Shown here piece after piece: positions 1 through 64,000 of a DNA stretch of 64,000 nt. Position 1 is the stretch's first letter; the number at the start of each line of letters is the position of its first letter. Under the pieces are notes generated by a model, which had not been told where the DNA came from, made no database searches, and saw only the letters and a program-made list of their open reading frames with translations. The translations under genes and the position numbers were made by a program. The DNA is taken from positions 1 through 64,000 of the IMG/VR virus record IMGVR_UViG_3300025853_000045; one strand, written 5' to 3'. The DNA comes from a virus.

Positions 1-3000
1 GCGCTACGGTCTTTCCAATAAGTGTTGATGTCGTCGCGATGTGTTTCGTAATCGCTGTATCCTGTCATTTCGACTTTTGCTGTTTCGGAGTCAAACAAAT
101 TGTCGTTAGGATACAATGCGTTGTTTGGATTTTCTTGTTTGTCGAAAAACAAGTCACCTGTTGGGAACAAACACGTTTCGCCTTGTGTAATGCTTGAAGA
201 TGCTGATGATGACCAAAGTGGAGATGAGTCTGTTGGGCGCGATATAGTTGTGTCATACATAGCCTCAACATGCGGTCCTGCGTTTGATTCAGCATTGTAT
301 CGGTCGTTGTTGAATCGTTCGTTATGATACGATGTGACTGTTCCTCCTTGCTTACCCGTCGACCATTTTAATTGCAACATATCTCCGCACGTTTGTTGTC
401 CGTTGCGCGATGCTTTAGCAATAATTGGCAAATCGCCTTCATAAGAAATAACAATAAAGTGACGTTGATGCAAACCTGTGGCTTCGTGCAGGTTTGTTTT
501 AGGGTTCCATGTGTATTCTGACCCATCAACATCGTTCGCAGTAACAGTCCATTCAATCGAAGATGGTTGATGACAACCAAGACCTGCACCATACGGACTG
601 AACCCTAACATCGGATGCCAAGCACCAAGACCTGCGCTTACGCGGTTGTTGTCTGAATCAACAACGGTAAGACTGTTGAGATAGGAATAACGCTCACCAT
701 GCCAACCAACAGCACCAACCGCGCGCGTTCTATCAATTGCATCTGTTACACCGTTGAAATGCACTTGGGTTGTCGCGTAATGGTCAAATGGGCTGTTCGA
801 CATTTGACCTGACGGTGTTGCTGTTGTAGTGCGCGTCGAGGCTGTTGATGCTTGGAAACCGTTGTCCCATCGAAGATTACCTGCTTTTGACCAAACATAC
901 ACCTTATGACCCGAACCTGCGACAGCAGTAACATCACCTGTTCCTGTTGCAGTTGGCTCTTCTAAACGAGGTTGACCGCTACGATAATTGATGCCAAGAA
1001 CAAATGTGCCTTGCGCAACGTCATAATGCGAGTAGTATCCGTAGTAAGAATTTGTGCCGTTGGTCACGCGTATCCAACCGTTTTCAGGTAACGTCATTGG
1101 TAACGCTGTCCCGACCGAAACAAGACCGCTTGATAGTGCGTTTGTGTATGCACCAAGATTGCCAACGTCAATCCAACCGTATCGGTCTTGTCGTTGCGCG
1201 TCTTGGAACGATGGTAAGAAAGAACCACCCATAGCCTTGAGATTTGAGCGACCGGGATATGTATTGATTGCACAAGCAACAACAGCGGCCAACTCTTCGC
1301 TGTTTTGACATCGCGTTGCATCAATTAAAAACACATCATCAGGAACAGCGGCGTCCAAATCATGGTCATAATCAGTTAGCACTTGAGAGCCAACACGGAA
1401 CATTGTTGCGTTAAGCCCAAGTCTGTCGATGTATGACACCGCGTTATTGACTTGTTGCACCAATGTCGCGGTAACAGGATGCGGAGCATTTTTACGAACG
1501 CTGTTGTCAAACCACGAACCACCTGCTGTGTATCCACCGTCGAAGTGATAAATCAATTTGTTAATGCTAAAATTCGTAATGGCTGATGCGTGAAGAGCAG
1601 TTGCCGCATAATGTGAAAACGGGTGCGCGTATTCGTTTGAAGCAGATTGCGTTCCTGCTGTTGGTGCAAAAAAGTGACTGCTAACGTAGCGCGCTTGTGT
1701 CGACATTGTTTGATTGAATGCGCTGTTTGGCGAACCATACGACGGCTCCCAATGTCGATACGTTTCGTAAGGGAATACATTGTTTGCACCATACGCGTCT
1801 GTTGGAGGTAAGAATTGATTATTCGCGCCATTGAGCGTTCCGTTGCTTAATTCGTTTGGTAAGAAGTATCCTGATTCGTTTCCTTGATTGAACGTTGTTC
1901 CTATTACACCATCAAGCGAACAGTATTTTTTCCACGCGGCTGTCCATTTTGCTGATGGCTCTTTGGCTACGTCTATTGCAACGCCTTCTCCATACCAATG
2001 CTTCGGAACGGCTTGACCCGGACCAAATATCATGTATGCTACGCTGTTGGTTGAATCTGTGTAGCGCGCATATGGGTGTGCAAAACGAAGAACGACAGGC
2101 ACAGGCTGTGCAATTTTGACATTGGTGTAAGTTGTATTGGGAATCGTGTGTGTATTTGTGTTGCCGTCGAGGTCGGTGTTTAACACAAAGTCAGCGTTGG
2201 CGAATGGCGGAGTTGCTTCTCCGCGATGTTGGTTTGTCAAAGCAGTAGCAGGGAACATAGCATACAAAGCCGCAGTATCAAGGATAGCGTGTGACCCCAT
2301 CTTTTCACCGATGTCTTGCAATCCTGCGCTTCCTGTTGGCCCACTCGCATACGGATGCTTGTTATGTGTGCTGTAATCAACGCGAGACCCATCGTTAATG
2401 TCCATGACAACACCGCTAAAACCACCACCAAAGTAAAGAGGCACATGATGGTCAATACTGTCTTGCGCACCCCTGAAATACAACAATGGGTTGCCTCTTC
2501 GATTGGCTCGTAATCGCAATCCCTGAACTTCGTTGTCGTATTTCAGCGGTTGCATAATCAGATTTGTAGCAATGATGTCTTTGAAATCGCCTTTGCTATC
2601 GTGATGATGCCACGCAATAAGATGTTGAGCAACGTCTGTCGGCGCGTCAATTGAACTTAATGCGGCACAAAATAAGTAAGTATCTTCATTGATGTCCATT
2701 CGTCGAAACGGCGACCATGAACCATCAATTGCACCACCAAACTCGGTCGATGAGTCTTGATTGAGATTGCTACCTCCGCTGATGTGTTGTAGTTGCCACG
2801 CGTATTGGCGACCAAGAATAGCAAAATGATGTGGGTCGCGCAATTGAATTTGATAAGTGTCGTATGCAGTTCCACTTGGATAAGTCAATCCACCTGTTTG
2901 CGGGTCAATTTCATGTGTATGCGATTCAAGCGCGGGTGTAATATGGTCGCCTTCAAAACGTGTGTATTTATCACCGCGCAAATGTTTTTGCCAATCGTCG

Positions 3001-6000
3001 GTTGATACAGCGTTGTTTGTTTGATTGATAAGAATAGGCGTTGCTGTGTTTGCGTTGCTTCCTTTGTATCGCGTTGAAATTGTAAGAAGAGTTGAAGGGA
3101 GATAGCCGCAATCCAACATTAAATCATTCAAGTCTTGAGTTGTTGATGTTCCACCGTATTGTCCGCCACTTCCAAACGATACGGCAATATGTGGACTTTC
3201 TTTTGTGCTTGCGCTAATGCCCCAATCTTTTGATAGCGAAACAGAAAACATATCGCGTAATGGTGTGACGTTTTTGTTTGGATTAAATTTTGTAATCTTG
3301 ATTGCTGTTTGTGCGTTTTCACCCATAATTTCTCCGTATGTTCTTCCATCAGGAGAACGCATATGACTGCAATCGAAGTATTGGTCGTCTTCGTTTGGGT
3401 CGACTGTGAACGCATAGGCTGTTGCGGCGGCAATCAACTCGTCGCTCACAATGGTTGTTTGGTTAAGATGAGGGCTAATGATAACAGGCGCATTGTTATT
3501 GCTAACACTTGTTGGTCCGAACTTTGCCGCGCTTCCAAACCATTGCACCATGTCATCAGCGTTTACACCTTGTAAATCGTGAAACACATGCGGAGATGAT
3601 GACCCGCGACCATGATGAGTTCGACGCCCATATGAAAAAACAACACCAACGTCATTGTAAGTTGTTCCTGACGCAGGTATAGCCAACCATATCAATCCGC
3701 TGTCAGGGAATCCCATCCAACCAAGCACGTCATCAACGTCAGGAAGATGATGCCAAATGCCGTCACCATGATAACCCGCAGAACCGTCAATAACCAATTT
3801 GTTATTTGCGATTGTGCTTGATATGGTTACAGCGTATCCTGCGTTTGGTGTATGCGCGCCTCGCCATTTGTTTCCTCGCCATTGATGACTGTTCGTAGCC
3901 GTGTAAAAGAAAGGCGTTCCCTGTTCTCCATCTCCCCACATATTCGCACCAATGGTAAATCCACCCTGCGCAATATCGCGGTCATCAAAATAAATCATGG
4001 TTTCTTCATCAATCGTTGTAGGAAGAACAGTATTTTTGTTTGTAAATTCTTCACCTGCGCGACGGTAAACGTAACGAAGTATGTGTGATTTACCGCGATG
4101 GTCGACAAATTTCAAACCATACAGGTTTGCATTACCAACGACTGTATCGTTTGTTTGAGATGCAGGTGCATAGATGCTGTAAGTTCCGTAATACGATGAC
4201 GATGCTCCGATGTATTGTCCATACACTTTGACAAATCTTCCTGTTGATTTTCCGTTTTCACCAAACCCCCATTCTCCTGCATCAGGAGCAAAACCGGGAA
4301 TACCTGCCGCGACAATACCGCCAAAGTTAATGCGTGATTTAGCGCGCGTTCCTGTTTGCAATCCTTCTCGGATTGTGTATTTCTGACCTGAATTTTCAAA
4401 TGACTCCATCGAACCGCTGTTGGATGAACGACCTGTTGTTGCGCCTGTGTTTGGCGTTTCAAACCCTGCCGCTGTATTGAAATCTTCATCGTATCCAAGA
4501 TGCAAATTTGTGATAAATTCATCTGCTGTTTCATCCAATGCTACATATTCGCGCAACGTAGTAATTGGTGCAAACGGTTTGCCGTTTTTGTCAATTGGCA
4601 TTGGTGCGGGGTGCATGTTTTCACCTGCAATTTCAGGAGGGGTGCAAAAGAAATTTCTGAATCGACCACCATGACCAATCAAGAACTGCGGTTTGTATTC
4701 TGATTGTCCTTTGCTATTGTCAAGCCACACACAAAAATTACGACTTGTCGCGCCGGGAACTGTGCTGTGAATAACAATGCTAAACCCTTCATTACCATCA
4801 GCGTCTTCAACAACGCGTCCTATGTGAGCGCGAAGATAACCCATGTGAGAACCCCTGTCAAATGAAGTAAACGCGCCATCAGACCAAAATGGAGCAGGGT
4901 CGTATGTTGAACCTGTAACTGCAAAATCAGCATGATGATGGACAGCAGTAGCATCAGTTGGTTTGTCTGTGTCGTGTCCGCCTTTTGATGTTGAGCGACG
5001 ATTGACGTCGAATCGCTCTCCTTCTCCTGCGTATTGGTCAGATGGGCGACGCTGACTGCTTCGACCGTTTTTAGCACCGCCTTGATTGATAAGACGAACA
5101 ACTTCGCGAGCCGCCGCTTCAATGTCGGTCACACCTTCTTTCAATGCTATCTCGCCTAAATCAATCGACATGCGTCGAACGAAATCCATTTCTTCCCAAT
5201 GAGGAAGATGTTGCAATCTGTCTTCGTAATGAGATGTCAAATCATTATTTGTCGCGCGTTTACCTTTCATACACAAAAATGCTGATATAACGCGCGTTCC
5301 TTCGGGTGTGTCGAAAAACGTGGAACTGAATTCATAATGACCTACATCATCGTCGATGATTGCTTCGGATGTATCGTGGTCGATTGTTTCAGCATGTCGT
5401 ATCGCCGCTGAATCAATATCAATAACAGATTGTGATACGCGCCCTTGACCATATTCTGTTGACTCATCTCCAAATTTGATAGTGTGTTCTGTTTGTCGAC
5501 CATTTCGCACATACTGATTGATTGCGACACCTGATGTTGTCATGTATGCATTATCCATTAACCACCACATTTTGTGAGCATACGCGCCTTCGACAAATTG
5601 CGATTTACCTTTGTCTGATATGAGATTGTAAGAAGTGCTGTTGATTGTTTGCGCACTCGTTGTTGATTCCACAGATTTGTCTTTACGTTGCGTTTTGAAC
5701 CCTGCCGCGACGTCAAGACCTTCGATTGTTGGCGTAGCCGCGCTTGATTGCACCTGCATGTGTAAGTCGTGAAATGCAATGAACTCACGGTCGTGCGCAA
5801 CATCGTAAAGCAAAACGCGCGCGTTTTGTTCTGTGGATAAGTATGGGTCGAGGTATGCAACAATAGGTGGTGCAATGTAATCAGAATCCGTTGGGTCAGT
5901 CTCGTATCCAAGTTCGCCCCAATTTAATTCAATGGTTTTGTTTACATGTTGAACAAAGTTGCGAGCAGTCTCAATGCAAGTATCGCCAATAAGGAAATTT

Positions 6001-9000
6001 TCAAGCGGTAAAGAATCCCTTGCTTCAAGCCCCAATTCGCCTTTCCCACCATTGAACCCCCGCCACACTTCATACTCGTTTAGAACGCCTCGCGATTTAC
6101 AGAACATACCTTCTATTGCATGAGGGTTTGTATAATGCATGTTCATCCAAACAGTATCACCATAACGCAATCCGCCGGGACAGTATGGATTATTCCATGT
6201 CGCGTTTGCTATACTGTCAGCCAACTTTACAGGAAACGTCGTTGTGTTTGTCGCGTAAATGCCAAGTATTGTCAAAGTGGCTAAAGAACCTGCTGTGGTT
6301 GGTAAAAGCGGTGCTGTGCTATCAAGAACAGGATGAGGTTGAGTGTTAAGCAATTTTGTTATGGGCGTTGTTGTTGAGTTGTAAGTAATTTGATACTTAC
6401 GTCCTGTCGCTTCATTGATAGCCGCGAATGCATAATTGGTTGGTAAATGTCCTTTTGGTAAGTCGCCTTTAAATTGAAATTGTTGCAACGTTGTGTGTGT
6501 GCAGTTCACAAGTTGTATTTTCGCATTTTTCGATTTGATTCGCGGTAAGTGTGGGTTGGCTGTCGGACCTGCTTTGAATTCAACTGCGCTGACGTATTGT
6601 CGCAACCCGTAGTCAAGACCACTTCCTTGAGTCAGAACGCTACTGCGGTCGTAATAGAACGGGCGTCGATATTCTTGTCCTGATGACGGGTATCCAACAT
6701 CACCTGTCATTGGGAAGTTGATACCGTTTGGTAATTCACCGACGCGTATTTCAGAACCGGGCAAAAGAGTCGCGAAAAAGTCTTCACTTGAGTGGTTGTC
6801 GGCATCGCTTAATGTAATACTCGCACCGCCTGTCGATGTGTAATAGCACCACTCTCCGTTACCCAAAATGACTCTTCTTGCTCTTCGTGTGCTAACACCG
6901 CGAACAATCCCTACACCGTTTAAGTCAGACAAAGGTATTCGCCCTGCTCCTTCTTGAATGCGTAACACATTGGTTGTTCTGTTGTAATCTCTTACGGTGG
7001 TTCGTATTGGTAAGTTGTTTGTCAAACGATACTGATACTGACCGAATGCTTCGTAGTCATTTGCAGGATTGTTCAATGCGCGACGACCAACAGGAGATGG
7101 ATTCCATGCTTGCGCGGTCATGGTTGCATCGAAGTGCAACTTCATACTGTTGTCAGGTGATGGGAAAATACCACTTTCACGGTCTTCAAAAAATTGTTGA
7201 GGGAATAAAGGTATCTCAACAAGTGCGCGCGTGCTTGCATATTGCGTTCCAAGTTGGTAATCGTGTTGCACAGAACCAAGCGACTGAAACAATCGGTCAT
7301 TGACGGTTGTTCCATCAGAACAAATCGACGATGAATCAAACAAAGGGTCAAGCGTCAATGTGTCTCCAACAGCAATTTGACTTTGCGTAATCCAATCGCT
7401 AAACGAAAACACCTCTCTTCCGTTACCAAGAAGAAACGTATCATCTCCTGCACCCGAAGTTCCTGAAGACTGAAAATACGTTCCTGTTCTGCTTGTGTAT
7501 GCAATGCTCGCGCCGTTAGAAAGATACAATCGACCCGAAGCAGGGAAGCCGTATGTAGCCCATGATGAAAGAGAAGAGGAAGCGTTGTTCAATGCTTGAA
7601 CAGTTATGCGGTGATTGACTGTGTCGAACTCTTGAGCCTGTGTAGTATGGTCGTGACGAGTGTTCCAACCGACGCGCGACAATGTAGCAGGGTCCCACGT
7701 TGGTTTTGTGTTGATAGCACCCTGACCTGCACCACCAAGCGTAACTGATACCACAGGCGCGCCGGGTTGAATTTCTTTGACAATGTGTGAATCAGGACTA
7801 CCATCGCCTGTGTATGCAACGGTTTGGTCAGCGACGTCATCCATCAACCCCTTACCTTCCATTGTAATCGTTCGACCCATTCCTGTATCATTGATTTGCA
7901 TTGAGTTGATACGACAAACCGATTGAACAAATTCCAATGTGAAGAACGTTGGGTCGTTCGCGTCGAGTGACGTTGGCGTTGTTCGTGCCAACTGCATTGT
8001 TCGTTCGCGCTTGCTTGGTTGGACAACGATGAGATTGTTTGGTCCGTCCACATCGTTGTCGATAACATCAAACATCTCAAACGCACCACCTTTTTGTGAC
8101 GCAAACTGTTTACTTTCTTGATAGTGAATTGGTATCTCATCGACAGGAGGGTTGCTTGAACTGCGCTTTCGTGGTTGTAAATGCAACTTGTGATACACCG
8201 ATGGGTGTGGTTCTGTTCCAATCCCTTGTGGAGGCTTAGAAGGTTCATCACCTGTTGCTCGCGGAGTGTAGTTGGTTGGTATCAAAGATTCATCCAAATC
8301 CTCATCGTAGTCGATACCGCCTGTGTTGTCTCCGACCAAGTAGTGAGGCGCGAGAACAATACTTCCGTCACCACCAACATAACTTGACGGGAATTGAATA
8401 ACACCACCCGGCGCGTGAATGTTCGCGTTTGCTCCGACAGCATCAGCGATATGCGCGGCAACACGTTTACCGTTGATGAATGACCCACCATCAGGAACAG
8501 TCTTTGTAATCAACAAAGCAGGGTCACTCAATCCCATTTTACCGCCTGTAAGGTCGACAGCGTTGTAGTGAATCTCAACGTATCCTGCGGTGATGCCTGA
8601 CACTTCAAGTATGGCTACGCGCGATTCTGTTTCAGGAGTCAAGTGCTTCTTGTATGCGCTATCGTCTGTGGAGGTAACGCCGATGCCACCACCCTTCAAC
8701 AGAAACGGTCGTATGTCATCGACCGATATTGCAATGACGCCGTCGCGATGAGCGTCGATACTTGCCAAACCATTTCTTGTTATTCCTTTTGTTATTGTTT
8801 TGGTAATAATTTGAGAAAAGCGAGAATTCATAGCGGTGTGTGTGATTTCGACTTTGCTGTTGATTGGCAACTGTTCTTTGAGTCCGATGTAAGAACCCGC
8901 GAAAGATACCAATACGTCGTCTGAAATGCCGTCAATGGTTCGCGTAATGTCTTGTGTTGTAATAGGTGGTAATAGACGCAAATAAGAATGCCCTAACCTA

Positions 9001-10370
9001 TGAGTGTATTTGTGTCGCCCTGTATGTCCAATCTTGAATTTGTCGTCGATTGTCCAACTGCTCGGAGAAAAGTTGTTGCCCGTTTGCAAGTTGCGCGAAA
9101 ACATAAATCCATGAAAATCATACCCACTCTCGTCGATGACCATTGCACCTGTTCGGTCAATGGCTTGACTGCCTGTTCCTAACCGTTGGTGTGGTTTACC
9201 TGTCATGCTGTCAATAAGCAAATCGGAACGTATCAGAACCATCGTTGAATCGTTTGCAAGATTGTTTGATGAGTTAAATGCTGTGCGCGAATGAAGAACA
9301 CCTCGCGAACCTGTGTCAGGTGTTGTAGCAAAATCAAGGTGGATGCTGTCAACGGTGATTGTTCCGTTGGTGTTGATGGCCTTGAGTCTTACACGTTCGG
9401 GTGCAGTTCCGTTTGGTATGCCTGTAAGTATGTCTGTCCCTGTTGGGTTGATGAGAATGTTGAACGGTGTGTGTGCGACGCTGATAACTTGTGCGCCACC
9501 GCTGTGAGCGGCGTTGGCAACGCGATAGTTACCGAGACTCTCAAGTGTGTAGTTCGACGAAAGCGTATCACTCTTACCGCTTACAAGTTCATACAATGTT
9601 TGACATTGGTCTGCTCCGATTGTAATAGCGGTGTCTCCTGCTGTCACGTTTGATGTGATTTTAAACGCGACATCGTCAACATCAACAGGCTCTTCAAAAC
9701 GCCAAAGTCCGATGGTGCTTCCTGAACGTATGCATGGTTCAGCGCGTATAGCACTCGACGATACATCTCGCTTCCAATGAACAGATTCGATGTAGCCACG
9801 ATACTCACCACCTTGACCACCGATGAATAAATCGCGGTCGTTGATGTTGCATTCGTATCGCTTGTTCATTTTCTCGGATGCCATCAACTCTCCGTTGATA
9901 TACAACTTGACCTGATTGCCTGTGAAATGCCCTGCGATGTGATACAACTCGCGCTGTCCTGTGTTGTAATCAACGTTGTTGGCAACGAATGAATCAGCAG
10001 GGTTTGGGTAATTGATTGCGCTACGCGCAATACAACTTACGCCGTTGGTAAATGTGACAGAAAACGAAGCAGGAGCAGGAGCATCAACAGAACCCATGCG
10101 CAATTCAAACAAGCCGTCTTTGCTCGCGATAACACCACCGCAATCAGGGCTGACCCATGCTTCAAGCGAGAAACGTTCCAACGCTTGATTGACACCTAAC
10201 GCGTGTCGATGACTGTCACCGTCCTGCAATACAGAAGCAGATGAGCGCGCATCATTACCATCGAGTGTGCGTTTTTGTCCTGTCTGTGTAAAATTACCTT
10301 GCGGACAAACAACACCATCGCTGACGCCATTAAAGAACAGCGCGTGACTTGTTTGTCCGATAACTGCCAT
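1..10370 (-). CDS. Giant virion/tail-tip protein (>=3,456 aa, truncated at window edge) with N-terminal LamG/concanavalin A-like domain
   Basis: ATG at 10370, 1 nt after the upstream stop. Hand translation gives MAVIGQTSHALFFNGVSDG...FSLEAWV...YHIAGHFTGNQVKLYING...LFIGG...YRGYIESVHW...GLWRFEE, a Laminin_G_3-like pattern. The track lists no terminated ORF in this frame over 1-10370, and the frame is still open at the left edge (...TGYSDYETHRDDINTYWKDRS). Confidence 0.85.
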   Translation of the reverse strand, partial: MAVIGQTSHALFFNGVSDGVVCPQGNFTQTGQKRTLDGNDARSSASVLQDGDSHRHALGVNQALERFSLEAWVSPDCGGVIASKDGLFELRMGSVDAPAPASFSVTFTNGVSCIARSAINYPNPADSFVANNVDYNTGQRELYHIAGHFTGNQVKLYINGELMASEKMNKRYECNINDRDLFIGGQGGEYRGYIESVHWKRDVSSSAIRAEPCIRSGSTIGLWRFEEPVDVDDVAFKITSNVTAGDTAITIGADQCQTLYELVSGKSDTLSSNYTLESLGNYRVANAAHSGGAQVISVAHTPFNILINPTGTDILTGIPNGTAPERVRLKAINTNGTITVDSIHLDFATTPDTGSRGVLHSRTAFNSSNNLANDSTMVLIRSDLLIDSMTGKPHQRLGTGSQAIDRTGAMVIDESGYDFHGFMFSRNLQTGNNFSPSSWTIDDKFKIGHTGRHKYTHRLGHSYLRLLPPITTQDITRTIDGISDDVLVSFAGSYIGLKEQLPINSKVEITHTAMNSRFSQIITKTITKGITRNGLASIDAHRDGVIAISVDDIRPFLLKGGGIGVTSTDDSAYKKHLTPETESRVAILEVSGITAGYVEIHYNAVDLTGGKMGLSDPALLITKTVPDGGSFINGKRVAAHIADAVGANANIHAPGGVIQFPSSYVGGDGSIVLAPHYLVGDNTGGIDYDEDLDESLIPTNYTPRATGDEPSKPPQGIGTEPHPSVYHKLHLQPRKRSSSNPPVDEIPIHYQESKQFASQKGGAFEMFDVIDNDVDGPNNLIVVQPSKRERTMQLARTTPTSLDANDPTFFTLEFVQSVCRINSMQINDTGMGRTITMEGKGLMDDVADQTVAYTGDGSPDSHIVKEIQPGAPVVSVTLGGAGQGAINTKPTWDPATLSRVGWNTRHDHTTQAQEFDTVNHRITVQALNNASSSLSSWATYGFPASGRLYLSNGASIAYTSRTGTYFQSSGTSGAGDDTFLLGNGREVFSFSDWITQSQIAVGDTLTLDPLFDSSSICSDGTTVNDRLFQSLGSVQHDYQLGTQYASTRALVEIPLFPQQFFEDRESGIFPSPDNSMKLHFDATMTAQAWNPSPVGRRALNNPANDYEAFGQYQYRLTNNLPIRTTVRDYNRTTNVLRIQEGAGRIPLSDLNGVGIVRGVSTRRARRVILGNGEWCYYTSTGGASITLSDADNHSSEDFFATLLPGSEIRVGELPNGINFPMTGDVGYPSSGQEYRRPFYYDRSSVLTQGSGLDYGLRQYVSAVEFKAGPTANPHLPRIKSKNAKIQLVNCTHTTLQQFQFKGDLPKGHLPTNYAFAAINEATGRKYQITYNSTTTPITKLLNTQPHPVLDSTAPLLPTTAGSLATLTILGIYATNTTTFPVKLADSIANATWNNPYCPGGLRYGDTVWMNMHYTNPHAIEGMFCKSRGVLNEYEVWRGFNGGKGELGLEARDSLPLENFLIGDTCIETARNFVQHVNKTIELNWGELGYETDPTDSDYIAPPIVAYLDPYLSTEQNARVLLYDVAHDREFIAFHDLHMQVQSSAATPTIEGLDVAAGFKTQRKDKSVESTTSAQTINSTSYNLISDKGKSQFVEGAYAHKMWWLMDNAYMTTSGVAINQYVRNGRQTEHTIKFGDESTEYGQGRVSQSVIDIDSAAIRHAETIDHDTSEAIIDDDVGHYEFSSTFFDTPEGTRVISAFLCMKGKRATNNDLTSHYEDRLQHLPHWEEMDFVRRMSIDLGEIALKEGVTDIEAAAREVVRLINQGGAKNGRSSQRRPSDQYAGEGERFDVNRRSTSKGGHDTDKPTDATAVHHHADFAVTGSTYDPAPFWSDGAFTSFDRGSHMGYLRAHIGRVVEDADGNEGFSIVIHSTVPGATSRNFCVWLDNSKGQSEYKPQFLIGHGGRFRNFFCTPPEIAGENMHPAPMPIDKNGKPFAPITTLREYVALDETADEFITNLHLGYDEDFNTAAGFETPNTGATTGRSSNSGSMESFENSGQKYTIREGLQTGTRAKSRINFGGIVAAGIPGFAPDAGEWGFGENGKSTGRFVKVYGQYIGASSSYYGTYSIYAPASQTNDTVVGNANLYGLKFVDHRGKSHILRYVYRRAGEEFTNKNTVLPTTIDEETMIYFDDRDIAQGGFTIGANMWGDGEQGTPFFYTATNSHQWRGNKWRGAHTPNAGYAVTISSTIANNKLVIDGSAGYHGDGIWHHLPDVDDVLGWMGFPDSGLIWLAIPASGTTYNDVGVVFSYGRRTHHGRGSSSPHVFHDLQGVNADDMVQWFGSAAKFGPTSVSNNNAPVIISPHLNQTTIVSDELIAAATAYAFTVDPNEDDQYFDCSHMRSPDGRTYGEIMGENAQTAIKITKFNPNKNVTPLRDMFSVSLSKDWGISASTKESPHIAVSFGSGGQYGGTSTTQDLNDLMLDCGYLPSTLLTISTRYKGSNANTATPILINQTNNAVSTDDWQKHLRGDKYTRFEGDHITPALESHTHEIDPQTGGLTYPSGTAYDTYQIQLRDPHHFAILGRQYAWQLQHISGGSNLNQDSSTEFGGAIDGSWSPFRRMDINEDTYLFCAALSSIDAPTDVAQHLIAWHHHDSKGDFKDIIATNLIMQPLKYDNEVQGLRLRANRRGNPLLYFRGAQDSIDHHVPLYFGGGFSGVVMDINDGSRVDYSTHNKHPYASGPTGSAGLQDIGEKMGSHAILDTAALYAMFPATALTNQHRGEATPPFANADFVLNTDLDGNTNTHTIPNTTYTNVKIAQPVPVVLRFAHPYARYTDSTNSVAYMIFGPGQAVPKHWYGEGVAIDVAKEPSAKWTAAWKKYCSLDGVIGTTFNQGNESGYFLPNELSNGTLNGANNQFLPPTDAYGANNVFPYETYRHWEPSYGSPNSAFNQTMSTQARYVSSHFFAPTAGTQSASNEYAHPFSHYAATALHASAITNFSINKLIYHFDGGYTAGGSWFDNSVRKNAPHPVTATLVQQVNNAVSYIDRLGLNATMFRVGSQVLTDYDHDLDAAVPDDVFLIDATRCQNSEELAAVVACAINTYPGRSNLKAMGGSFLPSFQDAQRQDRYGWIDVGNLGAYTNALSSGLVSVGTALPMTLPENGWIRVTNGTNSYYGYYSHYDVAQGTFVLGINYRSGQPRLEEPTATGTGDVTAVAGSGHKVYVWSKAGNLRWDNGFQASTASTRTTTATPSGQMSNSPFDHYATTQVHFNGVTDAIDRTRAVGAVGWHGERYSYLNSLTVVDSDNNRVSAGLGAWHPMLGFSPYGAGLGCHQPSSIEWTVTANDVDGSEYTWNPKTNLHEATGLHQRHFIVISYEGDLPIIAKASRNGQQTCGDMLQLKWSTGKQGGTVTSYHNERFNNDRYNAESNAGPHVEAMYDTTISRPTDSSPLWSSSASSSITQGETCLFPTGDLFFDKQENPNNALYPNDNLFDSETAKVEMTGYSDYETHRDDINTYWKDRS

Positions 10371-10371
10371 A

Positions 10372-11571
10372 TCAAATCCCCGTCATGAAATCAATCGGCA
10401 TAAACGTCAAGTCGCCTTCATACACGTTTTCACCTGCGTTGTAACTGAACGACATCGCAACGACTGTGCCTGTTATTCCCGTCTTTGGATTGGTTGGGTC
10501 AAACACCGATGACACACTCAACGTGTTCGCTTCTGAACCTTGTTCATATGCGTTCGTTCGACCTGTCATTATCATCATGTTGCGTTCCGCGTAATCGTCG
10601 TTCGCGGATGTTGATGTGATAAGTGAGTTGTAAGGCAGTTGTAGCCCGATAATGTAGTCCGCGCTTTGTTTTGTTGCAAGACTGAAATTTGCCTCGACAA
10701 GACTGTTGGGGTCGTCAGGGTCAGATGGACCACCCAAAGCGCGACCAACAGCCCCAACACCCAACGTCGCGTTGCCAACGTATCCAATTAGGTCTTGCAA
10801 TTTATCTCCTGCGCTTTTACAGGACTTATCAAGTCCACCCGCAAATACCTCAAAGAAAGGCGTTTTGCTCGCGAACGATGTGCTAAACGAAGGTGTCTCG
10901 TTGTTTCCTGCGAAGCCTTTCTCTTTGGCTGTGAATGTCAATTTAGCATTGCCAAGCGAACTGTTGATGCCTGTTCCTGCTGTAATGGTAAAAGCGTCTG
11001 TGAAGTTCGTGCCTCCATCCGTAGTCAGTTGGTCAGTCGTAGCGGGGAGAAGAGTGTTGTCCTCAAGTGCTGTCTTAATGGCACTTGCCAATCCCGCACC
11101 TGTGGTAACACCTTGAATGCCAACAGTAATTGTTTGAGGATTGTTCACTCTTGTGTTGGATGAAGTTGTGCTATCAAAGACGATGCGAACAGGTTTAAGA
11201 GACGTCGTCGTTCCTGTATAGGCTGTTTCGATTTCAAAATACAAATTGTTCAAATCGTCCGCATCTATACCACCCGCACCATCACCGCTCATGAGAACCG
11301 CATGAGAACCGCTACTGTCCTCTTTGCGCGCGCTAAAATCAATTGAAGCAACTGCCCCCTTCTTTTCAAAAGACGACGACGCGCAGTCATCATCAGCGAG
11401 CATGACTGACAATTTGTAATCAGCCGTCACCATGTTCAGGTCGACAGAATATCGCTCACCAAAAACGGGAACAGGAAGAACAGGAACGCTTCGCGTAATG
11501 TTGAGTGAATACGACATACAGTCCAACTCAAGCAATTCACCGTCGTTGCGAACCAATCGAACCTTCGTCAT
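10372..11571 (-). CDS. Putative distal tail/baseplate hub protein (399 aa)
   Basis: Directly follows the tape measure gene with a 4-nt overlap; beta-rich and S/T/G-rich. Assigned by position. Confidence 0.5.
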   Translation of the reverse strand: MTKVRLVRNDGELLELDCMSYSLNITRSVPVLPVPVFGERYSVDLNMVTADYKLSVMLADDDCASSSFEKKGAVASIDFSARKEDSSGSHAVLMSGDGAGGIDADDLNNLYFEIETAYTGTTTSLKPVRIVFDSTTSSNTRVNNPQTITVGIQGVTTGAGLASAIKTALEDNTLLPATTDQLTTDGGTNFTDAFTITAGTGINSSLGNAKLTFTAKEKGFAGNNETPSFSTSFASKTPFFEVFAGGLDKSCKSAGDKLQDLIGYVGNATLGVGAVGRALGGPSDPDDPNSLVEANFSLATKQSADYIIGLQLPYNSLITSTSANDDYAERNMMIMTGRTNAYEQGSEANTLSVSSVFDPTNPKTGITGTVVAMSFSYNAGENVYEGDLTFMPIDFMTGI

Positions 11572-13283
11572 ACTGCTGACCTCCTGTTACCACCTGAACG
11601 GCCACCGCGAGCCATTTCAGCGCGAATCAAGTCTCCGATTTCTTTTGCGAGTTGCTTCTTGTCGGTTCGGTCTGTGACACCACCAACGTTGATGTTGACC
11701 GTGATGCCACCACCACCACCCAATCCGACACCGTTAGGGTTGTTTTTGCGATTGAGAGGGACGACAGCCTCCGGTCCATCTTCACCGATAAGCGCGAAGG
11801 TTGGCTTATCGACGTATCCACCTTTCGCCATTTTTGCAATTTTAGGAATCTTGAATTCTTTACCTCCAACCACAGGAACCCAATCAGGGATTTCAAACGA
11901 AACGAGGTCAGCAAATGCATTGACGATGCCAATGACGCCGTTGAATACCGCTTTGAAACCGTTCCAAAATCCTCTTCCAATCACACCGGGGATGCTCAAA
12001 AACCAATCAATGAGCGAACCGCCACCAAATATGACATCTTCTGCGAATGAAACACCAAGTTGAAACAACGCGTTGAAAACACCTGCAATCACACCAACGA
12101 TGATGCCGACGAATCCAAGAAGAAGCGCGACAACGGCTTGCAGTAGCAGACTTACTCCACTCAAAATTCCAAAGAATATCGCTGAACCCCATTCAAAAAT
12201 AAACGATGCGAAGCCTTCTAATAATCCCGTAATTTCGTCCCAATACTTGATGATGACTGCAATGAGTAAAGCGATACCCGCTATGATTGCCGCAGGAATA
12301 GCCGTGACACCTACAATAACCAAAGAGGCGAATATCAATATCGTTCCGAGTAACGCAAACAACCAATCCACGAAAGTGTCTCCTGTCCCTTGTATGAACG
12401 TCCAAAGCGCGGCTACACCACCAATCATCAGCCCTGTCGCGGCAACTATCATTGCGACAAACCCTAACCACGCGGCGGCGACTGCACTTGTGGAGGCGAG
12501 AGCGACAGATTTGAAATACAAAAAAGCCCCTCCAAGAGACATAATGACTGCGATTGCGCTGAATGTCGCCAACTCCGTATTGCCTGTTTCGTTTTGAACG
12601 AGTTGATAAACACCAACAGCCGCAGTCAGTATTCCCAACGTTACCGCGACCGTTCCGTTGAAGAATGCGAATGCGACGGCGGCGGTTCCCACCGATGCGG
12701 CAAGAATGTCGAACAGCGCGGCTAATCCCTCTTCGTCACCCTCGCCTGTCAATACCAACACAAGACCTTGAACCGCGTCGTGAACGACACCCATATCCTC
12801 CGTAAAATCAAGAAGAGGTGTATTCGTTCCTTCAAAGGCTATGGATAACGCGGCGAGCGCGAAACCAACAACGAGGAATATCGAAACAAGAGAAAACACG
12901 CGCGTAGCAAGACGAGTAAAGATGTTGTTTGTCTTGGTCAGTATCTTGTTGTTCATCATAGCAACCCCACCAAACATCATTTTTTGCGCGATTAACTTTT
13001 GAAGAAGGGTCATTTTTTTATCCAACTTCTCATTTTCTTCGTCGGTCATCGCTGAATGATTTGCAATCTTTTTCGTGACGTTGCTAATCCCTTGAGCGAA
13101 TCCTAAAAGGGAGCGAGCGATTCCTGTAATAGGATTTTTGTCTTTTGCGGTTTTCAATTTCAACAATTGTTTTTCAAGAATACCCATCTTCTTTGAAGCG
13201 TTAAGACTGACGACACCTGCTTGTTCCAACTGCTGAATAACCTTCTCGGTTACAGTCGCGACATCAGCCATCTCTCCTGCCAT
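11568..13283 (-). CDS. Tape measure-like protein with multiple transmembrane segments (~571 aa)
   Basis: Follows the chaperone frameshift pair. N-terminal coiled coil, long hydrophobic core, and C-terminal MAKGGYV..PT.ALIGEDGPEAVVPL...ITVNINV motif typical of tape measure C-termini. Start placed at MAGEM. Confidence 0.8.
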   Translation of the reverse strand: MAGEMADVATVTEKVIQQLEQAGVVSLNASKKMGILEKQLLKLKTAKDKNPITGIARSLLGFAQGISNVTKKIANHSAMTDEENEKLDKKMTLLQKLIAQKMMFGGVAMMNNKILTKTNNIFTRLATRVFSLVSIFLVVGFALAALSIAFEGTNTPLLDFTEDMGVVHDAVQGLVLVLTGEGDEEGLAALFDILAASVGTAAVAFAFFNGTVAVTLGILTAAVGVYQLVQNETGNTELATFSAIAVIMSLGGAFLYFKSVALASTSAVAAAWLGFVAMIVAATGLMIGGVAALWTFIQGTGDTFVDWLFALLGTILIFASLVIVGVTAIPAAIIAGIALLIAVIIKYWDEITGLLEGFASFIFEWGSAIFFGILSGVSLLLQAVVALLLGFVGIIVGVIAGVFNALFQLGVSFAEDVIFGGGSLIDWFLSIPGVIGRGFWNGFKAVFNGVIGIVNAFADLVSFEIPDWVPVVGGKEFKIPKIAKMAKGGYVDKPTFALIGEDGPEAVVPLNRKNNPNGVGLGGGGGITVNINVGGVTDRTDKKQLAKEIGDLIRAEMARGGRSGGNRRSAV

Positions 13284-13285
13284 TC

Positions 13286-13579
13286 TTACCACCCTTCGCT
13301 GTGAGGCATCGGTCCATGCGTTGAGCCTACGCGACGCTTGCTTTTCGCACCATCGCTCGCTTTCTTAATCTCTTCGGCCTTCAATTGTTCAGCCGCACTC
13401 GCCCAAATGAATGATTTCTCAAATGCGCTTATGTTCATGTTCCATACCTCTTGTAGGCTCAACCCATAATGTTTCGCGACGAAGTATGCCGCCGAGTCGA
13501 ACATCATGTCAGGGTCGGGCTTTGGATTCTTGAAGAAATCAAGTGCTTCTTCTATTCCGTCAGCCCATCCGCTAAAGGG
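13286..13579 (-). CDS. Tail assembly chaperone, -1 frameshift extension (lambda gpT-like part)
   Basis: The frame is open from the slippery site: PFSGWADGIEEALDFFKNPKPDPDMMFDSAAYFVAKHYGLSLQEVWNM..., continuous with track ORF 13286..13507. Confidence 0.75.
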   Translation of the reverse strand, partial: PFSGWADGIEEALDFFKNPKPDPDMMFDSAAYFVAKHYGLSLQEVWNMNISAFEKSFIWASAAEQLKAEEIKKASDGAKSKRRVGSTHGPMPHSEGW

Positions 13580-13929
13580 TTCGCCATCAAGTCTTGAGGT
13601 TGAGGGAGAAGAGCGATAATCTGTTGAGCGACGAAAGGTTTCAACGACAACATTTGCGGAATGGTCAGGCGCGGTTCAGTCTTTTCAATGGCTTCCGCGA
13701 ACATATATTTCCAATATGCCGCTAAGTCAATATCGACTGTTGCGTTCGGTTTGATGGAGACAAACGACTTGACTGCGTCTTGAAGTTGCATGAAGGATAA
13801 CTCCTTCACCCACACTCTCATTACAGCGTTGTCATCGTCTTCATTTACTTGTATTTCATGCTCCGTCGCTTGACTGTTCACCAACAGGCTCGTCAAGTCC
13901 GCTATCGTTTTCGTGGTCATTTTCATCAC
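13552..13929 (-). CDS. Tail assembly chaperone (lambda gpG-like, ~125 aa)
   Basis: Lies between tail tube and tape measure genes; ends ...ANPLADGLTE across a slippery heptamer. Confidence 0.75.
   Translation of the reverse strand: MMKMTTKTIADLTSLLVNSQATEHEIQVNEDDDNAVMRVWVKELSFMQLQDAVKSFVSIKPNATVDIDLAAYWKYMFAEAIEKTEPRLTIPQMLSLKPFVAQQIIALLPQPQDLMANPLADGLTE
13573..13579 (-). promoter_or_regulatory. Programmed -1 ribosomal frameshift heptamer C CCT TTA
   Basis: Minus strand AAC CCT TTA GCG fits X XXY YYZ in the correct phase; the -1 frame is open into the next ORF. Confidence 0.8.
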
Positions 13930-14278
13930 TTACTGTTTCTTCTTCGCTTGTCGCGGCCTCTTCGGAGGGAGCAACTTCTTCCACTTCAACTGCCTCTTCG
14001 GAGGGGGTGTCGGCTTCAATAAGGCGAGCGATGAGTTCCGCCTTTGTTCCTGTGACAGGAAGACCGCGCGCTCGTAGGAGTGCTTTGAGTTCTTCAACAG
14101 TCATGGAGTCGTAATCTGTTTCTTGTAATTGGTCAGGGAATGGATTGCCGTCAGTCTTTGCGGCTTCAGGATTGAAGATTTCTTCTTCGATAGGTTCAGC
14201 GATGACTGCTGTTTCAGTCACAGCGCGAATACGCAATGGTCGTTCATCGCCCAAGTGCATACTCTTCATCAGGCGCAC
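13856..14278 (-). CDS. Acidic SAP-domain protein (~135-140 aa)
   Basis: YDSMTVEELKALLRARGLPVTGTKAELIARL is a canonical SAP motif; flanks are Glu-rich. Confidence 0.75.
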   Translation of the reverse strand: MRLMKSMHLGDERPLRIRAVTETAVIAEPIEEEIFNPEAAKTDGNPFPDQLQETDYDSMTVEELKALLRARGLPVTGTKAELIARLIEADTPSEEAVEVEEVAPSEEAATSEEETVSDENDHENDSGLDEPVGEQSSDGA

Positions 14279-15120
14279 CCCATCTTTTCACAGGTTGAAC
14301 CTTGAGGTTCACATTTAGGACAGCACTTACAGCCTCGACAGCCTTTGCAGTCATCACCTTTACACATACTTCTTTTCAGTAGCGCGCCCCAACTTTCAAT
14401 CATTGGATAGCCTTTGTATTGGTCTTCTCCAATGATTCCTCTTTGTCTTAACGATTGCATCAATTCAGGACGAGGTTGGTCGAAAGCACCCATGCCTTTA
14501 GGCACACCTCCGGGTCCCATCTTCGGTTGGCGATTACGCAACCTGCCGTAAGGTTTGCTTTGAAAACCACTTGTTTGAGCGCGTACTCCACCTTCCTCTT
14601 GACGACTTAAATCATCAACTTGACCGGGCGTTGGTCGCGGCATCGCTTGAACTTGTTGTCCAATATCTTCTATATAGCCACCTTCCGTGCTTACCCGCGC
14701 TCCCGACCGGCCCTCGCCACTATCCTCACCTATTTTCGCAGTAGTTGGGAAGTTAGAATAGCGACCTTTGTTATTATCATTTTTATACCTACCTCGATTG
14801 CGAACCACGCCTTGAGCATCCAGCCCTGTTCCGGGTTGAAGCCCTTCCATTTCTTCGCCTTCTTGTCCTTCTAATCGAGCGACAGGGTTGTTACCTCCAT
14901 ACCTTACACCCCATCCTTGTTGTATCGGGTAACTTTCTGTTCTATGCACATTGACAGGTCTTCCTTGTTGAATAGGGCGCGGAACAGAAGTCGGAAAATC
15001 ATCAGGATTGTATCCTCGCATTTGAAATTCTCTTTTATCTTGTGCTGACATGTGGCGCGGCTCGATTCTAAATTCTTCGTCGCCTTTCATCATTTTCCAT
15101 GCTTCTTTCATCGGATTCAT
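14269..15120 (-). CDS. Hypothetical protein (283 aa) with AW..K leader and Cys-rich C-terminus
   Basis: GAGGTGA ribosome site; starts MNPMKEAWKMMK; internal MIESWGALLK; ends CKGDDCKGCRGCKCCPKCEPQGSTCEKMGCA. Confidence 0.7.
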   Translation of the reverse strand: MNPMKEAWKMMKGDEEFRIEPRHMSAQDKREFQMRGYNPDDFPTSVPRPIQQGRPVNVHRTESYPIQQGWGVRYGGNNPVARLEGQEGEEMEGLQPGTGLDAQGVVRNRGRYKNDNNKGRYSNFPTTAKIGEDSGEGRSGARVSTEGGYIEDIGQQVQAMPRPTPGQVDDLSRQEEGGVRAQTSGFQSKPYGRLRNRQPKMGPGGVPKGMGAFDQPRPELMQSLRQRGIIGEDQYKGYPMIESWGALLKRSMCKGDDCKGCRGCKCCPKCEPQGSTCEKMGCA

Positions 15121-15129
15121 TTGTTCACC

Positions 15130-17061
15130 TCACATGTGTAGGAACGCGTCGCGTGAAATGACGCGAACGTGCTTCGGTTTGATTTTCAATTCACTCTTGA
15201 TGACACCTTTGTCTTCAGGGATTGGGAGTGGTGCTTCTGTAATCAGATAGTCGTCGATGATAATGACGACCTCTTCGCGATTGCTTCCTGCACCTGCTTT
15301 GGTCAGGGTGAGCGTGATTGGCTCGGTGAAGTCGTGTGTGCGATTGCTTCTGAACTCATGCCAAATAAGCGGGTCAGAAGCGATAATGGTCATCGACAAA
15401 TCGTATTCCATCGTCTTCTCAATCATGATGTTCGCGTTGCGTGAACCACCGAACGGGATTTGCTCAAGTGAGTCTCCTGCTGTGTTTCGGTTCTCGGCTT
15501 GCGTGTTACCGCGAATTGTATAGATGGCTTCGGAGTTGTTGTTACCACTCAAGGAGAAGTTCGTGACCTGCGCAATGTTTACTCCGAACGAACTGATTTG
15601 ACCGTTGTAAAAGAAGAACGGCTTTTCTGTATTCGGAGCGATACCTGCTTTCTTTCGATTGACGACGCTGTTGCCTGTGTTCTCAAACATTCGGTGCGCG
15701 GTGTATCGGTCTCCTTTGTTAGAATCTTCAAGACGTCCTGTGTCGGTGTAGCAATACAGCGCGTCGAAATTGACACTCAATTTGACTTCTGCATCAGCGT
15801 CAGCCGCGATTGAGAAGTCCTTGACTTTACATCCTTTCCAAACACGCGTCAGTTGTTTGCTATCGTTCGCGGAGCCGGGAGCGGCTTCGTTAGCGAGAAC
15901 GTCAGTTGTGTTCGCGTTGAACGAACCGACGTTGTGTGTGCGAATGCTTGACTCGATAGCAAACGTTGGGAGTGTTGCTCCTGAAAACAACAATCGCGAT
16001 TGGCGGTTGGTGATAGCCCCGTATGTTCCTGCGGTGGTATCGAAGTGTGGAGAGCCGTTGGATGATGCCGCATCGTATTTTACACGCTTACAGGTGTATC
16101 CTGTGTGGCTAAACGAAAGCGGTTCTTCAAGATGGATTCGTCGCGTCGTTGTGTCGATGTATAGCACCTGACGAATTTCGTTTCGCTCGACTTCTTCCAT
16201 GTCGATACCTGTGCCATCAGCACCCCATTTCTTTGAAGAAGCGGCAGGTGTGTCCTTCGGGAACGGCGTTGCTGTTCCATCAACGATGATGATGTATTCA
16301 CCTGCAACAAGATTGGAGAGTGTGCCTGTGTATCCAATGTAAGTATCACCTGCCGCGATGTCCGAGAATGATGTTGATGCAGTTGGGTTGCCACTCATAA
16401 CAGAAGAAGGCACGTCGATGATTTCGCGACCGAGTGAATAGTAAAGCCAACGTGCGCTGTTCATCATTGTTTCAAGCGCACCGCCTGTGTTCTCAAATCG
16501 TTGTGGTTCTTGGATGACCACGTCACGACCGACACCAACAATGTGTGCGCGTCTTTCTGTGACTTTGGTTTCAGGGAGTGAGACGGTCGCGGCAAGACCG
16601 ATGAATTGGTCGGTAAGGACAGATTCGTCCGCTGATACCGCATTGGCGTGGTATGTCATGCCTGTGTCGATGGTTGGTGTGCCAAGCGTGCTGATGACCA
16701 ATTCGTCACCTGCGTTTGAAGATACCCCTAACGCTTCTTTCAAATCGCGGTCGAGAATGAGTGTTGTTCCTCTATTCTCAACGATGGTGTAAGAGTTGCC
16801 TGTGGTTGCGTGGTCGTCAAGATTGAACGAACCGCCACCTATGATGCGAAGTTCCGACCCAACGAGCATACCTTTGGGATAGCGTAGGTTAGATGAAGAA
16901 TCGAAAAACCCTGCACTTGCGCCGCTGAAATTTATCTTGTTGCGGTCACTTCCATCGACCGCGAATTGAAGCCCACCGAACCCGCCGTGTGCGAGAACAA
17001 TGCCGCATTCTTTTCCGAATGTAACTTCGGATAAATCGCCTTTATACACAGTTGATGCCAT
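15130..17061 (-). CDS. Major tail (tube) protein with inserted domains (643 aa)
   Basis: Position between completion protein and chaperones; N-terminal YKGDLSEVTFGKE, then TLPTFAIE, RVWKGCKVKDFSI...VKLSVNF and VTNFSLSGNN patterns typical of siphovirus-type tubes. Confidence 0.7.
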   Translation of the reverse strand: MASTVYKGDLSEVTFGKECGIVLAHGGFGGLQFAVDGSDRNKINFSGASAGFFDSSSNLRYPKGMLVGSELRIIGGGSFNLDDHATTGNSYTIVENRGTTLILDRDLKEALGVSSNAGDELVISTLGTPTIDTGMTYHANAVSADESVLTDQFIGLAATVSLPETKVTERRAHIVGVGRDVVIQEPQRFENTGGALETMMNSARWLYYSLGREIIDVPSSVMSGNPTASTSFSDIAAGDTYIGYTGTLSNLVAGEYIIIVDGTATPFPKDTPAASSKKWGADGTGIDMEEVERNEIRQVLYIDTTTRRIHLEEPLSFSHTGYTCKRVKYDAASSNGSPHFDTTAGTYGAITNRQSRLLFSGATLPTFAIESSIRTHNVGSFNANTTDVLANEAAPGSANDSKQLTRVWKGCKVKDFSIAADADAEVKLSVNFDALYCYTDTGRLEDSNKGDRYTAHRMFENTGNSVVNRKKAGIAPNTEKPFFFYNGQISSFGVNIAQVTNFSLSGNNNSEAIYTIRGNTQAENRNTAGDSLEQIPFGGSRNANIMIEKTMEYDLSMTIIASDPLIWHEFRSNRTHDFTEPITLTLTKAGAGSNREEVVIIIDDYLITEAPLPIPEDKGVIKSELKIKPKHVRVISRDAFLHM

Positions 17062-17081
17062 ATTAAACAGTCCGCCTTACC

Positions 17082-17522
17082 TTACGCGATGAGTTCACTA
17101 AAGATAACGATTTCGACCTGAAAGGTCATTCGATGTAGTCTTTTCGTTCGGTCTGACAAATCAGTCCGTTGTTTGTATAACAAGCGGTCGAAGTTCGCGC
17201 CATCTCCTTTTCGCTTGCTGTGAACAATGCGTCGTATCTCATCCTCAATTTTCATGAGTTGAGTTCGTCCTCCCATTGTTCGCGCATCAACGGTAACGTT
17301 GATTCGTGTGTGGACAAAGTCGTAAAACACTTCAGGTTGTTCTTCGTTGTGAACAGTCTCATACAGAAGAATCGCGTCTTTGCTTGTCAAATCAAGACGC
17401 TTACCGCGACCTGCTTCGACTGTTGTAATGTCTTCAACAATCGGCGTTCGTTGGTTGGTGTTGCCACGATTCCAATTATCAACGAAGATACCTTTGATGA
17501 GTTCGATGGATTCAAGAGCCAA
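17082..17522 (-). CDS. Putative tail completion/terminator protein (146 aa)
   Basis: Size, alpha/beta pattern and position immediately before the tail tube gene. Confidence 0.55.
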   Translation of the reverse strand: MALESIELIKGIFVDNWNRGNTNQRTPIVEDITTVEAGRGKRLDLTSKDAILLYETVHNEEQPEVFYDFVHTRINVTVDARTMGGRTQLMKIEDEIRRIVHSKRKGDGANFDRLLYKQRTDLSDRTKRLHRMTFQVEIVIFSELIA

Positions 17523-17784
17523 TCAAATCCCTCCCAATCGGTGATTCTGACCGCGCCTGTTTCTTTGCGGCTTCGACGATGTTCTTGTAGTCAGGGTCTT
17601 TCTCGCTCATGACTGTGCCATCTTCTTTGATGATTTGATTGTCGCTGTTGACCGCCGCTCCGTAATCAAGAGCCGCCGCATCAAGAAAGATTCTTCCCTT
17701 GTCTGTGAAAATGCTTGCTTCGCGCACCTTCGGAAGGTCTTCACGGAGAGCATCCGTGAGTGCTTTCTTGAAGGCTTCTTTCAT
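17512..17784 (-). CDS. Hypothetical neck-region protein (90 aa)
   Basis: Tightly coupled ORF between adaptor and completion genes. Confidence 0.6.
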   Translation of the reverse strand: MKEAFKKALTDALREDLPKVREASIFTDKGRIFLDAAALDYGAAVNSDNQIIKEDGTVMSEKDPDYKNIVEAAKKQARSESPIGRDLIGS

Positions 17785-17785
17785 A

Positions 17786-19381
17786 TCACAACACCGTCAT
17801 TACTTCTGTATAGCGCGGTAGTGTTTCAGCCACCTGCGCTTTGAACAATTGATATTTGCTTCCCAAGTCCACGTTCTGTGTTCCTTCGGGCAACAATACG
17901 CTACGGTCGTCAGAAAGAATCAAATCCATCGCGACCAACTTCGTGCATACATCCTCGATAGCCTTCTCGACGTATCGCTCACCATAAACGTAAGACACCT
18001 TGACAGCGTTCCATGAGAAGTAAGGATAGGAGTTGTTGAAGTAAATGACACCCAATTCGTAATCAGCCCACCAATCGCGAAGACGTGCTTCATCGCCTGT
18101 TGTTGTGCCGACGTAGTCAATCTTGAACTTTTTCTGATTGAGTGAAGCACCGTTGGTTGCCGCCGCGCTGATGTCTCCCGCGAGGTCAGTCACACCGTTC
18201 AGCGTCGTGCCTGTGATGCTTGTGTAATATCCATATGTTGCGCCTATGTTGATGATTCCGTATGGTGCGAATTCTGCAACACTCGCAACCGTGATGGTCG
18301 TTGCTGTCGATGAGGATACAGTCGTTGTTGTATCGGTCGCTCCTGAAAACGTCACACCGCTTGATGTGCAAGCATATGTCGCATTCTCACCTGCTTCGCC
18401 ACGACGCATGGAGGTAATCTTGACTTGACCGCCACCGTAGTCAGCGTTCGCGGAAGCCATGAATTCGTGATGCACGTTGGCTGTAATCGTTCCGTCTGAT
18501 TCTGTCACATCTTCAAAGACGAAAGATGGAGTGAATGCTGTTTCTGATTTACCTTTGCGCGCATCTTTGTTGATGAGGTCAGCCAATTGCTGTGCTGTGC
18601 TGACGTTGTCGAATTGCGCTCGGAACTTGGAAGCACCTTCACCCGCCGTGAGTGTCGCGACACCACCACCGCCGGGACACAAGAAGACTTTGTGTTCGGT
18701 AAAGCCTCCTGCGTTTTCAGCGAGTTGTGTGAAGTCGTCAATCTTGAGTCGGATTTCAGCCGCCGCAATTTCGCGATAGTCAGCACCCTGCCAAATTTCA
18801 AGGCGAAGAATCTGTTGCGCGTTGCGAAACATCAAAGGAACAGAACCGACGTAGTCGGTGTAATATCGGCGTCGGTATGGTTTGTATGTGTCGAAGTTGA
18901 GGTATTCAGCCGTCTGCAACATCGGTCGCCATGAGTTGTTTGTGAGGTTGTCAATCTTATCTTGTGTGCGGAGAATGAGCGTTTCAACCTGCGCCTTTGT
19001 AACACCTTTACGCTTACCGTTGGTGAACGATTGAAGATTCTGAACCTGCGCGTTGTCAGCGGTTGTATAGTCACCTGTCAGCGCGTCCGTAAATGACAAG
19101 CGAACGTTGCCTGATGCGCGAGCAATGGCTGTAATCATTCGCTCTTCACCCATTTCAGCATCGCTTGTTATTTCGATGGTGTCACCCACTTCAAACCCAA
19201 CCAATCGGTAATCAGCAGGGCTGATGTCAACGTGCGTCGAACCATCTTCGGCGGCTAAGTAAACAGGGTCGGGGAATGGAATTTGAAGAATGTCAGCAAC
19301 CTTCTGTGCTGACGTGTAGTAAAGCCTATCGGGGAAGAGAGGACGACCTTCGCGCTCACCTGTCTGAAATACGGTCGGCAT
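17786..19381 (-). CDS. Head-tail adaptor-like protein with large insertions (531 aa)
   Basis: N-terminal YYTSAQKVADIL and C-terminal VKVSYVYG...KAIEDVCTKLVA resemble the ends of head-tail connector proteins; position after the capsid genes. Confidence 0.6.
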   Translation of the reverse strand: MPTVFQTGEREGRPLFPDRLYYTSAQKVADILQIPFPDPVYLAAEDGSTHVDISPADYRLVGFEVGDTIEITSDAEMGEERMITAIARASGNVRLSFTDALTGDYTTADNAQVQNLQSFTNGKRKGVTKAQVETLILRTQDKIDNLTNNSWRPMLQTAEYLNFDTYKPYRRRYYTDYVGSVPLMFRNAQQILRLEIWQGADYREIAAAEIRLKIDDFTQLAENAGGFTEHKVFLCPGGGGVATLTAGEGASKFRAQFDNVSTAQQLADLINKDARKGKSETAFTPSFVFEDVTESDGTITANVHHEFMASANADYGGGQVKITSMRRGEAGENATYACTSSGVTFSGATDTTTTVSSSTATTITVASVAEFAPYGIINIGATYGYYTSITGTTLNGVTDLAGDISAAATNGASLNQKKFKIDYVGTTTGDEARLRDWWADYELGVIYFNNSYPYFSWNAVKVSYVYGERYVEKAIEDVCTKLVAMDLILSDDRSVLLPEGTQNVDLGSKYQLFKAQVAETLPRYTEVMTVL

Positions 19382-19746
19382 CAGTCAGTCCTCTCTCGTA
19401 ATCGGTCAAGCCGTTGCATCATTTTCTTCGGTATTCTTCTTGGATAGTGTCCGTGTTGTTGGTAAAACTGTTCAATCATTGCTCTTGCTTCTTTGAGTCG
19501 TCGTCCTTGTTTTAGCATAGCGCGTATGCGTTGCCCCTGTTCGTCTTTCGCTCGTTTAGCGTCAAGTTGTTGTTGATACGATTGAATCTGTGGTGTCATC
19601 TTAGGAGCGGTGGCTTGAGCCTGTTGATTGATTTGCGCTTCTTGTTGCCTCAATCTCTCCATCTCTTCCCTATGTGCTGCGAAAGCAGGGTCATCATCAT
19701 CACCCATGTTCTTGAGCAACAACCATGCTTTGTCGAACGGATTCAT
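19381..19746 (-). CDS. Hypothetical helical protein (121 aa) with AW..K leader
   Basis: Starts MNPFDKAWLLLK; Q/R-rich; translationally coupled on both sides. Confidence 0.7.
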   Translation of the reverse strand: MNPFDKAWLLLKNMGDDDDPAFAAHREEMERLRQQEAQINQQAQATAPKMTPQIQSYQQQLDAKRAKDEQGQRIRAMLKQGRRLKEARAMIEQFYQQHGHYPRRIPKKMMQRLDRLRERTD

Positions 19747-20012
19747 CAGACCACCTCTTCGGTTTTCGCGAGATTGTAGTGCATTGGTTTCTTACACGCT
19801 CCGCATCGCTCAAGATAGCAAAAGTGGAGCATACCACAGAACTTACAGCGCGTTCCCGCACCGATATTGACAATGTCACGGATGTTGCGCGTCTTCATGT
19901 TCTGACGTTTCATAACGCCCTTCAATTTGTCGCGCTCGTCGGTCTTGACCATCGACTCTTCGGCTTTACGCCAACCTTGTTTCTCAAGGCGTTTTAACTC
20001 GTTCAAGTCCAT
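19746..20012 (-). CDS. Small zinc-ribbon protein (88 aa)
   Basis: CKFCG...CGAC; start moved to MDLNEL after GAGGGTGA. Confidence 0.7.
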   Translation of the reverse strand: MDLNELKRLEKQGWRKAEESMVKTDERDKLKGVMKRQNMKTRNIRDIVNIGAGTRCKFCGMLHFCYLERCGACKKPMHYNLAKTEEVV

Positions 20013-20023
20013 GTCGCTCACCC

Positions 20024-20197
20024 TCATGAGGTGACGACTACGACATAGAGATTGCCCTGTAAGGTGTAAGAGGTGATTGCCTCAACCGTCTTCCCGTTAG
20101 TGTAATCGTCGAGAACCTTCTGAACTCCACCTGCCACAGCCGCGCCTGTTTCGCACCCTTCATTGGGTGTAAATTCAAACACTTTCGTGTCGGACAA
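20024..20197 (-). CDS. Small hypothetical protein (57 aa), below the ORF-track cutoff
   Basis: GAGGTGA-6nt-TTG; MSDTKVFEFTPNEGCETGAAVAGGVQKVLDDYTNGKTVEAITSYTLQGNLYVVVVTS; fills the gap between neighbouring genes. Confidence 0.7.
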   Translation of the reverse strand: MSDTKVFEFTPNEGCETGAAVAGGVQKVLDDYTNGKTVEAITSYTLQGNLYVVVVTS

Positions 20198-20208
20198 GGT
20201 GAATCACC

Positions 20209-20460
20209 TCATCGCTTGCCGAGTGCAAATAGACGTCCACCATCAGCAACGCCGGGGTCGTTGAAGTTGACCGTCGTTCCCGCGATGACGCATGTTCCTG
20301 TTGTTGGACTCGCCGCACCCGATAGTGGGTGGACGGTCGCCATAAGAATCTCGGACATGAACGCGGAGAGGTCCGCGCTTGTATCGCCGTTTGCTACTGT
20401 TCCGGTAATCGCGATTAAATCGCCCATTGTGTGTGGTCTGTTGTCACTTGTAAATGCCAT
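20209..20460 (-). CDS. Small virion protein, possible capsid decoration (83 aa)
   Basis: GGAGATGA ribosome site; beta-rich and G/T/A-rich; downstream of the capsid gene. Confidence 0.55.
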   Translation of the reverse strand: MAFTSDNRPHTMGDLIAITGTVANGDTSADLSAFMSEILMATVHPLSGAASPTTGTCVIAGTTVNFNDPGVADGGRLFALGKR

Positions 20461-20462
20461 AT

Positions 20463-20840
20463 TCATTCATCTCCTGTTGTTAGTGCTTCTTCCGCCTCGT
20501 TATTAGATTCTTCGGTTGGGTTAAGGTGTTCGTCGATAGCCGCGAGCAATTTCTTCTTTGTGGATAGTGAAGAAGAAGCGATGTCCTTCTCTTCCATCCA
20601 CGCGAGAATGTCGCCTTTCGTCCATCCCATGTCAGGGACACCATCGTTTCCTGCATCAACAGTCGCGACAGCCTTTTCAAAGGTATGTCCTTCGATAACG
20701 AAATCCGAGCCTTCAACAGCCGAGCGATTAGCGTCCAACCATTCAGCGGACACTTCGCGTGCTTGACCCCAAATCCACCATCCTAAGCGTCCACAATTCG
20801 CACCTGCGCGACGTCGACCCTTGTAGGTAATTGTAGGCAA
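20463..20840 (-). CDS. Hypothetical protein with HeH/LEM-like helical motif (125 aa)
   Basis: GAGGTG then TTG start; WTKGDILAWMEEKDI....TKKKLLAAI resembles HeH/SAP-type motifs. Confidence 0.6.
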   Translation of the reverse strand: MPTITYKGRRRAGANCGRLGWWIWGQAREVSAEWLDANRSAVEGSDFVIEGHTFEKAVATVDAGNDGVPDMGWTKGDILAWMEEKDIASSSLSTKKKLLAAIDEHLNPTEESNNEAEEALTTGDE

Positions 20841-20850
20841 AAAGAACACC

Positions 20851-21462
20851 TCAAGCCAAAAGCAAAAGTAGTGTGACTGATTCAGTCGTTCCTGATGTGT
20901 TTGTCAAGACCAAAGGAGTTCTCTTGTGCAAAGCCGCGTCGTCGTTCATTTGAACGGTCGCGTTTGCGCTAAGAGTAATTGATGTTGCATCAAGAGCGGT
21001 TAGTGTTCCAACAATTGCTCCTTCTGCATTAAGGACGAAATCACCAACACTAAATTGTGTTGTCGCGTCGACACCATCAACATTGGCAGTCGATTCACTT
21101 GTCAACAAGTTTGCGGCATCATTGATTAGAACTCCGCTTGCGGCGTGTTGGGATAGACCCGGTGCGGCATTGGATTCAGCCCATTGACACGATGCGTGCA
21201 TAATTTCGCTGACTTGACCCGAAAGGGTTAGTGTTGCATTGTCTGTCGCGGTCGACCAATGAACGACAACCAATCGTGGGTTGAATTTGTTCGCTCGGTC
21301 GGTCTGCTGTGGCTCAAAAGAAGCGAGAGAACCGGGATAGGCCGCGCCCATCCAAAGTGTCTCGTCTTGGTCCACTCCACCTTGAAGTGGCAAGTCCATT
21401 AGGACGTCGACGCCACCTGCGCTCGATGTGTATGTTATTCCTCTATGTGTTACTGCTACCAT
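20851..21462 (-). CDS. Putative capsid decoration/minor head protein (203 aa)
   Basis: First gene after the capsid gene; GAGGTGA ribosome site; beta-rich with a FSVGDFV module. Confidence 0.55.
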   Translation of the reverse strand: MVAVTHRGITYTSSAGGVDVLMDLPLQGGVDQDETLWMGAAYPGSLASFEPQQTDRANKFNPRLVVVHWSTATDNATLTLSGQVSEIMHASCQWAESNAAPGLSQHAASGVLINDAANLLTSESTANVDGVDATTQFSVGDFVLNAEGAIVGTLTALDATSITLSANATVQMNDDAALHKRTPLVLTNTSGTTESVTLLLLLA

Positions 21463-21473
21463 ATTTCTTCACC

Positions 21474-22619
21474 TCATTGTAGGTCGCGAATTGAACCGCT
21501 TGCACCAAAGAAAGAACACCATAGTTCACCCATTGTTCGGTAAAGACCTTCTTGTCCAAGACGGTTAATCGCGAATGGGTCTCCGGTTTCAATTCCGGAT
21601 TCAAAGTATTGTGTCGGGATAGCGGTTTGGAACCACAAGTAATCCGTGTCGAGATAGTAAATTCGCGACAGACTGCTTGCACCTTCGTCAGGCATATCCT
21701 TTGTTGGAATCATTGGGACACCGTTGTAAGTAGCAACGATGAATCCTGCTTCAAGACCGGGAACACCCTTGACACCGTTGAAGGTTGGGGTGACACGCTT
21801 GCTGTCCATGAATCGCTGTTGTGATTGTAGGAGTTGTTGAACACGCATGAGTGTGTCGTAGCCTGTAAGCATGACCTTCGGATTACCACCGCGAGTCCAA
21901 AGTTGTTGGAACAATCCGTCCATCTGATTGAGGGATAGGTTGCGGTTTGCGGATGAGGAATCGACGTCGACTTCCGCGCTGTGGAAAGCGGCAGAACCAT
22001 CGCGAGTGATGGAATACATGTCGTGGTCGGTCAACGCGCTAACGTGCGTTGTTCCTGTGGTCATCTTGTCAGGGTCAGAAGTGATTCGGTCAAGAGACTC
22101 AAAATCATTGCCGACAGGAGTGTCGACATCTTCAAGGAGCATTCGGTTGATGTGTTCAGCGTGGTGCTTACCCATCTCTTCCTTGAGGACTTGTCGGACA
22201 TCGCCCATACCGTCGTCCTTGTCAGAAAGGAACATGCTTACTTCCGAAAGGTCGAAAGTGTGCGCGACAGTCTTTGGCTTTGCGGCAACGTGAAGGAATT
22301 CAGGCTTGGAGGTGTCAGGGAGAGTTCCGTTCTCCGCGATACCGCCACCCTTTGCGAAATCAGCGCGCTCGGTGAGGATACGCCATCCGCTTCGTTCCCA
22401 CGGTTTCTTTGGAAGAATAGAGAAGGCGTTAAACTCTTGGTTGAGTTGCGACCATACTTTTCGTCCGTAAATTGCTTGGTATGTTCCTGCGGTGCTGGAC
22501 AACAAAGGCGCGTCGGCCTTGAGAATGTCACCTGCTCCGTAGGTATATCCTGTTTGGGATGCGCCACCGTAATAATAACGCTCCATGTCTTGAACTGTTC
22601 TTACATAATTTCTTGCCAT
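21474..22619 (-). CDS. Major capsid protein, HK97 fold (381 aa)
   Basis: Follows the protease; GGAGGTGA ribosome site; motifs AFSILPKKPW, GGGIAENGTLP, KPKTVAH, FESLDRI, ATYNGVPMIP, IYYLD. Confidence 0.9.
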   Translation of the reverse strand: MARNYVRTVQDMERYYYGGASQTGYTYGAGDILKADAPLLSSTAGTYQAIYGRKVWSQLNQEFNAFSILPKKPWERSGWRILTERADFAKGGGIAENGTLPDTSKPEFLHVAAKPKTVAHTFDLSEVSMFLSDKDDGMGDVRQVLKEEMGKHHAEHINRMLLEDVDTPVGNDFESLDRITSDPDKMTTGTTHVSALTDHDMYSITRDGSAAFHSAEVDVDSSSANRNLSLNQMDGLFQQLWTRGGNPKVMLTGYDTLMRVQQLLQSQQRFMDSKRVTPTFNGVKGVPGLEAGFIVATYNGVPMIPTKDMPDEGASSLSRIYYLDTDYLWFQTAIPTQYFESGIETGDPFAINRLGQEGLYRTMGELWCSFFGASGSIRDLQ

Positions 22620-24043
22620 CAGATTTCACCTCCGTTCAACGCTTTACCTGCGAGTCGGTGGACGTCGTCCCACGACATGTTCGCGAGTTCAGCGGTGTCA
22701 GGAATAGTAACGTTAGCGGTGGAAGCGGACTTTGAAATCATCGAACCACCTGTGGAAGAAACGTTGTCAATGCGGTCATTGAGAGCAAGGACAGCCTTTT
22801 GTAATTCAACCATAGGACCGCGAGCGTCGAATTGACTCTTAGCGATTGCATCAGCCTCCGCCTTTTGCTCCTTCATGAAGCGGTCGGTAAAGTGGCTGTT
22901 CAAGTCAGACTTGAATTGTTGCTCAGTCGCGGCGGCTTTGAACACTTCGTAAGCGGATTCAATCTCACTTGGCGAAACGTTGTTCGCGTTGAGATAGTCG
23001 CTCTTAATTACGTTCTTGTTACCGCTTGGCGCGGAGCCAAAGTTCGGTTGAGGACGCTTTCCGGAGTCGTCTTCACCTGCACCTTCAAGAGAGCCTTGTC
23101 CGCGCATGTCAAAACCTGATTCACCGGGTCCGTATCCTTTGCTGAAATGGTCGCGAGCCGCGAGCGGGTCGAAACCTGCACTCTTAGCGGTCGATTCAAG
23201 CCATGTCAGGTAGTCCATCGTTATCATATCGTCACCTTTTTGTGTCATATCATCACCATACATCATGTCTTCTTCATCCTCGTCGTCTTCGGGTTCATCT
23301 TCGTCGTCGTCGCGAGGTGGAGTCTTTTTCTTTGGCTTGTCGTCACCGAATGGGCCGGGTTCGCCATCTTGGTCGCGGTCGAGAGGGAGTGGCATAGCCG
23401 CGTCTTTCTCTTCCTTGTCTTTCTTCTTCTTATCGTCGTCCTCTTCCTTGTCCAATTTTTTAGACAAGCGTTCAAGGACACTTTGTAATTCACTCATTGT
23501 GTTTGTCATTGTATCACCTGTGGTGTCTTCCTTGAGGATACGAAATTGCGCTTCAGGGTTGATTCCCTTTTCACAAATAGTAACCTCATGGAGTTCCATA
23601 CGACGAATCTCGCGGTAATCTCCGCGTGTTTGGTCGCTCTTGTTGACGCGCTCAAATGCTTGACCACCAATAGAAAACGAGCGCAGGTTTCCTTTGCGGA
23701 TTTCAGAAGCCACTTCTCGCGCCTTCTCGATGTCGCCACGCAACTTGATGACGACGAACATGCCTGTGTCATCCACTTCGGATTTCCACAGACGTCCTGA
23801 TGAGTCAGTATAGGAAGGAATGACTGTTCCGACTTGAATGTTGGAGTGTGCGAGTTGCACATTGCGAAATCCGTCAGCCTTCATGAAGTTGCCAAATGCG
23901 TTTTTCAAAGCACTACGGGTGATTAAATCTCCCTGCTTGTCAACCATTTCGACAGAAGCATATCCCGCGACAACAAGGTCGTCACCAATACCCTTCAAAA
24001 TGAGGGGATTGGAGGAACCCGTTGGAGCCGCAAGAATCGCCAT
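22619..24043 (-). CDS. Prohead maturation protease (HK97/XkdF-like) fused to scaffold (474 aa)
   Basis: VAGYASVEMVDKQGD, catalytic His (LAHS), catalytic Ser (RSFSIGG), LHEVTIC..GINPEA; acidic and coiled-coil C-terminal half. Confidence 0.9.
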   Translation of the reverse strand: MAILAAPTGSSNPLILKGIGDDLVVAGYASVEMVDKQGDLITRSALKNAFGNFMKADGFRNVQLAHSNIQVGTVIPSYTDSSGRLWKSEVDDTGMFVVIKLRGDIEKAREVASEIRKGNLRSFSIGGQAFERVNKSDQTRGDYREIRRMELHEVTICEKGINPEAQFRILKEDTTGDTMTNTMSELQSVLERLSKKLDKEEDDDKKKKDKEEKDAAMPLPLDRDQDGEPGPFGDDKPKKKTPPRDDDEDEPEDDEDEEDMMYGDDMTQKGDDMITMDYLTWLESTAKSAGFDPLAARDHFSKGYGPGESGFDMRGQGSLEGAGEDDSGKRPQPNFGSAPSGNKNVIKSDYLNANNVSPSEIESAYEVFKAAATEQQFKSDLNSHFTDRFMKEQKAEADAIAKSQFDARGPMVELQKAVLALNDRIDNVSSTGGSMISKSASTANVTIPDTAELANMSWDDVHRLAGKALNGGEI

Positions 24044-24061
24044 TGCCTCACGGATTCATCG

Positions 24062-27000
24062 TCATGGTATATCAAGGGAACTGTTCTCAATCGCGATAAC
24101 GCCATCATCTTCAAGCGTTGCTACTTCGCCTTCACTTGTTCGCAGTCGCTTGGTTTTCTTTGCTGTCGCGGGCTTTTCTTCGCTATCGTCGCGTGCCGCA
24201 GGGTCGAAGTCAGGCATGGTGTCGTCGTTGATATTCTGTGTAGGTCCTCGCGGAGATTCATCAGGTGTTGCATAACCTATACCCAACCCCTGCACACCTG
24301 TGCTTGTAATCTTCTCTTTCGTGATATGTTCCAAACCACGCTCAATCAAATCAAGACCGCGCTTGATAACTTCTTCTTCATCTTCCAACACATGCTTTCG
24401 TTTCTTACTGTGACCCGCAGGTGGTTCAGGTTTAACTTCGTCATATTCAGGTTGTTCAACACCCTCTTCTTTCAACAACATCGCCGCTTTCAATTCCCAA
24501 TATGGCTCTTGGTCATGCGCTAAACGAACGAGATACTCGTTGCCCCAAACACTTGATTGAGGTTCGACAACCCACACACCATCTTCGATACGCGTCTTAC
24601 AGATTACGTCGTCATCGAAAGCAGGGAAGTTGATGATGATGTTCCCCTTCTTCATCGCGACGCGCTGTGCAACGTGGTGTTCACCTGACATGACTGCGAG
24701 CGTTTCCACACTATCGGCGGCTAACGGTTCGTTGTCTGTAATCTTCCCACTTCGTATTCTGTATGTTGGATGCTCACCGTTGGATGCGCTCACACCTGTG
24801 CATTGAACCGTAGCAAAGTCTCCTTCTTTCAACCCTCTTGGTCCTTTCGCGCTTCCGACCATCATGTAATGTTCTCCATCAATTTCTTGTGCGCGCTTAC
24901 CATAATGTTCAGGGTGCATGAGTGGACCAACGCCGATGGTGTAATTCTTACCGCTACGCGATAAGATGACGACATCGACCATCTTTTCTTTTGTTAGCAA
25001 AACCCACTTAGGATGTCGAGGCTCTCCCTTCATGTAGGTTGCATTTGCATCGCGAAGAAGGATGTCCATGTCCTTTTCTTTTCGTAATCCTTCGATGGCA
25101 ACTGCCAATCCTTCATCGTCGCTACGCTTTGTGTTGATGGGTTCAGGCATCTTGATGTGTTCACTCGATTCGTATTGAGCGCGGAGGTGACGGATACGGT
25201 CTTTCGTTGGCATGTTGTGTGTGTCTTCATCCGCTGTCTTCAACAAATCAATAACGGTCATCATTCCATCATGAAGAATCGCGTGAACCGTGAAGTCTTT
25301 TTCGTAAACCTTCTCCACCTCTTCCAAAATCTTCTCATCCAATTCCACTTCTCCGTCTGTGCTGTATGCTGTTAATTTGTCTTTCTTCTTTGTCGCGATG
25401 ACATGCTCGCCCTGCGGATAAAGACTGATAACCCAATCACCTGTAAATCCGCGCAAATGTTCCATATCTTTGAGGTCGAAGATGCGATGCATGAATTTAA
25501 CAGGTTGAGGTTTGCCGTCTTCTTTCGTTATGATTGAGTCGTCGATGATACGGTCGAACGATGTCATAATGTTGGGGTCGTCGAGACCTGTGGATTGTTG
25601 CGCTCTCGTATCGAAATGTGAAGGGTCGTTGGAGATGTGATTTGACGCGCTGTAATCGTATGGTTGTAAGAGGGGATTGACGTCTCGTAATCCATCTCGC
25701 GAAACAACAAGTCGCATGTCGCCATTGTTCGGTAAAGGGTTTTGAGCATTCTTCGGTGTCTCAATAAGGAAGTTGCCATTTCTTTTCAGCGCGTCTTTGT
25801 TGAAGATGACAGGAGGTTTGACGTTCTTACCGAACTCAAATTGATTGTGTCGGCTAAGGTAAAGCGGTATGAGTGTCGCGTTTGAAGGACTGCCACCGCC
25901 AACAGGAAGGTCGCTGTGAGTTATATCTTTGTTGACTTTGTATGACGTTGTTTGGTCGTTTAACGCGAAAGCAAGACTGCGCAACTTTTTCAATTTTGAA
26001 CTGCGGTCTTTCTTTGAACCTGATGGGAAAATTTCGTTGACATTGAAAATCTGTTTTTGCGACTGCCGTATCCCTTTACCTAACACAGCAACGTCGCTTC
26101 CCATTTTCGTTTTGTCAAGCAATTGACCCATGACAGCGTGGATTGCGTTGAATTCTTTTTGCATCGAAAGCGGTTTGCCTTCGTCGAATATCGCATCACC
26201 GCCATGCAGTATGCCGTGTTTTTCTGAACCCAACTTGAATATGTCAGCGCGATTATGAACGTGAGACAAGTTCTCAAAGATGTCTCCATGTAATTCATGA
26301 GGGTCTTTGATGACTGCCGCGAGCGTTTCTTCTTTTCGTCCTCGGCGTCGTGCATCTTGAGTTTTTGAAGGAGCGGGTGCTGAAAGAGGTTTTGCGAGAC
26401 GATTGTGTGCTAAGTAACGCGAAACAAATGCATCTTCAAACGATATGCCTTGTTCGTTCGCCGCTTCTTGCACCTTCTCGATAACCTTGTTGAAAATTTT
26501 TCGCGTTCGGTTGTCGCCGTCGAACAAACGATTTGCTAACTCATATCCCTTCGGAAGACCGTCAGGGTATTCGTGAGCCAAGCGCATTCGGTCTCCACCT
26601 CCCGTCATGTCGTGATGGTTGCGTCTCACTCTCAATTTCTTAATGCGGTCTGCCATTTCAGGCGTAATGAGTGTGTGCATTGGTATTTGTTTGTCGCTCT
26701 CCATACCCGCGATGGTGTATCCTGTCATCTTCCCTTTCGCCATCAATCTCGACTGTTCATCAGAAGTGAGGTGTGTGGCTATGTATTCAGCGATGTGCAG
26801 ACCATATGCCGTCATAGCGGTCGCTTCGTTGTTCTCAACGTTCGTCATACCCTCATATCCGAATGCTTTAGGGTAGTGGGCTTCGATAGCAGGACGAACC
26901 ATCATATCGAAGACTTCTTTGACAACATCGTGCGTCTGACGTCCCAACTGCATCTTGTCGTGGAACGGACTTTGTTCATCGTTGTCTTGGTAAAGATGTG

Positions 27001-29986
27001 AATTCGCGCCAATGCTGTTGATTTTTTGCATCAGAAAATCGCGCTCGACATCATCCTTTGTAAATTTCAATTGTTCAACATACGCTTCGGTATCGTTTTG
27101 AGCAAGAGAATGTTCATCGGGGGCTATCACATATTCGACACCGTCAATCGTTCCGAACTTCTTGGCTTTATCGACCGTCGTCATCGCTTGATTCACACGC
27201 TTTCCTAACGCTTGCATGTTGCCATCGTAATCATCATCAAGCGTGATGAGTTCTTGTTTCAACTCTTTGTCGGTCAACCCACCGTGAGAAATGGGTGAAG
27301 GTAAGACGTATTCATTGTTTGAGTAGCGCGTATCAAGATATTTTTGATAATCCTCAAGCGAATAAATGGAGTAGCGCATCGGTTGAGAGCCAATTTGTGT
27401 GTCAAACAATTCGGAATTGATTCTGTCAGAATCGCGAACTCTCCCTGTCGGGTCAGTTCGATTCATTGATTTGTATTGACCTTTCTTCCAAGCATCGAGC
27501 GCGTCGTCGTCGTGAACGTCGAGAGGTTCGTGCGCGCCCAACAAACCAATACCAATAGCCAAACGATGTTGAGGATTGTTGCGGTCGTGATTTAACCGCG
27601 CAACATCCTGAACGCCTTGCATCAACTGTTCAGCAAAGAACAATCGGTCGTGACCTTTGCTGTCAGCGTTATCGCGTAACAATTGCATCCTCGCCATAGG
27701 ATAAGGTGAGACGGTGTCTCGCTCTTCACGCAGTCCGTCGAGACCCATCATCGACATTTCGTCCATAGGGTCAGACATGAAATGAGCCTCCGAGCCGACA
27801 AAAGGCGTGAGTGAATCGCTCGTCACTCGTCGTAAGAGTGGCATACCACGCGTGTAATCTTCCATCTCTTCTCCGACAAATTCTTCGGTATCACGCATCG
27901 GTCTTTTGCGCTCTCTTAACCGTATGCGAACTTCATTACCTGCCTCAAATTGCTCAACCAATCGCTCCGTTTCTTCTTCTCCGTATCCGTTCCTTTGTGC
28001 TGTATTCCGAAGGCGCGTCTTTTGCTGTTCGTTCAATGCTTCATCTTTCTCGTTGGGTTTGAACGTATCCATAAGGGCTTCGCGCATTCTTCCTTTTTTC
28101 CTTCCGTATTTTGTTCCGAGAGCCTTCCCTTTGACATCTTGTCGGAATGCAGGAAGAACGTTGCGCACAGGTAAATCTTCAAACCAAACACCCGGCATCG
28201 CGCCTTCTCTTAATTGTGGGAAATCATCAAAGTCGAAATCAAAATTACCTCCACCTCCACCCATAACGTCCATGAGCATACCGTATGCCGTCATTTCGTG
28301 ACGTGCGTCGTCAGGGTGTAGCCAATCTTCATCGTTGGTGTGCGTGTAGTGCAAATCGCTCATACTGTCCAACAACGTGTCGATTTTAGCCTCGCTGACT
28401 TTCGTTGTCGCGGCTTGATGAGCAAATGCTTGTTTGAATTTTTTGCCACTTTCTGTTTTGAAAAATCCGTGTTCAGCGAGTGCTTTCAAATCTTCAATTG
28501 TCATGTCGTCTTCCATCTCAATCGAATCTTCACCGAAAAAATCGTTCTTGACGATTTTAGGAAACATACCATGACCATAGACTGCTAAATCATTCGCGTC
28601 GGCGTATTCATCAAGTGCGTCATTCAACTCGTCCGAATCATTCATCGCCTCAAACGTTCGCTTCATAACATCTTGACTTAAATTTCGATAACGTCCTTCT
28701 GTAAAGTCGTTTGCAAATTTGTCGATTCTTTCATTCGGTGCGCTGTCGATTGCTTGTTTAGCGGTGCTGTCGTTAAGATAACGGTTTGGCGTAACGTGAG
28801 TGAATCCTCGTCGTAAAGACCCTCCTGAATACATATCGCGTAGCGCAGTCTTCATCAAACGATTATGCAACGCCATGTAGCCCAATACGTCATTGAAATT
28901 GTTTCCAACAATTTTCTTCAAATCAGATGGATTTTGCGCGCCGTTCAACTTCCAATAAGTGATGTCGCGTTGCATATCGGCAGGGAGCATATACACACCA
29001 TCGACGTAAGCATCTGTGCCTGTTCGTTCATGCGAAGGTATGACCCATCGTCCATCGTCTGTTTGTATGCGAACATCGTCTTTCACAGCCTGATGAAGGG
29101 ATACACCCGCACCTTCTTTCACTTGAAGATTATTCTCGTCGATGGCTTGTTTGAAGATGTAATCTCGCGGAAGACCCTCATTCTCCCATTGTTTACACCA
29201 TACAAAAAGAGGTTTCATAATCTCGGACTCTTCACCGAATTTTTCAACGAAATCCTTTTTGAAATCTTGATAGCCGATGTCAAACATTTTTTCGATGGTA
29301 AAATTCTGACCACTCCAATTGCCGAGTATGGTGTCTTTTCTCAACGATGGATGCAATTTTTTCGCGGCTTGCATCATTTTTTTGTTGAATTGAGAAGCGA
29401 GAGCGTGAGGTGGTGAAAACATAGCACGCATGAGTTGTTGGAAAATTGGTTTGCTATGATACGACGGTATGTCGTCTTCATATGTTGGGTGAAGGTTGAG
29501 CGCATGAATAGGGTGGTGAGGGTGTGTGATGTCCTCTTCATCGTAGTCTTCGGTGTTCGGACGAGTTTGCATACGCCAACCGTGTGCTTTTCGCGTCATT
29601 GCGTCGATAGCACTTTGGTTGTTTTCATCGTGTGCTTTCACCCAATCATCAACATGAAAAAGACGGATTGCACGATGTTGCGGTCGACGCGCAGGTTCAT
29701 GTTTTGTTGAGCGCGAAGTTACAACTTTGGATTGTTGAAACGAATCAACAGGGATTTCGTCGATTGGATTGTCAACTTTTTGTCGCAAAGCATCCCTACT
29801 TCGCTTCATCTGTCGAAGATACTTCTTCGCGTCTTTCAGAACAGGTATGGTTGTAACACCTTCATTGCGCAAATTCTGTGCGCTCATTAAGACATTGACT
29901 GCTTCGTCGCTCGCGTCACCTTTGAGTAGTGCGTCGTAAAAGTCGCTCACCATTCTCGCATGGTATTGCAATGCATTTTCACGCAC
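24062..29986 (-). CDS. Large head-module protein (1,974 aa) with C-terminal degenerate ATP-dependent DNA ligase-like domain
   Basis: GDWVISLYPQGEH...AYST, VIDLL, PTKDRIRHL, ILLRDANATYMKGEPRHPKW, VDVVIL follow the order of ligase motifs I-V plus OB fold (~24700-25500). Confidence 0.75.
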   Translation of the reverse strand: MRENALQYHARMVSDFYDALLKGDASDEAVNVLMSAQNLRNEGVTTIPVLKDAKKYLRQMKRSRDALRQKVDNPIDEIPVDSFQQSKVVTSRSTKHEPARRPQHRAIRLFHVDDWVKAHDENNQSAIDAMTRKAHGWRMQTRPNTEDYDEEDITHPHHPIHALNLHPTYEDDIPSYHSKPIFQQLMRAMFSPPHALASQFNKKMMQAAKKLHPSLRKDTILGNWSGQNFTIEKMFDIGYQDFKKDFVEKFGEESEIMKPLFVWCKQWENEGLPRDYIFKQAIDENNLQVKEGAGVSLHQAVKDDVRIQTDDGRWVIPSHERTGTDAYVDGVYMLPADMQRDITYWKLNGAQNPSDLKKIVGNNFNDVLGYMALHNRLMKTALRDMYSGGSLRRGFTHVTPNRYLNDSTAKQAIDSAPNERIDKFANDFTEGRYRNLSQDVMKRTFEAMNDSDELNDALDEYADANDLAVYGHGMFPKIVKNDFFGEDSIEMEDDMTIEDLKALAEHGFFKTESGKKFKQAFAHQAATTKVSEAKIDTLLDSMSDLHYTHTNDEDWLHPDDARHEMTAYGMLMDVMGGGGGNFDFDFDDFPQLREGAMPGVWFEDLPVRNVLPAFRQDVKGKALGTKYGRKKGRMREALMDTFKPNEKDEALNEQQKTRLRNTAQRNGYGEEETERLVEQFEAGNEVRIRLRERKRPMRDTEEFVGEEMEDYTRGMPLLRRVTSDSLTPFVGSEAHFMSDPMDEMSMMGLDGLREERDTVSPYPMARMQLLRDNADSKGHDRLFFAEQLMQGVQDVARLNHDRNNPQHRLAIGIGLLGAHEPLDVHDDDALDAWKKGQYKSMNRTDPTGRVRDSDRINSELFDTQIGSQPMRYSIYSLEDYQKYLDTRYSNNEYVLPSPISHGGLTDKELKQELITLDDDYDGNMQALGKRVNQAMTTVDKAKKFGTIDGVEYVIAPDEHSLAQNDTEAYVEQLKFTKDDVERDFLMQKINSIGANSHLYQDNDEQSPFHDKMQLGRQTHDVVKEVFDMMVRPAIEAHYPKAFGYEGMTNVENNEATAMTAYGLHIAEYIATHLTSDEQSRLMAKGKMTGYTIAGMESDKQIPMHTLITPEMADRIKKLRVRRNHHDMTGGGDRMRLAHEYPDGLPKGYELANRLFDGDNRTRKIFNKVIEKVQEAANEQGISFEDAFVSRYLAHNRLAKPLSAPAPSKTQDARRRGRKEETLAAVIKDPHELHGDIFENLSHVHNRADIFKLGSEKHGILHGGDAIFDEGKPLSMQKEFNAIHAVMGQLLDKTKMGSDVAVLGKGIRQSQKQIFNVNEIFPSGSKKDRSSKLKKLRSLAFALNDQTTSYKVNKDITHSDLPVGGGSPSNATLIPLYLSRHNQFEFGKNVKPPVIFNKDALKRNGNFLIETPKNAQNPLPNNGDMRLVVSRDGLRDVNPLLQPYDYSASNHISNDPSHFDTRAQQSTGLDDPNIMTSFDRIIDDSIITKEDGKPQPVKFMHRIFDLKDMEHLRGFTGDWVISLYPQGEHVIATKKKDKLTAYSTDGEVELDEKILEEVEKVYEKDFTVHAILHDGMMTVIDLLKTADEDTHNMPTKDRIRHLRAQYESSEHIKMPEPINTKRSDDEGLAVAIEGLRKEKDMDILLRDANATYMKGEPRHPKWVLLTKEKMVDVVILSRSGKNYTIGVGPLMHPEHYGKRAQEIDGEHYMMVGSAKGPRGLKEGDFATVQCTGVSASNGEHPTYRIRSGKITDNEPLAADSVETLAVMSGEHHVAQRVAMKKGNIIINFPAFDDDVICKTRIEDGVWVVEPQSSVWGNEYLVRLAHDQEPYWELKAAMLLKEEGVEQPEYDEVKPEPPAGHSKKRKHVLEDEEEVIKRGLDLIERGLEHITKEKITSTGVQGLGIGYATPDESPRGPTQNINDDTMPDFDPAARDDSEEKPATAKKTKRLRTSEGEVATLEDDGVIAIENSSLDIP

Positions 29987-29997
29987 ACTTCACCACC

Positions 29998-30348
29998 TCA
30001 AGAATAATCGGTGATTGAATACGCTCCTTCAGGATTCTTGTCAGATGGGTCGCCTTTCTTGTTTTCGTGCGCTTCAAGAGTGTTCGGATGGCCGATAGGT
30101 GTGAATTTGATTTCTTCTTTCTTCGGAGCAGTTCGCGATACATCTTCTGTGGTGATGCGTCGTTGATTGGTGTCGTAGTATCCTGTGCGAACAGGTTCAA
30201 CACCTGTTACATTCGCGAAAAGGTCAGCACTTTCTGTGCCGAAGTCTTTGGTTTCTTTGTCGACTTTTTCAATCAAATCGTTGGCTTGCTTGATAAGTTC
30301 ATCAACGTCAGGCGCGAGTTGTCCTGCTTCGACTTTCATTGGTTTCAT
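29998..30348 (-). CDS. Hypothetical head-module protein (116 aa)
   Basis: GGAGGA ribosome site; 4-nt overlap with the upstream gene. Confidence 0.7.
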   Translation of the reverse strand: MKPMKVEAGQLAPDVDELIKQANDLIEKVDKETKDFGTESADLFANVTGVEPVRTGYYDTNQRRITTEDVSRTAPKKEEIKFTPIGHPNTLEAHENKKGDPSDKNPEGAYSITDYS

Positions 30349-30695
30349 TGGTCAATCCTCCTTCCTTCTGCTTCGGCGGCTGTATTTGCCATTGCGTGAA
30401 TTTCGTCCCATGACATATCGTGCCATTCTTCGTTTGATTCAGGCATCGACATACCTACGTCGTCAATGGCGGCGGCGGCTTTACTGATAACATTGTCACG
30501 GTCTCCGCGAAGTGGGTCGCCCCACACATCTTCATTCGCAGGAGTGTTGGCTCGGACAAAGCCCGCGCGCTTGAGTAACAGTTCAGGTGTATCCATACTT
30601 TTTCGCATCGACGTGATTTCAGCATCCATCGACTCCATTTTACTGATGAGTGCTTTCATCAGTATCATAGCATCGGTTTGCTCACTCACGCTCAC
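30345..30695 (-). CDS. Scaffold-like small protein (~116 aa)
   Basis: Coiled coil plus C-terminal MSWDEIH, matching MSWDDVH at the end of the protease/scaffold. Confidence 0.65.
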   Translation of the reverse strand: MSVSEQTDAMILMKALISKMESMDAEITSMRKSMDTPELLLKRAGFVRANTPANEDVWGDPLRGDRDNVISKAAAAIDDVGMSMPESNEEWHDMSWDEIHAMANTAAEAEGRRIDQ

Positions 30696-31030
30696 ACCTG
30701 ACCTTGCTTCTTGAAGTGTGAACCAATGCGGTCAGGTCCGATGTATCCCATAGGTCGTTCGCTCTTCGCGATGACGCCTTGAGTGCTGTTGAATTGAGCG
30801 ACAGGGAAGCCACCTGCGAATCGGTCGTTGACACCGAGAACACGGTCGCCGCCTTGTTCGGACTTGTAAATTTGACCCACGTCATCCGCGAGATAATCAC
30901 TTGTGGATTGGATACTGCGAAGAAATTGTTCGGCTGAAACGAGGTCGTTGTTTGCAAGCGCGACCTTGAATTCAGATAGCGCGGTTTCCAATTTGCGAAC
31001 CATCGGGTCCATCTTTTGCAATAGGCTCAT
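30692..31030 (-). CDS. Hypothetical head-module protein (112 aa)
   Basis: Start moved to MSLLQKMDP to remove overlap with the portal gene. Confidence 0.7.
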   Translation of the reverse strand: MSLLQKMDPMVRKLETALSEFKVALANNDLVSAEQFLRSIQSTSDYLADDVGQIYKSEQGGDRVLGVNDRFAGGFPVAQFNSTQGVIAKSERPMGYIGPDRIGSHFKKQGQV

Positions 31031-31049
31031 ACGGTTTACGAGGAAAGCC

Positions 31050-31066
31050 CACGCCTTTAAGTTATC
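31050..31066 (-). promoter_or_regulatory. Candidate TATA-like promoter for a leaderless transcript
   Basis: GATAACTTAAAGG about 25-30 nt upstream of ATG 31030, with no Shine-Dalgarno sequence. Confidence 0.35.
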
Positions 31067-31067
31067 C

Positions 31068-32897
31068 CTAAAATCCGCTTTCTTTCTGTTTCGCGGTTGG
31101 GTCTTTCGCGGCTTGAACGCTGTCGAGTGCTTCCTCAATTGGTGTCTTCTTCGCACCACGTTGATTTTTCTTCGTGGATGGTGCGCCTGATTGGTGTGTT
31201 TCTGAACTGATAGGTGCAGGTCCACGTTCGCGCAGTCCTTCGCTTTCACCCAATCCGAGTGCTTTCTCCATCATCATAATCTGACCACTGCCGGGTGGAG
31301 CCGCTCCGCCGGGAGGCGAAGCCCCTGCCCCCTGTGGCATCATCGCGCCCCCACCCATAGGAGGTCCGCCACCACCGGGCGGCATTGGTGGAGGCATACC
31401 ACCTGCCCCCATAGGTGGCATTCCTCCGCCACCCATACCACCTGCTTGTTGTTGTTGCATGGCTTCCTGCGGGTCAGGTTTCTTGTAAACGAAGCGTATG
31501 TCGCGACCTGCATCTTCGGTCAATTCGGGTTGGAATCCGAGTTGTTGCATACGCTGTGCGATATTGACTTCTTGCTCATCGCGTCGAAGTCGTGTGATTT
31601 CATCTTCTTCTTCGTTTGGATAAAGTGTAAGCGACCAATGATGAACACCCATTTGGTCGAGCAAACGCGGGAACAGTTCGCGCGAATACAACTTCTGTCC
31701 TGATTCGACAGCACGATTGGTAACGAGGATTTGCATACCTTCATTGTTCAACCCTCCTGATTTACCTGCGTCCATCATGAACACATTCGATACACCGTAA
31801 AATGCGGCAATACGCATTCGTATTTCATCACGAACCTGTGCGTATTGCATCTCATCGAGACTGTCCATGAAACGAACAAACTCAACTTTACCGCGACCTG
31901 ATGAAGACTCAACACCAACCTTCGGAATATAGTGTGGGTCACGCTCCATCTTTTCTTCCGCGCCTTTCCAAAACGAAGCGGTGGATTGGATGTTGTCGGT
32001 TGTGATGGCGAGAACACCGCGAGGTATTCGTCGCTTTTGATATGCGAGGTAAATGTAATTGTCCATCGCTGTAAGCGACTGTGCTTGACGCCACATGCTC
32101 GCGACGGGTGAACGCCCATACAACTTCGATGGGTTGAATTTAGACAGATGCAACACTTCTCCGTCAACATAGTATTGCGTTTTACCGCTCCCTGCTGTGT
32201 TGATGTAGTGAACGTCTTGAAGTGGTAAAGAACAAACGTCGCACTTTTTGTGGTCGCCGTTGTGAGGGTAAGTTTTGTCTCGGTGAATAGGACATATGAG
32301 GTATCGTCCTCCGCGCTTCCCTGCTTTGTCAGCCACGATGCGCATGAAGGTTGGGTCTCCGCGAACCAATTCTTTGACGCGGTAAAATTCAATCTCACCG
32401 CTTTGTGGGTCGATGAAGTATTCCTTGATGAGCAACAAGAACGCGTCGTCGACGATGTTCAAATCCCATTCAATCTCTTTCATGACTTCAATAAACGATT
32501 GGTCCATGCTGTTGCGCTGTTTCATCAACCATCGCGGATACAAAATTTGGTCAGCATCAGGGCTTTCAAATTCTTCGTTGCCGCATATCCGACATTGCGA
32601 CACAGTATCGTGTTGATATTCTTCTTCACAGTTCGTGCATTTCTTGTGGAATTTCTTTTCCCAATAATAACCGCGACGAAATATCTCTTGACATAGCGTG
32701 TTGATGGTTGTTCGGAGGATGATTGATTCTTGAACAGTCGCGTAAAGTGCAGGGATTGAAACACCTTGAACGAGAACAGGCTCTTGAATACCCGTCTTCC
32801 AAAGCGGCATCTGTGGTTCAGGCGTTGTTCGACGACTGAACGGCTTGGTCAATCTCGACAAAAAACGACCGACTAAGCCTTTCTCTTCTGCCATCAA
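31068..32897 (-). CDS. Portal protein (609 aa)
   Basis: DLNIVDDAFL, DPTFMRI, EVLHL....SKLYGRSPV, IPRGVL, DEMQY, RIAAFYGVS are HK97-type portal motifs. Confidence 0.9.
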   Translation of the reverse strand: MMAEEKGLVGRFLSRLTKPFSRRTTPEPQMPLWKTGIQEPVLVQGVSIPALYATVQESIILRTTINTLCQEIFRRGYYWEKKFHKKCTNCEEEYQHDTVSQCRICGNEEFESPDADQILYPRWLMKQRNSMDQSFIEVMKEIEWDLNIVDDAFLLLIKEYFIDPQSGEIEFYRVKELVRGDPTFMRIVADKAGKRGGRYLICPIHRDKTYPHNGDHKKCDVCSLPLQDVHYINTAGSGKTQYYVDGEVLHLSKFNPSKLYGRSPVASMWRQAQSLTAMDNYIYLAYQKRRIPRGVLAITTDNIQSTASFWKGAEEKMERDPHYIPKVGVESSSGRGKVEFVRFMDSLDEMQYAQVRDEIRMRIAAFYGVSNVFMMDAGKSGGLNNEGMQILVTNRAVESGQKLYSRELFPRLLDQMGVHHWSLTLYPNEEEDEITRLRRDEQEVNIAQRMQQLGFQPELTEDAGRDIRFVYKKPDPQEAMQQQQAGGMGGGGMPPMGAGGMPPPMPPGGGGPPMGGGAMMPQGAGASPPGGAAPPGSGQIMMMEKALGLGESEGLRERGPAPISSETHQSGAPSTKKNQRGAKKTPIEEALDSVQAAKDPTAKQKESGF

Positions 32898-34294
32898 ATC
32901 ATCTCCACAAGTCGGTTCGCGTCATCGACAAGACGTAGCGTTTCGCCGTCTCGCTCAAACATCGCATGGACTCCCGCTTCATCAATGTTCCACTCTTTGA
33001 GAAGTTCAGCGCGCTTATCAGGAACGTCACGCCAATTCAACCACTTCACCATTTTGTATAGGTCGTCTCTTCTCGACTTAACGATGTCGGTTTTTCTTCC
33101 TCGCAAATCAAGCAATTCAATAACAGCACTCGCTTGCCCTTTCTTCATTCGCAAATGAGGCGCGATACCTTTCAACAATGTTCGTAAATCATTTTCGCTG
33201 TAAAATTGCAACCGATGTTGCGTCCGTCGACTGTTTTTGTGTATCTTCAAATCTGTTTGCAACACACCACATTCGAGTGCTTTATGCAATCGCTCGCAAT
33301 GCAACTTACCACGCTCTCCTGTGGCGATGAAACCTGCTCGCGGCTCCATGCGCTTTGTAATCGTGATGTATCCGTCAGCGTCAAGAAAACCCGCCGCATA
33401 CGCCCATACATCTTTGAAAATCACATTGTTATCGCGAACGATTCCCCAATTGTTACCAATCTTTTCGATGTCGTATTCGACACCATGCATCTTGAAAAGC
33501 GCACTTAATTTAGAAGGAGAAGTGTGTTTCGTTCCTTCCATAGAAGCAAAGATTTCGTTTGAAGGTAAAGGTCCGCGCCTTTCAAGAATTGTAACGGCTT
33601 TAGTGAGAAAAACAGCATCGGTCTTTTTGATGTTGTCAATTGAATGTAACGTGTTTCTCCATTCTTTTTTCGCGTTCTTCTTCAACTGTTGAGCATCGAC
33701 CCACATTTGACGTTGGTCATCGGTGAAATCACCTTCGATGAGTAACAACTTGCTGATGGTATCATTGGCTTTCTCCCATTGAACGCACGCACGTCGAAGA
33801 GCATATTCGCGAGTCTGACCGTGTTTGCGGAGTGCTTGTAAATCACGTTCGCTGATTCCTAAATTGCGAACGGTTGGTTCGTGTTTACCAATCCATTCGA
33901 TGGATTGCAACGTTGCCTCAACTTCCTGCCTTTTTGCGATACGAATAGCGTCAATGGCTTCGTCGATAGCGTCACGCATACCTTTGTTGATACGGCGCGC
34001 CATTCTCAAATCTTTAACAAGTTCTTCCGCGCCTCGACCAAACATTGACTGAAACCAACCACCATCAGGGAGCGAACGTTTGAGTTGTTGTTTGATTTTA
34101 TTCGTCATCTCTTCTTCTTCTTCGCGCTTCTTGTTTTCATCGACGAGTGGTGGTGTTGGATTAGCGTTGACTTCACCACCACCCTGACTGATGGTTTGAG
34201 GTGCGTCGCCAAACGAAGCACCGCGAATCTGATTTTTCAACAAAGGATGAGAACGAACAATGTCAGAAATGTCGTTCAAGTTAATTTGTGCCAT
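32894..34294 (-). CDS. Protein with C-terminal LAGLIDADG domain (~466 aa)
   Basis: WAYAAGFLDADGYITI...HLRMKKGQA; long helical N-terminal region; GGAGG ribosome site before MAQINL. Confidence 0.8.
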   Translation of the reverse strand: MAQINLNDISDIVRSHPLLKNQIRGASFGDAPQTISQGGGEVNANPTPPLVDENKKREEEEEMTNKIKQQLKRSLPDGGWFQSMFGRGAEELVKDLRMARRINKGMRDAIDEAIDAIRIAKRQEVEATLQSIEWIGKHEPTVRNLGISERDLQALRKHGQTREYALRRACVQWEKANDTISKLLLIEGDFTDDQRQMWVDAQQLKKNAKKEWRNTLHSIDNIKKTDAVFLTKAVTILERRGPLPSNEIFASMEGTKHTSPSKLSALFKMHGVEYDIEKIGNNWGIVRDNNVIFKDVWAYAAGFLDADGYITITKRMEPRAGFIATGERGKLHCERLHKALECGVLQTDLKIHKNSRRTQHRLQFYSENDLRTLLKGIAPHLRMKKGQASAVIELLDLRGRKTDIVKSRRDDLYKMVKWLNWRDVPDKRAELLKEWNIDEAGVHAMFERDGETLRLVDDANRLVEMI

Positions 34295-34416
34295 TGTCCT
34301 CCATTCGCATTCAACGGTTTTCCATGCGCTGTCCAACATAATTCGCAAAACCCAAACGGTCTTTCACCTTCCATGTAGCATATACCGCAAAACATGAAAT
34401 TGTGATTAGCAACCAT

Positions 34417-34833
34417 TCAACAATTCCACCGTTTCAACGCCGCTCCTTTCGGGGTCAACTTACCCTTTTTGGAAGTAGGACCTTTGACGCCACCCATCCG
34501 CGCACAAAAAGACTTACGGCGTTTAGCCTTCTTAGAACCCGCTTTCAATTTACTTGGTTTGGTCGTCACAGGAGGTTTGAGATTTGAGCCTTGTTCACGC
34601 TTTGCTTTAGCGCGCCCTTTCGCATTCAGTCCACCTTTACGATGATGCCTGTTGGGATTGTATCCGTGAAACGGTTTGCTCTTTTTCTTCGCTTTGAGAA
34701 CGCTATTCGCGATGTCAAACGGCGAACAACATGTGCAAAACGACACTTCTTTCGCGATGTCTTCGTCGTTCATCATTGCTAATTCTTCGGCTGTTATTGG
34801 TTCATCGTGGTATATGTATTCGTATTCTGTCAT
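34417..34833 (-). CDS. Small basic protein, DUF6321-like (138 aa)
   Basis: GGLNAKGR...GSNLKPPV...RRKSFCARM...LKRWNC; acidic N-terminus. Family name recalled, not searched. Confidence 0.65.
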   Translation of the reverse strand: MTEYEYIYHDEPITAEELAMMNDEDIAKEVSFCTCCSPFDIANSVLKAKKKSKPFHGYNPNRHHRKGGLNAKGRAKAKREQGSNLKPPVTTKPSKLKAGSKKAKRRKSFCARMGGVKGPTSKKGKLTPKGAALKRWNC

Positions 34834-34837
34834 GTTA

Positions 34838-35296
34838 TCAACTTCCTGTGTTGTGATATGCACCGCATCCTATAACTCGCGAACGACCGTTTTCATAGAC
34901 TACTCGGTAGCAACGATAAGCGCGAAGGCCGTATTCCCGCTGAATCCGCAATGCCTCTTGTTCGGAGCGAGGCTCTTTCCCATCGGGGCATTGATTGGCC
35001 TTCATGAAGACCCACGCCTCGTTCATCGCTTTAACGATGGTGGGCTTTCCGCCTACGCCCTGCTTTTTGCTACGCTTGCGTTTTGTCGCCGCGCGCTTTT
35101 GACCTGACGTCATCGAACCGCTTGTCTTTGGCGTCTTACTTGAAACTTTGACGGATGGTCGACACTTCGGATAACCCTTTGAAGAAGTCTTGGCTTTGCT
35201 TCGGCCACATGGAGGATGCTTACCATCCTTACCTGTGCGCGAAACATCCACCCACTTCTCCTTGAACCAACGGTTCAAGTTCTTCTCAACCGTCAT
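34838..35296 (-). CDS. Basic two-module protein (152 aa)
   Basis: LNRWFKEKWVD...PCGRS...YPKCRP module, then MNEAWVFMK and a RAYRC...CGAYH module. Confidence 0.65.
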   Translation of the reverse strand: MTVEKNLNRWFKEKWVDVSRTGKDGKHPPCGRSKAKTSSKGYPKCRPSVKVSSKTPKTSGSMTSGQKRAATKRKRSKKQGVGGKPTIVKAMNEAWVFMKANQCPDGKEPRSEQEALRIQREYGLRAYRCYRVVYENGRSRVIGCGAYHNTGS

Positions 35297-35496
35297 TTTT
35301 TCGCCCACGCATCACAAGTGTAGTCTTTGTTGCAAGTGAAATCATACCACTTGCAGTAGCCCGTTTGAGGGTCTTCTGTTGCTGAATCATCCCACGCTTT
35401 ACAATTGCCACAGCACTTGCTACTTTCACAAGGGCGATAATTTGGCGCGTCTTTCTTTGCTTTCATCAAAGCCCACGCATCTTCAAGAGGAATCAT
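35293..35496 (-). CDS. HiPIP-like Cys4 protein (67 aa) with AW..K leader
   Basis: MIPLEDAWALMK; then NY......CGNC..W.........GYC..Y........TC.AW, the Cys/Trp spacing of high-potential iron-sulfur proteins. Confidence 0.55.
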   Translation of the reverse strand: MIPLEDAWALMKAKKDAPNYRPCESSKCCGNCKAWDDSATEDPQTGYCKWYDFTCNKDYTCDAWAKK

Positions 35497-35687
35497 TTCT
35501 TCTTCTTCCCTCCCTTCTTCTTGCGGAACTTACCGCGACAGTATTGAACAGCCCATCCATTCGCGTATGCTGATGGATACACCTTGAATTTGCGCTTCGC
35601 CGCCGCTTTACCTGCGGGACATAACTTCTTCTCAAGATAACCAAACGCCGCTTCTCCGCCTACACAGAATTCACAATCGCACGTCAT
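35493..35687 (-). CDS. Small basic protein with PSAYA motif (64 aa)
   Basis: CDCEFC...AAFGYLEK|KLCPAGKAAAKRKFKVYPSAYANGWAVQYC; Lys-rich tail. Confidence 0.65.
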   Translation of the reverse strand: MTCDCEFCVGGEAAFGYLEKKLCPAGKAAAKRKFKVYPSAYANGWAVQYCRGKFRKKKGGKKKK

Positions 35688-35689
35688 TT

Positions 35690-35989
35690 TCAACCACCTC
35701 GACAAATAGGGCAGGGGTCGCCTTCAATTTGGCCCTTCCCTTGACAAGCGGGGCAGTTAGCATCACCGCTTGGTTGTTCAGTCATAAACCCTTGAAGAAA
35801 TTGCATCATCTCGCGATTTTCGTCGGGCGTAAGAGGTGCGCGCAAGTTGGCAGGTTTTTGACAATGGTGATTATTCAAACCGTTTTCGCCGTAAAAATAG
35901 CGTTCGCATTTAGGACATTGCACTTTGCGACCGCCGCGCCCCTCATCTCCGAGAGGCATGTTTTTCAAAAAAAGCCACCAATCGCTCAA
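35690..35989 (-). CDS. Double zinc-finger protein (99 aa)
   Basis: MSDWWLFLK leader; CPKC..F.....L..H.C finger and DnaJ-type CPACQGKG...CPICRG. Confidence 0.65.
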   Translation of the reverse strand: MSDWWLFLKNMPLGDEGRGGRKVQCPKCERYFYGENGLNNHHCQKPANLRAPLTPDENREMMQFLQGFMTEQPSGDANCPACQGKGQIEGDPCPICRGG

Positions 35990-37386
35990 TCTAACAACCC
36001 CGCCATTATGTCATCCAAGTCCACAATACGCTCACGGAACTCCGTTGTCGCCCAATGAGCCAACGCGAGAGCAATAGCAAAGTCGTCATGCCGACCGATG
36101 CTGTCAAGCCGTCCTTTCTTGCTCATACCGAACATCAGCAATTCACGTTCAAGTTCAGACGTGAGTGTACGAGAACGGTCGTCACCGTAAGGCAATCGTA
36201 TTTGTTCATTCTCAAAACGCAACACCAACCCCATGAGTAGTGACTCGCGACGTTGCCGTGTGGATATGAATGTCTTAATTGGTAAGTCTGTATCCGCGCG
36301 TAGTTCTGTTGCGAAGACGCGTTGAAAGTTGTTGGCTTCAAGTTCGATGACGTCAGGATTGAATTTTGCATTCAAACGCTGTATCTCCATGATTTGCGTG
36401 CGGAAGTCCATGTTCTTACGACGAACCGCATGAACCATCTCAAGTAATTCAGGGTTGGTTGATGGACGTCGAAGAACGACCATCACGGTATAGTCAGCCG
36501 CGCGGTCTGATGAAATCGCGGGGTCCCAACCGATGAAGTATTGGTCGTCAGGGTCGCCTGTTTCACGTTCGATTAACCGAAGCGACGAATCTTTTGCCGC
36601 TTGAAGAACGGTGGATGGGAAGAGACTGCTAACGTCGTCCATTGGTTCACATAGATATTCACGCGCAAATGCAATCGCGGGCATATCGTTTCGACGTGCA
36701 TCAAGTGATTCTAAATCCCATCGTTCAGGCCACAACGCCTCACCTTTGCTGTTGATGGCAGGGTAAGTTTCGACAAGATACCCTTCGCGACTTTCCAACT
36801 CCGTGTAAAGGTCGGTCGGTGTAAACGGTGTTCCGACAATCATCAACTTGGATGTGTGGTGAAGTGTAGGAACAAGGACTTCGTAAAACCACGAAGCGAC
36901 GCGAGCGAGTTCTGTGTCGGTTGTTCCCCACAGAATGTCGTCGCATAGAATCAAGTCAGGGTGAATACCACGAATAGCACCACCAACCGACTTTGCGCTG
37001 ATGTTTGAGCCGTTACTGAAACCAAAAAATGTCTTCGACCATGAGTCAGCCTTCTTCATTTTCGCGAGAAACGGCACACCATCAATCAAATCATTGAGTG
37101 TGCGCATGTGGTGAATGGACTGATGAAGACTGTGCGAAATCAAAACGGCTTTGGTCTTGGGATTGAATGCAGTCTTCCAAAGCATGTAGCCAAGAAACAA
37201 CGTTGACTTACCGTGGTCACGCGCCGCTTTGACACAATATCGCTTTCGTGATTCAAGGTTGTTATACCACTGCTCATGATGCCACGACAATTGAAACCCA
37301 AGAATCTCTTCAAAGAAGAATTTGAAGTCGCGCTTCGCTACTTCAAAATCAATCTCTTCGATGGCTTCAAGGGATAACTGTTGCAC
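35986..37386 (-). CDS. terL: Terminase large subunit (466 aa)
   Basis: HHEQW, Walker A ARDHGKS, IRG, Walker B LILCDD, GTP coupling motif, nuclease IGWDPA...DYT and HDD. Confidence 0.95.
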   Translation of the reverse strand: MQQLSLEAIEEIDFEVAKRDFKFFFEEILGFQLSWHHEQWYNNLESRKRYCVKAARDHGKSTLFLGYMLWKTAFNPKTKAVLISHSLHQSIHHMRTLNDLIDGVPFLAKMKKADSWSKTFFGFSNGSNISAKSVGGAIRGIHPDLILCDDILWGTTDTELARVASWFYEVLVPTLHHTSKLMIVGTPFTPTDLYTELESREGYLVETYPAINSKGEALWPERWDLESLDARRNDMPAIAFAREYLCEPMDDVSSLFPSTVLQAAKDSSLRLIERETGDPDDQYFIGWDPAISSDRAADYTVMVVLRRPSTNPELLEMVHAVRRKNMDFRTQIMEIQRLNAKFNPDVIELEANNFQRVFATELRADTDLPIKTFISTRQRRESLLMGLVLRFENEQIRLPYGDDRSRTLTSELERELLMFGMSKKGRLDSIGRHDDFAIALALAHWATTEFRERIVDLDDIMAGLLD

Positions 37387-37392
37387 GCGCCA

Positions 37393-39018
37393 TCACCGAA
37401 TGTTCAACCCTTTCAATAGCGCATCCCATGATGCTATGTGTTTATCGCTTGAGAACAACGCGAGAGGTGCGGCGGCAGGGTCATCATCATCACCACCACT
37501 CCCTGCTGAATCAGGGAACATAACCTGCGCTTGTTCACCACTCGTCGCTTCCTCAACCTTTTGTTTCGCGTCAGGATTGCCTTGTTCTGCTGATTGAACA
37601 GTCGCGTCAGCCTGTGCAGGTGACATACCGTGATAAGCGGCAACAGCCTGTGCCAACTTGGTCCTGTATCCCCTGCTACCTGTCGCGGATGTAATCGCTT
37701 CATAACTTTCGGGTTTGTCAAACAAACCAAGTGCTACTTCACGCGCTTTTTTGCGTGAAGTGCCGCCTGTATATCCTGCTGTATCGAGCATTTGGTCTGC
37801 GAATCGTCCGCGCTCATCATCTTCTTGAGACGCATCTCCGTCAAGTGTGAGGTCATACATTTCTTCATCTTGAGGTTGTTCATTCTCACCTTCGCCAAGT
37901 GTGAGGTCATACATTTCTTCATCTTTAGGAGGCTCGGCAGGTGCAGGTGTTGGATTGATAGCAGGTGGTGGTGGTGAGTCGGTATTGACCGACTCTTTTA
38001 GTCCTTCAGACGCGCTATCAATTTCTTGGTTGATTGCTTCAACAGTTCCTTCATTTGCATCTTGCTCGGCTTGTCGCGCTTCTTGCATTTGTTCAGGCGT
38101 CTGTTGCAATCCACGATTTTGTCGCGAAATGTCCAACGCTCTTCGGAATCTGTTTGGTCGCGGACCTTCTAACGAACTTTTCTTTTCAGCCAATTGTTGT
38201 CGCATCTCTTCTTCTTTTTGAGCCAATGGTGTTTGAGCAATCGCCACCAACTGACGGTGTCGCTCACCTGCGTCAGTTCCCGCTTCTCGACGAGCGCGCG
38301 CTCGTTGGTCTTCTAATCTATTCAAGTCACCTTGAAGAACGTCGCGTCGCATACCTGCCGCTTTGTCTTTGCGTGCTTGGTCTTTCGCTTGTCTTCTTCC
38401 TTCTCGGTAATTCCCCGCCACTCCCATGAAATCTCGCATACGCTCACTCGCGCCCGGAAATTTATCAGCCAAGAATCGCCCTGCCTGACCTGCTTTGTCA
38501 CCGACAAACCGTCCTGCACCTGCGATGCCTCGACCCATACCTTTGACACCTTCGACTACACCTCGACCTGTTTGAGCGACAGCGCGACCTGCGGCTTGTC
38601 CGTATTGACCTGTTCGTGCTAAATTGCCAACGGTGCGTTGTCCTTGCTCAAGCGCGGCTTGTGAATCCAAAGCGCGTTGCGCACCGAGCAAACGTCGTGC
38701 GTCTCGCGCATTTCTAAAAGCGGTATTTGTATTACCAACAGTTCCCGAAATAGCAGGAACAAATCCTTGATTGACGCCGAAAGGTTGCTGTGGTTGCTGT
38801 GGTTGCGGAACATTCTTCCGAATGATGTCAGGATGTGAGTTGTCGCGCTCCGCGACAGCCTTGATGAGTGGCTCCCAAGTGTCGTCGTGTTGATTGAGCA
38901 TAACGTAATTGACATCCGTGAGGTTGCCTCCTTTCGCGAAGATAAACTCCATTGTGCCTAAATCGACACCGTGTTCAATCATACTGCTGTTCCATTCAAT
39001 TTCCCATGTTTCAACCAT
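37393..39018 (-). CDS. Hypothetical protein (541 aa), possible internal virion protein
   Basis: GGAGG ribosome site before MVETWE; G/A/R-rich helical repeats; two EEMYDLTL motifs; ends ASWDALLKGLNIR. Confidence 0.7.
   Translation of the reverse strand: MVETWEIEWNSSMIEHGVDLGTMEFIFAKGGNLTDVNYVMLNQHDDTWEPLIKAVAERDNSHPDIIRKNVPQPQQPQQPFGVNQGFVPAISGTVGNTNTAFRNARDARRLLGAQRALDSQAALEQGQRTVGNLARTGQYGQAAGRAVAQTGRGVVEGVKGMGRGIAGAGRFVGDKAGQAGRFLADKFPGASERMRDFMGVAGNYREGRRQAKDQARKDKAAGMRRDVLQGDLNRLEDQRARARREAGTDAGERHRQLVAIAQTPLAQKEEEMRQQLAEKKSSLEGPRPNRFRRALDISRQNRGLQQTPEQMQEARQAEQDANEGTVEAINQEIDSASEGLKESVNTDSPPPPAINPTPAPAEPPKDEEMYDLTLGEGENEQPQDEEMYDLTLDGDASQEDDERGRFADQMLDTAGYTGGTSRKKAREVALGLFDKPESYEAITSATGSRGYRTKLAQAVAAYHGMSPAQADATVQSAEQGNPDAKQKVEEATSGEQAQVMFPDSAGSGGDDDDPAAAPLALFSSDKHIASWDALLKGLNIR
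37842..37925. repeat. Perfect 30-bp direct repeat, 2 copies (37842-37871, 37896-37925)
   Basis: caagtgtgaggtcatacatttcttcatctt twice with 54-bp period; encodes DEEMYDLTL. Confidence 0.9.
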
Positions 39019-40816
39019 TGAGTGCGCCTCCACAAGACCGCTTGATAGCGCGAACCACGTCATGCGTCGTGTTAAAAGATTTCGCTATCACATTCCAATC
39101 TCCGAGCGACATAGCAATCGCGCGGACATCAAGACTCGACATACCTACATTTTCGCCCAACTGTTGCATATCATACGAATCCATAGGGTCGTATTTCTGC
39201 ATCAATGAGCCACCTGCGTCATGCATTTGCACACGCTCCATAATCGTCGCGATGACACCCATTGGGTCATCGTTCGACTTCATTGAGAAAGATGGACCGA
39301 ACCCACCAAACCCTCCAAATTCAGGCGGAGCAAATCCGCCGAATGGCACTTGGGCTGAACCGCCTTCGTCAGCCAACGGGTCAGCCGCGAGAGGTTTTTG
39401 CGTTTCGTTCTCGGACGGCATTGTGGTCAATGGCTCTTGAGGTGGGAGCAACGGCTCAACAGGTTGTTGTTCCGCGCCTATCGTTCCTCCACTCAAGTGC
39501 GACGGGAAGGAGTCGTGCAAATGGTCGTAGTTCGTATTGAATTTACCGCGCATATCATGATGTTCGTCAGCAAGACCGAGCGAATCCATGTCGATTTGTC
39601 TCGCTCTCGACGAAGCATATTCGACGTAATTATCACGCACATTCGGTCTTGTAAGTGGAGTGTCGCCAAGTTCGACGCCTGTTTCTTCTGCTGTCTTGAG
39701 CATAGCCATGATGTCGATTGCCGCATTCTTTTGGCCGCGTTCATCATCGCCAATAAGACGACCAAATTGTCCGACGTGTTTCGTGTAAAGTTGGTGAATA
39801 TCGCGATTTTTGTCAATGCCGATTTGTTCTCGTATGTCTTTCATTATGGTGCGCAAACCTGTTGCACGTCCATCTTTACCTGTTCCTCCGCCATACAACA
39901 ACTGATTGACGGGAGCGCGAGCCATCTCTCTCGCTGTGTTTTGGTCGTATCCCAACTCCATCAATTCATTCATGAAATCAGTCGACATACCGCCCTGCGT
40001 TGATGGATTGAAGAATGCATTCGGTAAAACAGACACGATGGACATAGGTGATATTTCACCATACGCGGCAGTTTGAGAGTGCAATTGTTTGTAATGCGAA
40101 GGGAATTTTGTGTTCTTCTTTGACGTTGGGTCAGCCTCATTTGACGTGTATCGTCGCGTTACTCCACTTGTAATTTGTTGAGGTTCGATAACGTTCTGTC
40201 TTGCACCCAAACGTGTATCTATACCGCGCTTCTTTACTTCATCTTGGAACTCTTTGGAAAAATGAAATGCCGCTGACTCAAGATGCACACCAAGCGTTGG
40301 GTGCGCTTTGTTGTTCGCGTGGTTGTTGATTAACTTCCCATCTTCTGTTCTTGTTCTTCGTTGTGCTGTCGGCACACGCTTGTGTTCGTGCGAACCGTAG
40401 TGATTGTTCATGTATTCAGGATGGAGACGACCATCTTCTCCGAACGGAATTGGGACGGTGTGAAAGTCGTCGTTGTTGTCGCGTTTGATTTTGTTGAATC
40501 GCATCGCGGAAGCATTCATGATTTCTTTCGCCATACTCAAAGCGTTGGATTCTGTTGTCGGCTTTCGCCTGACGCCGTTTTCATCAATGTATCCTCCCTT
40601 CATGATTTCATTGGCTAAAATCATCGCGCTTTTCTCCATAGGGAATTGACGCATGTGCGCAGGTATCTCCTTGAAAGGCTTACCTGTTATCGAATTGATG
40701 TAAAAATGTGATTCGTTTTCGTGGTCAGAATCTTCAGGTGGGAACGACATAGGGTGCATGACCCCATCTTCGTCCATGTAGTAAACGCCTTTTCCTTTGA
40801 GGATGATGTCGCTCAA
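39011..40816 (-). CDS. Hypothetical protein (601 aa), possible internal virion protein
   Basis: TTG start overlapping the upstream TGA after GAGGTGG; begins MSDIILK|G; several h-h-K sites near the C-terminus. Confidence 0.7.
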   Translation of the reverse strand: MSDIILKGKGVYYMDEDGVMHPMSFPPEDSDHENESHFYINSITGKPFKEIPAHMRQFPMEKSAMILANEIMKGGYIDENGVRRKPTTESNALSMAKEIMNASAMRFNKIKRDNNDDFHTVPIPFGEDGRLHPEYMNNHYGSHEHKRVPTAQRRTRTEDGKLINNHANNKAHPTLGVHLESAAFHFSKEFQDEVKKRGIDTRLGARQNVIEPQQITSGVTRRYTSNEADPTSKKNTKFPSHYKQLHSQTAAYGEISPMSIVSVLPNAFFNPSTQGGMSTDFMNELMELGYDQNTAREMARAPVNQLLYGGGTGKDGRATGLRTIMKDIREQIGIDKNRDIHQLYTKHVGQFGRLIGDDERGQKNAAIDIMAMLKTAEETGVELGDTPLTRPNVRDNYVEYASSRARQIDMDSLGLADEHHDMRGKFNTNYDHLHDSFPSHLSGGTIGAEQQPVEPLLPPQEPLTTMPSENETQKPLAADPLADEGGSAQVPFGGFAPPEFGGFGGFGPSFSMKSNDDPMGVIATIMERVQMHDAGGSLMQKYDPMDSYDMQQLGENVGMSSLDVRAIAMSLGDWNVIAKSFNTTHDVVRAIKRSCGGALNG

Positions 40817-42042
40817 CCTATTCCACCTCTCCTGACATACAAGTCGTATGCGTGTGCGCCCCATCGCGTCGCATCGTCATCAGGGTCGGTCTCGGTTGGA
40901 CCTGTTGGATTTGATGTCTCCCCACCTGACGAATTCGGTGTGGACGTTTTATCTTCTTTATGCATCATGCGTCGCAACAAACGATTCAATTTGTCCATCA
41001 ACGTTCGATATTCAATCCTATCGCGAGGTGATATACCTACCTTGACTTTCTGTGCGCGTCCTTTCATGAATTCTTCGGAAGCGAGAATCGAATCCGCACC
41101 ACCCGCAAGTGAAGTTGCTTCTGTCATTTCTTGACCCATTGGTGTTGGTGCTGTGCGCGGTTGCCGAGTTGCTTTGCTGTGCAACTTCTTACGACCGCGA
41201 CCGCGAGGTGGTTTTGTCAATCGAGACATCGGAGACATCGTTGGGATAGGCGGTGTAATGTCCTGCGTTGGTTGTGTTTGTCGAATTTGTTGTCGTGCCG
41301 CTTCCGCTTCGCGTTGTCGTGGGTCAGGATATGCTTGTTTAGCACGCGAACGGCCTGTCGCACCACCGACACGGATAAATCGGGTTGGCTGACGGTATGT
41401 GTATCCTGTTCCAAACGAAGCATACGGAGCGCGAGCGGCAGAAAGGGCTGACATACTCCCCATCTGTCGAACGTTTCCTGCTTTGAGCGGAATACCGCTT
41501 CCTTTTCTTCGCCTTCGACGCTTGAGTGATTCGACGGTGACGTTTTTCCTCGCTTTACGCTTCTTACCTGTTTTCGCTCTCGCTCTCGCTCGTATTGTTG
41601 AAATCGTCGTTGTCTTCTGTGGTTTTTCGTCGTCGTATTTTGGCTTGTCGCGTTTTTTGCGAATCATTTCAAACGCGTCGTCGATGTAATCCGTCGTCGA
41701 GAGCATGATGTTCGCACCGAGACCACTCGCGTTCGGATTCGCACCGTCGATAGCCTCGCTTTGTCCGACCTGTCCTGTCATTTGACCAAGTTCAGCCTGT
41801 TGCTTCATATCGCTGTCTTCTTCATCGTCAGGATTCTTTTGAGGAATCTTAATTTTCATATGTTGAAGACCTTGCAATTTGCGTGCGCGCTTATCTTGTT
41901 CTTCACGCTTCTTTGCATCGTGAAGTGCGCGCTCTTCGGAGTCTTCGCGACCAACCGATGAATCTTCTTGCAATTCTTCCGCGCTTTGACGCGGATTGAA
42001 TCGAAAACCTGCGGTGCTTCCTGTTCCCGCAGTTCCAACCAC
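40813..42042 (-). CDS. Hypothetical Arg/Lys-rich protein (409 aa)
   Basis: Acidic N-terminus, then IDDAFEMIRK followed by a highly basic region. Confidence 0.7.
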   Translation of the reverse strand: MVGTAGTGSTAGFRFNPRQSAEELQEDSSVGREDSEERALHDAKKREEQDKRARKLQGLQHMKIKIPQKNPDDEEDSDMKQQAELGQMTGQVGQSEAIDGANPNASGLGANIMLSTTDYIDDAFEMIRKKRDKPKYDDEKPQKTTTISTIRARARAKTGKKRKARKNVTVESLKRRRRRKGSGIPLKAGNVRQMGSMSALSAARAPYASFGTGYTYRQPTRFIRVGGATGRSRAKQAYPDPRQREAEAARQQIRQTQPTQDITPPIPTMSPMSRLTKPPRGRGRKKLHSKATRQPRTAPTPMGQEMTEATSLAGGADSILASEEFMKGRAQKVKVGISPRDRIEYRTLMDKLNRLLRRMMHKEDKTSTPNSSGGETSNPTGPTETDPDDDATRWGAHAYDLYVRRGGIG

Positions 42043-42710
42043 TATTCGTCACCGCCCATCAATTTGTTACGAAGGCGCGCCCATACTTCAGGGCTTTCTT
42101 TCGCCAATTCAACTTTGAGGATGTTGATGGTTTGAGCGTTCATGGTTTCGTTCGTGCTTCCTGCCGCACGTTCTTGGACGCGCACGATGTCTTTCACCGT
42201 CTCACGCACTTCTTTGTGTAACGAAACAATGTTACGAACGTATTGAGGGTCGTTGCGGTCAGCATCGTCAAGAAAGTGACCTAATTCACCGTTGATTCGT
42301 GCTAAATTGTTACGCAAAGACTCCATCTCCTGCCCTGCTTCAACGATGATGAGGTCAGCCGCACCTTTTTGCACAACAGGCTTGAGGTGGTGTTTAAGAT
42401 GATGATATACGTTTGATTCAGGAATTTGGAGGTCGTCAGCGATTTGTTGGGTTGTCATTGATAAGTTGAAATACGCTTGCTCAAGGTTTTCGCGCTTTGG
42501 AGAAGTGCAAAAACCGCATTGACTGTTGCTCGCCATGTGATACTCGCCCATATGGTTACGAAAATGACGGTCAGCCGTTCCTTCACGCCATCCCATATCA
42601 CTATCCATATCTTTCGCGGTCATCATTCCGCTCTTCATCATCTCTTCCAAAGAGTCGCGACCCTCGTCCTGACAGAATTTGCAAGAAGCACGCGATATAC
42701 GCTCCGCCAT
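42042..42710 (-). CDS. Probable terminase small subunit or Zn-HTH DNA-binding protein (222 aa)
   Basis: Two tandem CxxC...HTH...HxxxH repeats (CKFC...RHFRNH; CGFC...HHLKHH) then a coiled coil; first gene of the unit leading to terL. Confidence 0.5.
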   Translation of the reverse strand: MAERISRASCKFCQDEGRDSLEEMMKSGMMTAKDMDSDMGWREGTADRHFRNHMGEYHMASNSQCGFCTSPKRENLEQAYFNLSMTTQQIADDLQIPESNVYHHLKHHLKPVVQKGAADLIIVEAGQEMESLRNNLARINGELGHFLDDADRNDPQYVRNIVSLHKEVRETVKDIVRVQERAAGSTNETMNAQTINILKVELAKESPEVWARLRNKLMGGDE

Positions 42711-42735
42711 AGCAAAGACCAAGTAGCCGTATCAA

Positions 42736-43056
42736 ATGAGTGTTTCTATGCGAGAGAGGCTTCGTCGTTCACCTAAAATAGCAGGTGTTCCGCTTTCAAA
42801 GAATACAGCAAAGAGTCTTTCTCGCGCCGCTATGGATATTATCAAAAACAACAAGGCTGACCTCACAGAACGAGAGCGTCGTTACAATATATGCCAACAA
42901 TGCCCTGAACGGCGACACGACCGATGCGGATTGTGTGGTTGTTTTATCAAAACAAAGACGATACTGCTCAACAGCGAATGCCCTATTGGTAAATGGTCAA
43001 CCTTGTTGTCCGAGTCGTCGGTAAATCATTCCCGTCGCGCTGAACGAGACGAATAG
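42736..43056 (+). CDS. Small Cys-rich protein, DUF6171-like (~102-106 aa)
   Basis: RRYNICQQCP....RCGLCGCFIKTKT.L....CPIGKW. Family name recalled, not searched. Confidence 0.7.
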   Translation: MSVSMRERLRRSPKIAGVPLSKNTAKSLSRAAMDIIKNNKADLTERERRYNICQQCPERRHDRCGLCGCFIKTKTILLNSECPIGKWSTLLSESSVNHSRRAERDE

Positions 43057-43230
43057 TGCGCCGATAACCCAACTTAAGTCGGTTGAAGTCATTTGTGGTC
43101 CTGAAAAGACCAAGATAAGAAAGCAACCAAGCGTCAATGTGATAAGTTGAACCATAATCATGTCAACAATAACTGATTTGCGCAAATTTGTCATATCGCT
43201 GATGGTCGTGTATAGCGAAGAGATGTCCAT
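42997..43230 (-). CDS. Small two-TM membrane protein, holin-like size (77 aa)
   Basis: GGAGGT ribosome site before MDISSLY; two hydrophobic helices; basic C-terminus. Confidence 0.7.
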   Translation of the reverse strand: MDISSLYTTISDMTNLRKSVIVDMIMVQLITLTLGCFLILVFSGPQMTSTDLSWVIGALFVSFSATGMIYRRLGQQG

Positions 43231-43231
43231 A

Positions 43232-43813
43232 TCATCGACCTCCTGCCATTCCGCGCATGAACGAACCGATGCCACCACCAACGTTCTGTAACATGCCGGG
43301 GTCCGCGAGAGCGTTATCCAACATACCTTGTAACGAACTTTGGTTTGCGATTTGCACCATTTGTTGGAATTGCATGTTTGTTTGTTGAACATTGTTGGAT
43401 GCTTGATTGAGTATTTGCGTTTGCGCCATCGTGACGCTATCAGCAGTCGGTAATCCCTGCACACCGCTAAAATCGAACGTATATCCGTTGTCCTTTTCGA
43501 CCAATTTCGCGTTTGATAGCATTGTGTGGACAGAAACAGCAACAAGACTGCTCAAAAGCGAGATAAGCATGTTCATATTTGCGCCGTTGTTGTCCGATAA
43601 CCACTTGTCGATGAGAGGATTGCTTGTTATCATCGCGGACAAAATATCCATTTCTGACGGTGGTGGAGGTGGCGCATAGGGGTTGTATCCCCCATTTTGC
43701 GTTCCATTCGTGATTTGATACGGAACTTGTTGCTGTCCGCTCGGTAATCCGAGATTCAACGCGCCATTTTGTTGTTGCGCGGGTTGGTTATTGTTGCTAA
43801 AAGGCCACACCAT
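43232..43813 (-). CDS. Q/N/P-rich protein with amphipathic segments (193 aa)
   Basis: MVWPF start, YAPPPPPSE, hydrophobic MLISLLSSLVAVSV, C-terminal GIGSFMRGMAG. Confidence 0.7.
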   Translation of the reverse strand: MVWPFSNNNQPAQQQNGALNLGLPSGQQQVPYQITNGTQNGGYNPYAPPPPPSEMDILSAMITSNPLIDKWLSDNNGANMNMLISLLSSLVAVSVHTMLSNAKLVEKDNGYTFDFSGVQGLPTADSVTMAQTQILNQASNNVQQTNMQFQQMVQIANQSSLQGMLDNALADPGMLQNVGGGIGSFMRGMAGGR

Positions 43814-43822
43814 GATACAACC

Positions 43823-44704
43823 TCACGCTACACCATCATTTGATTCTGTCGGTAAAGGAAGAGGGGCGGTTTGTTGCTGTGCTTGATGTATCGCGAGCGC
43901 ATCAAACAACAACCGCGCATTGTTCCCTGCTTGAAATTGACGCATATCAAACACAATCATCACTAAATCATTCATTCCTGTCGCGGTATTGGTTAAATGT
44001 GTGACAGGAATGTTATCTTGTTTGAGCATTTGAAAGAATGGCTCATATTTAGCGAGTATTGGAGGTGTGTTGTCCTTCTTTTTGATGCTACTGATTGGCA
44101 CAGCAACGGTCGAAACACCCTTTTTCAACTTCGCTTTAAGCGTCCCACCGCTCGCTTCCTCTTCTTTCTCGTCTTCTTTCTCCCATTTCGTCAACAAATG
44201 ATACAAATGAAGGTGTTCAGGGCAGTATGTTGCGCGCAATTTACGCCCACTTGTGACTTTTTCGCGTGCTACAAAGGCTTCAACCTCGCCTGTTACAGGG
44301 TTTTTGAAGTACAAATCCCACAACGTTTGACCTGTTTCTTCGTCTCCAACCTGCTCGTAAATGTTCCCTGCATGTCGTAAAAGGTGTTCAACATCGCATC
44401 CGTCAACGCAACATCGCATTGTGTTGGTATTGTAACGATATTTACCGCCCCAAATGCGTTTGAGAGAGAAAATTGACCTTTTTGTGGGTTTCAAGAGGCG
44501 ATATGCTTGCTTTATGTCCTTTCTTCGCGCTTTTTTGGGGTTTGGGTGCTGTGAAGGGTAAAAATTGACCTGCGGAACTTCGATATGTTGGCTCGCATTG
44601 CTCATCGCGGCCTGTGCGGATGCCTGTTGTTGCATCTGTGCGAGGCTCATTTGTGTCTGTGCGGCGAGGCGTAAGAGGTCGTTTTGAGGGGTATTACCAA
44701 GCAT
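43823..44704 (-). CDS. Hypothetical protein with probable Zn site (293 aa)
   Basis: Q-rich N-terminus; CCVDGC...YCPEH. Confidence 0.7.
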   Translation of the reverse strand: MLGNTPQNDLLRLAAQTQMSLAQMQQQASAQAAMSNASQHIEVPQVNFYPSQHPNPKKARRKDIKQAYRLLKPTKRSIFSLKRIWGGKYRYNTNTMRCCVDGCDVEHLLRHAGNIYEQVGDEETGQTLWDLYFKNPVTGEVEAFVAREKVTSGRKLRATYCPEHLHLYHLLTKWEKEDEKEEEASGGTLKAKLKKGVSTVAVPISSIKKKDNTPPILAKYEPFFQMLKQDNIPVTHLTNTATGMNDLVMIVFDMRQFQAGNNARLLFDALAIHQAQQQTAPLPLPTESNDGVA

Positions 44705-44708
44705 TTTA

Positions 44709-45431
44709 TCACCAATTTAGCATTTCAATCAACGTTTTTTCCACATTCCAACCAATTTTCGTCGCCATCATGCTAACGCGACACGGAATACCTGCTTTTT
44801 GAAGCCTCCGCATGGCAGGACGGTGCGAATCGAACACTTTATGCTCGCGTAATCGGTTGGATTGCCACAAAATGTTCGCATTATCATCCCACCACTCGTC
44901 CGCTTTGTTCGCGACGAGCCATATTTGCTTCGGAGCGTAGCGTTTTCCGCGCAATCTTGTCAATAATGAGCGGTATCTCCACCGTTTTTCAATCAACGAG
45001 TCGGTGAGATACTCAAAACCACCGATTGCGTCAATAACTTCGGCTCCTTGTCCTTTCAAGACGCGCGTATCTGTCATAAATATGACAATTTCGACTTGTC
45101 GGTCAACCATATCGTCAATCCACAAGTTCCAAAAGCGTTGCTGACCGCCAATATCAGACGAATGTACCACTCTTTTCTCCCCCTGCCATCGAATTCGCTT
45201 TCGCGTGGCTTTTGGTAAGACGTATCCGCCACCGATAAGGCGTTTTGCGTGCATTGTGCGGTCTTCGATGTCGTCCATTTCACCCGGAGTGCGCATAAAT
45301 TGGTCGAGCGTGGTTTTTCCAACGCGAGTTGGACCGTAAACACCAATCCTGCGTGGTTTTACGAAGTTATACAACTCCTTACCGTAAACAATCGCGCCCA
45401 TAAGTGCGCTTCCTGCTACTGTTCCGACCAA
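44709..45431 (-). CDS. Small Ras-superfamily GTPase, Arf/Sar-like (240 aa)
   Basis: G1 GPTRVGKTT, candidate G2 Thr (DRT), G3 DIGGQQRFWNLW, VIFMTD, G4 LVANKAD, G5-like MATK.G.NV; hydrophobic N-terminal helix. Confidence 0.9.
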   Translation of the reverse strand: MVGTVAGSALMGAIVYGKELYNFVKPRRIGVYGPTRVGKTTLDQFMRTPGEMDDIEDRTMHAKRLIGGGYVLPKATRKRIRWQGEKRVVHSSDIGGQQRFWNLWIDDMVDRQVEIVIFMTDTRVLKGQGAEVIDAIGGFEYLTDSLIEKRWRYRSLLTRLRGKRYAPKQIWLVANKADEWWDDNANILWQSNRLREHKVFDSHRPAMRRLQKAGIPCRVSMMATKIGWNVEKTLIEMLNW

Positions 45432-45668
45432 TCATTCCACCCATCCGCGTATTTTATTGAAAAACCACTCAACTGTGTTCTCCCAAATGCTTACATCGGT
45501 TGCTTGTTCAAACCATGATACACCAAGAGCCGTTGAAAAACCAACGATGATGCATAAAACCAACGCTTTACCGCGTTCGTAGTAAGTGTCGAGTGTGTTT
45601 TGAGTATGTAAAGCGCGCAACGTTGCTTCCGTAGCATCATCTGATGGGGTTTTGAACAACCAACCCAT
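45432..45668 (-). CDS. Small single-TM membrane protein (78 aa)
   Basis: GGAGTGA ribosome site; ALVLCIIVGFSTALGVSWF; amphipathic C-terminus WENTVEWFFNKIRGW. Confidence 0.7.
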   Translation of the reverse strand: MGWLFKTPSDDATEATLRALHTQNTLDTYYERGKALVLCIIVGFSTALGVSWFEQATDVSIWENTVEWFFNKIRGWVE

Positions 45669-45673
45669 AACGT

Positions 45674-46195
45674 TCACTCCTTTTTCTTGTCTTTCGCGTA
45701 TGTCCCGTCAGCGTTTCGCTTACGACCACCGCTCAAATTAAGTGGTTCTTTCTTTTTTGCTTTGTGTTGAGGCGCGTCAGGCTCATAATCAACATTCATC
45801 AAATCGAGATACTGCTGAACTTCGGGGTCTTTCTCCAACTCTTCAAGTTGTTTCGCGAATGCGACCTCTTGTTTCTTGATTTCAACGTCCATTTGAGCCT
45901 TAGCAAACCGCATTTGTTGGTTTTGCATCTGTCGTGTCATGCTTCGTTGCATGTTTGAAATAACAGCGCGCTGGTCCATACCATCTTGTGCTATCATCTT
46001 GTAAATAAAATACGACATGCCCTGTAATGTGAATGCGCCCATCATGTATGTTATCGCGTTTGTTTGTGTTGAATCATCTTTCAGCCATAGCCCTGCGTCA
46101 AAGACTGCAATCGCGGCTCCAACGAGTATAGCGACGAAAGAAATCAGTCCGAATACTCTCAATTCATCTTTATTTTGTGGCGTTCGCTCTTGCAT
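45674..46195 (-). CDS. Two-TM membrane protein with cytoplasmic coiled coil (173 aa)
   Basis: GGAGGT ribosome site; two hydrophobic helices followed by a Q/K/E coiled coil. Confidence 0.75.
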   Translation of the reverse strand: MQERTPQNKDELRVFGLISFVAILVGAAIAVFDAGLWLKDDSTQTNAITYMMGAFTLQGMSYFIYKMIAQDGMDQRAVISNMQRSMTRQMQNQQMRFAKAQMDVEIKKQEVAFAKQLEELEKDPEVQQYLDLMNVDYEPDAPQHKAKKKEPLNLSGGRKRNADGTYAKDKKKE

Positions 46196-46257
46196 ATCAA
46201 ACAACCTCCATACATACCGCGTGACGCGAGCGATACATAAGCATGTTGATTCACCTC

Positions 46258-46327
46258 TTTATTGATATTATCATATTATTATTACAACAATATAGTATAT
46301 TATCATTATAAGAAAAATATGATATTA
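46258..46327. promoter_or_regulatory. AT-rich intergenic island upstream of the GTPase cluster
   Basis: About 70 bp almost devoid of G/C, far more AT-rich than the flanking genes. Confidence 0.55.
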
Positions 46328-49300
46328 TTGAGAATCATCTTCTCCCAATTGCGGCACGTTCGGTCGAGGGAAAAGTTGGAATTGCGGCAACCCTGCCGTT
46401 TCAAGTTGCTGTTGTGGTGTCATTGGGATTCGCGGTGATGGCATTTGAGATACCGTCGTTGGTTGCTTTTGCGGTGCGACAGGAGGCGCAAGTGATACAG
46501 GGCGTTGTGCTGTTGATTGTATCGGCGTTCCCGCGTGCCTTCGGTGCGCTATCGAATCGTATATATGTAAATCATCGAAGCGACCGTGTTGCCATGTGGG
46601 GTGGAAACCGTTGATGCCTTTTATCACGTTTTCAAATTCTTTCATTTCGGCTTGATTCAATTTTCCTTCTGATGCCGCTTGCGACACCTCTTCGGCTGAC
46701 GCGAATCCACCCTTTTCCATCAAGTCCATCATTTTTTGGTCATAAACGACATTTGGCGTATATTCGTGTTCAGCCACTTTCCACATCAAGTCGTGCATTT
46801 GTTTGTCTTGTTGTCGCGCTTCTTCGGATGCGCTGTAATTGACAGCGACGCTTTCTTTGAAGACTTGTTGCGCGTTTGGAATGGAGTGCGGTGTTACGTC
46901 GGCAGGTTTAGCGTCGTTCAAAATTTCTTCTTTGAAATCATCACCTTTCAAACCTGCAACCTTTTTCGACATCGTTAATTTCTTTTCCATATCGTTCTCA
47001 TCTTGGAATCCTAACATTCGCGCGGCTTCGTTGTAGGCTTGAGTCATGAGGGGGGTATCGTTTTGTATGAGTGTCAGGAAGTTACCCGGCGACATGCGCG
47101 TGTCAGCCGACAATCCAACTCTTTTGTTCGCGGACACAATCTTTTCGTGCAATCCAACGTGGGACAATCCGTCGTATTCTTCACACAACTGTTTCAAACC
47201 TGTCAAAAGCGCGAATTGATGCCACATTGGTTTGACTGCGTTTCGGACTTCTGCATTGTATTCCGCGTCTAACCCTTTTCGCTTAACAGGGCCGTGAACG
47301 TATTCTCCTTCCTTTAAATCGCGTGAGAAGTATAAATTGCGCTTCGATTGTTTCATTTGATTTTTAATTTCGTCAGTCCATGTAGGTTCGGCTGATGACG
47401 TCTCGACATTTTCAAAATCGACTCTTCGGTCAGCATCAAATCCGAATTCATCCAACAACGCTGACAAAGCAGGGTGCGACATCTTGGTCAGTTTTTGCTT
47501 CACCATCGGTGTGTATTTCACACCTTTTTCTCGCGCATCGTTGGCTTCTTTGTCATCAGCGCGTCCTGTGGTGACAAGATTCAACATTTTGTTGGCTTCT
47601 TCTTCGTCGAAGCCACTCTCGCCCGTATGACGATTCCATGCTTGAGTGAATTCAGGTGAGTGTCGGAACAAATGAAGAACGTCTTCGACGTCCATAACGT
47701 AAGGCTTACCTGCGTTCTTAGGATGAAAAATTTCTCTTAGCGACTCAAACGGTGTTTGAAAACGCCCATGTTCATAGATGAGTGAACTATATTCCGAAGG
47801 ATTGTCTCCCCTTAATCGACCTTCTTTGTCCACGCTGAATTGTTGTTTTTCACTTCTTACAAGATGACGTGTCGCGTAATCGTGAAGTCGTTCCATTGCT
47901 TCCGACACTTCATGCTCTTCGTCTCCGTGAGACATGGATTTGTCAGGGTGGTTGAGAACCGTGTTGAGCAATTCAAGAACTTCATCTTTGTCTTGACCAT
48001 TTTCAATAGCCGTGTTCGCCATGTTACTTGCGCGCACTTCAATCATGTTTTCGTGATACGCTCTCATCAGCGCGTCACTCTTTACTTCGCTTTCAGGTAA
48101 TTGGTCGATACCTGCTGAATCTTGCGGTTGTTGTGCGAGCCGCTCAATTGCGTCTTCCATTGAAGCAGGAGCCATCTGACGAGGCGATGCGTCTTCTTCT
48201 CCTTGTTCGGCTCTAAATTGCGCAACAAGGTCTTGGAACGTCTTTTCTCTTCTTCGCGCTTCGTCTCCGCCACCGTAACGCTTTGCGTTCAATTCTCGGA
48301 TTGTTCCCATGTTGGTCAAAGGTGCAAACATACCTCTCGCGACGTTGTCTTTGAACACCTCAAGTGCCATACTTTTTGTCGAAGGGCGTCCTTTGACACC
48401 CATAACTCGACCCAACTTTTCTTGAAGTGTGTCGGTTGTAAACGATTTACCATGATGAGGATTGTGTCGTTCACCTTCATATGAGTGTTCGACACCATTA
48501 TCATCGACCATTGAATATCCCTTGAGCCAATCGTCGTCGTCAGGGTGAAGAATGCCGTGTCCGTGACATTGCGAACAAACACCGTCAGCACACCGTCCTG
48601 TGGGCGAATCTTCGTTTTCGTGGTCGCAATCAGGGCAAGTGACGTGATGATGTTCGTGTGGCTCTTTTCGCGAACCTTCAAAATTTTCTTTGTTTGGTGG
48701 GCGCAAGTGTTTTCTGATGTGTTCTCTCATCGCTTTACTTTGAGGGTGCGCGTTGCGAAGTAGTGGATTATGGGCGCGTATGTAGGATATTGCATCATTC
48801 ATAGTGACGGCTCGATTACCACCACACGTTCCGCACGCAGTCGCACCACCGCGAGAAAATGGCACGTCGAACGATTCACCGTTTTTAATTCGCTTAAGTT
48901 CTTCATCGGTGTAATGACTGTTTTGAATGGCTTTTGCAATCTCGTTTTCAGTCATCTCTTTTTCTTCTTCTTCTATGGTTTTGTTGCCCGTCAAAATATC
49001 CAAGCGCGCTCTTGTCATATCAGCCTCGTTGTATTGAGCATCAAGAATAGCGTTCATTTGTTTGCGCGAAAGTCCGCGCTTGTTGTATTTACGACTGTGG
49101 GCTTGCAACACAGCCATGTCAGAAAGATTTGGTAAGTGCTTGTTGTTGTCCATGAACGTGAGACCTGTTCCACCACTTGCGCCCATTTGACCCACCATGT
49201 ATTCGTCAGGTGCATACAAAGTTGATTGGCGCGTATTGCCCTCTCCGTCAGCCATGAAGACAGTCGAAAGAGGGAAGCCATCGTCGCCTGTGTAAAGTTG

Positions 49301-52300
49301 TTCACGCAACTTAAGAAGCATGTTGAGTTGCTTCTTTTCGTCTTTTTCTTTGAGAATAGGCGCGAGAAGGTTTTCGTATTTTTTCTTCTTTTCGTTGTAT
49401 GACATGCAATTGACCAATGCACCAAGCGCGTATTCGTTTCGTCGCTTGTTGTATTCTTCGTCGTTTCTGACGATTTCAGTCTTTGATTCAATGCCGCTTA
49501 TTCGATTCTTCATTCTCTTGAAGTAATCGGCAGGATTCTTCACACCATCCCTGAATGCTTCCTTTTCAAAGAACAACGTTTTACCTGCTTGGAGGAACGA
49601 GTTCTTAGGAACTTCGGTAAATCGAATTGCACCGCGCCCCGCCTCAACATTCTCAATCAACGGTTTGTCGAGAACGAGACGGTAATTTTCACCTTGTTTT
49701 CGCGGTGGGCGACTGTCGACGATGCGATAGGTCTGATTACTCAAGTGACTCAGCGACCCTACGGTGATTTGAGAGTCGCCAATTTTGATGTTATGAAGAC
49801 CCATAGCATATCGCGGAATCTCAATCTCTCTTTGCCCCATTTGAGCGTCCTGCACCATATCGACATGTCCGTCGCGTATAGCGTGCAATCTTTCGTTGAG
49901 TTCATCCGCGTGTTGTTGTGCTATCGCCGCCTTTTGTTGCATCGCGATTGCGTGTCCTTTAGGATTAACTTTTTCCTGCAAATTACCGCTTTCGACGCGC
50001 TTACCGAACTCTTTGTTCCACGCATCCATCGCGAGTTGATAACGTTCTTCGATACCACCCAAGTGTTCTTGAAGCATCTGATACCGACGCAACTTTGCTT
50101 CGTTCTTTTTGGCGAGATTGATGTCTTTGCTGTTGTTTACAATGAACTTCTTGATGTCGCTTCTTCCTTTGAAATCTTTGACTTTGTAATTGTATTTCTT
50201 TTTACCCTCTTTGTATTGGTATTTGCCGTCTTCGACGTCGTTCATAATCTCCAACGCTTCAACAAGACCACCCATTTGCGCGTTGAACAAATTGTCCAAT
50301 CGCAACTGTTCACGTTCTTCGTCGCCCATGAAATTTGAACCCGCAATATGTCCAATCGCGACACGTTGCGCGGCAGAACTTCTCGCTCCACCCATCGGTT
50401 GAATTTTTTCATCTTTGAATTTGATGCCCGGAAATTCAACGTCCAAATCTTCAATTTTTTCGTTGTATTTCAGCGCGGCTTTGCGTATTTGATTCTTGAT
50501 TTCTCGACGAACACCGTCGCGACCACCCTGATAGTATTTCGCTTTACGTTCCAATTTGCTTTTGAATGTGCTAAATTCAGTTCCTTCACCCAACACATGA
50601 TGTGCAATCTTAGCCAACGACGTTTTGCTTTCATCGTCAGAAAACAACGGAATGTATTCGTCTTCGTTCGTTAGTGTATTGAAGATGAAATCGAGTTGCG
50701 GAACCATGACACGCTTGTGTTTTATCGACGATGTGCGTGCGCCGTCGCGAGCCATCCTCGCCTCTTCAGGCGTCGACGATGAAAAATGCTTAGGGTGACA
50801 CGCAACACATTGCTCTTCATCGTCAATGATTTTTTCTTTGCGCTTATCAGGTAAGCCTTCCAATTCTTCTCCTTCTTTTGGTTTCGCGTTGTGATGGTCG
50901 ATGTGTCGCTTTGTTTGCGCTATTCTTTCTTCGTAGCGCGCTGTATTCTCAGCGTGTGCATCGTTCATTCGCTTGATAGCATACATTGTTCGCAACGCCG
51001 CACCTTTCGTTATGTCGCCGCCCAACTTACCAAACATGCTCGCGAATGCTTGGTCGAATCCTTCTTTTGTAAATCCTGAATTTGCATAGCGCGCTCCCAT
51101 ATCAGCAATGTCGATGGGGTCAATGCCGAATTGTTCAGCGATGTTGCGCAACTCTTCTGCGTCTCTCGCCGCTTTGTTGAGGAATTGTTGCGTGACCCCT
51201 GCTTCAAAACATGTGTTGTATCGCTCAATGTTCTTTTCAGATTGCTTGTTTAATGCTGATTCAGGGTCGTCAGCGTTTACTATTTGATTCATATTGTAAA
51301 TGTCTTCGGTGTTGAGATTCAAGTCCATAATTTCTTTTAACGACAGACCGCTTTTCCTCAACTTCCCTCTCACTTGAACAACGCGACGATTCGCTCCAAC
51401 CAAATCATCCATGAACTTCGATGCTTCTTTGATGATTTGAATTTCGTCGAGTTTATGATACGGGTGGCCTTCAGGGAAGTCATCTCCGTGAGGAATTTCG
51501 CTGAAATACGTCGGACGATAGTCTCCTGTGACGTCGTTCAACACTTGGTCGCGAAGGTAATTGTATTCATCTCGACCACCTTCAAACATGTCGTTTTCCA
51601 ACATGAAATCTAAATCGAGAAGACGGCTATCTTGCGCGACTGTTGCTTGTCCTCCACCACGTCTCGTTGATGCAGTATAACGCCCCAACTTGGTCTGCTT
51701 TACACCACCTTTCGTTCCTTTTACTTCACGTTGCATTTCTTCAACAGAAGGAAGATTGGCTGTTTCACCGCGCGCACTTCTATCTCCACCACGTTCAGTT
51801 CGCTCCTGCAAACCAACGTCTTTGATGTCGGCTGACACTCCCACTTCAGGCATTTTCGCTTTGCTATCCACTTCATCTCCCAACTGATACAGAATGCCTT
51901 CATCTAAAGCAGTAGCAAGAGCAGGGTGCGCTTCCATTTCATTATCGAATTGAGGCGGGTCGCGTGCAATTGCGCGTCGATTCTTTTCGCTGTTCGGTGC
52001 GTCTCCGCGTAAGAAAAATTCCGTCATACCATCAGGTGCGTTTGGTCGCGATTCCAACGTCACACCCATCTTACGCGCCTGTTCGTAAAACGAAGGCGTA
52101 ACGAAGTCGGGAGCCTTGATTGACGTTGCCGCACGACCAAAGCGTCCACCGCGTCCCGCAGTCCCGACAGCACGATTTTGTAGGAATACGCGCATGTGTT
52201 TGTTCAAATCTTCTTGAACCAACTGCACCGCTTCTTTGACGTCAGATAGACCTTCGTCCTTCGCTTTACGGTCAATCAACCGCTTCCATTTGTTCATTTC

Positions 52301-53248
52301 TTTCGCTTTACCCGCATACACTTCGCCGGGTCGGAATACAGGGCTTGAGAAAACCTGTTGTTCATACAACTTCTTTGCTCTATCAAGGTCAGCGCGCACT
52401 TTTCGCGGCTCATCAAAATATGCCGCCTGTTCTTCAGGCGTTTTGTATTGCGCGCTAAAGTCTTCACGGTTTGGTTTGGCTTGAGTGACACCTTCCAACA
52501 TGCTTTGCGGTATGTCGCGCAATGACTTTCGACCCGACACTCTTACCATCGAACCTTTCTTTGGTCGCTCTTTGAATTTGCCAAGACTGCGGAACGTTGT
52601 TTCACTCAACGGGTGTCGAGACTTTTCTTTGAAGTATTCCATCAACTTGTTTTTTCCTCGCGGCGAATCAGCGTTGTCAATCCATGCTGTGATGTCAGGT
52701 GGCACGCCATGTGTTTTCATTCGCTTCCCTAATTCACCGTTGTCTTGTTCGTCGATGTCTTTAATGAACTGCAACTCTTGACCGTCTAACGGTTCGCGAC
52801 CGAGCAAATCCGCTTCTTTTTCTAAAAATTCTTCGCTTTGAAAGTGTTCAATCATCTTGTCGAGTGAATCAAGAACGCGCTTCGTAATAATCGGAACAGA
52901 CATCATGCTCGGTATTGCGATGTCACCCTCTTCATCAAGCACTTCGCTGTATCGTTGGTCTTCGTCAAGACCCAATTTATCAGCCAACATATTGTTGTTC
53001 GCGAAAAGAATGTCGTCGTAAAGTTCACCGAAGTCAATGTCACCGACTTCTGTAAATTCATCGTCGTCTTCTTCACCTTCTTTCCAGCGCGGAGGATTTT
53101 TCATCAATTTTTCCATGTATCGCGCCATGAGCCTGTCAGCCAACTGTTGATTGGTTGGTGCTGTGCGCCTCATACCACGCTTGAATCGTCGGACGGTGTC
53201 CTCTTCCTCTTCTTCGTCGGCCTTGATGATACGGACAAAGCGACGCAT
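46325..53248 (-). CDS. Very large hypothetical protein (2,307 aa) with CxxC/DnaJ-type Zn motifs
   Basis: Start moved to MRRFVRIIK|A to avoid overlap with the divergent gene; charged and helical; CVACH, CGTCGG, CPDC, CSQCHGHG. Confidence 0.8.
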   Translation of the reverse strand: MRRFVRIIKADEEEEEDTVRRFKRGMRRTAPTNQQLADRLMARYMEKLMKNPPRWKEGEEDDDEFTEVGDIDFGELYDDILFANNNMLADKLGLDEDQRYSEVLDEEGDIAIPSMMSVPIITKRVLDSLDKMIEHFQSEEFLEKEADLLGREPLDGQELQFIKDIDEQDNGELGKRMKTHGVPPDITAWIDNADSPRGKNKLMEYFKEKSRHPLSETTFRSLGKFKERPKKGSMVRVSGRKSLRDIPQSMLEGVTQAKPNREDFSAQYKTPEEQAAYFDEPRKVRADLDRAKKLYEQQVFSSPVFRPGEVYAGKAKEMNKWKRLIDRKAKDEGLSDVKEAVQLVQEDLNKHMRVFLQNRAVGTAGRGGRFGRAATSIKAPDFVTPSFYEQARKMGVTLESRPNAPDGMTEFFLRGDAPNSEKNRRAIARDPPQFDNEMEAHPALATALDEGILYQLGDEVDSKAKMPEVGVSADIKDVGLQERTERGGDRSARGETANLPSVEEMQREVKGTKGGVKQTKLGRYTASTRRGGGQATVAQDSRLLDLDFMLENDMFEGGRDEYNYLRDQVLNDVTGDYRPTYFSEIPHGDDFPEGHPYHKLDEIQIIKEASKFMDDLVGANRRVVQVRGKLRKSGLSLKEIMDLNLNTEDIYNMNQIVNADDPESALNKQSEKNIERYNTCFEAGVTQQFLNKAARDAEELRNIAEQFGIDPIDIADMGARYANSGFTKEGFDQAFASMFGKLGGDITKGAALRTMYAIKRMNDAHAENTARYEERIAQTKRHIDHHNAKPKEGEELEGLPDKRKEKIIDDEEQCVACHPKHFSSSTPEEARMARDGARTSSIKHKRVMVPQLDFIFNTLTNEDEYIPLFSDDESKTSLAKIAHHVLGEGTEFSTFKSKLERKAKYYQGGRDGVRREIKNQIRKAALKYNEKIEDLDVEFPGIKFKDEKIQPMGGARSSAAQRVAIGHIAGSNFMGDEEREQLRLDNLFNAQMGGLVEALEIMNDVEDGKYQYKEGKKKYNYKVKDFKGRSDIKKFIVNNSKDINLAKKNEAKLRRYQMLQEHLGGIEERYQLAMDAWNKEFGKRVESGNLQEKVNPKGHAIAMQQKAAIAQQHADELNERLHAIRDGHVDMVQDAQMGQREIEIPRYAMGLHNIKIGDSQITVGSLSHLSNQTYRIVDSRPPRKQGENYRLVLDKPLIENVEAGRGAIRFTEVPKNSFLQAGKTLFFEKEAFRDGVKNPADYFKRMKNRISGIESKTEIVRNDEEYNKRRNEYALGALVNCMSYNEKKKKYENLLAPILKEKDEKKQLNMLLKLREQLYTGDDGFPLSTVFMADGEGNTRQSTLYAPDEYMVGQMGASGGTGLTFMDNNKHLPNLSDMAVLQAHSRKYNKRGLSRKQMNAILDAQYNEADMTRARLDILTGNKTIEEEEKEMTENEIAKAIQNSHYTDEELKRIKNGESFDVPFSRGGATACGTCGGNRAVTMNDAISYIRAHNPLLRNAHPQSKAMREHIRKHLRPPNKENFEGSRKEPHEHHHVTCPDCDHENEDSPTGRCADGVCSQCHGHGILHPDDDDWLKGYSMVDDNGVEHSYEGERHNPHHGKSFTTDTLQEKLGRVMGVKGRPSTKSMALEVFKDNVARGMFAPLTNMGTIRELNAKRYGGGDEARRREKTFQDLVAQFRAEQGEEDASPRQMAPASMEDAIERLAQQPQDSAGIDQLPESEVKSDALMRAYHENMIEVRASNMANTAIENGQDKDEVLELLNTVLNHPDKSMSHGDEEHEVSEAMERLHDYATRHLVRSEKQQFSVDKEGRLRGDNPSEYSSLIYEHGRFQTPFESLREIFHPKNAGKPYVMDVEDVLHLFRHSPEFTQAWNRHTGESGFDEEEANKMLNLVTTGRADDKEANDAREKGVKYTPMVKQKLTKMSHPALSALLDEFGFDADRRVDFENVETSSAEPTWTDEIKNQMKQSKRNLYFSRDLKEGEYVHGPVKRKGLDAEYNAEVRNAVKPMWHQFALLTGLKQLCEEYDGLSHVGLHEKIVSANKRVGLSADTRMSPGNFLTLIQNDTPLMTQAYNEAARMLGFQDENDMEKKLTMSKKVAGLKGDDFKEEILNDAKPADVTPHSIPNAQQVFKESVAVNYSASEEARQQDKQMHDLMWKVAEHEYTPNVVYDQKMMDLMEKGGFASAEEVSQAASEGKLNQAEMKEFENVIKGINGFHPTWQHGRFDDLHIYDSIAHRRHAGTPIQSTAQRPVSLAPPVAPQKQPTTVSQMPSPRIPMTPQQQLETAGLPQFQLFPRPNVPQLGEDDSQ

Positions 53249-53320
53249 TGTTATAGCGCACGACAACCATGCCCTTGAAGATAGCGGTATTTCTTTAATC
53301 GCGAATAGCATGCGTTGTTT

Positions 53321-53944
53321 ATGGGCGCGCCGTTTGCACAGTCTTGGGCGTTTCTCAAAGCCGAGGCTTACATCAATATGAATAGTGATGTTCACAATCA
53401 AACTATTGTTCCTCAAGTTGAGGGTGGTATGCATAGTCCAAAAGGCACTTTCATCTCTTCACTACCGCGCTATCAACAACCAAGACCCGATGGACCAAAT
53501 TACCGACGCGGGGGTTCAGTTCCGCGTAATTGGGATGAAAAACACGGCAATCAGCGATTTACGGGAGTGAATGTCGCTAACCAATGGCAACACCTTCGCG
53601 ACGAAAATCCAACCGTTGACGAGGAAGAATTGCAAGATTCATTTGCTGATAAGTTCGCTACTGCTTCTGCACATGAGGATGTTCACGGTTTGACAGACGC
53701 CGAAATAGGCACATGGGCGGCACACGCGGTTGGTGGTTTCCCTGCCAATTTAGCGGCAACCAACTTTTCTGTTCCTAAAAATCGCGTAAAAGATTGGAAA
53801 ACGCTTCGCGACATGGCTCATGAATATGGTGCTTACAGCCTAACTGAACCCGAAGCAAAGAAGCGGAAAATGGAGTATTACCACTTTGCTCCTTATTTGA
53901 CGGGTGAAAAGGATATTTCAGAATTACATTCGGGTTCGCGTTAA
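53321..53944 (+). CDS. Putative zinc metallopeptidase-like protein (207 aa) with SW..K leader
   Basis: HEDVH (53672-53686) plus downstream HEYGAY Glu; starts MGAPFAQSWAFLK|A; TTTAAT about 25 nt upstream. Confidence 0.6.
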   Translation: MGAPFAQSWAFLKAEAYINMNSDVHNQTIVPQVEGGMHSPKGTFISSLPRYQQPRPDGPNYRRGGSVPRNWDEKHGNQRFTGVNVANQWQHLRDENPTVDEEELQDSFADKFATASAHEDVHGLTDAEIGTWAAHAVGGFPANLAATNFSVPKNRVKDWKTLRDMAHEYGAYSLTEPEAKKRKMEYYHFAPYLTGEKDISELHSGSR

Positions 53945-53963
53945 TTTTTTTGAAATTTTTTTT
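53942..53963 (+). terminator. Oligo-T tracts, archaeal-type terminator candidate
   Basis: taatttttttgaaattttttttg directly at the stop codon. Confidence 0.5.
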
Positions 53964-53989
53964 GACCCCACGAAAAAAATGTCTGTATT

Positions 53990-54357
53990 TCGCACGCGGT
54001 TAAGCAGGGCAAATTGTCGCGCGAGAAGCGCGACTCCGCCTAAGCGCGATAAGCAATTTGCCCGCGAGAGGGCGCATCGCGTGAAGCGCGATGCGTCGCA
54101 GTCGCGCGAAGCGCGGACGCTCAGGCGCGATGCAATTGTGAGCGACGCCTATGTCGCGATGCTTCATATATCGCGATGCATCCGCGACAAGCGAAATATC
54201 GCGCGGGGTTGTTCGCGCCGACATCTTATCGCGATACTCATTCTGTCGCGCTCCAACCATACGGTTGCATCGCGCTGTTGCATTGCTTCTTCGCAACATA
54301 GCGCGATAACCAAGCAACCCGCGATTTAGGCAGGGGGGGTATATAAGTGAACGCGGA
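53990..54357. other. CGCG-dense non-coding junction between divergent genome arms
   Basis: More than 20 CGCG tetramers in about 365 bp; no credible ORF. Confidence 0.7.
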
Positions 54358-54380
54358 ATATGTATAGACTCTCGGAGGTA
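54330..54380 (+). promoter_or_regulatory. TATA-box promoter and Shine-Dalgarno site of the first plus-strand gene
   Basis: G-run then TATATAAG (~54340-54347); GGAGGT shortly before ATG 54386. Confidence 0.65.
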
Positions 54381-54385
54381 CAAAA

Positions 54386-55468
54386 ATGTCAGAAGACTTA
54401 ACCCTGCAAATTGAAGCATGTGGTTCTCTTGTCATGAGTGGTTTGAAACTAATTCAATCCGCTCCTGTCAAGGAAGCCAAGACAAAGGGCGACAAGCACA
54501 AACTGTGTGCTGAACTCGTCCGTCAAATGAACAACACCCCAACCAACGGTGGCCCATCGTTGTTGTATGCCATCCGAGACCATGTAGTTTCGGAGGGTAT
54601 CGACAACACAACGATGTCCAAGACAGTTGAGAAGAAGGCGAACGGTAAACCGTCGTCCTTCAACATAGGCAATCAAGCCTACAACATCCTTGCGGATGTC
54701 CTCAACGCTGTCAGGGCTCAACTACCGAAGGGCCTCAAGAAGGTGAACACAACAGCACTCAAAACTGCTTGTGTCGCTCTCGTTGAAGCCTGTTGGCCTG
54801 AATCGGATGAAGAAGACGACGACATCGTTTTCGACTTCTCCGACTCCGACGATGAACCAACGGTTGATGACCTCGATGAAGATGACTTCGACGACGATGA
54901 AGATACTGAGGCGTCTGTTTCAGGTTCTTTCATCGACATCGACCTCATCAAGGCCAAAGCATCAGAACCATCTGTTGTTGAGAACGCTTTCGCTCTCTAT
55001 ACCAACGATGACAACGTTGATGCTAACGGTGGCTTTTTCCGTTTCTATAACGGCAAGGGCAGAACATCGAAGCCTCTTCATCACAACACCCGTTCACCAC
55101 TTGAACAGTTCAAGGCTACTGTCTGCAACTACATGATGGCTAACCTTTCGGGTCTCTCATGGACTCGACAGAACAAGCAGAACGAGAACGTCTTTATCCC
55201 AACTCCAAAAGAGAACAGGGACATAGGACGTCGAGTTGTCTCGGCTGTCATGATTCTTTCAGGTGTAACCAAATTCAACCATGACCTTCGCAAATACATC
55301 AGCGATGATACCATTGGTCGAATCTGTTCCGCTATCTTCGGTGAAGTCCCTGACTCATCCAACCTTAAGTCTCGACATGGTTGGACATTGCCGTATGAAC
55401 GTGGTAACACCGCTTCTTCATCTGTTGATGATGAAGCATACACCATGAACGTCATCAACCTGCTTTGA
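54386..55468 (+). CDS. Hypothetical early protein (360 aa), two domains joined by an Asp/Glu linker
   Basis: Has its own promoter, ribosome site and terminator; acidic tract ESDEEDDD...DDFDDDED. Confidence 0.8.
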   Translation: MSEDLTLQIEACGSLVMSGLKLIQSAPVKEAKTKGDKHKLCAELVRQMNNTPTNGGPSLLYAIRDHVVSEGIDNTTMSKTVEKKANGKPSSFNIGNQAYNILADVLNAVRAQLPKGLKKVNTTALKTACVALVEACWPESDEEDDDIVFDFSDSDDEPTVDDLDEDDFDDDEDTEASVSGSFIDIDLIKAKASEPSVVENAFALYTNDDNVDANGGFFRFYNGKGRTSKPLHHNTRSPLEQFKATVCNYMMANLSGLSWTRQNKQNENVFIPTPKENRDIGRRVVSAVMILSGVTKFNHDLRKYISDDTIGRICSAIFGEVPDSSNLKSRHGWTLPYERGNTASSSVDDEAYTMNVINLL

Positions 55469-55541
55469 TTCGGTCTGCATTGAACCCTTAGTCGCCAACA
55501 ACGACACCCTTCTCATGGCTTGCATCCTACTGCACCCCTTT

Positions 55542-55584
55542 GGATGACCGCCCCGCTTCGGTGGGGTTGGTCATCCTTTTTTTT
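55542..55584 (+). terminator. Hairpin (UUCG loop) plus T8 terminator
   Basis: ggatgacc-g-ccccgc-TTCG-gtgggg-tt-ggtcatcc-tttttttt. Confidence 0.8.
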
Positions 55585-55631
55585 ATGCCTCGCAAATGTG
55601 ATGTCCCATCACATTTGCTCTTCTTTGGCAT

Positions 55632-55668
55632 AAACAGACGTCGACCAACCATACGGTTGCGTCTGTTT
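55632..55668. promoter_or_regulatory. Inverted repeat containing operator-like CCAACCATACGGTTGC (second copy at 54253-54268)
   Basis: aaacagacg-tcgac-caacc-atac-ggttg-cgtctgttt; the 16-mer is identical at 54253-54268. Confidence 0.6.
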
Positions 55669-55890
55669 GTTTTCACACTCACAGCGAGAAAATATCTCGC
55701 TCTCTTATCGAACACGCACAATTCCTGACCTGTTCGACATAACATTCCACGCTGTTCAATCAGCATATCACATTCACCCTCGTCGTGATTCATTCACGAT
55801 GATGCACAATCATAGACACGGTATCCAAGATGTTCTCATCCGCGTCTATTAACAACACCAAGACGAACCTTTATCGCGAATCTTATGTTG

Positions 55891-55950
55891 TTCTTATAAT
55901 AATAAGTAGTATATTATTATCATAATAAATAGAGAATATCAAGAATCATA
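55891..55950. promoter_or_regulatory. AT-rich island upstream of the plus-strand operon
   Basis: ttcttataataataagtagtatattattatcataataaa; shares words with 46258-46327. Confidence 0.55.
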
Positions 55951-55983
55951 GTCCAATGGACACACAAATGGAAGTGAAAAAAA

Positions 55984-56394
55984 ATGAACAAACAAAGAAA
56001 CATGATACACATAATGATTGATGGTAAATGGTATGAAGGGAGCGACAACAGAAATGCTTCTCCCCTCTTACCTTCTCCTGTTGCAAGGCCAATGCCTGAC
56101 CACATGCAGACAATCCTGAACAACGTTGCAGAACGAGCGAAGATTGAGCGACGCTACTCAGTATCAGACGCACACTACGTTTTCTGTCGCTACGGCGTTG
56201 ATGGTTCTCCCATCACTCGTTCTGTTCAAATCGTCAACGGTGACAACTTCGACTTCTTCGTTGAAGACATCGAAAAGCATGACGGATTCACAGTCGAAGA
56301 CGGAGGACTTGTTCGTGTCTTATTCAACGGCAACCTACACGACTGTGCTTCATGGCACATCTGCAAAGACGGATTCATAGGTGATGAAGAATGA
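55984..56394 (+). CDS. Hypothetical protein (136 aa)
   Basis: First of a translationally coupled run of plus-strand ORFs. Confidence 0.7.
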   Translation: MNKQRNMIHIMIDGKWYEGSDNRNASPLLPSPVARPMPDHMQTILNNVAERAKIERRYSVSDAHYVFCRYGVDGSPITRSVQIVNGDNFDFFVEDIEKHDGFTVEDGGLVRVLFNGNLHDCASWHICKDGFIGDEE

Positions 56395-56738
56395 GCCTCC
56401 CTACATACATAGGATTTCAATTTACATACCCTGAAGACCACGTTCATTATGAATATCCTAATGCTCATCCTCGATGGAACGAGATGACAGCCGAAGAACG
56501 AATGGAATACATGGACGCATGGATGGAACACGACAAGGAACAGCGATACGTCGCTCAATTGTTGAAGCCTCACGTTTGGATTGTCCAATTCAAATGGGAA
56601 CGATGCATTCACTTTGTCGGTAAGACATTGACAGACTGCATTCGATTCTGTCGCGACCAAGATTGGGTTGAAGAAGATACGAATACAATCTATGACCATA
56701 TCACTATCAACATTCACAACATACAGGAGTGGGAATAA
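56391..56738 (+). CDS. Hypothetical protein (115 aa)
   Basis: ATGA overlap; AGGTGA ribosome site. Confidence 0.7.
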   Translation: MSLPTYIGFQFTYPEDHVHYEYPNAHPRWNEMTAEERMEYMDAWMEHDKEQRYVAQLLKPHVWIVQFKWERCIHFVGKTLTDCIRFCRDQDWVEEDTNTIYDHITINIHNIQEWE

Positions 56739-57248
56739 ATGACAAACGAAACGAAAATACTGACAGCACTACTTGACCCGAACGGAACAGACAATTACCT
56801 AATGCACACAACTGTTGGGCGCAACATAACTATCCGACACAACGGTCGCGATAACGCCATCATCATTGAGCATGGCGACAAGCGAATCATGATTGCAATG
56901 GGTAAAGAAAATTCATTGGACAAACTCGTCCCTTTCATGAGAGCGAAGAAAGGCGTCCGAGAATTTGACACCTATCGACAACCACTCACACAAACAAAAG
57001 GTGGTGAAGATGGAAAGGGTATTCCTTCTGTCTTCAATTTCAAAATCATGGAGCGATTGACACCACTTGAACAACACATCATTGACAATCTCGACATCCC
57101 TGATGTGGATGGTGGATTTGTTATGCGCCCTGTTGATACGATACGCTATCGTATGTTAGACCATAGCAAAATCGTCATCCCTGAAACCCTTGACTATCTC
57201 ATCAACGACGATGGAGAAATCATTCACCCTGCGGAGGAAGAAGAATGA
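56739..57248 (+). CDS. Hypothetical protein (169 aa)
   Basis: Abuts the upstream stop; GGAGTGG ribosome site. Confidence 0.7.
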   Translation: MTNETKILTALLDPNGTDNYLMHTTVGRNITIRHNGRDNAIIIEHGDKRIMIAMGKENSLDKLVPFMRAKKGVREFDTYRQPLTQTKGGEDGKGIPSVFNFKIMERLTPLEQHIIDNLDIPDVDGGFVMRPVDTIRYRMLDHSKIVIPETLDYLINDDGEIIHPAEEEE

Positions 57249-57505
57249 CTGACGAATTGAAGACACGAATCGAAACAGACGAATACATTTACGAAGAATA
57301 CTTTGACGCGACTCAAGGTATCGACCAACAACCAACACCCTCAATGACTGCATGGAATCGCTCGATGCGTTCCTTGTTTCACTTGCAACACAAAACAGAC
57401 GCCCCTGAAAATCAGGATTGCCTCAAGCACATTTACGAAGAGCGCAACAAAAAGAACCGTTGCGTCTGTGACGAATGCTTTGAAGGAGATGAAGAAAATG
57501 ATTGA
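57245..57505 (+). CDS. Hypothetical protein with Cys cluster (86 aa)
   Basis: ATGA overlap; GGAGG ribosome site; CLKH...CVCDEC. Confidence 0.65.
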   Translation: MTDELKTRIETDEYIYEEYFDATQGIDQQPTPSMTAWNRSMRSLFHLQHKTDAPENQDCLKHIYEERNKKNRCVCDECFEGDEEND

Positions 57506-59039
57506 GAAACCTATGACCAAAGAAGAAACAACCGAATTGATACGAAAAGCAATGGGTGGAACACCAACCGCTGAAATCATTGAAGCAACAGCACGCCGAT
57601 GGCAAAGCGAAGCATTCAGTCATTGGCTCGGACTCCCTGATGACGAACGCCGAATGACTGTTCAGGCCGCGACAGGTTCAGGTAAGACACGCCTTGCAAT
57701 CATGTGCATCATGGAACACATCAGAAGATACGGCGACAAAGGAGTTGTCGTCATGGCTGTGCCATCGAAAGATTTGGTTCAGCAAACAGGCGAACGCCTT
57801 CGTGGATTCTCGATACGATACGCGAGAGTCTCTTCCCAATACGGCAATGAGTATATGCTCAAGCGACCCGTTTACATCACCACTTACCACTCACTTGACA
57901 AAGTAAGCAACAACAAACATGTTGTTGGTAAGAACATCCTATTCATCGGAGACGAATGCCACAAGATAGGCGCAACAAGAACAAGAGAACGTCTCGCTCA
58001 CTTTCAAGGAGACGCCTGTCTCCTTCTCTCCGCTACACCTCGACGAGGTGATGGCTTATCCGTCATGCAAATCATGAACGCGCCAATCAGATACACACTC
58101 AACCTTGTTGATGGTATCGCACAATCGCGAAGTGGCGGTGGCGAATTGGATTACACCATACACCACGTCGCTCTCACTCTCACACCTTCGGAGCAATTTC
58201 ATCTAAGCGAACTCGATGAGCAAGTTAAGACGCTCAAGTATGTTGCTTTGGGTGCGCTCAAAGAGTTGGGTCGCATATCGGGCAACGACGGAACTGTCGA
58301 AGACATCATGCTCTATTCAAACGCTGACGTTGAAGAGGTTGGATGGTATAAAGCAAAGACGATGGAGCGTAAGCGAGCCGAGACCAAGATTGCAGACAGG
58401 ATGTCTGCTGTCGTCGCACTACTGCGAATGCACGTTGGTAAGAAATTCGTCATCTTCCATGAGTCCATCATCGGTCTTGAGATTATTGCACAGTTGTGTC
58501 GCGACGAAGGTATCAACCCACACATTTACCACAGCGGATTGGAGTTGTCGCAAGAAGACATCGAGAATTACCCTGAATTTATTACGCCTGATTTGTTTGA
58601 CCGACTCCACGAATACAAGAAGAACGCGAACAAACACTTGACTCGATGGAAGGAATCAGCGAGTGACTTCCTACTTACTTGTAAAGCATTGAAGGAAGGA
58701 TTCGATGCGCCTGATATGGATGGCGTCGTCATGGTATCAGGAACAAACGCTACTCGCTCTCGCATTCAAACGATTGGCCGTGTGTTTCGCGGTTCATCTC
58801 ACAAAGACATTTACTATTTCGTCTCACCTTCTGCAACGACTGACAGAAATTCAGGGGATGAGAAGTCATTCCACAACGTCATGAGAGAATCAGGAATGGA
58901 ATACAGCAAAGTCAAATACACATCAACACAGATGCTTGAATCTTTCACCGCGTCTGTTTCTTACGGCGAAGTGCATGGATTGCATTTGCCTGAAGAAGAA
59001 GAAGAAATGTTCGACCTCACACTTGGGGAAGAAGAATGA
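57498..59039 (+). CDS. Superfamily 2 DExH helicase, XPB/Rad25/ResIII-like (~513 aa)
   Basis: RRWQ, AATGSGKT, VPSKDLVQQ, DECH, LSATP, EGFDAP, QTIGRVFR. Confidence 0.92.
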   Translation: MIEKPMTKEETTELIRKAMGGTPTAEIIEATARRWQSEAFSHWLGLPDDERRMTVQAATGSGKTRLAIMCIMEHIRRYGDKGVVVMAVPSKDLVQQTGERLRGFSIRYARVSSQYGNEYMLKRPVYITTYHSLDKVSNNKHVVGKNILFIGDECHKIGATRTRERLAHFQGDACLLLSATPRRGDGLSVMQIMNAPIRYTLNLVDGIAQSRSGGGELDYTIHHVALTLTPSEQFHLSELDEQVKTLKYVALGALKELGRISGNDGTVEDIMLYSNADVEEVGWYKAKTMERKRAETKIADRMSAVVALLRMHVGKKFVIFHESIIGLEIIAQLCRDEGINPHIYHSGLELSQEDIENYPEFITPDLFDRLHEYKKNANKHLTRWKESASDFLLTCKALKEGFDAPDMDGVVMVSGTNATRSRIQTIGRVFRGSSHKDIYYFVSPSATTDRNSGDEKSFHNVMRESGMEYSKVKYTSTQMLESFTASVSYGEVHGLHLPEEEEEMFDLTLGEEE

Positions 59040-59076
59040 TAGTCCACGCGACAAACAAAAAAAAGGAGGAACAAAA

Positions 59077-59727
59077 ATGCCACACCGAATAAAGCATAAC
59101 GAAGAACAAACATACACAGACGACCCAACAACCTATGAGTTGCCACAAGACCATAGGCTTGAGTTGGTATCTGTTGAACGAACACCAATGGGAAGCACAG
59201 CACCCGTCCATGTCATGAGAACATGGGAGGTTGTCTTCTGTCCTCTCATGCAAGAAGCACGATTGAATGCGGAACGCGAACAAAAAGAAGAGGAAGCAAA
59301 GAAGATTGCGGACGAACGCTTCGCGACGAAGATGCATTTGGTGGACAAACTTCAACAAAAAACCGTCAAGCAACTCAAGGAGTTGGCGAACGACATGAAT
59401 GCGCGTCGCCCTAACTGCATTGTAGTGCCATCCAAAATCAAGAAGGCCGAACTTTCTTACTTGATTGCGAACACATTCATGGACTTGAACGACAGGGGAT
59501 TGACAACAGTCACTAATAATGACGACGGAACATTCACTCTTGAAATCACATTTGAATGCGACCTATGCGGAGACGATACCCATGTTGGATTCGTTGATAA
59601 CGCTCAAACATTCAAGGTCTGCAAGTTTTGTGATACCGATGGTTCACAATTCAAGCCGAAAGATTGGCCTCAAGATGTCTTGGATGAAATCAACGTTGAC
59701 CTCGACACAGGATTGGTGAAAGCATGA
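59077..59727 (+). CDS. Protein with Rho-N/HeH-like motif and zinc ribbon (216 aa)
   Basis: AGGAGG ribosome site before MPHRIK; KTVKQLKELA...KKAEL; CDLC...CKFC. Confidence 0.7.
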   Translation: MPHRIKHNEEQTYTDDPTTYELPQDHRLELVSVERTPMGSTAPVHVMRTWEVVFCPLMQEARLNAEREQKEEEAKKIADERFATKMHLVDKLQQKTVKQLKELANDMNARRPNCIVVPSKIKKAELSYLIANTFMDLNDRGLTTVTNNDDGTFTLEITFECDLCGDDTHVGFVDNAQTFKVCKFCDTDGSQFKPKDWPQDVLDEINVDLDTGLVKA

Positions 59728-60203
59728 GTCAGGTCGAAGGATTACTTTGGAACAAATGGGTCGCTGTGCAACCGTCCTATCTTACAACACATATCTTACA
59801 TCTGCAACCTGAAGAATACGACATGCAAGAACAGCGAATCGCGATACGATTCTTACAATTGTCTCGCTTACTTTGCCGAAACGAAATACCCACAACGGTT
59901 CTCTTAGAACTCGCGGAGGGTAAAAGGTTCGTGGACATTGAGACACACGACGAAGAAAACTACCGCGTCTATTTCCCACTCAACCCTGTTCAACAGATGA
60001 TGCAGGACGAGGCTGACTACTTACAAGCACGCGCTGATGCACAAAATGAATCATTACAAACAGGTATCATCTTGAAATCAGAACGCGAAGAGTTGGAGGA
60101 ACAAATCGCTGACCTTGAACAGGCCATTGAAATCGGTGGCTATGGTTCAAACGACTTGAGAATACTTGACTCACTCAAGAAAGAATTGGAGGACTTAGAA
60201 TGA
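59724..60203 (+). CDS. Hypothetical protein (159 aa)
   Basis: ATGA overlap; C-terminal coiled coil. Confidence 0.7.
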   Translation: MSQVEGLLWNKWVAVQPSYLTTHILHLQPEEYDMQEQRIAIRFLQLSRLLCRNEIPTTVLLELAEGKRFVDIETHDEENYRVYFPLNPVQQMMQDEADYLQARADAQNESLQTGIILKSEREELEEQIADLEQAIEIGGYGSNDLRILDSLKKELEDLE

Positions 60204-60595
60204 ACAGCATACCAAAGACAAAAAGATACATTGAAATGGACATCAAAGAAAAGATTGCTAACGATTGTGGAGGCACACAACTTATTGATGATGTGAACCA
60301 TCCTGTGCGACGCTACTTCCGCTGTTGGCTTGACGGTTCTTACGAATACGATGGCGGGATTACTTATCGTCGCAACTGTGATTTCATTCTGAAACATCAC
60401 GACGACCATCGAATCATGCGTCAGTTTGTTGTCAATCAGTTCGCTACTTACACAGCACACGAATACAATTGTTCGGTTAGATACGCGAGAGAATGTATCG
60501 TTGCTTGCATTGAGAAACCAAATCTTGAGCATCTCAATGAGTTGCTTATCGAAGACGCACTCGACCTTGTTGACATAAGGGAGGAAGAACAATGA
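60200..60595 (+). CDS. Hypothetical protein (131 aa)
   Basis: ATGA overlap; GGAGG ribosome site. Confidence 0.7.
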   Translation: MNSIPKTKRYIEMDIKEKIANDCGGTQLIDDVNHPVRRYFRCWLDGSYEYDGGITYRRNCDFILKHHDDHRIMRQFVVNQFATYTAHEYNCSVRYARECIVACIEKPNLEHLNELLIEDALDLVDIREEEQ

Positions 60596-61017
60596 AAGAA
60601 GAACAATACGAAGACCGAAGACAAATGGCCGTTGATATTCTCAACGGTATAGACAACACGAACATGACCAGCGATGGATTGATTCGCCACGCGATGGACT
60701 TGATGTGCAACTATGGATACACAACATACCGCAAAGCAATGCGCACAGTCCTTGAGTATTACAATGCGAATCCGAAAATGTATCGTAACGACATACCGAC
60801 CCGCTACACATACATGGGTCAGTTGTGGCGAGAAGAATACCCCGACGCGTATGAAACATACCGAGAGGAACTTCGCGCAAAGCGAGAAGCCCAAAAGATT
60901 GCAGAAGAAAAAACCATCGTCAATCAAATGATAAGCGACTTGGCTCATGACTTGGCGAACCGCGACCAACACAACTCGATGATTGGCTTTGAACCAACGG
61001 ACGGTGAGGGTCAATGA
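60592..61017 (+). CDS. Hypothetical protein (141 aa)
   Basis: ATGA overlap; GGAGG ribosome site. Confidence 0.7.
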   Translation: MKEEQYEDRRQMAVDILNGIDNTNMTSDGLIRHAMDLMCNYGYTTYRKAMRTVLEYYNANPKMYRNDIPTRYTYMGQLWREEYPDAYETYREELRAKREAQKIAEEKTIVNQMISDLAHDLANRDQHNSMIGFEPTDGEGQ

Positions 61018-61181
61018 AGTCAGTCTTCATGCTCAGTGTTCCCTACGAAGGACTATGTGGACCTGCTTTTACTACCCGCGAAGAAGCGGAGAAGTTTTGG
61101 TCGGAAGAAATCAGCACAGACTACGGTGAGAAAATCGTTGAAGTCAAGGTTCGCACATCAGCAAAGGAGGATTCACAATGA
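61014..61181 (+). CDS. Small hypothetical protein (55 aa), below the ORF-track cutoff
   Basis: ATGA overlaps at both ends; MKSVFMLSVPYEGLCGPAFTTREEAEKFWSEEISTDYGEKIVEVKVRTSAKEDSQ. Confidence 0.7.
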   Translation: MKSVFMLSVPYEGLCGPAFTTREEAEKFWSEEISTDYGEKIVEVKVRTSAKEDSQ

Positions 61182-61636
61182 GTGACCAAGACGCTTGGCT
61201 GACTGAACTTGAAAAACTGATACAAGACCCGCACTCGGTTGTGTCGTTCCACATGAATGACACAGGCGACGGAGAATACATACTGAACGCTGATGCAATC
61301 ATTCGACCATCGAGCATGTATCGAAATGTATTCATCAACCCACACAGAACATTCTCTAACCTGCCACACAGCATGGTCAAGACATGCCCTTCGTGCCAAA
61401 GCGAATGGCAATCGTTCGTCAGCAACGGTCTGATGGACGTGCGATATTGTTGTGGTATCTCCATTTGTGAGAATACATACGCGCAAGTTAAAAATCGTAA
61501 CCTTTATGGTGAGAGTAGCGTTGCAAAAGATATGGCGCGCAACACAGAAATAATGTTCGACCTGATTCTCGATGATGACATCGAAGAAGAAGACGACGAC
61601 GACATGTTCGACCTAACATTAGGAGGGACTATCTGA
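61178..61636 (+). CDS. Zinc-binding protein with acidic MFDLTL tail (152 aa)
   Basis: CPSC...CCG..IC; ends EIMFDLILDDDIEEEDDDDMFDLTLGGTI. Confidence 0.7.
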   Translation: MSDQDAWLTELEKLIQDPHSVVSFHMNDTGDGEYILNADAIIRPSSMYRNVFINPHRTFSNLPHSMVKTCPSCQSEWQSFVSNGLMDVRYCCGISICENTYAQVKNRNLYGESSVAKDMARNTEIMFDLILDDDIEEEDDDDMFDLTLGGTI

Positions 61637-61830
61637 TGCGCCGATTTGAATTAAGAACCAATTCAAGAGACGATGCGTTCTTTCACATTCACATCGTTCA
61701 TGATGAAGAAGAACGACGACAACAACGACTCAAGGACTTCAAGAAAGTCATTGAGATATACTGCGAGAACTTGAAGTCTCGCACATCACAGTCCACAGGA
61801 CACAACACAAAAAAGGAGGAAAAAATATGA
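61636..61830 (+). CDS. Hypothetical protein (64 aa)
   Basis: GGAGG ribosome site; coupled on both sides. Confidence 0.6.
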   Translation: MRRFELRTNSRDDAFFHIHIVHDEEERRQQRLKDFKKVIEIYCENLKSRTSQSTGHNTKKEEKI

Positions 61831-63842
61831 ACCCCGAAAAACAAGTAAGAGCCGTAGTAATCGGCTCGGTGAAGCAAGAAAACAACACCATGAAGCAGGT
61901 GATTTACACCGACGCTTCAGGTGACGAACAAACGAAATGGATACCGAACGCGTGTATCGTCTCGACGGAAGAGATTGACGGTCAGTCAATCATGTTCCTA
62001 CAAGACGCGACTGTCAATTCGGTTGAAGTAAGTGTAGCAGATATGTATGGTTTCTCAACCGACCACGCACAGATGCAAGACATGGCTGACGCATGGATTG
62101 AGTTCGGTGAAGTAACACCGTTCTCGCTCGACGCTGTCGAACTTCAACGCGAAGGTGAAGAAGTCGAAATGGATTTCGCATCAAAGGATGACACCGTTGA
62201 GATGTTTGACCTAACATTGGAAGATGACATTGACGACGAAGAGTCTGATGACTCGACGCCTCAATTCGACACCACGTCTTTCGACCTTTCAGCATTCGTT
62301 GAAGAAGAAGAAGCAGTCGATGACGAAGCAGTCAAGCAAGCGAAGAAGAAACAGAAGGCTATCGACAAGGTCGCTCTCGCAAGAGAGAAGCGCAAGGCTG
62401 ACTCCGACAAAGTGAAGGAGACACTCAACGACCCAATCAGCAAAGCAATGGCTGACGGTAAGCGACACGACGACTTTGGTGCATGGAACTTTGAAGCCAA
62501 GACATACGAACTCGCGATGATTGACTACGGGCCGAACGGCGAGAAGACAATCATTCCTGTTCGCACAACAAATGGCGATGCGCGGATGAGAACTGTTGTC
62601 AATCCAACACTCGCTGACGAAGACAACCCACTCGGCGTTGTCCTCAATCGTGCTGTCGGAAGCAACTTTGAAGTCATCGACCACCCAACTGTCTTCAAGC
62701 CTGTCATTGAACAAATCAATGCGGTGAACGATGCGGCGGGTCAAGAGTTGATTTCATGGTCAGCATTCTCAATCAACAAAGGTTCACGCGCTGTCATGAA
62801 CATTGACATCACAGGTTACGCGACCAAGACACGAAGCGAATCAGCCAAGTCCTTGAGCAACTACAACTATGTCAATCTGTCAGCGAATCGAATCCAAGAC
62901 GCGCTTGTCGAAGAGCATGGTGGACACCGAATGGGTGTAACCATCCTCAACTCTCACGACGGTAAGTCAGCACTTCAAGCATTCATGACTGTCCTCCGCA
63001 CTTACTGTGGCAACCTTGCCATGCGCGGTGGTGTTCAGAACTTGTTGATGTATGGCAACAGCACGAAGGTTCGACACATGAAGGGAAGCGTTGGTCAATT
63101 CGACGCTCACGATTGGGCTGAACGAGTCGTTGGTGCATTGGCGGAGAACCAAAAGAACCTCCTTGCCATGTCCATCCTGCGACACATCCCGAAAGAAATC
63201 ATCAACTTCGATAGTATGCTGACTGTTTTCAACAAGCATGGTCTTCTCCCTCAACCGACTGTCAAGGTCGCGGCAGGTGACAAGAATCAATTCGACGTCG
63301 ATGAGCAGGGCAACGTTGTCATGACGACTGCTTCTCTCGGTAAAGATGCGGCTCGCGTTCTTGGCGGACATGCTTACAACGCGGCGGTGAAAGGTTGGGT
63401 CGACCCTGACGTTCACTATGTCGCGGCTACAACCAAGAGTGGTGCGCCTCAACGTGACGAAGATTCAATCGGAACAATGTGGCACGTCGCTCAAGTTGGT
63501 TCAGGTATGGTTACACACAACCCAATGTATTCTGACGGGACGCGTGTTTTGCATGGTAAGAAACAAGGTGTCGAGACGTTCATGAATCGTTCAGGCACAA
63601 TGACTTCTCTCTTTGAAGACATCGCATTCCGCGCTGTCAACAAGTATGCTGAACACACAGGACAACCTGTTGATGACCTCCAAGCAATGGAGCAATGGTA
63701 TGCGGAGAACCCTCACATGCTTGAAGTTCCATACAGCGATACTGTCAAAGGCACAAAGAAGATGAAGCCAATCACAGAAGTTCCTTCTTTCCAAGAAACA
63801 TGGAAGGTCAAGATTGTTGAAGAAACGGTGAAGACCAAGTAG
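61827..63842 (+). CDS. DUF932-like domain protein with acidic N-terminal extension (671 aa)
   Basis: TILNSHDGKSALQAFMTVLRTYCGNL...VRH matches the NSHDG...R..C.N...RH signature of DUF932/DUF945 proteins. Confidence 0.7.
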   Translation: MNPEKQVRAVVIGSVKQENNTMKQVIYTDASGDEQTKWIPNACIVSTEEIDGQSIMFLQDATVNSVEVSVADMYGFSTDHAQMQDMADAWIEFGEVTPFSLDAVELQREGEEVEMDFASKDDTVEMFDLTLEDDIDDEESDDSTPQFDTTSFDLSAFVEEEEAVDDEAVKQAKKKQKAIDKVALAREKRKADSDKVKETLNDPISKAMADGKRHDDFGAWNFEAKTYELAMIDYGPNGEKTIIPVRTTNGDARMRTVVNPTLADEDNPLGVVLNRAVGSNFEVIDHPTVFKPVIEQINAVNDAAGQELISWSAFSINKGSRAVMNIDITGYATKTRSESAKSLSNYNYVNLSANRIQDALVEEHGGHRMGVTILNSHDGKSALQAFMTVLRTYCGNLAMRGGVQNLLMYGNSTKVRHMKGSVGQFDAHDWAERVVGALAENQKNLLAMSILRHIPKEIINFDSMLTVFNKHGLLPQPTVKVAAGDKNQFDVDEQGNVVMTTASLGKDAARVLGGHAYNAAVKGWVDPDVHYVAATTKSGAPQRDEDSIGTMWHVAQVGSGMVTHNPMYSDGTRVLHGKKQGVETFMNRSGTMTSLFEDIAFRAVNKYAEHTGQPVDDLQAMEQWYAENPHMLEVPYSDTVKGTKKMKPITEVPSFQETWKVKIVEETVKTK

Positions 63843-64000
63843 GCGTAAAGTAATCTGACGCGTATCTGTCCTACCATCTGATACCCCCTTCGTATTCCAC
63901 GACGCGGTTTACACGTTCCGCGATAACAAAGACGTGTCTCTCTCTCATGGGGAGAGTGTGGTAAGTTCTTCTTCCGTAGGACGCATCCCTCTTTGTTCGC

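Follow-up and report, generated by a model that had tools for sequence, protein, structure and literature searches.

About a tenth of the late genes of the magrovirus studied here encode the same short peptide tag. The tag is carried by otherwise unrelated proteins, is late-gene-specific and does not depend on position within the protein. It is most likely a short amphipathic docking helix. We give about an even chance to the reading in which this helix docks proteins in the procapsid interior and also serves as a cut site for the head protease; tagged proteins would then bind the procapsid, be cleaved after the terminal Lys and might be delivered to the host.

The analyzed stretch of DNA (the window, 64,000 nucleotides) belongs to a magrovirus (Magrovirales, viruses of Poseidoniales). 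Its capsid protein has its best cultured matches in HCTV-1, HVTV-1 and HCTV-5, at 33% identity, and relatives of the virus are 91–107 kb in length. Magroviruses are marine head-tailed viruses of about 100 kb with separate structural and replicative modules, and their capsid protein is about 33% identical to those of haloarchaeal siphoviruses (PMC5434244). More than 600 marine matches are found in IMG/VR. Magroviruses rank among the most abundant viruses in the surface ocean; none has been cultured, and the majority of their genes lack annotation. We found no mention of the tag in three papers on magroviruses, and no magrovirus isolate or virion proteome.

In translations of the window ORFs, the tag is 10–12 residues long and its last residue is Lys. 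Eight strong copies are present, five N-terminal, two internal and one C-terminal, with the consensus M-N-P-h-[DNE]-x-[AS]-W-x-h-L-K (Table 1). Two degenerate copies, PFDIANSVLK and EAAFGYLEK, are supported by homologues. The tag peptides and coordinates given in an earlier sequence-only reading of this DNA were reproduced exactly by translation for the N-terminal, internal and C-terminal copies. Codons vary between the copies and the peptide is held, as that reading had noted.

Table 1. Features of the window; a slash after Lys (K) marks a candidate cut site.
Feature	Position	Strand	Remarks
N-terminal tag MNPFDKAWLLLK	19711-19746	-	121-aa ORF 19381-19746; 24.6 bits
N-terminal tag MNPMKEAWKMMK	15085-15120	-	283-aa mostly low-complexity ORF 14269-15120; 14.2 bits
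N-terminal tag MIPLEDAWALMK	35461-35496	-	67-aa Cys-rich ORF 35293-35496; 20.7 bits
N-terminal tag MGAPFAQSWAFLK	53321-53359	+	207-aa ORF at the late/early junction; 18.6 bits
Weak N-terminal tag (L/M)SDWWLFLK	35963-35989	-	TTG start; 99-aa zinc-finger ORF 35690-35989; 12.0 bits
Internal tag MNEAWVFMK	35000-35026	-	ORF 34838-35308, between DUF5872 domain and C-terminal module; 23.1 bits
Internal tag MIESWGALLK (W-x-x-L-L-K spacing variant)	14374-14403	-	Precedes 33-aa Cys-rich module
C-terminal tag IASWDALLK, then GLNIR and stop	37411-37437	-	556-aa ORF 37393-39063, immediately upstream of large terminase
Decayed tag FDIANSVLK	34693-34719	-	Directly 5' of DUF6321 domain, ORF 34417-34863; 14.4 bits
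Decayed tag-like EAAFGYLEK	35628-35654	-	ORF 35493-35705
Looser variant IDDAFEMIRK	41656-41685		Candidate only
HK97-fold major capsid protein	21474-22619	-	Candidate maturation site I32-L33-K34/A35-D36 at 22512-22526
Head protease, S78 domain (residues 25-172) fused to acidic helical scaffold-like region	22619-24043	-	Pfam PF04586
C-terminal docking-type motif MSWDDVHRLAGKAL	22637-22678	-	Protease-scaffold; kept in 44 sequence variants
Small scaffold-like protein	30345-30695	-	C-terminus MSWDEIHAMA, 30387-30416, same motif as scaffold
Portal protein	31068-32897	-	Pfam Phage_portal 37 bits, just below curated cut-off; synteny with HVTV-1
Large terminase subunit	35986-37386	-	Pfam Terminase_6N and Terminase_6C

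The tag is family-wide and occurs far above chance. We trained a nine-column scoring matrix on 87 tags taken from other contigs and applied a threshold of at least 10 bits. It matched the window eight times, and reversed-translation decoys of the window gave no match. Matches and decoy matches in three near-complete relatives numbered 12 and 0, 19 and 1, and 19 and 3, which speaks against the alternative that the motif is no more frequent than in shuffled proteins. We also used a DNA pattern that encodes M-N-P-M-[DN]-x-A-W only, with nothing fixed after W. The pattern was continued by x-h-[LIMV]-K in 49 of 52 IMG/VR matches, and in none of the 37 matches that 596 Gb of cellular genomes gave when scanned for the N-terminal form. 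The absence of this form from cellular genomes indicates that the tag does not mimic a host signal.

The tag is restricted to the late, morphogenetic arm. The enrichment expected for late over early genes was observed, with 30 of 212 genes tagged in the late arm compared to 1 of 146 in the early arm (Fisher p = 1.2e-6); about 10–20% of late genes carry it. The matrix scan of the window located no copy on the plus strand beyond 53.4 kb, in agreement with the sequence-only reading, which had seen none beyond 54 kb. The claim that the peptide is portable among unrelated proteins was also borne out, as the tagged bodies are mutually unrelated and mostly lack a Pfam family. Pfam and PHROGs searches returned no family for most of them or for the proteins encoded upstream of the terminase. 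Module labels assigned earlier held in part: Pfam supports DUF5872, DUF6321 and a weak DnaJ-type zinc finger (CxxCxGxG, in ORF 35690-35989), but no HiPIP family and no peptidase family was found. A bare HEDVH string is present in ORF 53321-53944, which has no Pfam peptidase family.

Homologues are informative about individual copies. Orthologues of ORF 19381-19746 in many contigs keep the tag, with variable sequence past the K, and the tag is also kept in homologues of ORF 35293-35496. The copy (L/M)SDWWLFLK is the weakest of the N-terminal ones at 12 bits; SDDWWLLLK is found in G001 at the syntenic place. A ribosome-binding-like GAGGTG lies upstream of the ORF that starts with MNPMKEAWKMMK. 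PFDIANSVLK is a decayed true tag, and homologues of the DUF6321 protein start with MNPMDEAWAVLK or MNPMDEAWAVLKAAKKKKSKPFHGYNP. EAAFGYLEK is replaced by TAWDLLEKK at the same place in the L133 and L139 homologues, which supports its earlier listing as a looser variant. Another proposed variant, SDFYDALLK at the start of a 1974-aa ORF, is not a tag: it is preceded by conserved residues, and homologues have EFVRALFAK or DFAQAIINK in its place. Additional candidates were rejected. Homologues of DNLKAWAFL (31040-31066) have stop codons in that stretch, which is not coding. IKQAYRLLK (44489-44515) and FSWNAVK (17999-18016) each belong to the conserved interior of a single protein family without tag hallmarks, and MLDSAWKTV (34313) is not conserved.

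Our analysis also revealed tag-plus-module units that fuse and split, and ORFs with multiple tags in relatives, both of which are new. The units are found both fused and stand-alone. The Cys-rich module that follows MIESWGALLK is a stand-alone ORF elsewhere, starting with MNPFRESWGELLK in L118 and MNPMNDAWGLLRK in L120. The DUF5872 part of ORF 34838-35308 matches alone in L133, L139 and L104. Multi-tag ORFs contain two to three internal copies of [GS]-E-P-M-D-L-A-W-R-L-L-K in low-complexity sequence, with LLK invariant even where W is changed to M or F. Because tags occur N-terminally, internally (where they are repeated) and C-terminally, they behave as docking motifs and not as N-terminal signals. 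Also new are the match of the sister-lineage tag to scaffold C-termini, the capsid h-x-K/A-D site and the tag upstream of the terminase, all described below.

The end of the tag resembles a protease site. Tag endings read h-L-K/[AG][ND]. Past the K, the enriched residues are A, G and N at P1', N at P2' and P at P3', and K/[AGS][DN] is observed after tags 16 times, compared to 2.2 expected. The window encodes an HK97-type (S78) prohead protease just upstream of the HK97-fold capsid gene; it matches PF04586 at 39.7 bits (curated cut-off 21). Its own candidate cut sites, LILK/G (K17) and FRILK/E (K171), are invariant in 41 sequence variants. The HK97 protease cleaves at K103/S104 (PMC10275583). 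As judged from the sequences, the terminal Lys of the tag fits the known P1 preference of this type of protease, and also fits a conserved h-x-K/A site at the boundary of the capsid protein N-arm.

This putative capsid site is located at a place equivalent to that in HK97. K34-A35 is invariant in 12 relatives. Among the window protein and 118 homologues (29–53% identical), the K34 column has K in 93 of 119 sequences and R in 13 of 119. The site consensus is [LIVF]-x-K/A-D-[AD]-P and follows 16–108 unconserved residues. An AlphaFold model computed with 119 sequences (pLDDT 87; 12 sequences gave pLDDT 35) is ordered from about residue 34. It aligns with HK97 gp5 with a Z score of 17.5, with model residue 49 matching HK97 residue 119. 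By this alignment, K34/A35 is predicted to precede the aligned region by about 15 residues, near the position of HK97 K103/S104. The model also aligns with family 2 encapsulin shells, with a Z score of about 18. Conservation of the site could instead have structural reasons. A literature search for N-terminal sequence data on halovirus capsid proteins, which could anchor the K/A site, found none.

The low-GC sister lineage links the tag to the scaffold. Its tag is MSWEDILK, with the general form M-[ST]-W-x-x-[IV]-L-K, and a second matrix was built from the first six residues. In L158–L160, the only matches to this matrix, besides one true tag, were at the C-terminal ends of the protease-scaffold and a small scaffold-like protein. 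Its top two matches in the window are the C-termini of the same two proteins, MSWDEIHAMA of the small scaffold-like protein (16.2 bits) and MSWDDVHRLAGKAL of the protease-scaffold (14.8 bits). These two C-terminal motifs co-vary across lineages. The sister-lineage tag resembles the scaffold motif. The docking part of the window-lineage tag gives the scaffold C-terminus only 8.9 bits, rank 13 in the window, so the scaffold link rests mainly on the sister lineage.

Based on these similarities, we propose the following arrangement. The residue at -3, together with the A-W and h-L pairs, would make up the hydrophobic face of the tag helix. The tag would recruit a fast-changing set of small accessory proteins, which are mostly basic, zinc-binding or disordered, into the assembling procapsid. 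The tag probably shares its receptor with the conserved C-terminal helix of the protease-scaffold, and this receptor is likely to be the capsid protein, through its inner face or its N-terminal propeptide. The HK97-type head protease would then read the invariant h-L-K together with the [AG]-[ND]-P after it. A cut after the K would free the cargo from the tag and divide multi-tag ORFs into pieces, and the same protease may trim the capsid protein at K34/A35. A more complete version is put forward tentatively, as one that we consider somewhat doubtful: magroviruses and the sister lineage would share a plug-in address-and-cut system derived from the scaffold C-terminal helix, in which any module gaining a helix of about 10 residues, at either end or in strings along a polyprotein-like ORF, is loaded into the procapsid, cut by a Lys-specific HK97-type protease and carried with the genome into the host. 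Further observations count against the docking-and-cut model. It does not explain the C-terminal tags upstream of the terminase, and the late half of the cultured relative HVTV-1 (record positions 55000-102319) contains neither the tag nor the scaffold motif.

The gene upstream of the large terminase suggests the packaging motor as a rival receptor. In the window and in G001, G002, G003, G004, G005 and G007, the gene in this slot ends with the tag, 2–5 residues before the stop codon. The tag helix could dock on the large terminase or packaging motor, in which case cargo would be taken to the packaging vertex and not to the scaffold or shell. Small terminase subunits are usually encoded in this slot, and binding of the small subunit C-terminus to the large subunit is established for P22, lambda and HK97. 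The shared tag is the sole common feature that BLASTP detects in the slot proteins between lineages (those of the window and G001 are homologous). The 37393-39063 product shows small-terminase-like synteny and a C-terminal helix, but no recognizable DNA-binding domain or terminase family. More broadly, the slot proteins vary from 186 to 556 residues, are partly low-complexity and have no terminase family match in Pfam or PHROGs. One is GNAT-like by language-model features, a weak lead, and the G006 gene is without the C-terminal tag. Docking on the terminase would also leave unexplained the copying of the scaffold C-terminus by the sister tag and the protease-like ending, and we know of no terminase that serves as a docking point for dozens of cargo proteins. 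We consider this alternative unlikely. We also rejected readthrough of the stop codon between the upstream ORF and the terminase: these ORFs share a frame in the window and G001, and are out of frame in G002 and G003.

A role in folding, holding or turnover is quite unlikely. The tag would then be a recognition motif for another viral or host partner, such as a viral group II chaperonin. A Cpn60/TCP1 chaperonin is encoded in all four relatives tested, from both lineages, and the N-terminus of the T4 capsid protein reportedly directs proteins to GroEL. However, the likeliest client, the capsid protein, has no tag, and a chaperonin would hardly be needed by many of the tagged bodies, which are tiny, disordered or zinc-knuckle peptides. 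The strictly invariant L-K with [AG]-[ND]-P fits a protease site better, and the cellular scan described above returned no N-terminal tag form.

It is very unlikely that the tag is a membrane-binding amphipathic helix that takes late proteins to the host membrane or a site of assembly or egress. The tag is short, amphipathic and position-independent, and the membrane-targeting helices of MinD and FtsA are likewise short and amphipathic. Such helices accept wide sequence variation, whereas A-W and L-K hardly vary even between lineages with only 38–56% identity in their terminases. The tag is also close to neutral in charge, and its likeness to the C-terminus of the scaffold suggests that its partner is a protein. 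Finally, the motif could be mainly an inherited leader, a recombination joint for cassette swapping with little protein function of its own, as tag-plus-module units fuse, split and move and conserved targeting sequences flank a hypervariable locus in T-even phages, but this is highly improbable given that codons differ freely under a held peptide, internal copies keep the full score and 10–12 codons are short for homologous recombination.

The proposed docking in the procapsid and cleavage by the head protease have partial counterparts in other systems. The analogy drawn earlier to the T4 capsid targeting sequence is apt. The T4 internal proteins (IPI-III and Alt) and the T-even internal-protein locus similarly have an N-terminal peptide of about 10 residues on unrelated, fast-changing small head-module proteins. 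As in T4-type systems, the magrovirus peptide is common to otherwise unrelated head-module proteins. The T4 sequence ends in the head-protease consensus, which the magrovirus tag may also do, and T4 cargo is likewise basic. However, the magrovirus tag ends in A-W-x-h-L-K and the T4 sequence in [LI]-x-E. The magrovirus protease is of the S78 HK97 type and not T4 gp21. The magrovirus tag is also found internally, repeated and C-terminally, and the host is archaeal. Because the protease is a Pfam S78 HK97-type enzyme and the site ends in Lys, the magrovirus system is an analogue and not a member of the T4 type.

Other systems share single features. In encapsulins, short, portable cargo-loading peptides at either cargo end, or repeated in disordered regions, bind the inner face of an HK97-fold shell. 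These are cellular nanocompartments, not viruses, with no protease step, and their cargo-peptide consensus consists of G-S-L-type motifs, unlike the magrovirus tag. The C-terminal tail of the HK97 protease and the coat-binding helices of P22-type scaffolds are short terminal segments that dock inside an HK97-fold shell. The magrovirus protease-scaffold has a comparable invariant C-terminal motif, copied by sister-lineage tags. The signal is present only on protease or scaffold in HK97 and P22, whereas a related signal is found on dozens of genes in magroviruses. In Staphylococcus phage 80alpha, a short N-terminal leader on unrelated proteins (ribosomal protein L27, capsid, scaffold) is removed at a fixed site by Prp. 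In that case the protein imitated and the cutting protease both belong to the host, whereas the magrovirus N-terminal form is absent from cellular genomes (0/37). In the giant phages phiKZ and SPN3US, the prohead protease cuts N-terminal propeptides of head and ejection proteins (PMC10052503, PMC5694885). A single consensus serves there for the processing of many head proteins, and packaged proteins are later ejected. However, these propeptides are long and mutually dissimilar, with only the cut consensus (after Glu) in common and no shared docking helix.

The shared tag gives 10–20% of late magrovirus genes one common, testable role, as head-carried proteins, and leads to a predicted processing map of the head protease. 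New cargo genes may, in this view, be recruited through gain of a ten-residue helix related to the scaffold docking end. In metagenomes, tags provide a practical marker for candidate host-takeover or anti-defence proteins. If the proposal is correct, T4-style cargo targeting would be found in archaeal viruses and with HK97-type proteases too, a short, position-independent peptide would become available for loading proteins into HK97-fold shells, and the system would be the first for capsid cargo targeting in archaeal viruses.

The tag, an amphipathic helix motif of about 10-12 residues ending in Lys, is real, abundant and family-wide. Translation of the window confirmed eight strong copies where the sequence-only reading had placed them, and codons vary among the copies as it had noted. 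A simple pattern found 107 copies in 80 related contigs. Nearly all are M-N-P-[MLIF]-[NDE]-x-[AS]-W-x-[LVFI]-L-K, directly at the ORF start. The matrix scan proposed by that reading was performed with a matrix of nine columns whose training set excluded the window. At a threshold of at least 10 bits, it gave eight matches and no decoy matches in the window, and 12/0, 19/1 and 19/3 (matches/decoys) in the near-complete relatives G001, G002 and G003. An independent check relied on a DNA pattern that specifies M-N-P-M-[DN]-x-A-W and nothing further. The next residues are x-h-[LIMV]-K in 49 of its 52 IMG/VR matches and in none of its 37 matches in 596 Gb of cellular genomes. This indicates that the scanned N-terminal form is viral, not a copy of a host signal. 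The expected late-gene enrichment was also found: 30 of 212 late-strand genes carry a tag, compared with 1 of 146 early-strand genes (Fisher p = 1.2e-6). The window has no tag past 53.4 kb, in agreement with the earlier observation of none on the plus strand beyond 54 kb.

The cellular scan also returned a recurring 16-residue ORF, MNPMD[PL]AWTPG[CY]C[SN]CC, starting right after a stop codon (L167, L171, L182, L185 and L200, from Polaromonas, Gallionella and other Pseudomonadota). It is unrelated to the viral tag and possibly encodes a small Cys-rich peptide.

The window belongs to a head-tailed virus. Its minus strand carries the late genes, from 3 to about 53.4 kb; the early genes, beyond that point, are on the plus strand. 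By capsid protein, the closest cultured viruses are the haloarchaeal siphoviruses HCTV-1, HVTV-1 and HCTV-5 (33% identity). Magroviruses have been described with the same relationship (PMC5434244). Capsid-derived search patterns matched more than 600 marine IMG/VR stretches, and 599 were confirmed as relatives. For comparison we used G001 (102.9 kb), G002 (106.9 kb, with terminal repeats) and G003 (91.2 kb), with terminase identities to the window of 96%, 69% and 56%, respectively.

Features of the window and its relatives
Feature	Genome	Position	Strand	Basis
Tail-tube-like protein	window	15130-17061	-	Pfam
HK97-type capsid protein	window	21474-22619	-	Pfam
S78 prohead protease fused to long acidic, helical region (protease-scaffold)	window	22619-24043	-	Pfam
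1974-aa ORF	window	24062-29986	-	
Small scaffold-like protein	window	30345-30695	-	
ORF containing MSLLQKMDP	window	30692-31249	-	
Portal	window	31068-32897	-	Pfam
484-aa ORF	window	32894-34348	-	PHROG 5046
Large terminase	window	35986-37386	-	Pfam
Second motif	window	37860-37931	-	
Second motif	window	58995-59027	+	
Second motif	window	61592-61624	+	
Second motif	window	~62202	+	
Cpn60/TCP1 chaperonin	G001	33797-35218	early	
Cpn60/TCP1 chaperonin	G002	104663-106087	early	
Cpn60/TCP1 chaperonin	G003	22856-24295	early	
Cpn60/TCP1 chaperonin	G006	27522-28967, 117224-118660	early	

Three other late ORFs were noted. Pfam assigns no family to the 1974-aa ORF, which is flanked by the protease and the portal region. 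Its place corresponds to that of HVTV-1 gene 115 (1313 aa, annotated zeta toxin), and its product is possibly a large protein inside the head. Residues 315-418 of the 484-aa ORF, which lies between the portal and the cluster of tagged genes, are HNH-endonuclease-like (E = 2e-10). Homologues of the ORF containing MSLLQKMDP, where the conserved protein begins, have stop codons in the 5' third, which is probably non-coding.

The claim that the tag sits on unrelated proteins is supported, and the module labels stood in part: Pfam assigns no family to most tagged bodies, apart from DUF5872, DUF6321 and weak zinc-finger matches. Homology among contigs revealed that tag-plus-module units both fuse and split. 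The Cys-rich peptide after the internal MIESWGALLK (ORF 14269-15120) is elsewhere a separate ORF, beginning MNPFRESWGELLK or MNPMNDAWGLLRK. The tag of DUF6321 is canonical and N-terminal in other contigs and, in the window, decayed and preceded by a 48-residue extension. DUF5872 is found both with and without a tagged C-terminal module. Long ORFs in G002 and G003 contain two or three internal copies of [GS]-E-P-M-D-L-A-W-R-L-L-K, about 110-245 residues apart within low-complexity sequence; W is sometimes M or F, and L-L-K is invariant. W-x-x-L-L-K, with a one-residue insertion, is a genuine variant. With its fusing and splitting units, internal repeats and spacing variant, the tag is portable and position-independent, acting like a docking motif rather than an N-terminal signal.

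The docking helix may be linked to the scaffold. The last residues of the protease-scaffold form an invariant motif, [LM]-A-x-M-S-W-D-D-V-H-R-L-A, and those of the small protein encoded after the portal read M-S-W-D-E-I-H-A-M-A. A sister lineage of 30-35% GC (L143-L164, the contigs behind genomes G004-G007) has the same head-module order, with 38% terminase and 43% capsid protein identity to the window. The tag there, shorter than that of the window, has the form M-[ST]-W-x-x-[IV]-L-K and stands as MSWEDILK at the N-terminus of many ORFs, several per contig. A matrix of the first six residues, L-K left out, was scanned over all six-frame ORFs of at least 60 residues. In three 16-kb head modules it matched only one true tag and the C-termini of the protease-scaffold and small protein. 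In the window, the top two matches are these same C-termini (small protein, 16.2 bits; protease-scaffold, 14.8 bits). The two also co-vary by lineage (VHRLA/IHAMA, LNDLV/IDELV, DIHKMV/DIHKMV). The matches and co-variation suggest one receptor for both C-termini, common to the sister lineage's tags. The docking part of the window's own tag ranks the scaffold C-terminus only thirteenth, making the scaffold link indirect in this lineage; its tag has drifted further than the sister tag.

The large terminase is raised as a rival receptor by the gene directly upstream of it, which ends in a tag, 2-5 residues from the stop, in the window, G001-G005 and G007. The equivalent gene in G006 lacks a C-terminal tag. 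Beyond the tag, nothing common is detectable between lineages in these proteins, and they match no family. Among these genomes near-stop tags were seen only in this slot, with a few more in other contigs. The viral group II chaperonin, encoded by all four relatives tested, is another candidate partner. The G006 record (184,733 bases) has two copies each of terminase, protease and chaperonin, which score differently and are separated by 89.7-91.5 kb; the record looks like two related genomes joined rather than one 185-kb genome.

The window also has a second portable motif, in which M-[FY]-D-L-T-L comes after a stretch of acidic residues. It lies four residues from the C-terminus both in ORF 61178-61636 and in an SF2 helicase of the early region (57468-59039), once within 61827-63842 and twice within the late 556-aa tag-ending protein. 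The same patterns did not find it in G001, G002 or G003.

Candidate cut sites were compared among the capsid protein, tag and protease. HK97 protease cleaves its capsid protein at K103/S104 (PMC10275583). In our capsid protein, K34-A35 is invariant in 12 relatives. Of 119 sequences (the window's and 118 representatives 29-53% identical to it), 93 have K in the K34 column and 13 have R; the consensus here, [LIVF]-x-K|A-D-[AD]-P-[VLI]-L-T, follows 16-108 unconserved residues. The AlphaFold model (pLDDT 87) is poorly defined to residue 33 except for a helix at 9-17, and ordered thereafter. Model residue 49 aligns with HK97 residue 119 (Z 17.5), so K34|A35 is about 15 residues ahead of the first aligned residue, predicted to be within one residue of the HK97 K103|S104 position. 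Tags end in h-L-K; beyond the K, P1' is enriched in A, G or N, P2' in N and P3' in P, and 16 instances of K|[AGS][DN] compare with 2.2 expected. Two invariant sites occur within the protease itself: LILK|G at K17, and FRILK|E at K171, where the S78 domain ends. We infer that these sites would fit one Lys-directed processing rule.

The magrovirus papers examined, including PMC5434244, do not mention a motif of this kind, and our search found no magrovirus virion proteome; as far as could be found, the tag is unpublished. The most fitting interpretation is of a counterpart to the T4 capsid targeting sequence that combines a scaffold-like docking helix with an HK97-type protease, with a putative destination and a putative cut.

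Follow-up and report, generated by a model that had tools for sequence, protein, structure and literature searches.

The window, that is, the whole 64,000-nt stretch of DNA analyzed here, is that of a magrovirus-like tailed virus, a marine archaeal virus, and it carries six in-frame copies of the short peptide M[FY]DL[TI]L on four unrelated proteins. In related viruses, the orthologous proteins bear a short acidic-hydrophobic peptide whose spelling is private to the genome and changes in step on a fixed set of carriers. Judging from sequence comparison, we propose, with a probability of about 0.55, that this peptide is a docking or address tag for one co-evolving partner common to all carriers.

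Copies and carriers of the tag in the window

The first carrier is a late protein encoded directly upstream of TerL (37393..39063, minus strand). Its two tag copies had been recorded correctly in the preliminary description of this DNA; its length had been given as 541 aa and is 556 aa when counted from the first ATG. In this protein, an N-domain that is nearly invariant (about residues 1-90) is joined to a conserved C-end, SWDALLKGLNIR, by a long stretch of variable, low-complexity sequence. MYDLTL occurs at residues 384-389 between KDEE and GEGE (37897..37914, minus strand; 35.9 bits) and again at residues 402-407 (37843..37860, minus strand; 36.9 bits), the 28-nt core of the latter being identical to that of the upstream copy. 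In orthologues of this protein, this region likewise contains two copies of the tag of the respective genome. The second carrier is a 516-aa SF2 helicase (ResIII/DEAD/Helicase_C; 57489..59039, plus strand), which has EEEEE-MFDLTL-GEEE at its extreme C-terminus (residues 507-512; 59007..59024, plus strand). The third is a 152-aa Cys-rich protein (61178..61636, plus strand), in which a folded domain (residues 1-108) is followed by a disordered acidic tail (residues 110-152, pLDDT about 35) containing MFDLIL (residues 126-131; 61553..61570, plus strand) and DDDD-MFDLTL-GG (residues 143-148; 61604..61621, plus strand). The fourth is a 671-aa DUF932-like protein (61827..63842, plus strand; Pfam PF06067, E=1.7e-5), which consists of a beta-rich N-domain (residues 8-93), a disordered linker (residues 100-166, pLDDT about 31), and a C-domain; the linker contains VE-MFDLTL-EDD (residues 126-131; 62202..62219, plus strand). 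Immediately after this variable tag comes a conserved segment, DDSTPQFD and then TSFDLSAF (62247..62297, plus strand). DDS[TV]PxF is present in 43/43 DUF932-like orthologues, with D142 and P145 invariant and D141 near-invariant, and the variable arrays in the linker look like diverged copies of this segment.

Two further proteins are carriers in the relatives. The first early protein (early1; 360 aa, 54386..55468, plus strand) has only a degenerate copy in the window, DDDIVFDFSDSDD, located at 54818-54853, where its orthologues bear their own genome's tag. The start of early1, MSEDLTL (54386-54406), had been put forward as a partial copy and is possibly due to chance; DL[TI]L alone occurs three times outside the motif versus about one expected occurrence. 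The 2,369-aa protein with conserved CxxC clusters (46325..53434, minus strand), which gave no Pfam or PHROG match, is encoded by one of the hypervariable genes that vary in step with the tag; it bears three copies in G005 and one in G007, and in the window it has no tag copy. That the early1 and 2,369-aa proteins of the window are without a clean copy is a point against a docking tag.

All six positions given in the preliminary description proved exact. The expected count of M[FY]DL[TI]L in the 20,276-aa proteome is 0.002 by composition and 0.0045 after local shuffling of each 40-aa block, compared with six observed copies; therefore, acidic low complexity, which had been named as the background that might account for the motif, does not explain it. 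At the DNA level, the degenerate pattern with one mismatch allowed yielded 6 matches versus 0.54 expected, and none of the matches in the window lay outside the tag-carrying ORFs. A position matrix separates the six tag sites (32-37 bits) from the best of the remaining sites (10 bits). The synonymous variation described earlier is likewise real (CTC/CTG/CTA; CTT/CTC/TTA/TTG; TTC/TTT). On the other hand, 28/30 bases are identical between the helicase copy and one late-protein copy, so that some DNA-level copying is recent. The window copies are 18-51 nt apart and spread over four genes, not head to tail, whereas the arrays of the relatives are tandem and partly DNA-identical.

AlphaFold2 models of the DUF932-like and Cys-rich proteins place the tags in disordered, low-pLDDT acidic tails or linkers. 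Docking of the tag in cis was considered and rejected, as the models leave the tags disordered and unbound. A length of 3-10 residues, a disordered setting, recurrence on unrelated proteins, and selection on the peptide, the hallmarks of a short linear motif, are all found for this tag. Foldseek with the DUF932-like model gave no match at E<=0.001, and VIA-align with the Cys-rich model gave a best Z of 4.2 and no convincing fold match. The profiles A3, A4, and A12 gave no match when run against PDB sequences, and the ESM Atlas provided no lead. No description of an M[FY]DLTL-type motif was found in the magrovirus literature or in the literature in general.

Spelling of the tag in related viruses

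M[FY]DLTL is retained only in the very close relatives P0001 (97% identity) and P0060 (93%). Contrary to what had been supposed, the consensus is not kept beyond these two, and the orthologues have a genome-specific peptide instead. Because the spelling is replaced in this way, absence of the motif from orthologues, which had been suggested as a test against it, would lead to a wrong rejection. In more than 40 related genomes, a short acidic-hydrophobic peptide persists in the orthologues, either at the corresponding position or at an equivalent one, and the same orthologous proteins bear PLTEED, FVEEDMP, IDWG, TLDIGDITI, FDMTG, M.IDFG, EEFxF (a spelling derived from loci L010 and L028 and from G001), and others. 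The general form is hydrophobic-x-hydrophobic, often hydrophobic-D-F/W/L-G/T, in 1-9 copies per protein. In G003 and G004, the four early orthologues and the late orthologue have F[IV]EEDMP/EEEDVP or [DE]xPLT[ED][ED] at aligned positions. A position matrix for the complete relative G005 revealed TLD[IV]G[DN]ITI only in the helicase, Cys-rich, DUF932-like, early1, late-517, and 2,310-aa proteins, and IDWG in G009 and FDM[TS][DE] in G007 are restricted to the tag carriers in the same manner.

The Cys-rich tail and the DUF932 linker bear the same genome tag in 14/14 genomes that have both, a count inflated by kinship among the genomes. A total of 31 4-mers common to the tail and the linker lie on the diagonal of own-genome pairs (permutation p<1e-5), and exact repeats of hydrophobic 4-mers were detected in the linkers of 34/41 DUF932 orthologues versus 8/164 control windows. 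The tag is also portable: it lies in the C-tail of the helicase in the clade of the window and in an N-terminal extension in other clades, and the helicase tag always matches the DUF932 tag taken from a contig of equal length. Between G005 and G009, neighboring genes are 90-98% identical, whereas the tag is different and identity drops to only 33-61% in the 2,300-aa, late, early1, and helicase proteins, implying that the tag changes with a hypervariable gene set. Tagging of these five or six orthologues extends across lineages, to identities as low as 33-40%.

At identical residues, codon identity between genes was near the expectation from codon usage in several genomes: 0.41 versus 0.36 in G004, 0.47 versus 0.49 in G003, and 0.32 versus 0.34 in L030. 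Thus, codons mostly differ between genes while residues match, indicating that selection acts on the peptide. Codon identity is high in L033 and L039 (0.83-0.85), and such near-identical DNA between genes, as in the 28/30 nt mentioned above, indicates that gene conversion contributes. Gene conversion could in principle homogenize repeats without a specific reader.

A proposed docking tag and its putative reader

The preliminary description had interpreted the motif as a docking peptide. A portable motif on unrelated proteins, in disordered acidic segments, is consistent with that interpretation; the fixed consensus and the host mimicry that accompanied it are not borne out by the sequence comparisons. 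We infer both binding and its target as follows. The tags would dock five or six proteins (early1, the SF2 helicase, the Cys-rich, DUF932-like, and 556-aa proteins, and in relatives also the ~2,300-aa protein) onto one common reader, with avidity provided by tandem copies. The binding groove of the reader would differ between virus lineages; once the reader changes, the tag would be re-spelled on every carrier, which may proceed by turnover of repeats inside genes and, now and then, by copying of short patches from one gene to another. The reader is most likely encoded by the virus, or else is a strain-variable host factor, and it would belong with a fast-evolving gene set for the establishment of infection and not with the conserved replisome. 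The host stalk tail, the viral PolB tail, and the capsid protein are too conserved to account for the variation of the tag, and the evidence disfavors, as the putative reader, any conserved hub of the kind of the polymerase's clamp. A 64-aa protein, whose gene lies between those of the Cys-rich and DUF932-like proteins, was dismissed as the reader because it was found in only some relatives. The joint change of five or six proteins and their reader is demanding, which is a point against a docking tag.

Tag and reader might further form a strain-private code, by which the injected and first-expressed proteins that establish the infection would assemble with none but their own kind. Such a protein-level incompatibility system, whose fast diversification would perhaps be driven by co-infecting relatives or by host decoys and defences, would evolve through concerted re-spelling of a linear motif on five or six proteins; we regard it as unlikely.

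Magroviruses are among the most abundant virus groups of the surface ocean. Docking peptides shared by several proteins are well known for clamps and SSBs, where they are conserved; the magrovirus tag has a genome-private spelling, which changes in step on a fixed set of unrelated proteins. If found, the reader would define a new hub of archaeal virus infection, give a function to orphan families (DUF932-like, Cys-rich, early1, and the 2,300-aa protein), and provide a natural system for motif-domain co-evolution across a proteome. The tag is also usable as a sequence marker linking contigs of the same virus lineage, and it flags orphan genes that act together.

Alternative explanations and known systems

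Instead of docking on a reader, the tags could act as multivalent stickers, which bind each other or a surface of low specificity and thereby generate a condensate or viral factory concentrating early and injected proteins. Tandem copies in the acidic disordered linkers of several proteins are compatible with this idea, the alternating hydrophobic pattern suggests strand pairing, and homotypic recognition, for which sameness would be selected, would directly explain why all copies of a genome must match. However, the cores comprise only 4-6 residues, their strongly acidic flanks should repel each other, and some carriers have a single copy, which makes a role as stickers rather unlikely.

A client motif tethering the carriers to a virus-encoded sliding clamp is improbable, even though the precedent is close. 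In T4, gp43, gp55, and gp33 have interchangeable hydrophobic-acidic C-termini that bind the gp45 clamp (PMC2988020), a precedent that fits both the chemistry of the tag and the diversity of its carriers. As in the clamp clients of T4 and RB69, functionally unrelated viral proteins have in common a short peptide, both hydrophobic and acidic, that is placed on flexible linkers or termini, and in T4 and RB69 the interchangeable peptide is read by one virus-encoded hub (PMC2988020). Magroviruses have been reported to encode a clamp (PMC5434244). Its gene would fall outside the 64-kb window; in relatives, a 251-258-aa protein immediately upstream of PolB matches phrog_947, DNA polymerase processivity factor (E=2e-5 to 1e-4), and this candidate is more variable (52-66% identity) than PolB (78-88%). 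On the other hand, comparison of the candidate with the host PCNA profile was not significant (hhalign probability about 1%), and a Pfam PCNA_N search for the clamp gave no match. Unlike the T4 system, the polymerase and the other replisome enzymes bear no tag in the relatives examined (G005, G006, G008, G010, and G011). These five genomes use five different tags and yet have an almost unchanged PolB C-terminus, GIFxVLGWDxxAAxGTPRPA, indicating that the tether of the polymerase does not co-vary with the tag. The PIP pattern Q-x-x-[LIM]-x-x-[FY]-[FY] is absent from the six copies and from the variants of the relatives, which have no Gln and no i, i+3, i+4 spacing; the tag cores are spaced i, i+2. 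Furthermore, the tag is often internal and tandem, in arrays of up to 8-9 copies that are unusual among clamp clients, and its spelling is private to each genome, whereas the T4/RB69 peptide is conserved across the family. Another replisome tether is known from T7, in which the acidic C-terminal tails of the gp4 helicase and gp2.5 dock on basic patches of the gp5 polymerase (PMC12593628). T7 and the window both have a viral helicase that ends in an acidic tail, which is a tether in T7. The contact in T7 is, however, mainly electrostatic, whereas the magrovirus tag has a selected hydrophobic core and is shared by non-replicative proteins as well.

The tag could also be a capsid-targeting or cargo-loading peptide, comparable with those of encapsulins or with the T4 capsid-targeting sequence, that loads the carriers into the head for co-injection. 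Its spelling may resemble encapsulin targeting peptides. The 556-aa carrier adjoins TerL and ends in an AW-x-x-LLK-type tag, and injected proteins of tailed viruses are typically fast-evolving. Genomes that differ in their tags nevertheless have capsid proteins of 86-94% identity and portals of about 90%, and the capsid value speaks against the shell as the reader. Four of the carrier genes lie where the opposite, replication-side arm begins, and a head-loading role already fits a different, conserved tag. Cargo loading is a poor candidate.

Poorer still is an origin without specific function, in which template switching or gene conversion distributes slippage-prone acidic repeats among genes and linkers tolerate them. 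Within-gene copies are often DNA-identical, some between-gene copies nearly so, and Borg tandem repeats indicate that archaeal mobile elements rapidly create disordered regions (PMC9879509). Fast-evolving in-frame repeats in an archaeal mobile element, motif-like units in disordered regions, and homologous proteins with similar repeat classes from different nucleotides are features that the Borg elements share with the magrovirus case (PMC9879509). The Borg repeats are perfect and recent nucleotide repeats, and Borgs are not known to place one unit in concert, genome-wide, on a fixed set of unrelated proteins, the main feature of the magrovirus tag. Moreover, residues of the tag are identical between genes even though, in several genomes, codon identity is no higher than random; the five or six orthologous carriers remain tagged down to 33-40% identity, and the helicase retains its tag when this moves from the C- to the N-terminus.

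The least probable explanation is that the tag hijacks a host hub by imitating a conserved host tail, such as the C-terminus of the ribosomal stalk protein aP1, an FtsZ or PCNA-client peptide, or a ligand of a ubiquitin-like protein that resembles a SIM. In 301 Poseidoniales genomes, M[FY]DL[TI]L has 22 matches versus about 22 in the reversed control, none of them in an acidic context, so that the host match anticipated earlier is unsupported. The viral thermosome-like chaperonin shares only 33-38% identity with its cellular counterparts and allows no host assignment. SUMO-interaction motif arrays bind by beta-strand addition. The window tag presumably resembles the classical motifs in its hydrophobic-hydrophobic-D-L-T-hydrophobic spelling, acidic flanks, and tandem arrangement, whereas PLTEED and IDWG of other genomes do not fit the SIM pattern. 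The aP1 tail, a Glu run followed by GGF[ED]GLGSLFG, is loosely like EEEEE-MFDLTLG and many x-F-G variants; it is nearly invariant in 20 Poseidoniales genomes, compared with a hypervariable viral tag, and this invariance makes stalk-tail mimicry unlikely.

The M[FY]DL[TI]L peptide in the window

A six-frame scan of the window revealed six copies of the M[FY]DL[TI]L peptide (hereafter the tag; peptide form EEEEEMFDLTLGEEE), every one of which is inside a long ORF and exactly at the coordinates claimed in the preliminary description. Two copies are found in a 556-aa late protein (37393-39063, minus strand), one at the C-terminal end of an SF2 helicase (57489-59039, plus strand), two in the tail of a 152-aa Cys-rich protein (61178-61636, plus strand), and one in a 671-aa DUF932-like protein (61827-63842, plus strand). 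The amino-acid composition of the 20,276-aa proteome predicts 0.002 copies, and shuffling of each 40-aa block in place, which preserves the acidic low complexity, gives an expected mean of 0.0045. At the DNA level, the degenerate pattern matches six times where 0.54 would be expected, with no further site in the window when one mismatch is permitted, and a position matrix scores the six sites at 32-37 bits (next best site, 10 bits). The codon variation among the copies that had been described earlier was also confirmed; 28 of 30 bases are common to the helicase copy and one late-protein copy, and a 28-nt core is identical in both late-protein copies.

Structural modeling places the tags in predicted disordered segments. 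The AlphaFold2 model of the DUF932-like protein (43 sequences) has a beta-rich N-domain (residues 8-93, pLDDT about 88). Its tag, at 126-131, falls in a disordered linker (100-166, pLDDT about 31), and the model further contains a long helix as well as a C-domain. For the Cys-rich protein, the model is folded over residues 1-108 and disordered over 110-152, where both of its tags are located. Neither model showed docking of the tag on its own protein, and fold searches with the two models gave no convincing relatives.

Genome-specific spellings in related viruses

The strict motif was found in none of the related loci and was seen again only in two near-identical proteins, P0001 (97%) and P0060 (93%, MYDLTL). 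In alignments, the corresponding stretches of the orthologues cannot be aligned and hold a different peptide, short and acidic-hydrophobic, with variants including PLTEED and IDWG. The relative G004 uses [DE]xPLT[ED][ED], which occurs twice in the first early protein (early1), three times in the helicase C-tail, four times in the Cys-rich tail, eight times in the DUF932 linker, and also in the late protein. In G003, most of whose proteins are 82-99% identical to those of G004, this set of five is tagged with F[IV]EEDMP or EEEDVP. For a third relative, G005, a matrix derived from TLD[IV]G[DN]ITI gave strong matches in six proteins only, namely the helicase (at its N-terminus), the Cys-rich tail, the DUF932 linker, early1, a late 517-aa protein (two matches), and a 2,310-aa protein (three matches). 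Spellings in further genomes are IDWG, FDMTG, FDM[TS][DE], M.IDFG, EEF.F[NI], [VI]SF.., NTMP[DS][LI], PMDF[GD], and NPFAGL, and the EEF-x-F spelling was recovered from L010, L028, and G001. A cross-lineage core, hydrophobic-x-hydrophobic with G, D, T or N as the next residue and often hydrophobic-D-F-G, can be read from these peptides.

Within each genome, the spelling is shared between carriers. In all 14 genomes with both proteins, the DUF932 linker bears the spelling that is present in the Cys-rich tail of that genome. The 4-mers common to these two regions cluster on the own-genome diagonal, with a total of 31 over 12 genomes, which are related to each other and do not count as 12 independent events; 0 of 100,000 permutations reached 31. 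Among 43 DUF932-like orthologues from a 5.8-billion-protein collection, the linker contains exactly repeated hydrophobic 4-mers in 34 of the 41 that are full-length, versus 8 of 164 control windows. In 34 helicase orthologues, tags are found either in the C-tail or in a stretch added at the N-terminus, and the helicase tag equals the DUF932 tag in the contigs that could be paired by their length (104,317, 95,360, 101,266, 52,649, and 17,168 bp). Right after the variable tag array of the DUF932-like protein lies DDS[TV]PxF (62247-62270, plus strand), which is kept in 43/43 orthologues. The variable arrays resemble diverged copies of it, and DDS[TV]PxF may be an older conserved motif that provided their template.

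We consider M[FY]DLTL to be the form that a portable and multivalent docking tag takes in this genome, with a probability of about 0.55. The analysis demonstrates recurrence far above chance, placement in disordered segments, a fixed carrier set, genome-specific concerted variation, peptide-level selection, and portability between termini. Under the docking-tag reading, the tags would bind, a single partner (the reader) would receive them, and co-evolution with it would drive the concerted change. The nearest documented system is that of phage T4, in which interchangeable hydrophobic-acidic C-termini attach gp43, gp55, and gp33 to the gp45 clamp (PMC2988020); the T7 gp4 acidic tail, which docks on gp5, is a further analogue (PMC12593628). 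Three features set the present case apart: the polymerase is no carrier, tags frequently lie inside the protein and in tandem, and each genome has a spelling of its own. Borg elements contain rapidly evolving in-frame repeats that make disordered regions (PMC9879509), but the part of that publication considered here describes no single unit that unrelated proteins, always the same ones, share in concert, as is the case in these viruses. The motif was not found described in the magrovirus papers searched.

Candidate readers and alternative explanations

Comparison of G005 with the relative G009 offers a clue to the reader. Most neighboring proteins are 90-98% identical, whereas the tags are TLDIGDITI and IDWG, respectively, and identity falls to 33-35% for early1, the late carrier, and the 2,300-aa protein and to 61% for the helicase. 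The low identity of carriers beside near-identical neighbors indicates that a change of tag goes along with change in a hypervariable group of genes clustered around the late/early junction (window 46325-53434 and 37393-39063, minus strand; 54386-55468 and 57489-59039, plus strand). Such a pattern would be expected if modules are replaced near the junction or if diversifying selection is strong there, and the reader would most plausibly be either one of these fast-evolving proteins of the virus or a host factor that varies between strains.

Among the other explanations, the tags might serve as homotypic stickers or condensate-forming elements, which we regard as doubtful. Somewhat less probable is a client motif for the replisome clamp. 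A clamp-like protein exists and is more variable (52-66% identity) than its neighbors (PolB, 78-88%), but none of the replication enzymes is tagged in the five relatives that include the replication module, and the PolB C-terminus is practically invariant over five genomes with five different tags, making the clamp an unlikely reader. This clamp-like ORF (251-258 aa), unannotated and directly upstream of PolB, matches phrog_947 (E=2e-5 to 1e-4), a DNA polymerase processivity factor, and probably represents the sliding clamp of magroviruses. It is located at 5007-5765 (plus strand) of the G005 locus L044, with orthologues at L060:5380-6153, L051:10948-11700 (minus strand), and L054:1870-2622; naive longest-ORF calling misses it since it is masked by an antisense ORF. 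Less credence still is given to a head-loading peptide read by the capsid shell, as genomes with different tags have head proteins of 86-94% identity and portals of about 90% identity.

It is also improbable that the tags are functionless repeats dispersed by gene conversion. Codon identity was scored where copies in different genes share a residue and was compared with the codon-usage expectation. It is near expectation in G004 (0.41 vs 0.36, n=434), G003 (0.47 vs 0.49), and L030 (0.32 vs 0.34), and moderately above it in the window (0.55 vs 0.34) and G005 (0.48 vs 0.37); L033 and L039 have high values (0.83-0.85). Read from these codons, two processes act, recent DNA-level copying and long-term upkeep of the peptide through synonymous change, and the latter is evidence for protein-level function. 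Mimicry of a conserved host tail is the least probable explanation, and a conserved host hub an unlikely reader: 301 Poseidoniales genomes gave 22 matches to the exact pattern vs about 22 for the reversed control, never in acidic context, and the tail of the host ribosomal stalk (GGF[ED]GLGSLFG after a run of Glu), although loosely similar to the tag, is almost invariant in 20 genomes whereas the viral tag is hypervariable.

The virus and its carrier proteins

Judging from its genes, the window belongs to a tailed virus, with a T4-type large terminase (35986-37386), a tail-tube-like protein, an HK97-type major head protein, a portal, and a head protease. The IMG/VR relatives are marine contigs of about 100 kb. 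The nearly complete G005 (102,931 bp) encodes PolB, an SNF2 helicase, PD-(D/E)XK and ERCC4 nucleases, a primase, a DnaQ-like exonuclease, and a thermosome-type chaperonin, and this gene content agrees with that of published magroviruses of Marine Group II archaea (PMC5434244). Its early1 orthologue is divided between the contig ends (102360-102931 and 1-555), which points to an essentially complete assembly with circular permutation or terminal redundancy.

Among the carriers, the helicase has ResIII/DEAD/Helicase_C domains, the DUF932-like protein matches PF06067 (E=1.7e-5), and the 556-aa protein has no family matches. The N-domain of the latter is almost invariant (WEIEWNSSM.EHG..GTMEFIFAKGG; terminus 39028-39063), and its conserved C-end (37393-37428), SWDALLKGLNIR, is of the AW-x-x-LLK type. 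The 2,369-aa protein (46325-53434, minus strand), without a Pfam or PHROG match, contains four invariant Cys pairs (C876/C879, C1534/C1537, C1600/C1603, and C1620/C1623); the surroundings of two pairs are CxxCxGxG/R-like and recall zinc fingers of the DnaJ type.

In the plus-strand arm, many genes finish with G-G/E-E-E/D/Q before the stop codon, and the next gene begins a few bases on (window 59025-59039 and 61622-61636; many early genes in relatives, for example G005 2692-3099, 6041-6595, and 13948-14469). These acidic C-ends are probably dictated in part by the GGAGG-like ribosome-binding site of the downstream gene. Just upstream of the Cys-rich gene, a 141-aa protein (60592-61017, plus strand) has a conserved hydrophobic-acidic tail, MIGFEPTDGE (FVGFEPTEGSE in G005), and is among the faster-evolving early proteins, with 64% identity between G005 and G009 and 31-33% to G011 and G007. 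In G005, a 468-aa protein with no assigned function (L044:2095-3498) and the adjacent 332-aa P-loop, RadA-like ATPase (L044:3507-4502) both start with MPNLN, a conserved terminal peptide shared by these two replication-module proteins in several genomes.

Follow-up and report, generated by a model that had tools for sequence, protein, structure and literature searches.

Why would a tailed virus carry a small GTPase resembling Arf and Sar proteins, and keep it among genes for small membrane proteins? The locus that raises this question lies in a window of 64,000 nucleotides (positions 1 to 64,000 of the IMG/VR record IMGVR_UViG_3300025853_000045), for which a first-pass annotation, made from the letters alone, described six co-directional genes with gaps under 10 nt behind an AT-rich region and read them as a GTPase-timed membrane remodelling module. 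The six open reading frames are real, all of them were found on the minus strand, and the features of the cassette and its borders are as follows.

45674–46195, minus strand: g1, 173 aa, with a transmembrane (TM) segment at ~14–37, a weaker hydrophobic stretch at ~47–68 and, behind them, a charged coiled-coil with a tail of basic residues
45432–45668, minus strand: g2, 78 aa, one TM segment
44709–45431, minus strand: the GTPase, 240 aa, TTG start, with an Arf/Sar/SRbeta-like G domain
43823–44704, minus strand: g4, 293 aa, soluble, with Q-rich termini and conserved C98, C103, C161, H164 and H166
43232–43813, minus strand: g5, 193 aa, Q/N/P-rich, with a PPPPPSE tract, a hydrophobic stretch at 80–100 and a Gly-rich C-terminus
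42997–43230, minus strand: g6, 77 aa, two TM segments and a short basic C-terminus
42736–43056, plus strand: DUF6171 gene, 106 aa, Cys-rich (Pfam DUF6171, E 1.1e-6, above cut-off)
46196–46324, minus strand: AT-rich spacer between a 2369-aa gene and g1, including a 120-nt stretch at 46205–46324

The intergenic distances from g1 to g6 are 5, 0, 4, 9 and 1 nt, as short as had been claimed, with the stop of g2 directly abutting the start of the GTPase gene, and by computed hydrophobicity all but one of the six products have hydrophobic segments. The AT-rich region said to precede the cluster is also there, as the spacer (46205–46324) upstream of g1; its GC content is 0.24–0.38 among close relatives, several subclades share the motifs GGTGAATCAA and CCTTTATTT in front of g1, and g1 is preceded by a ribosome-binding site, GGAGG. 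The spacer appears to hold a promoter-like element and may act as the promoter of the cassette. At the other end, the DUF6171 gene marks the downstream boundary of the unit: it is convergent, overlaps the 3' end of g6, and lies on the opposite strand in 79 of the 80 clade-1 loci.

The central protein carries G33-x4-GKTT, D93-IGGQ97, N175-KAD and A223-T, so that the G1 (GxxxxGK[ST]), G3 (DxxG), G4 ([NT]KxD) and SA-type G5 motifs all occur in order, within a six-stranded G-domain fold that is modelled with high confidence. The virus-encoded small GTPase with intact G1, G3 and G4 that had been announced for the window is thus borne out, and these motifs are conserved throughout the family, all except Q97. 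Of 207 members, 185 have NKAD as their G4 motif and a further 19 have NKYD, NKMD or NKFD, and by its motifs the protein is a true guanine-specific (NKxD) small GTPase of the Ras superfamily (TRAFAC). The catalytic Gln of switch II, also part of the first description, stands for the window protein (Q97), but not for the family, as only 97 of the 207 members (47%) have Q after DxGG, the others having E (74), D (25), H (8), A (2) or S (1). In 53% of members another residue stands in place of this Gln. Hydrolysis of GTP may be slow or partner-dependent, and the roughly half of the family without it constitutes a natural experiment on how such a switch is turned off. In addition, switch I contains a conserved insertion and another follows NKAD, and the region from switch I to beta-2 is ~17 residues longer than that of Arf1.

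Relatives of the GTPase emerge at the profile level. Single-sequence searches of Pfam, PHROG and the PDB gave no match, nor did a profile of close homologues only (A1), and PDB matches were obtained only via a profile that includes divergent members (A2). The closest profile and fold matches are Arf, Arl, Sar and SRbeta proteins and the Asgard ArfR, and the nearest solved structures are Arf-family proteins, in agreement with the original Arf/Sar-like label. Pfam Arf (PF00025) does not match the window GTPase; 10 of 20 family members match it, the best at E 0.0048 and all below the gathering score, and Pfam SRPRB is touched by only one of the 20 (E 0.19). Compared with the Arf family (Arf, Arl such as Arl8, Sar1 and the Asgard ArfR1), the viral GTPase is ~60 residues longer, lacks Gly2 or a myristoyl context, and has no known Arf GEF or GAP domains near it.

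The N-terminus also differs from that of the Arf family. A hydrophobic N-terminal helix had been noted, and the structure model does place a helix at residues 3–24; however, it does not look like a classic amphipathic Arf helix, as residues 1–17 are uniformly apolar with a hydrophobic moment of 0.22 or less. The only amphipathic part is at ~15–26 (moment up to 0.57), and it aligns to the amphipathic-helix region of 8oun. The N-terminus looks like a hydrophobic anchor with a brief amphipathic part behind it, more SRbeta-like than a classic Arf helix would be. SRbeta, the beta subunit of the signal-recognition-particle receptor, is a eukaryotic protein with an N-terminal TM anchor and an Arf-like G domain, paired with an SRX/longin partner, whereas the viral family occurs in archaeal viruses, and no SRalpha/SRX (longin) partner was detected for it.

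The hydrophobic run is short (~17 residues, below the 19-residue TM threshold), which, together with weak Pfam matches of the family to MMR_HSR1, Roc and EF-Tu type G domains, would fit a soluble regulatory GTPase acting, for example, in translation, packaging or nucleic-acid handling, with the helix buried inside the protein or a partner and the TM neighbours unrelated to it in function. We consider this very unlikely: the same TM neighbours follow the GTPase through three genomic contexts, the proteins that it matches best in fold, Arf, Sar and SRbeta, are membrane-associated, and the N-terminal segment, hydrophobic in 72% of family members, is conserved at the protein level, including its small-xxx-small residues. 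In our view, the cassette is very probably a membrane-linked GTP-switch module.

The major capsid protein (MCP) of the window is 33% and its portal 30% identical to those of HCTV-1, HVTV-1 and HCTV-5, and in a search of 50,697 phage records the MCP and portal matches were archaeal viruses in 11 of 11 cases; tblastn of the GTPase against the 50,697 records gave no match. PolB and a chaperonin (Cpn60) are present in all four complete relatives (103–118 kb, complete relatives overall being ~100–118 kb), and the gene layout has divergent replication and morphogenesis blocks. These properties agree with the hallmarks of magroviruses (order Magrovirales), namely a genome of ~90–120 kb, MCP and portal related to those of the haloarchaeal Druskaviridae, their own PolB and chaperonin, and divergent blocks (PMC5434244, PMC5332604, PMC10768690). 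No MCM (PF00493) was detected in the four complete relatives, which we do not hold against this identity because the MCM of magroviruses is highly divergent in the literature. Going by these genes, the window virus is a marine archaeal tailed virus of the magrovirus type, a group among the most abundant marine viruses (PMC5434244) whose host has been assigned to Poseidoniales/MG-II (PMC5434244, PMC5332604, PMC10768690). The supposition of a host without peptidoglycan is thus upheld, for an archaeon, by the archaeal-virus MCP and portal and by PolB and Cpn60 in the relatives, with the host itself taken from the literature. Most magrovirus genes are without an assigned function, and the magrovirus literature that we searched does not mention the GTPase gene.

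The GTPase family has hundreds of members, of which only 70 representatives were found among 1.84 billion proteins. Searching 185,579 species genomes gave one match, in a bacterial MAG (Parvibaculum), where it lies on a contig of 16 kb that is probably mis-binned viral DNA. Across these searches the family appears to be virus-only, without a close cellular homologue; GTPases of the P0182 type had no locus in IMG/VR. The GTPase co-diverges with the large terminase TerL (Spearman 0.94, n=74), and sequence comparison thus points to a slowly evolving, vertically inherited core gene with conservation equal to that of TerL.

Its neighbours are kept as well. A five-gene core (2-TM coiled-coil protein, small TM protein, GTPase, Cys/His protein and Q-rich protein) retains its order in three deep clades, namely in 80 of 80 clade-1 loci, 65 of 69 clade-2 loci and the one clade-3 locus examined. 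A gene order not conserved in related viruses had been set beforehand as an outcome that would speak against the module; the order proved strongly conserved across these loci. The description as a six-gene cluster nevertheless needs narrowing, since five of the genes recur in other clades but the sixth, g6, is clade-1-specific, present in 80 of 80 loci there and found in neither of the other two clades. The product of g1 forms a TM hairpin with a weakly hydrophobic second helix and is homologous to the first gene product of the clade-3 cassette (hhalign 97% probability, E 3e-11). That of g2 has an invariant acidic N-terminal peptide (MGWLFKTPSDD..E.TLR..H) and a weak profile match to its clade-3 counterpart (E 1e-4). 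Because neither was significant against its clade-2 counterpart by hhalign, the correspondence there is by position and architecture only. The g5 protein has an invariant PPSE motif and is homologous to its clade-2 counterpart (E 3.1e-6), and g4 is a candidate partner of the GTPase. None of the cassette partners, which the first description took for GEF, GAP or effectors, has detectable similarity to a known GEF, GAP, coat or pore protein or to ArvB/ArvC, and the HTH protein g7 has no significant similarity to the HTH protein at the equivalent HVTV-2 position. Chance or artefact as the source of the observation was rejected because of the hundreds of homologues, the high-confidence fold and the conserved synteny.

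The genomic surroundings of the cassette are of three kinds. In clade 1, it is flanked by a giant gene on one side and by DUF6171/HTH/TerL genes on the other; in clade 2, it lies inside the morphogenetic genes, flanked by MCP and tail tube; and in clade 3, a thermosome gene is found upstream. It shares its strand with the morphogenetic genes and adjoins them; in clade 1 the HTH/TerL block follows immediately downstream of it. The cassette travels as a unit across deep virus lineages, and this, along with its conservation, makes it a good candidate for a membrane step, whether exit or assembly; with a core GTPase and fixed membrane partners, there is now something definite to propose for this step in the magrovirus cycle.

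Assembly would mean a membrane-bound platform for assembly or maturation, where the GTPase and its partners mark the site for proheads, portal initiation or packaging, with a logic comparable to the membrane-assisted prohead initiation of phage T4. A position flanked by MCP and tail genes, as in clade 2, or upstream of HTH/TerL, as in clade 1, would suit such a platform, as would a GTPase as conserved as TerL and co-diverging with it. We nonetheless regard it as unlikely, given that the cassette has no similarity to known assembly factors, that in clade 3 it follows the chaperonin gene and not structural genes, and that nothing ties it to capsid or portal proteins.

For the tailed viruses of archaea, no egress machinery is known (PMC10791045). 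Our preferred reading, which we hold tentatively, is that the virus encodes a membrane-anchored GTP switch with dedicated partners that breaches or remodels the host membrane for exit. The N-terminal hydrophobic helix and the K/R residues that follow it would keep the G domain at the host membrane, on its cytoplasmic side, in a topology resembling that of SRbeta. In its GTP state the G domain would bring two soluble proteins, g4 and g5, to g1 and g2 in the membrane (and to g6 in clade 1), and the complex would remodel or breach the cytoplasmic membrane late in infection, letting virions leave a host without a peptidoglycan wall. That the cassette acts specifically in egress or lysis seems to us possible rather than probable. 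Besides the identity and fold of the GTPase, its isolated virus-only family, its co-divergence with TerL, and the kept order and homology of its partners within differing flanks, we counted for the preferred reading the late-gene context, the hydrophobic segments, the size and topology of g6, the lack of a lysin-like domain and the vesiculation role of ArvA. Against it we counted that g6, the only holin-like member, is missing in clades 2 and 3, that the clade-2 cassette occupies the usual site of head-completion genes, which fits assembly equally, that the N-terminal run of the GTPase falls short of the TM threshold and the Gln is replaced in 53% of members, and that no similarity to known regulators is seen. 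A slowly evolving core gene also weighs against egress, being unlike the usual lysis genes, which in tailed phages are mostly mosaic and fast-evolving.

The comparison with holin-based phage lysis cassettes cuts both ways. In both cases, a compact run of small membrane-protein genes lies by the late genes. In lambda, the lysis cassette is just upstream of the terminase block, and the clade-1 cassette likewise; in addition, g6 resembles a class-II holin in size and topology, the only respects in which it is holin-like. However, the magrovirus cassette has no endolysin or spanin and no PHROG or Pfam holin match, including for g6. In line with the first description, which saw no endolysin in the window, no lysin-like Pfam family was detected in any open reading frame scanned. 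The magrovirus GTPase is also much more conserved than is usual for phage lysis genes, and we know of no GTPases in lysis cassettes.

A third setting is suggested by ArvA-ArvB-ArvC (OapABC), in which a small GTPase, encoded in an operon with two partners of which one is a Zn-ribbon protein, drives membrane vesiculation in euryarchaea (PMC10927574). The likeness lies in a small GTPase whose N-terminal helix interacts with the membrane and in small operon partners, including a Zn-binding one; ArvABC acts on the euryarchaeal cytoplasmic membrane. The viral partners differ in being TM and Q-rich proteins to which no fold has been assigned, and neither OapB (PF09846) nor OapC (PF09845) was found at E <= 0.1 in the four complete relatives, while Haloferax and Methanosarcina controls matched. 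The module might thus take over the host at its membrane, rewiring a host process for the virus or excluding superinfection, with ArvA-type vesicle formation, cell division or size control, and secretion or SRP-receptor function as candidates. This would fit the Arf/Sar/SRbeta-like fold, the SRbeta-like anchor, and the pairing of a GTPase with a Cys/His protein as the vesiculation GTPase pairs with its Zn-ribbon protein (PMC10927574). We judge it quite unlikely, as the four complete genomes lack ArvB/ArvC homologues, the cassette is placed with late and structural genes rather than in the divergent replication block, and a cellular protein close enough to hint at mimicry is lacking for the family. 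A viral GTPase of another kind is the mimivirus Rab (PDB 5xc5), which is similar to the Rabs of its host and works inside eukaryotic cells, whereas the GTPase here is Arf-like rather than Rab-like, is without a close cellular homologue, and belongs to an archaeal tailed virus with its own set of partners.

Returning to exit, it seems doubtful, if conceivable, that the cassette is a self-contained Arf/Sar-like GTPase machine (an anchor GTPase with two membrane and two soluble partners, all lacking cellular homologues) serving as an exit system or a membrane-bound virus factory in magroviruses, which are among the most abundant viruses of the surface ocean. If true, the exit system long sought for archaeal tailed viruses would be this machine, or it would be such a factory, and in either case an independent viral invention of GTPase-driven membrane remodelling outside eukaryotes and Asgard archaea. 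The suggestion that the locus bears on small GTPases outside those two groups gains a virus-only branch, but Arf-like G domains are not unheard of there, given bacterial clusters partly matching Pfam Arf, and ArvA (PMC10927574). This branch joins the prokaryotic Arf-like GTPases ArvA and Asgard ArfR, and bears on the origin of GTPase-controlled membrane dynamics. Some members of the family are tagged "GTPase SAR1 family" by JGI pipelines.

The Arf/Sar-like GTPase reported by the first-pass annotation lies in a run of six minus-strand ORFs, whose positions are as that reading placed them; the gaps, described as under 10 nt, are 5, 0, 4, 9 and 1 nt, and the AT-rich region said to precede the run is a 120-nt spacer (46205-46324).

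Genes of the cassette and structural block in the window, with membrane features from a hydropathy scan
45674-46195, minus strand: g1, strong transmembrane (TM) helix and a weaker one, followed by a charged coiled-coil tail
45432-45668, minus strand: g2, single TM helix
44709-45431, minus strand: the GTPase, start codon TTG
43823-44704, minus strand: g4, no TM or hydrophobic segment
43232-43813, minus strand: g5, residues 80-100 hydrophobic
42997-43230, minus strand: g6, two TM helices
42736-43056, plus strand: Cys-rich 106-aa DUF6171 protein (Pfam; CxxC...CxxCGC...CPxGKW)
42042-42722, minus strand: g7, 226 aa, Cys pairs plus HTH and coiled coil
35986-37386, minus strand: large terminase (TerL), T4-type
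31068-32897, minus strand: portal
22619-24043, minus strand: prohead protease, S78
21474-22619, minus strand: major capsid protein, SU10-type
15130-17061, minus strand: tail tube protein

The topologies predicted earlier hold for g2 (one TM helix) and g6 (two), and for g1 (two) with the proviso that its second helix is weaker. Searches of Pfam and PHROGs found no known domain in the cassette partners. The DUF6171 gene overlaps the final 60 nt of g6 on the opposite strand, an arrangement kept in 79 of 80 related loci, and it is the sole plus-strand gene inside a minus-strand coding block spanning bases 3-53434. Upstream, the motif GGTGAATCAA recurs 30-60 nt before the g1 start codon, as does CCTTTAT(T/C)T in other subclades (these motifs occur at loci L007, L015, L030, L037, L048, L062, L065 and L071), and both look like a putative conserved promoter or operator element. 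Because the overlap is conserved and promoter-like motifs recur before g1, the cassette has plausible transcriptional boundaries. The g7 gene occupies the position of the terminase-preceding "HTH domain-containing protein" of halovirus HVTV-2 (13004-13666 of that locus), with no significant sequence similarity between the two proteins; it may be the small terminase.

In the window's own clade (clade 1), the order and strand of g1-g7 and TerL are unchanged in all 80 IMG/VR loci, across which GTPase identity spans 58-98%. No other cassette gene is as well conserved as the GTPase (median identity 82%, and 89% for TerL), and since its divergence tracks that of TerL (Spearman 0.94, n=74), it behaves, on sequence evidence, as a vertically inherited core gene. 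More distant GTPases, ~31% identical to the window's, define clade 2 (375 IMG/VR loci), in which a 2-TM coiled-coil protein, a small TM protein, the GTPase, a Cys/His protein and a Q-rich protein keep their order in 65 of the 69 loci whose flanks were long enough; in this clade the run has the major capsid protein gene on one side and a tail tube gene on the other. Just upstream of one clade-2 cassette, among head genes, lies a protein of 164 aa whose C-terminus is a SAP DNA-binding domain (L090, 6487-6981, plus strand). At the one clade-3 locus examined, the same five genes immediately follow a thermosome gene. Profile comparisons indicate homology across clades for g4 (E 3.5e-6), g5 (E 3.1e-6; clade 2) and g1 (E 3e-11; clade 3), and weakly for g2 (E 1e-4; clade 3). 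Because order is kept and partners are homologous while genomic contexts differ by clade, the cassette is best read as a five-gene core relocating as a block, to which g6 would have been added in the window's clade. The six-gene order proposed earlier therefore extends to related viruses for five genes, but not for g6, which is restricted to clade 1.

The GTPase carries the G1, G3 and G4 motifs that had been noted (GPTRVGKTT, DIGGQ, NKAD) and a G5-like MAT. The ten residues preceding the first internal Met are conserved at the protein level across homologues, with G7, S8 and G12 invariant, so the long form, hydrophobic N-terminus included, is the real product. A structure model places a helix at residues 3-24; in the hydropathy scan, residues 1-17 are uniformly apolar with small-xxx-small spacing, followed by K/R residues. 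The Arf-like N-terminal helix claimed at first is thus hydrophobic, but amphipathic at residues 15-26 only, and it looks more like a short SRbeta-type membrane anchor than a switchable Arf helix. A soluble, non-membrane role for the GTPase appears very unlikely to us. The catalytic Gln is present in the window's GTPase but is a property of its subclade and not of the whole family: of 207 full-length members, 97 have Q immediately after DxGG, 74 have E, 25 D, 8 H, 2 A and 1 S.

As a single query, the window's GTPase had no match in Pfam, PHROGs or PDB. A profile including divergent members reached PDB entry 8oun (E 3.8e-6), then Arl8A and Arl8B (~3e-4) and Rab33. The title of 8oun reads just "GTP-binding protein"; we take this entry to be an Asgard ArfR because the adjacent entry, 8oum, is titled Gerdarchaeal ArfR1. 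Pfam Arf matches were weak and sub-threshold, in 10 of 20 family members.

Fold matches of the GTPase (Z)
Arl8b: 17.9
Arl1: 17.5
Arl10B: 17.4
Arf1: 17.3
Arl6: 17.0
GerdArfR1: 16.7
Arf6: 16.6
HodArfR1: 16.4
Arf1 (membrane-bound form): 16.2
Rag, Rab5 (next best): 15.7 or less

In an unbiased scan covering 48,161 representative chains, Arf6 (17.0, 16.9), Sar1 (16.6) and SRbeta (16.4) scored highest, and LokiRagO, G-alpha and others followed at no more than 15.7. Since sequence profile and fold agree, the Arf/Sar/SRbeta group is probably the nearest known kind, with a modest lead of 1-2 Z units and with profile scores below threshold. The viral protein is ~60 residues longer than a typical Arf: conserved insertions lie in the G1-G3 interval, and a further one, rich in Trp (W180, W181, L188, W189, H197), follows NKAD.

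A word-index search gave 391 homologues; they come from marine and Tara samples, and their contigs often measure 90-117 kb. When 1.84 billion representative proteins were scanned exhaustively, just 70 matched, and 185,579 species genomes gave a single match, on a 16-kb contig (NZQM01000026.1) of a bacterial MAG labelled Parvibaculum sp. that is probably a mis-binned magrovirus fragment; given these counts, the family is isolated and, in effect, confined to viruses. Searchable magrovirus papers (PMC5434244, PMC10160649 with supplements, PMC11706807, PMC5332604), the ICTV Aoguangviridae profile and the archaeal Caudoviricetes survey (PMC8651126) do not mention a GTPase; automated pipelines annotate some of the family as "GTPase SAR1 family protein", and automatic atlas cluster names include "Ras family domain-containing protein". 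The suggested bearing on small-GTPase evolution outside Asgard archaea and eukaryotes survives as a virus-only Arf-like family, but prokaryotic Arf-like G domains were already known from Asgard ArfRs (bioRxiv 10.1101/2024.02.28.582541), and bacterial atlas clusters partly bearing Pfam Arf exist. What is new is this family, which we treat as belonging to the gene core of an abundant group of archaeal viruses, and a mobile five-gene cassette pairing it with partners that match no known domain.

Among 50,697 phage records, the window's capsid and portal proteins matched archaeal tailed viruses only, haloarchaeal Druskaviridae leading at 30-33% identity; Philosof et al. report that magroviruses show this figure and this pattern too (PMC5434244). 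Through the GTPase we reached four relatives that are complete or nearly so (103-118 kb, one with direct terminal repeats). Each of them encodes a DNA polymerase of family B and a chaperonin of the Cpn60/thermosome type, which are hallmarks of the viruses of marine group II (Poseidoniales) (PMC5434244, PMC5332604, PMC10768690). Because of these hallmarks and the archaeal matches, we take the window to come from an archaeal virus of magrovirus type, its host assignment coming from the same three papers.

Our comparisons show a GTPase whose N-terminus is hydrophobic and which is predicted to be an Arf/Sar/SRbeta-like switch specific for guanine; it is permanently linked to two membrane and two soluble proteins and placed with morphogenetic genes. 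The G domain would be located at the cytoplasmic face of the membrane, the GTP form would bring g4 and g5 to g1 and g2, and the recruited complex would work on the membrane at a late stage of infection. We tentatively favour control of virion exit, at somewhat less than an even chance, because the lysis system of tailed archaeal viruses is unknown (PMC10791045), the window, as first noted, has no lysin-like gene, g6 resembles a holin in size and topology, the cassette of clade 1 immediately precedes the terminase block, and a small GTPase, ArvA, deforms euryarchaeal membranes (PMC10927574). The ArvA operon partners OapB and OapC are absent from the four relatives. Against exit, lysis genes seldom show such strong conservation or such vertical inheritance, and g6 is lost outside clade 1. 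In clade 2 the cassette lies among head and tail genes, a position that suits a membrane-bound assembly platform as well as it suits exit, though we hold such a platform to be rather unlikely; host take-over at the membrane we regard as distinctly doubtful.

Three giant minus-strand ORFs occupy 46325-53434 (2369 aa), 24062-29986 (1974 aa) and 3-10370 (at least 3456 aa, continuing past the window's low-coordinate end), the last carrying their only Pfam domain, the lectin-like Laminin_G_3. Divergence is fast in the 2369-aa gene: its identity is 22-51% in clade-1 loci, one excepted, and it went undetected in the remoter members of the clade-1 set (L039 onward). Small ORFs separate terminase from portal, one encoding a DUF6321 protein (34417-34863, minus strand; E 4e-16). 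A divergent plus-strand block begins near 54.4 kb; its first genes encode a superfamily-2 helicase and a protein of the DUF932 family. Many independent IMG/VR contigs (L001, L004-L006, L009-L012 and others) stop ~8 kb upstream of the GTPase, at window ~53.4-54.4 kb, where the giant gene starts and the divergent intergenic region lies, which suggests a physical genome end or terminal repeat there.
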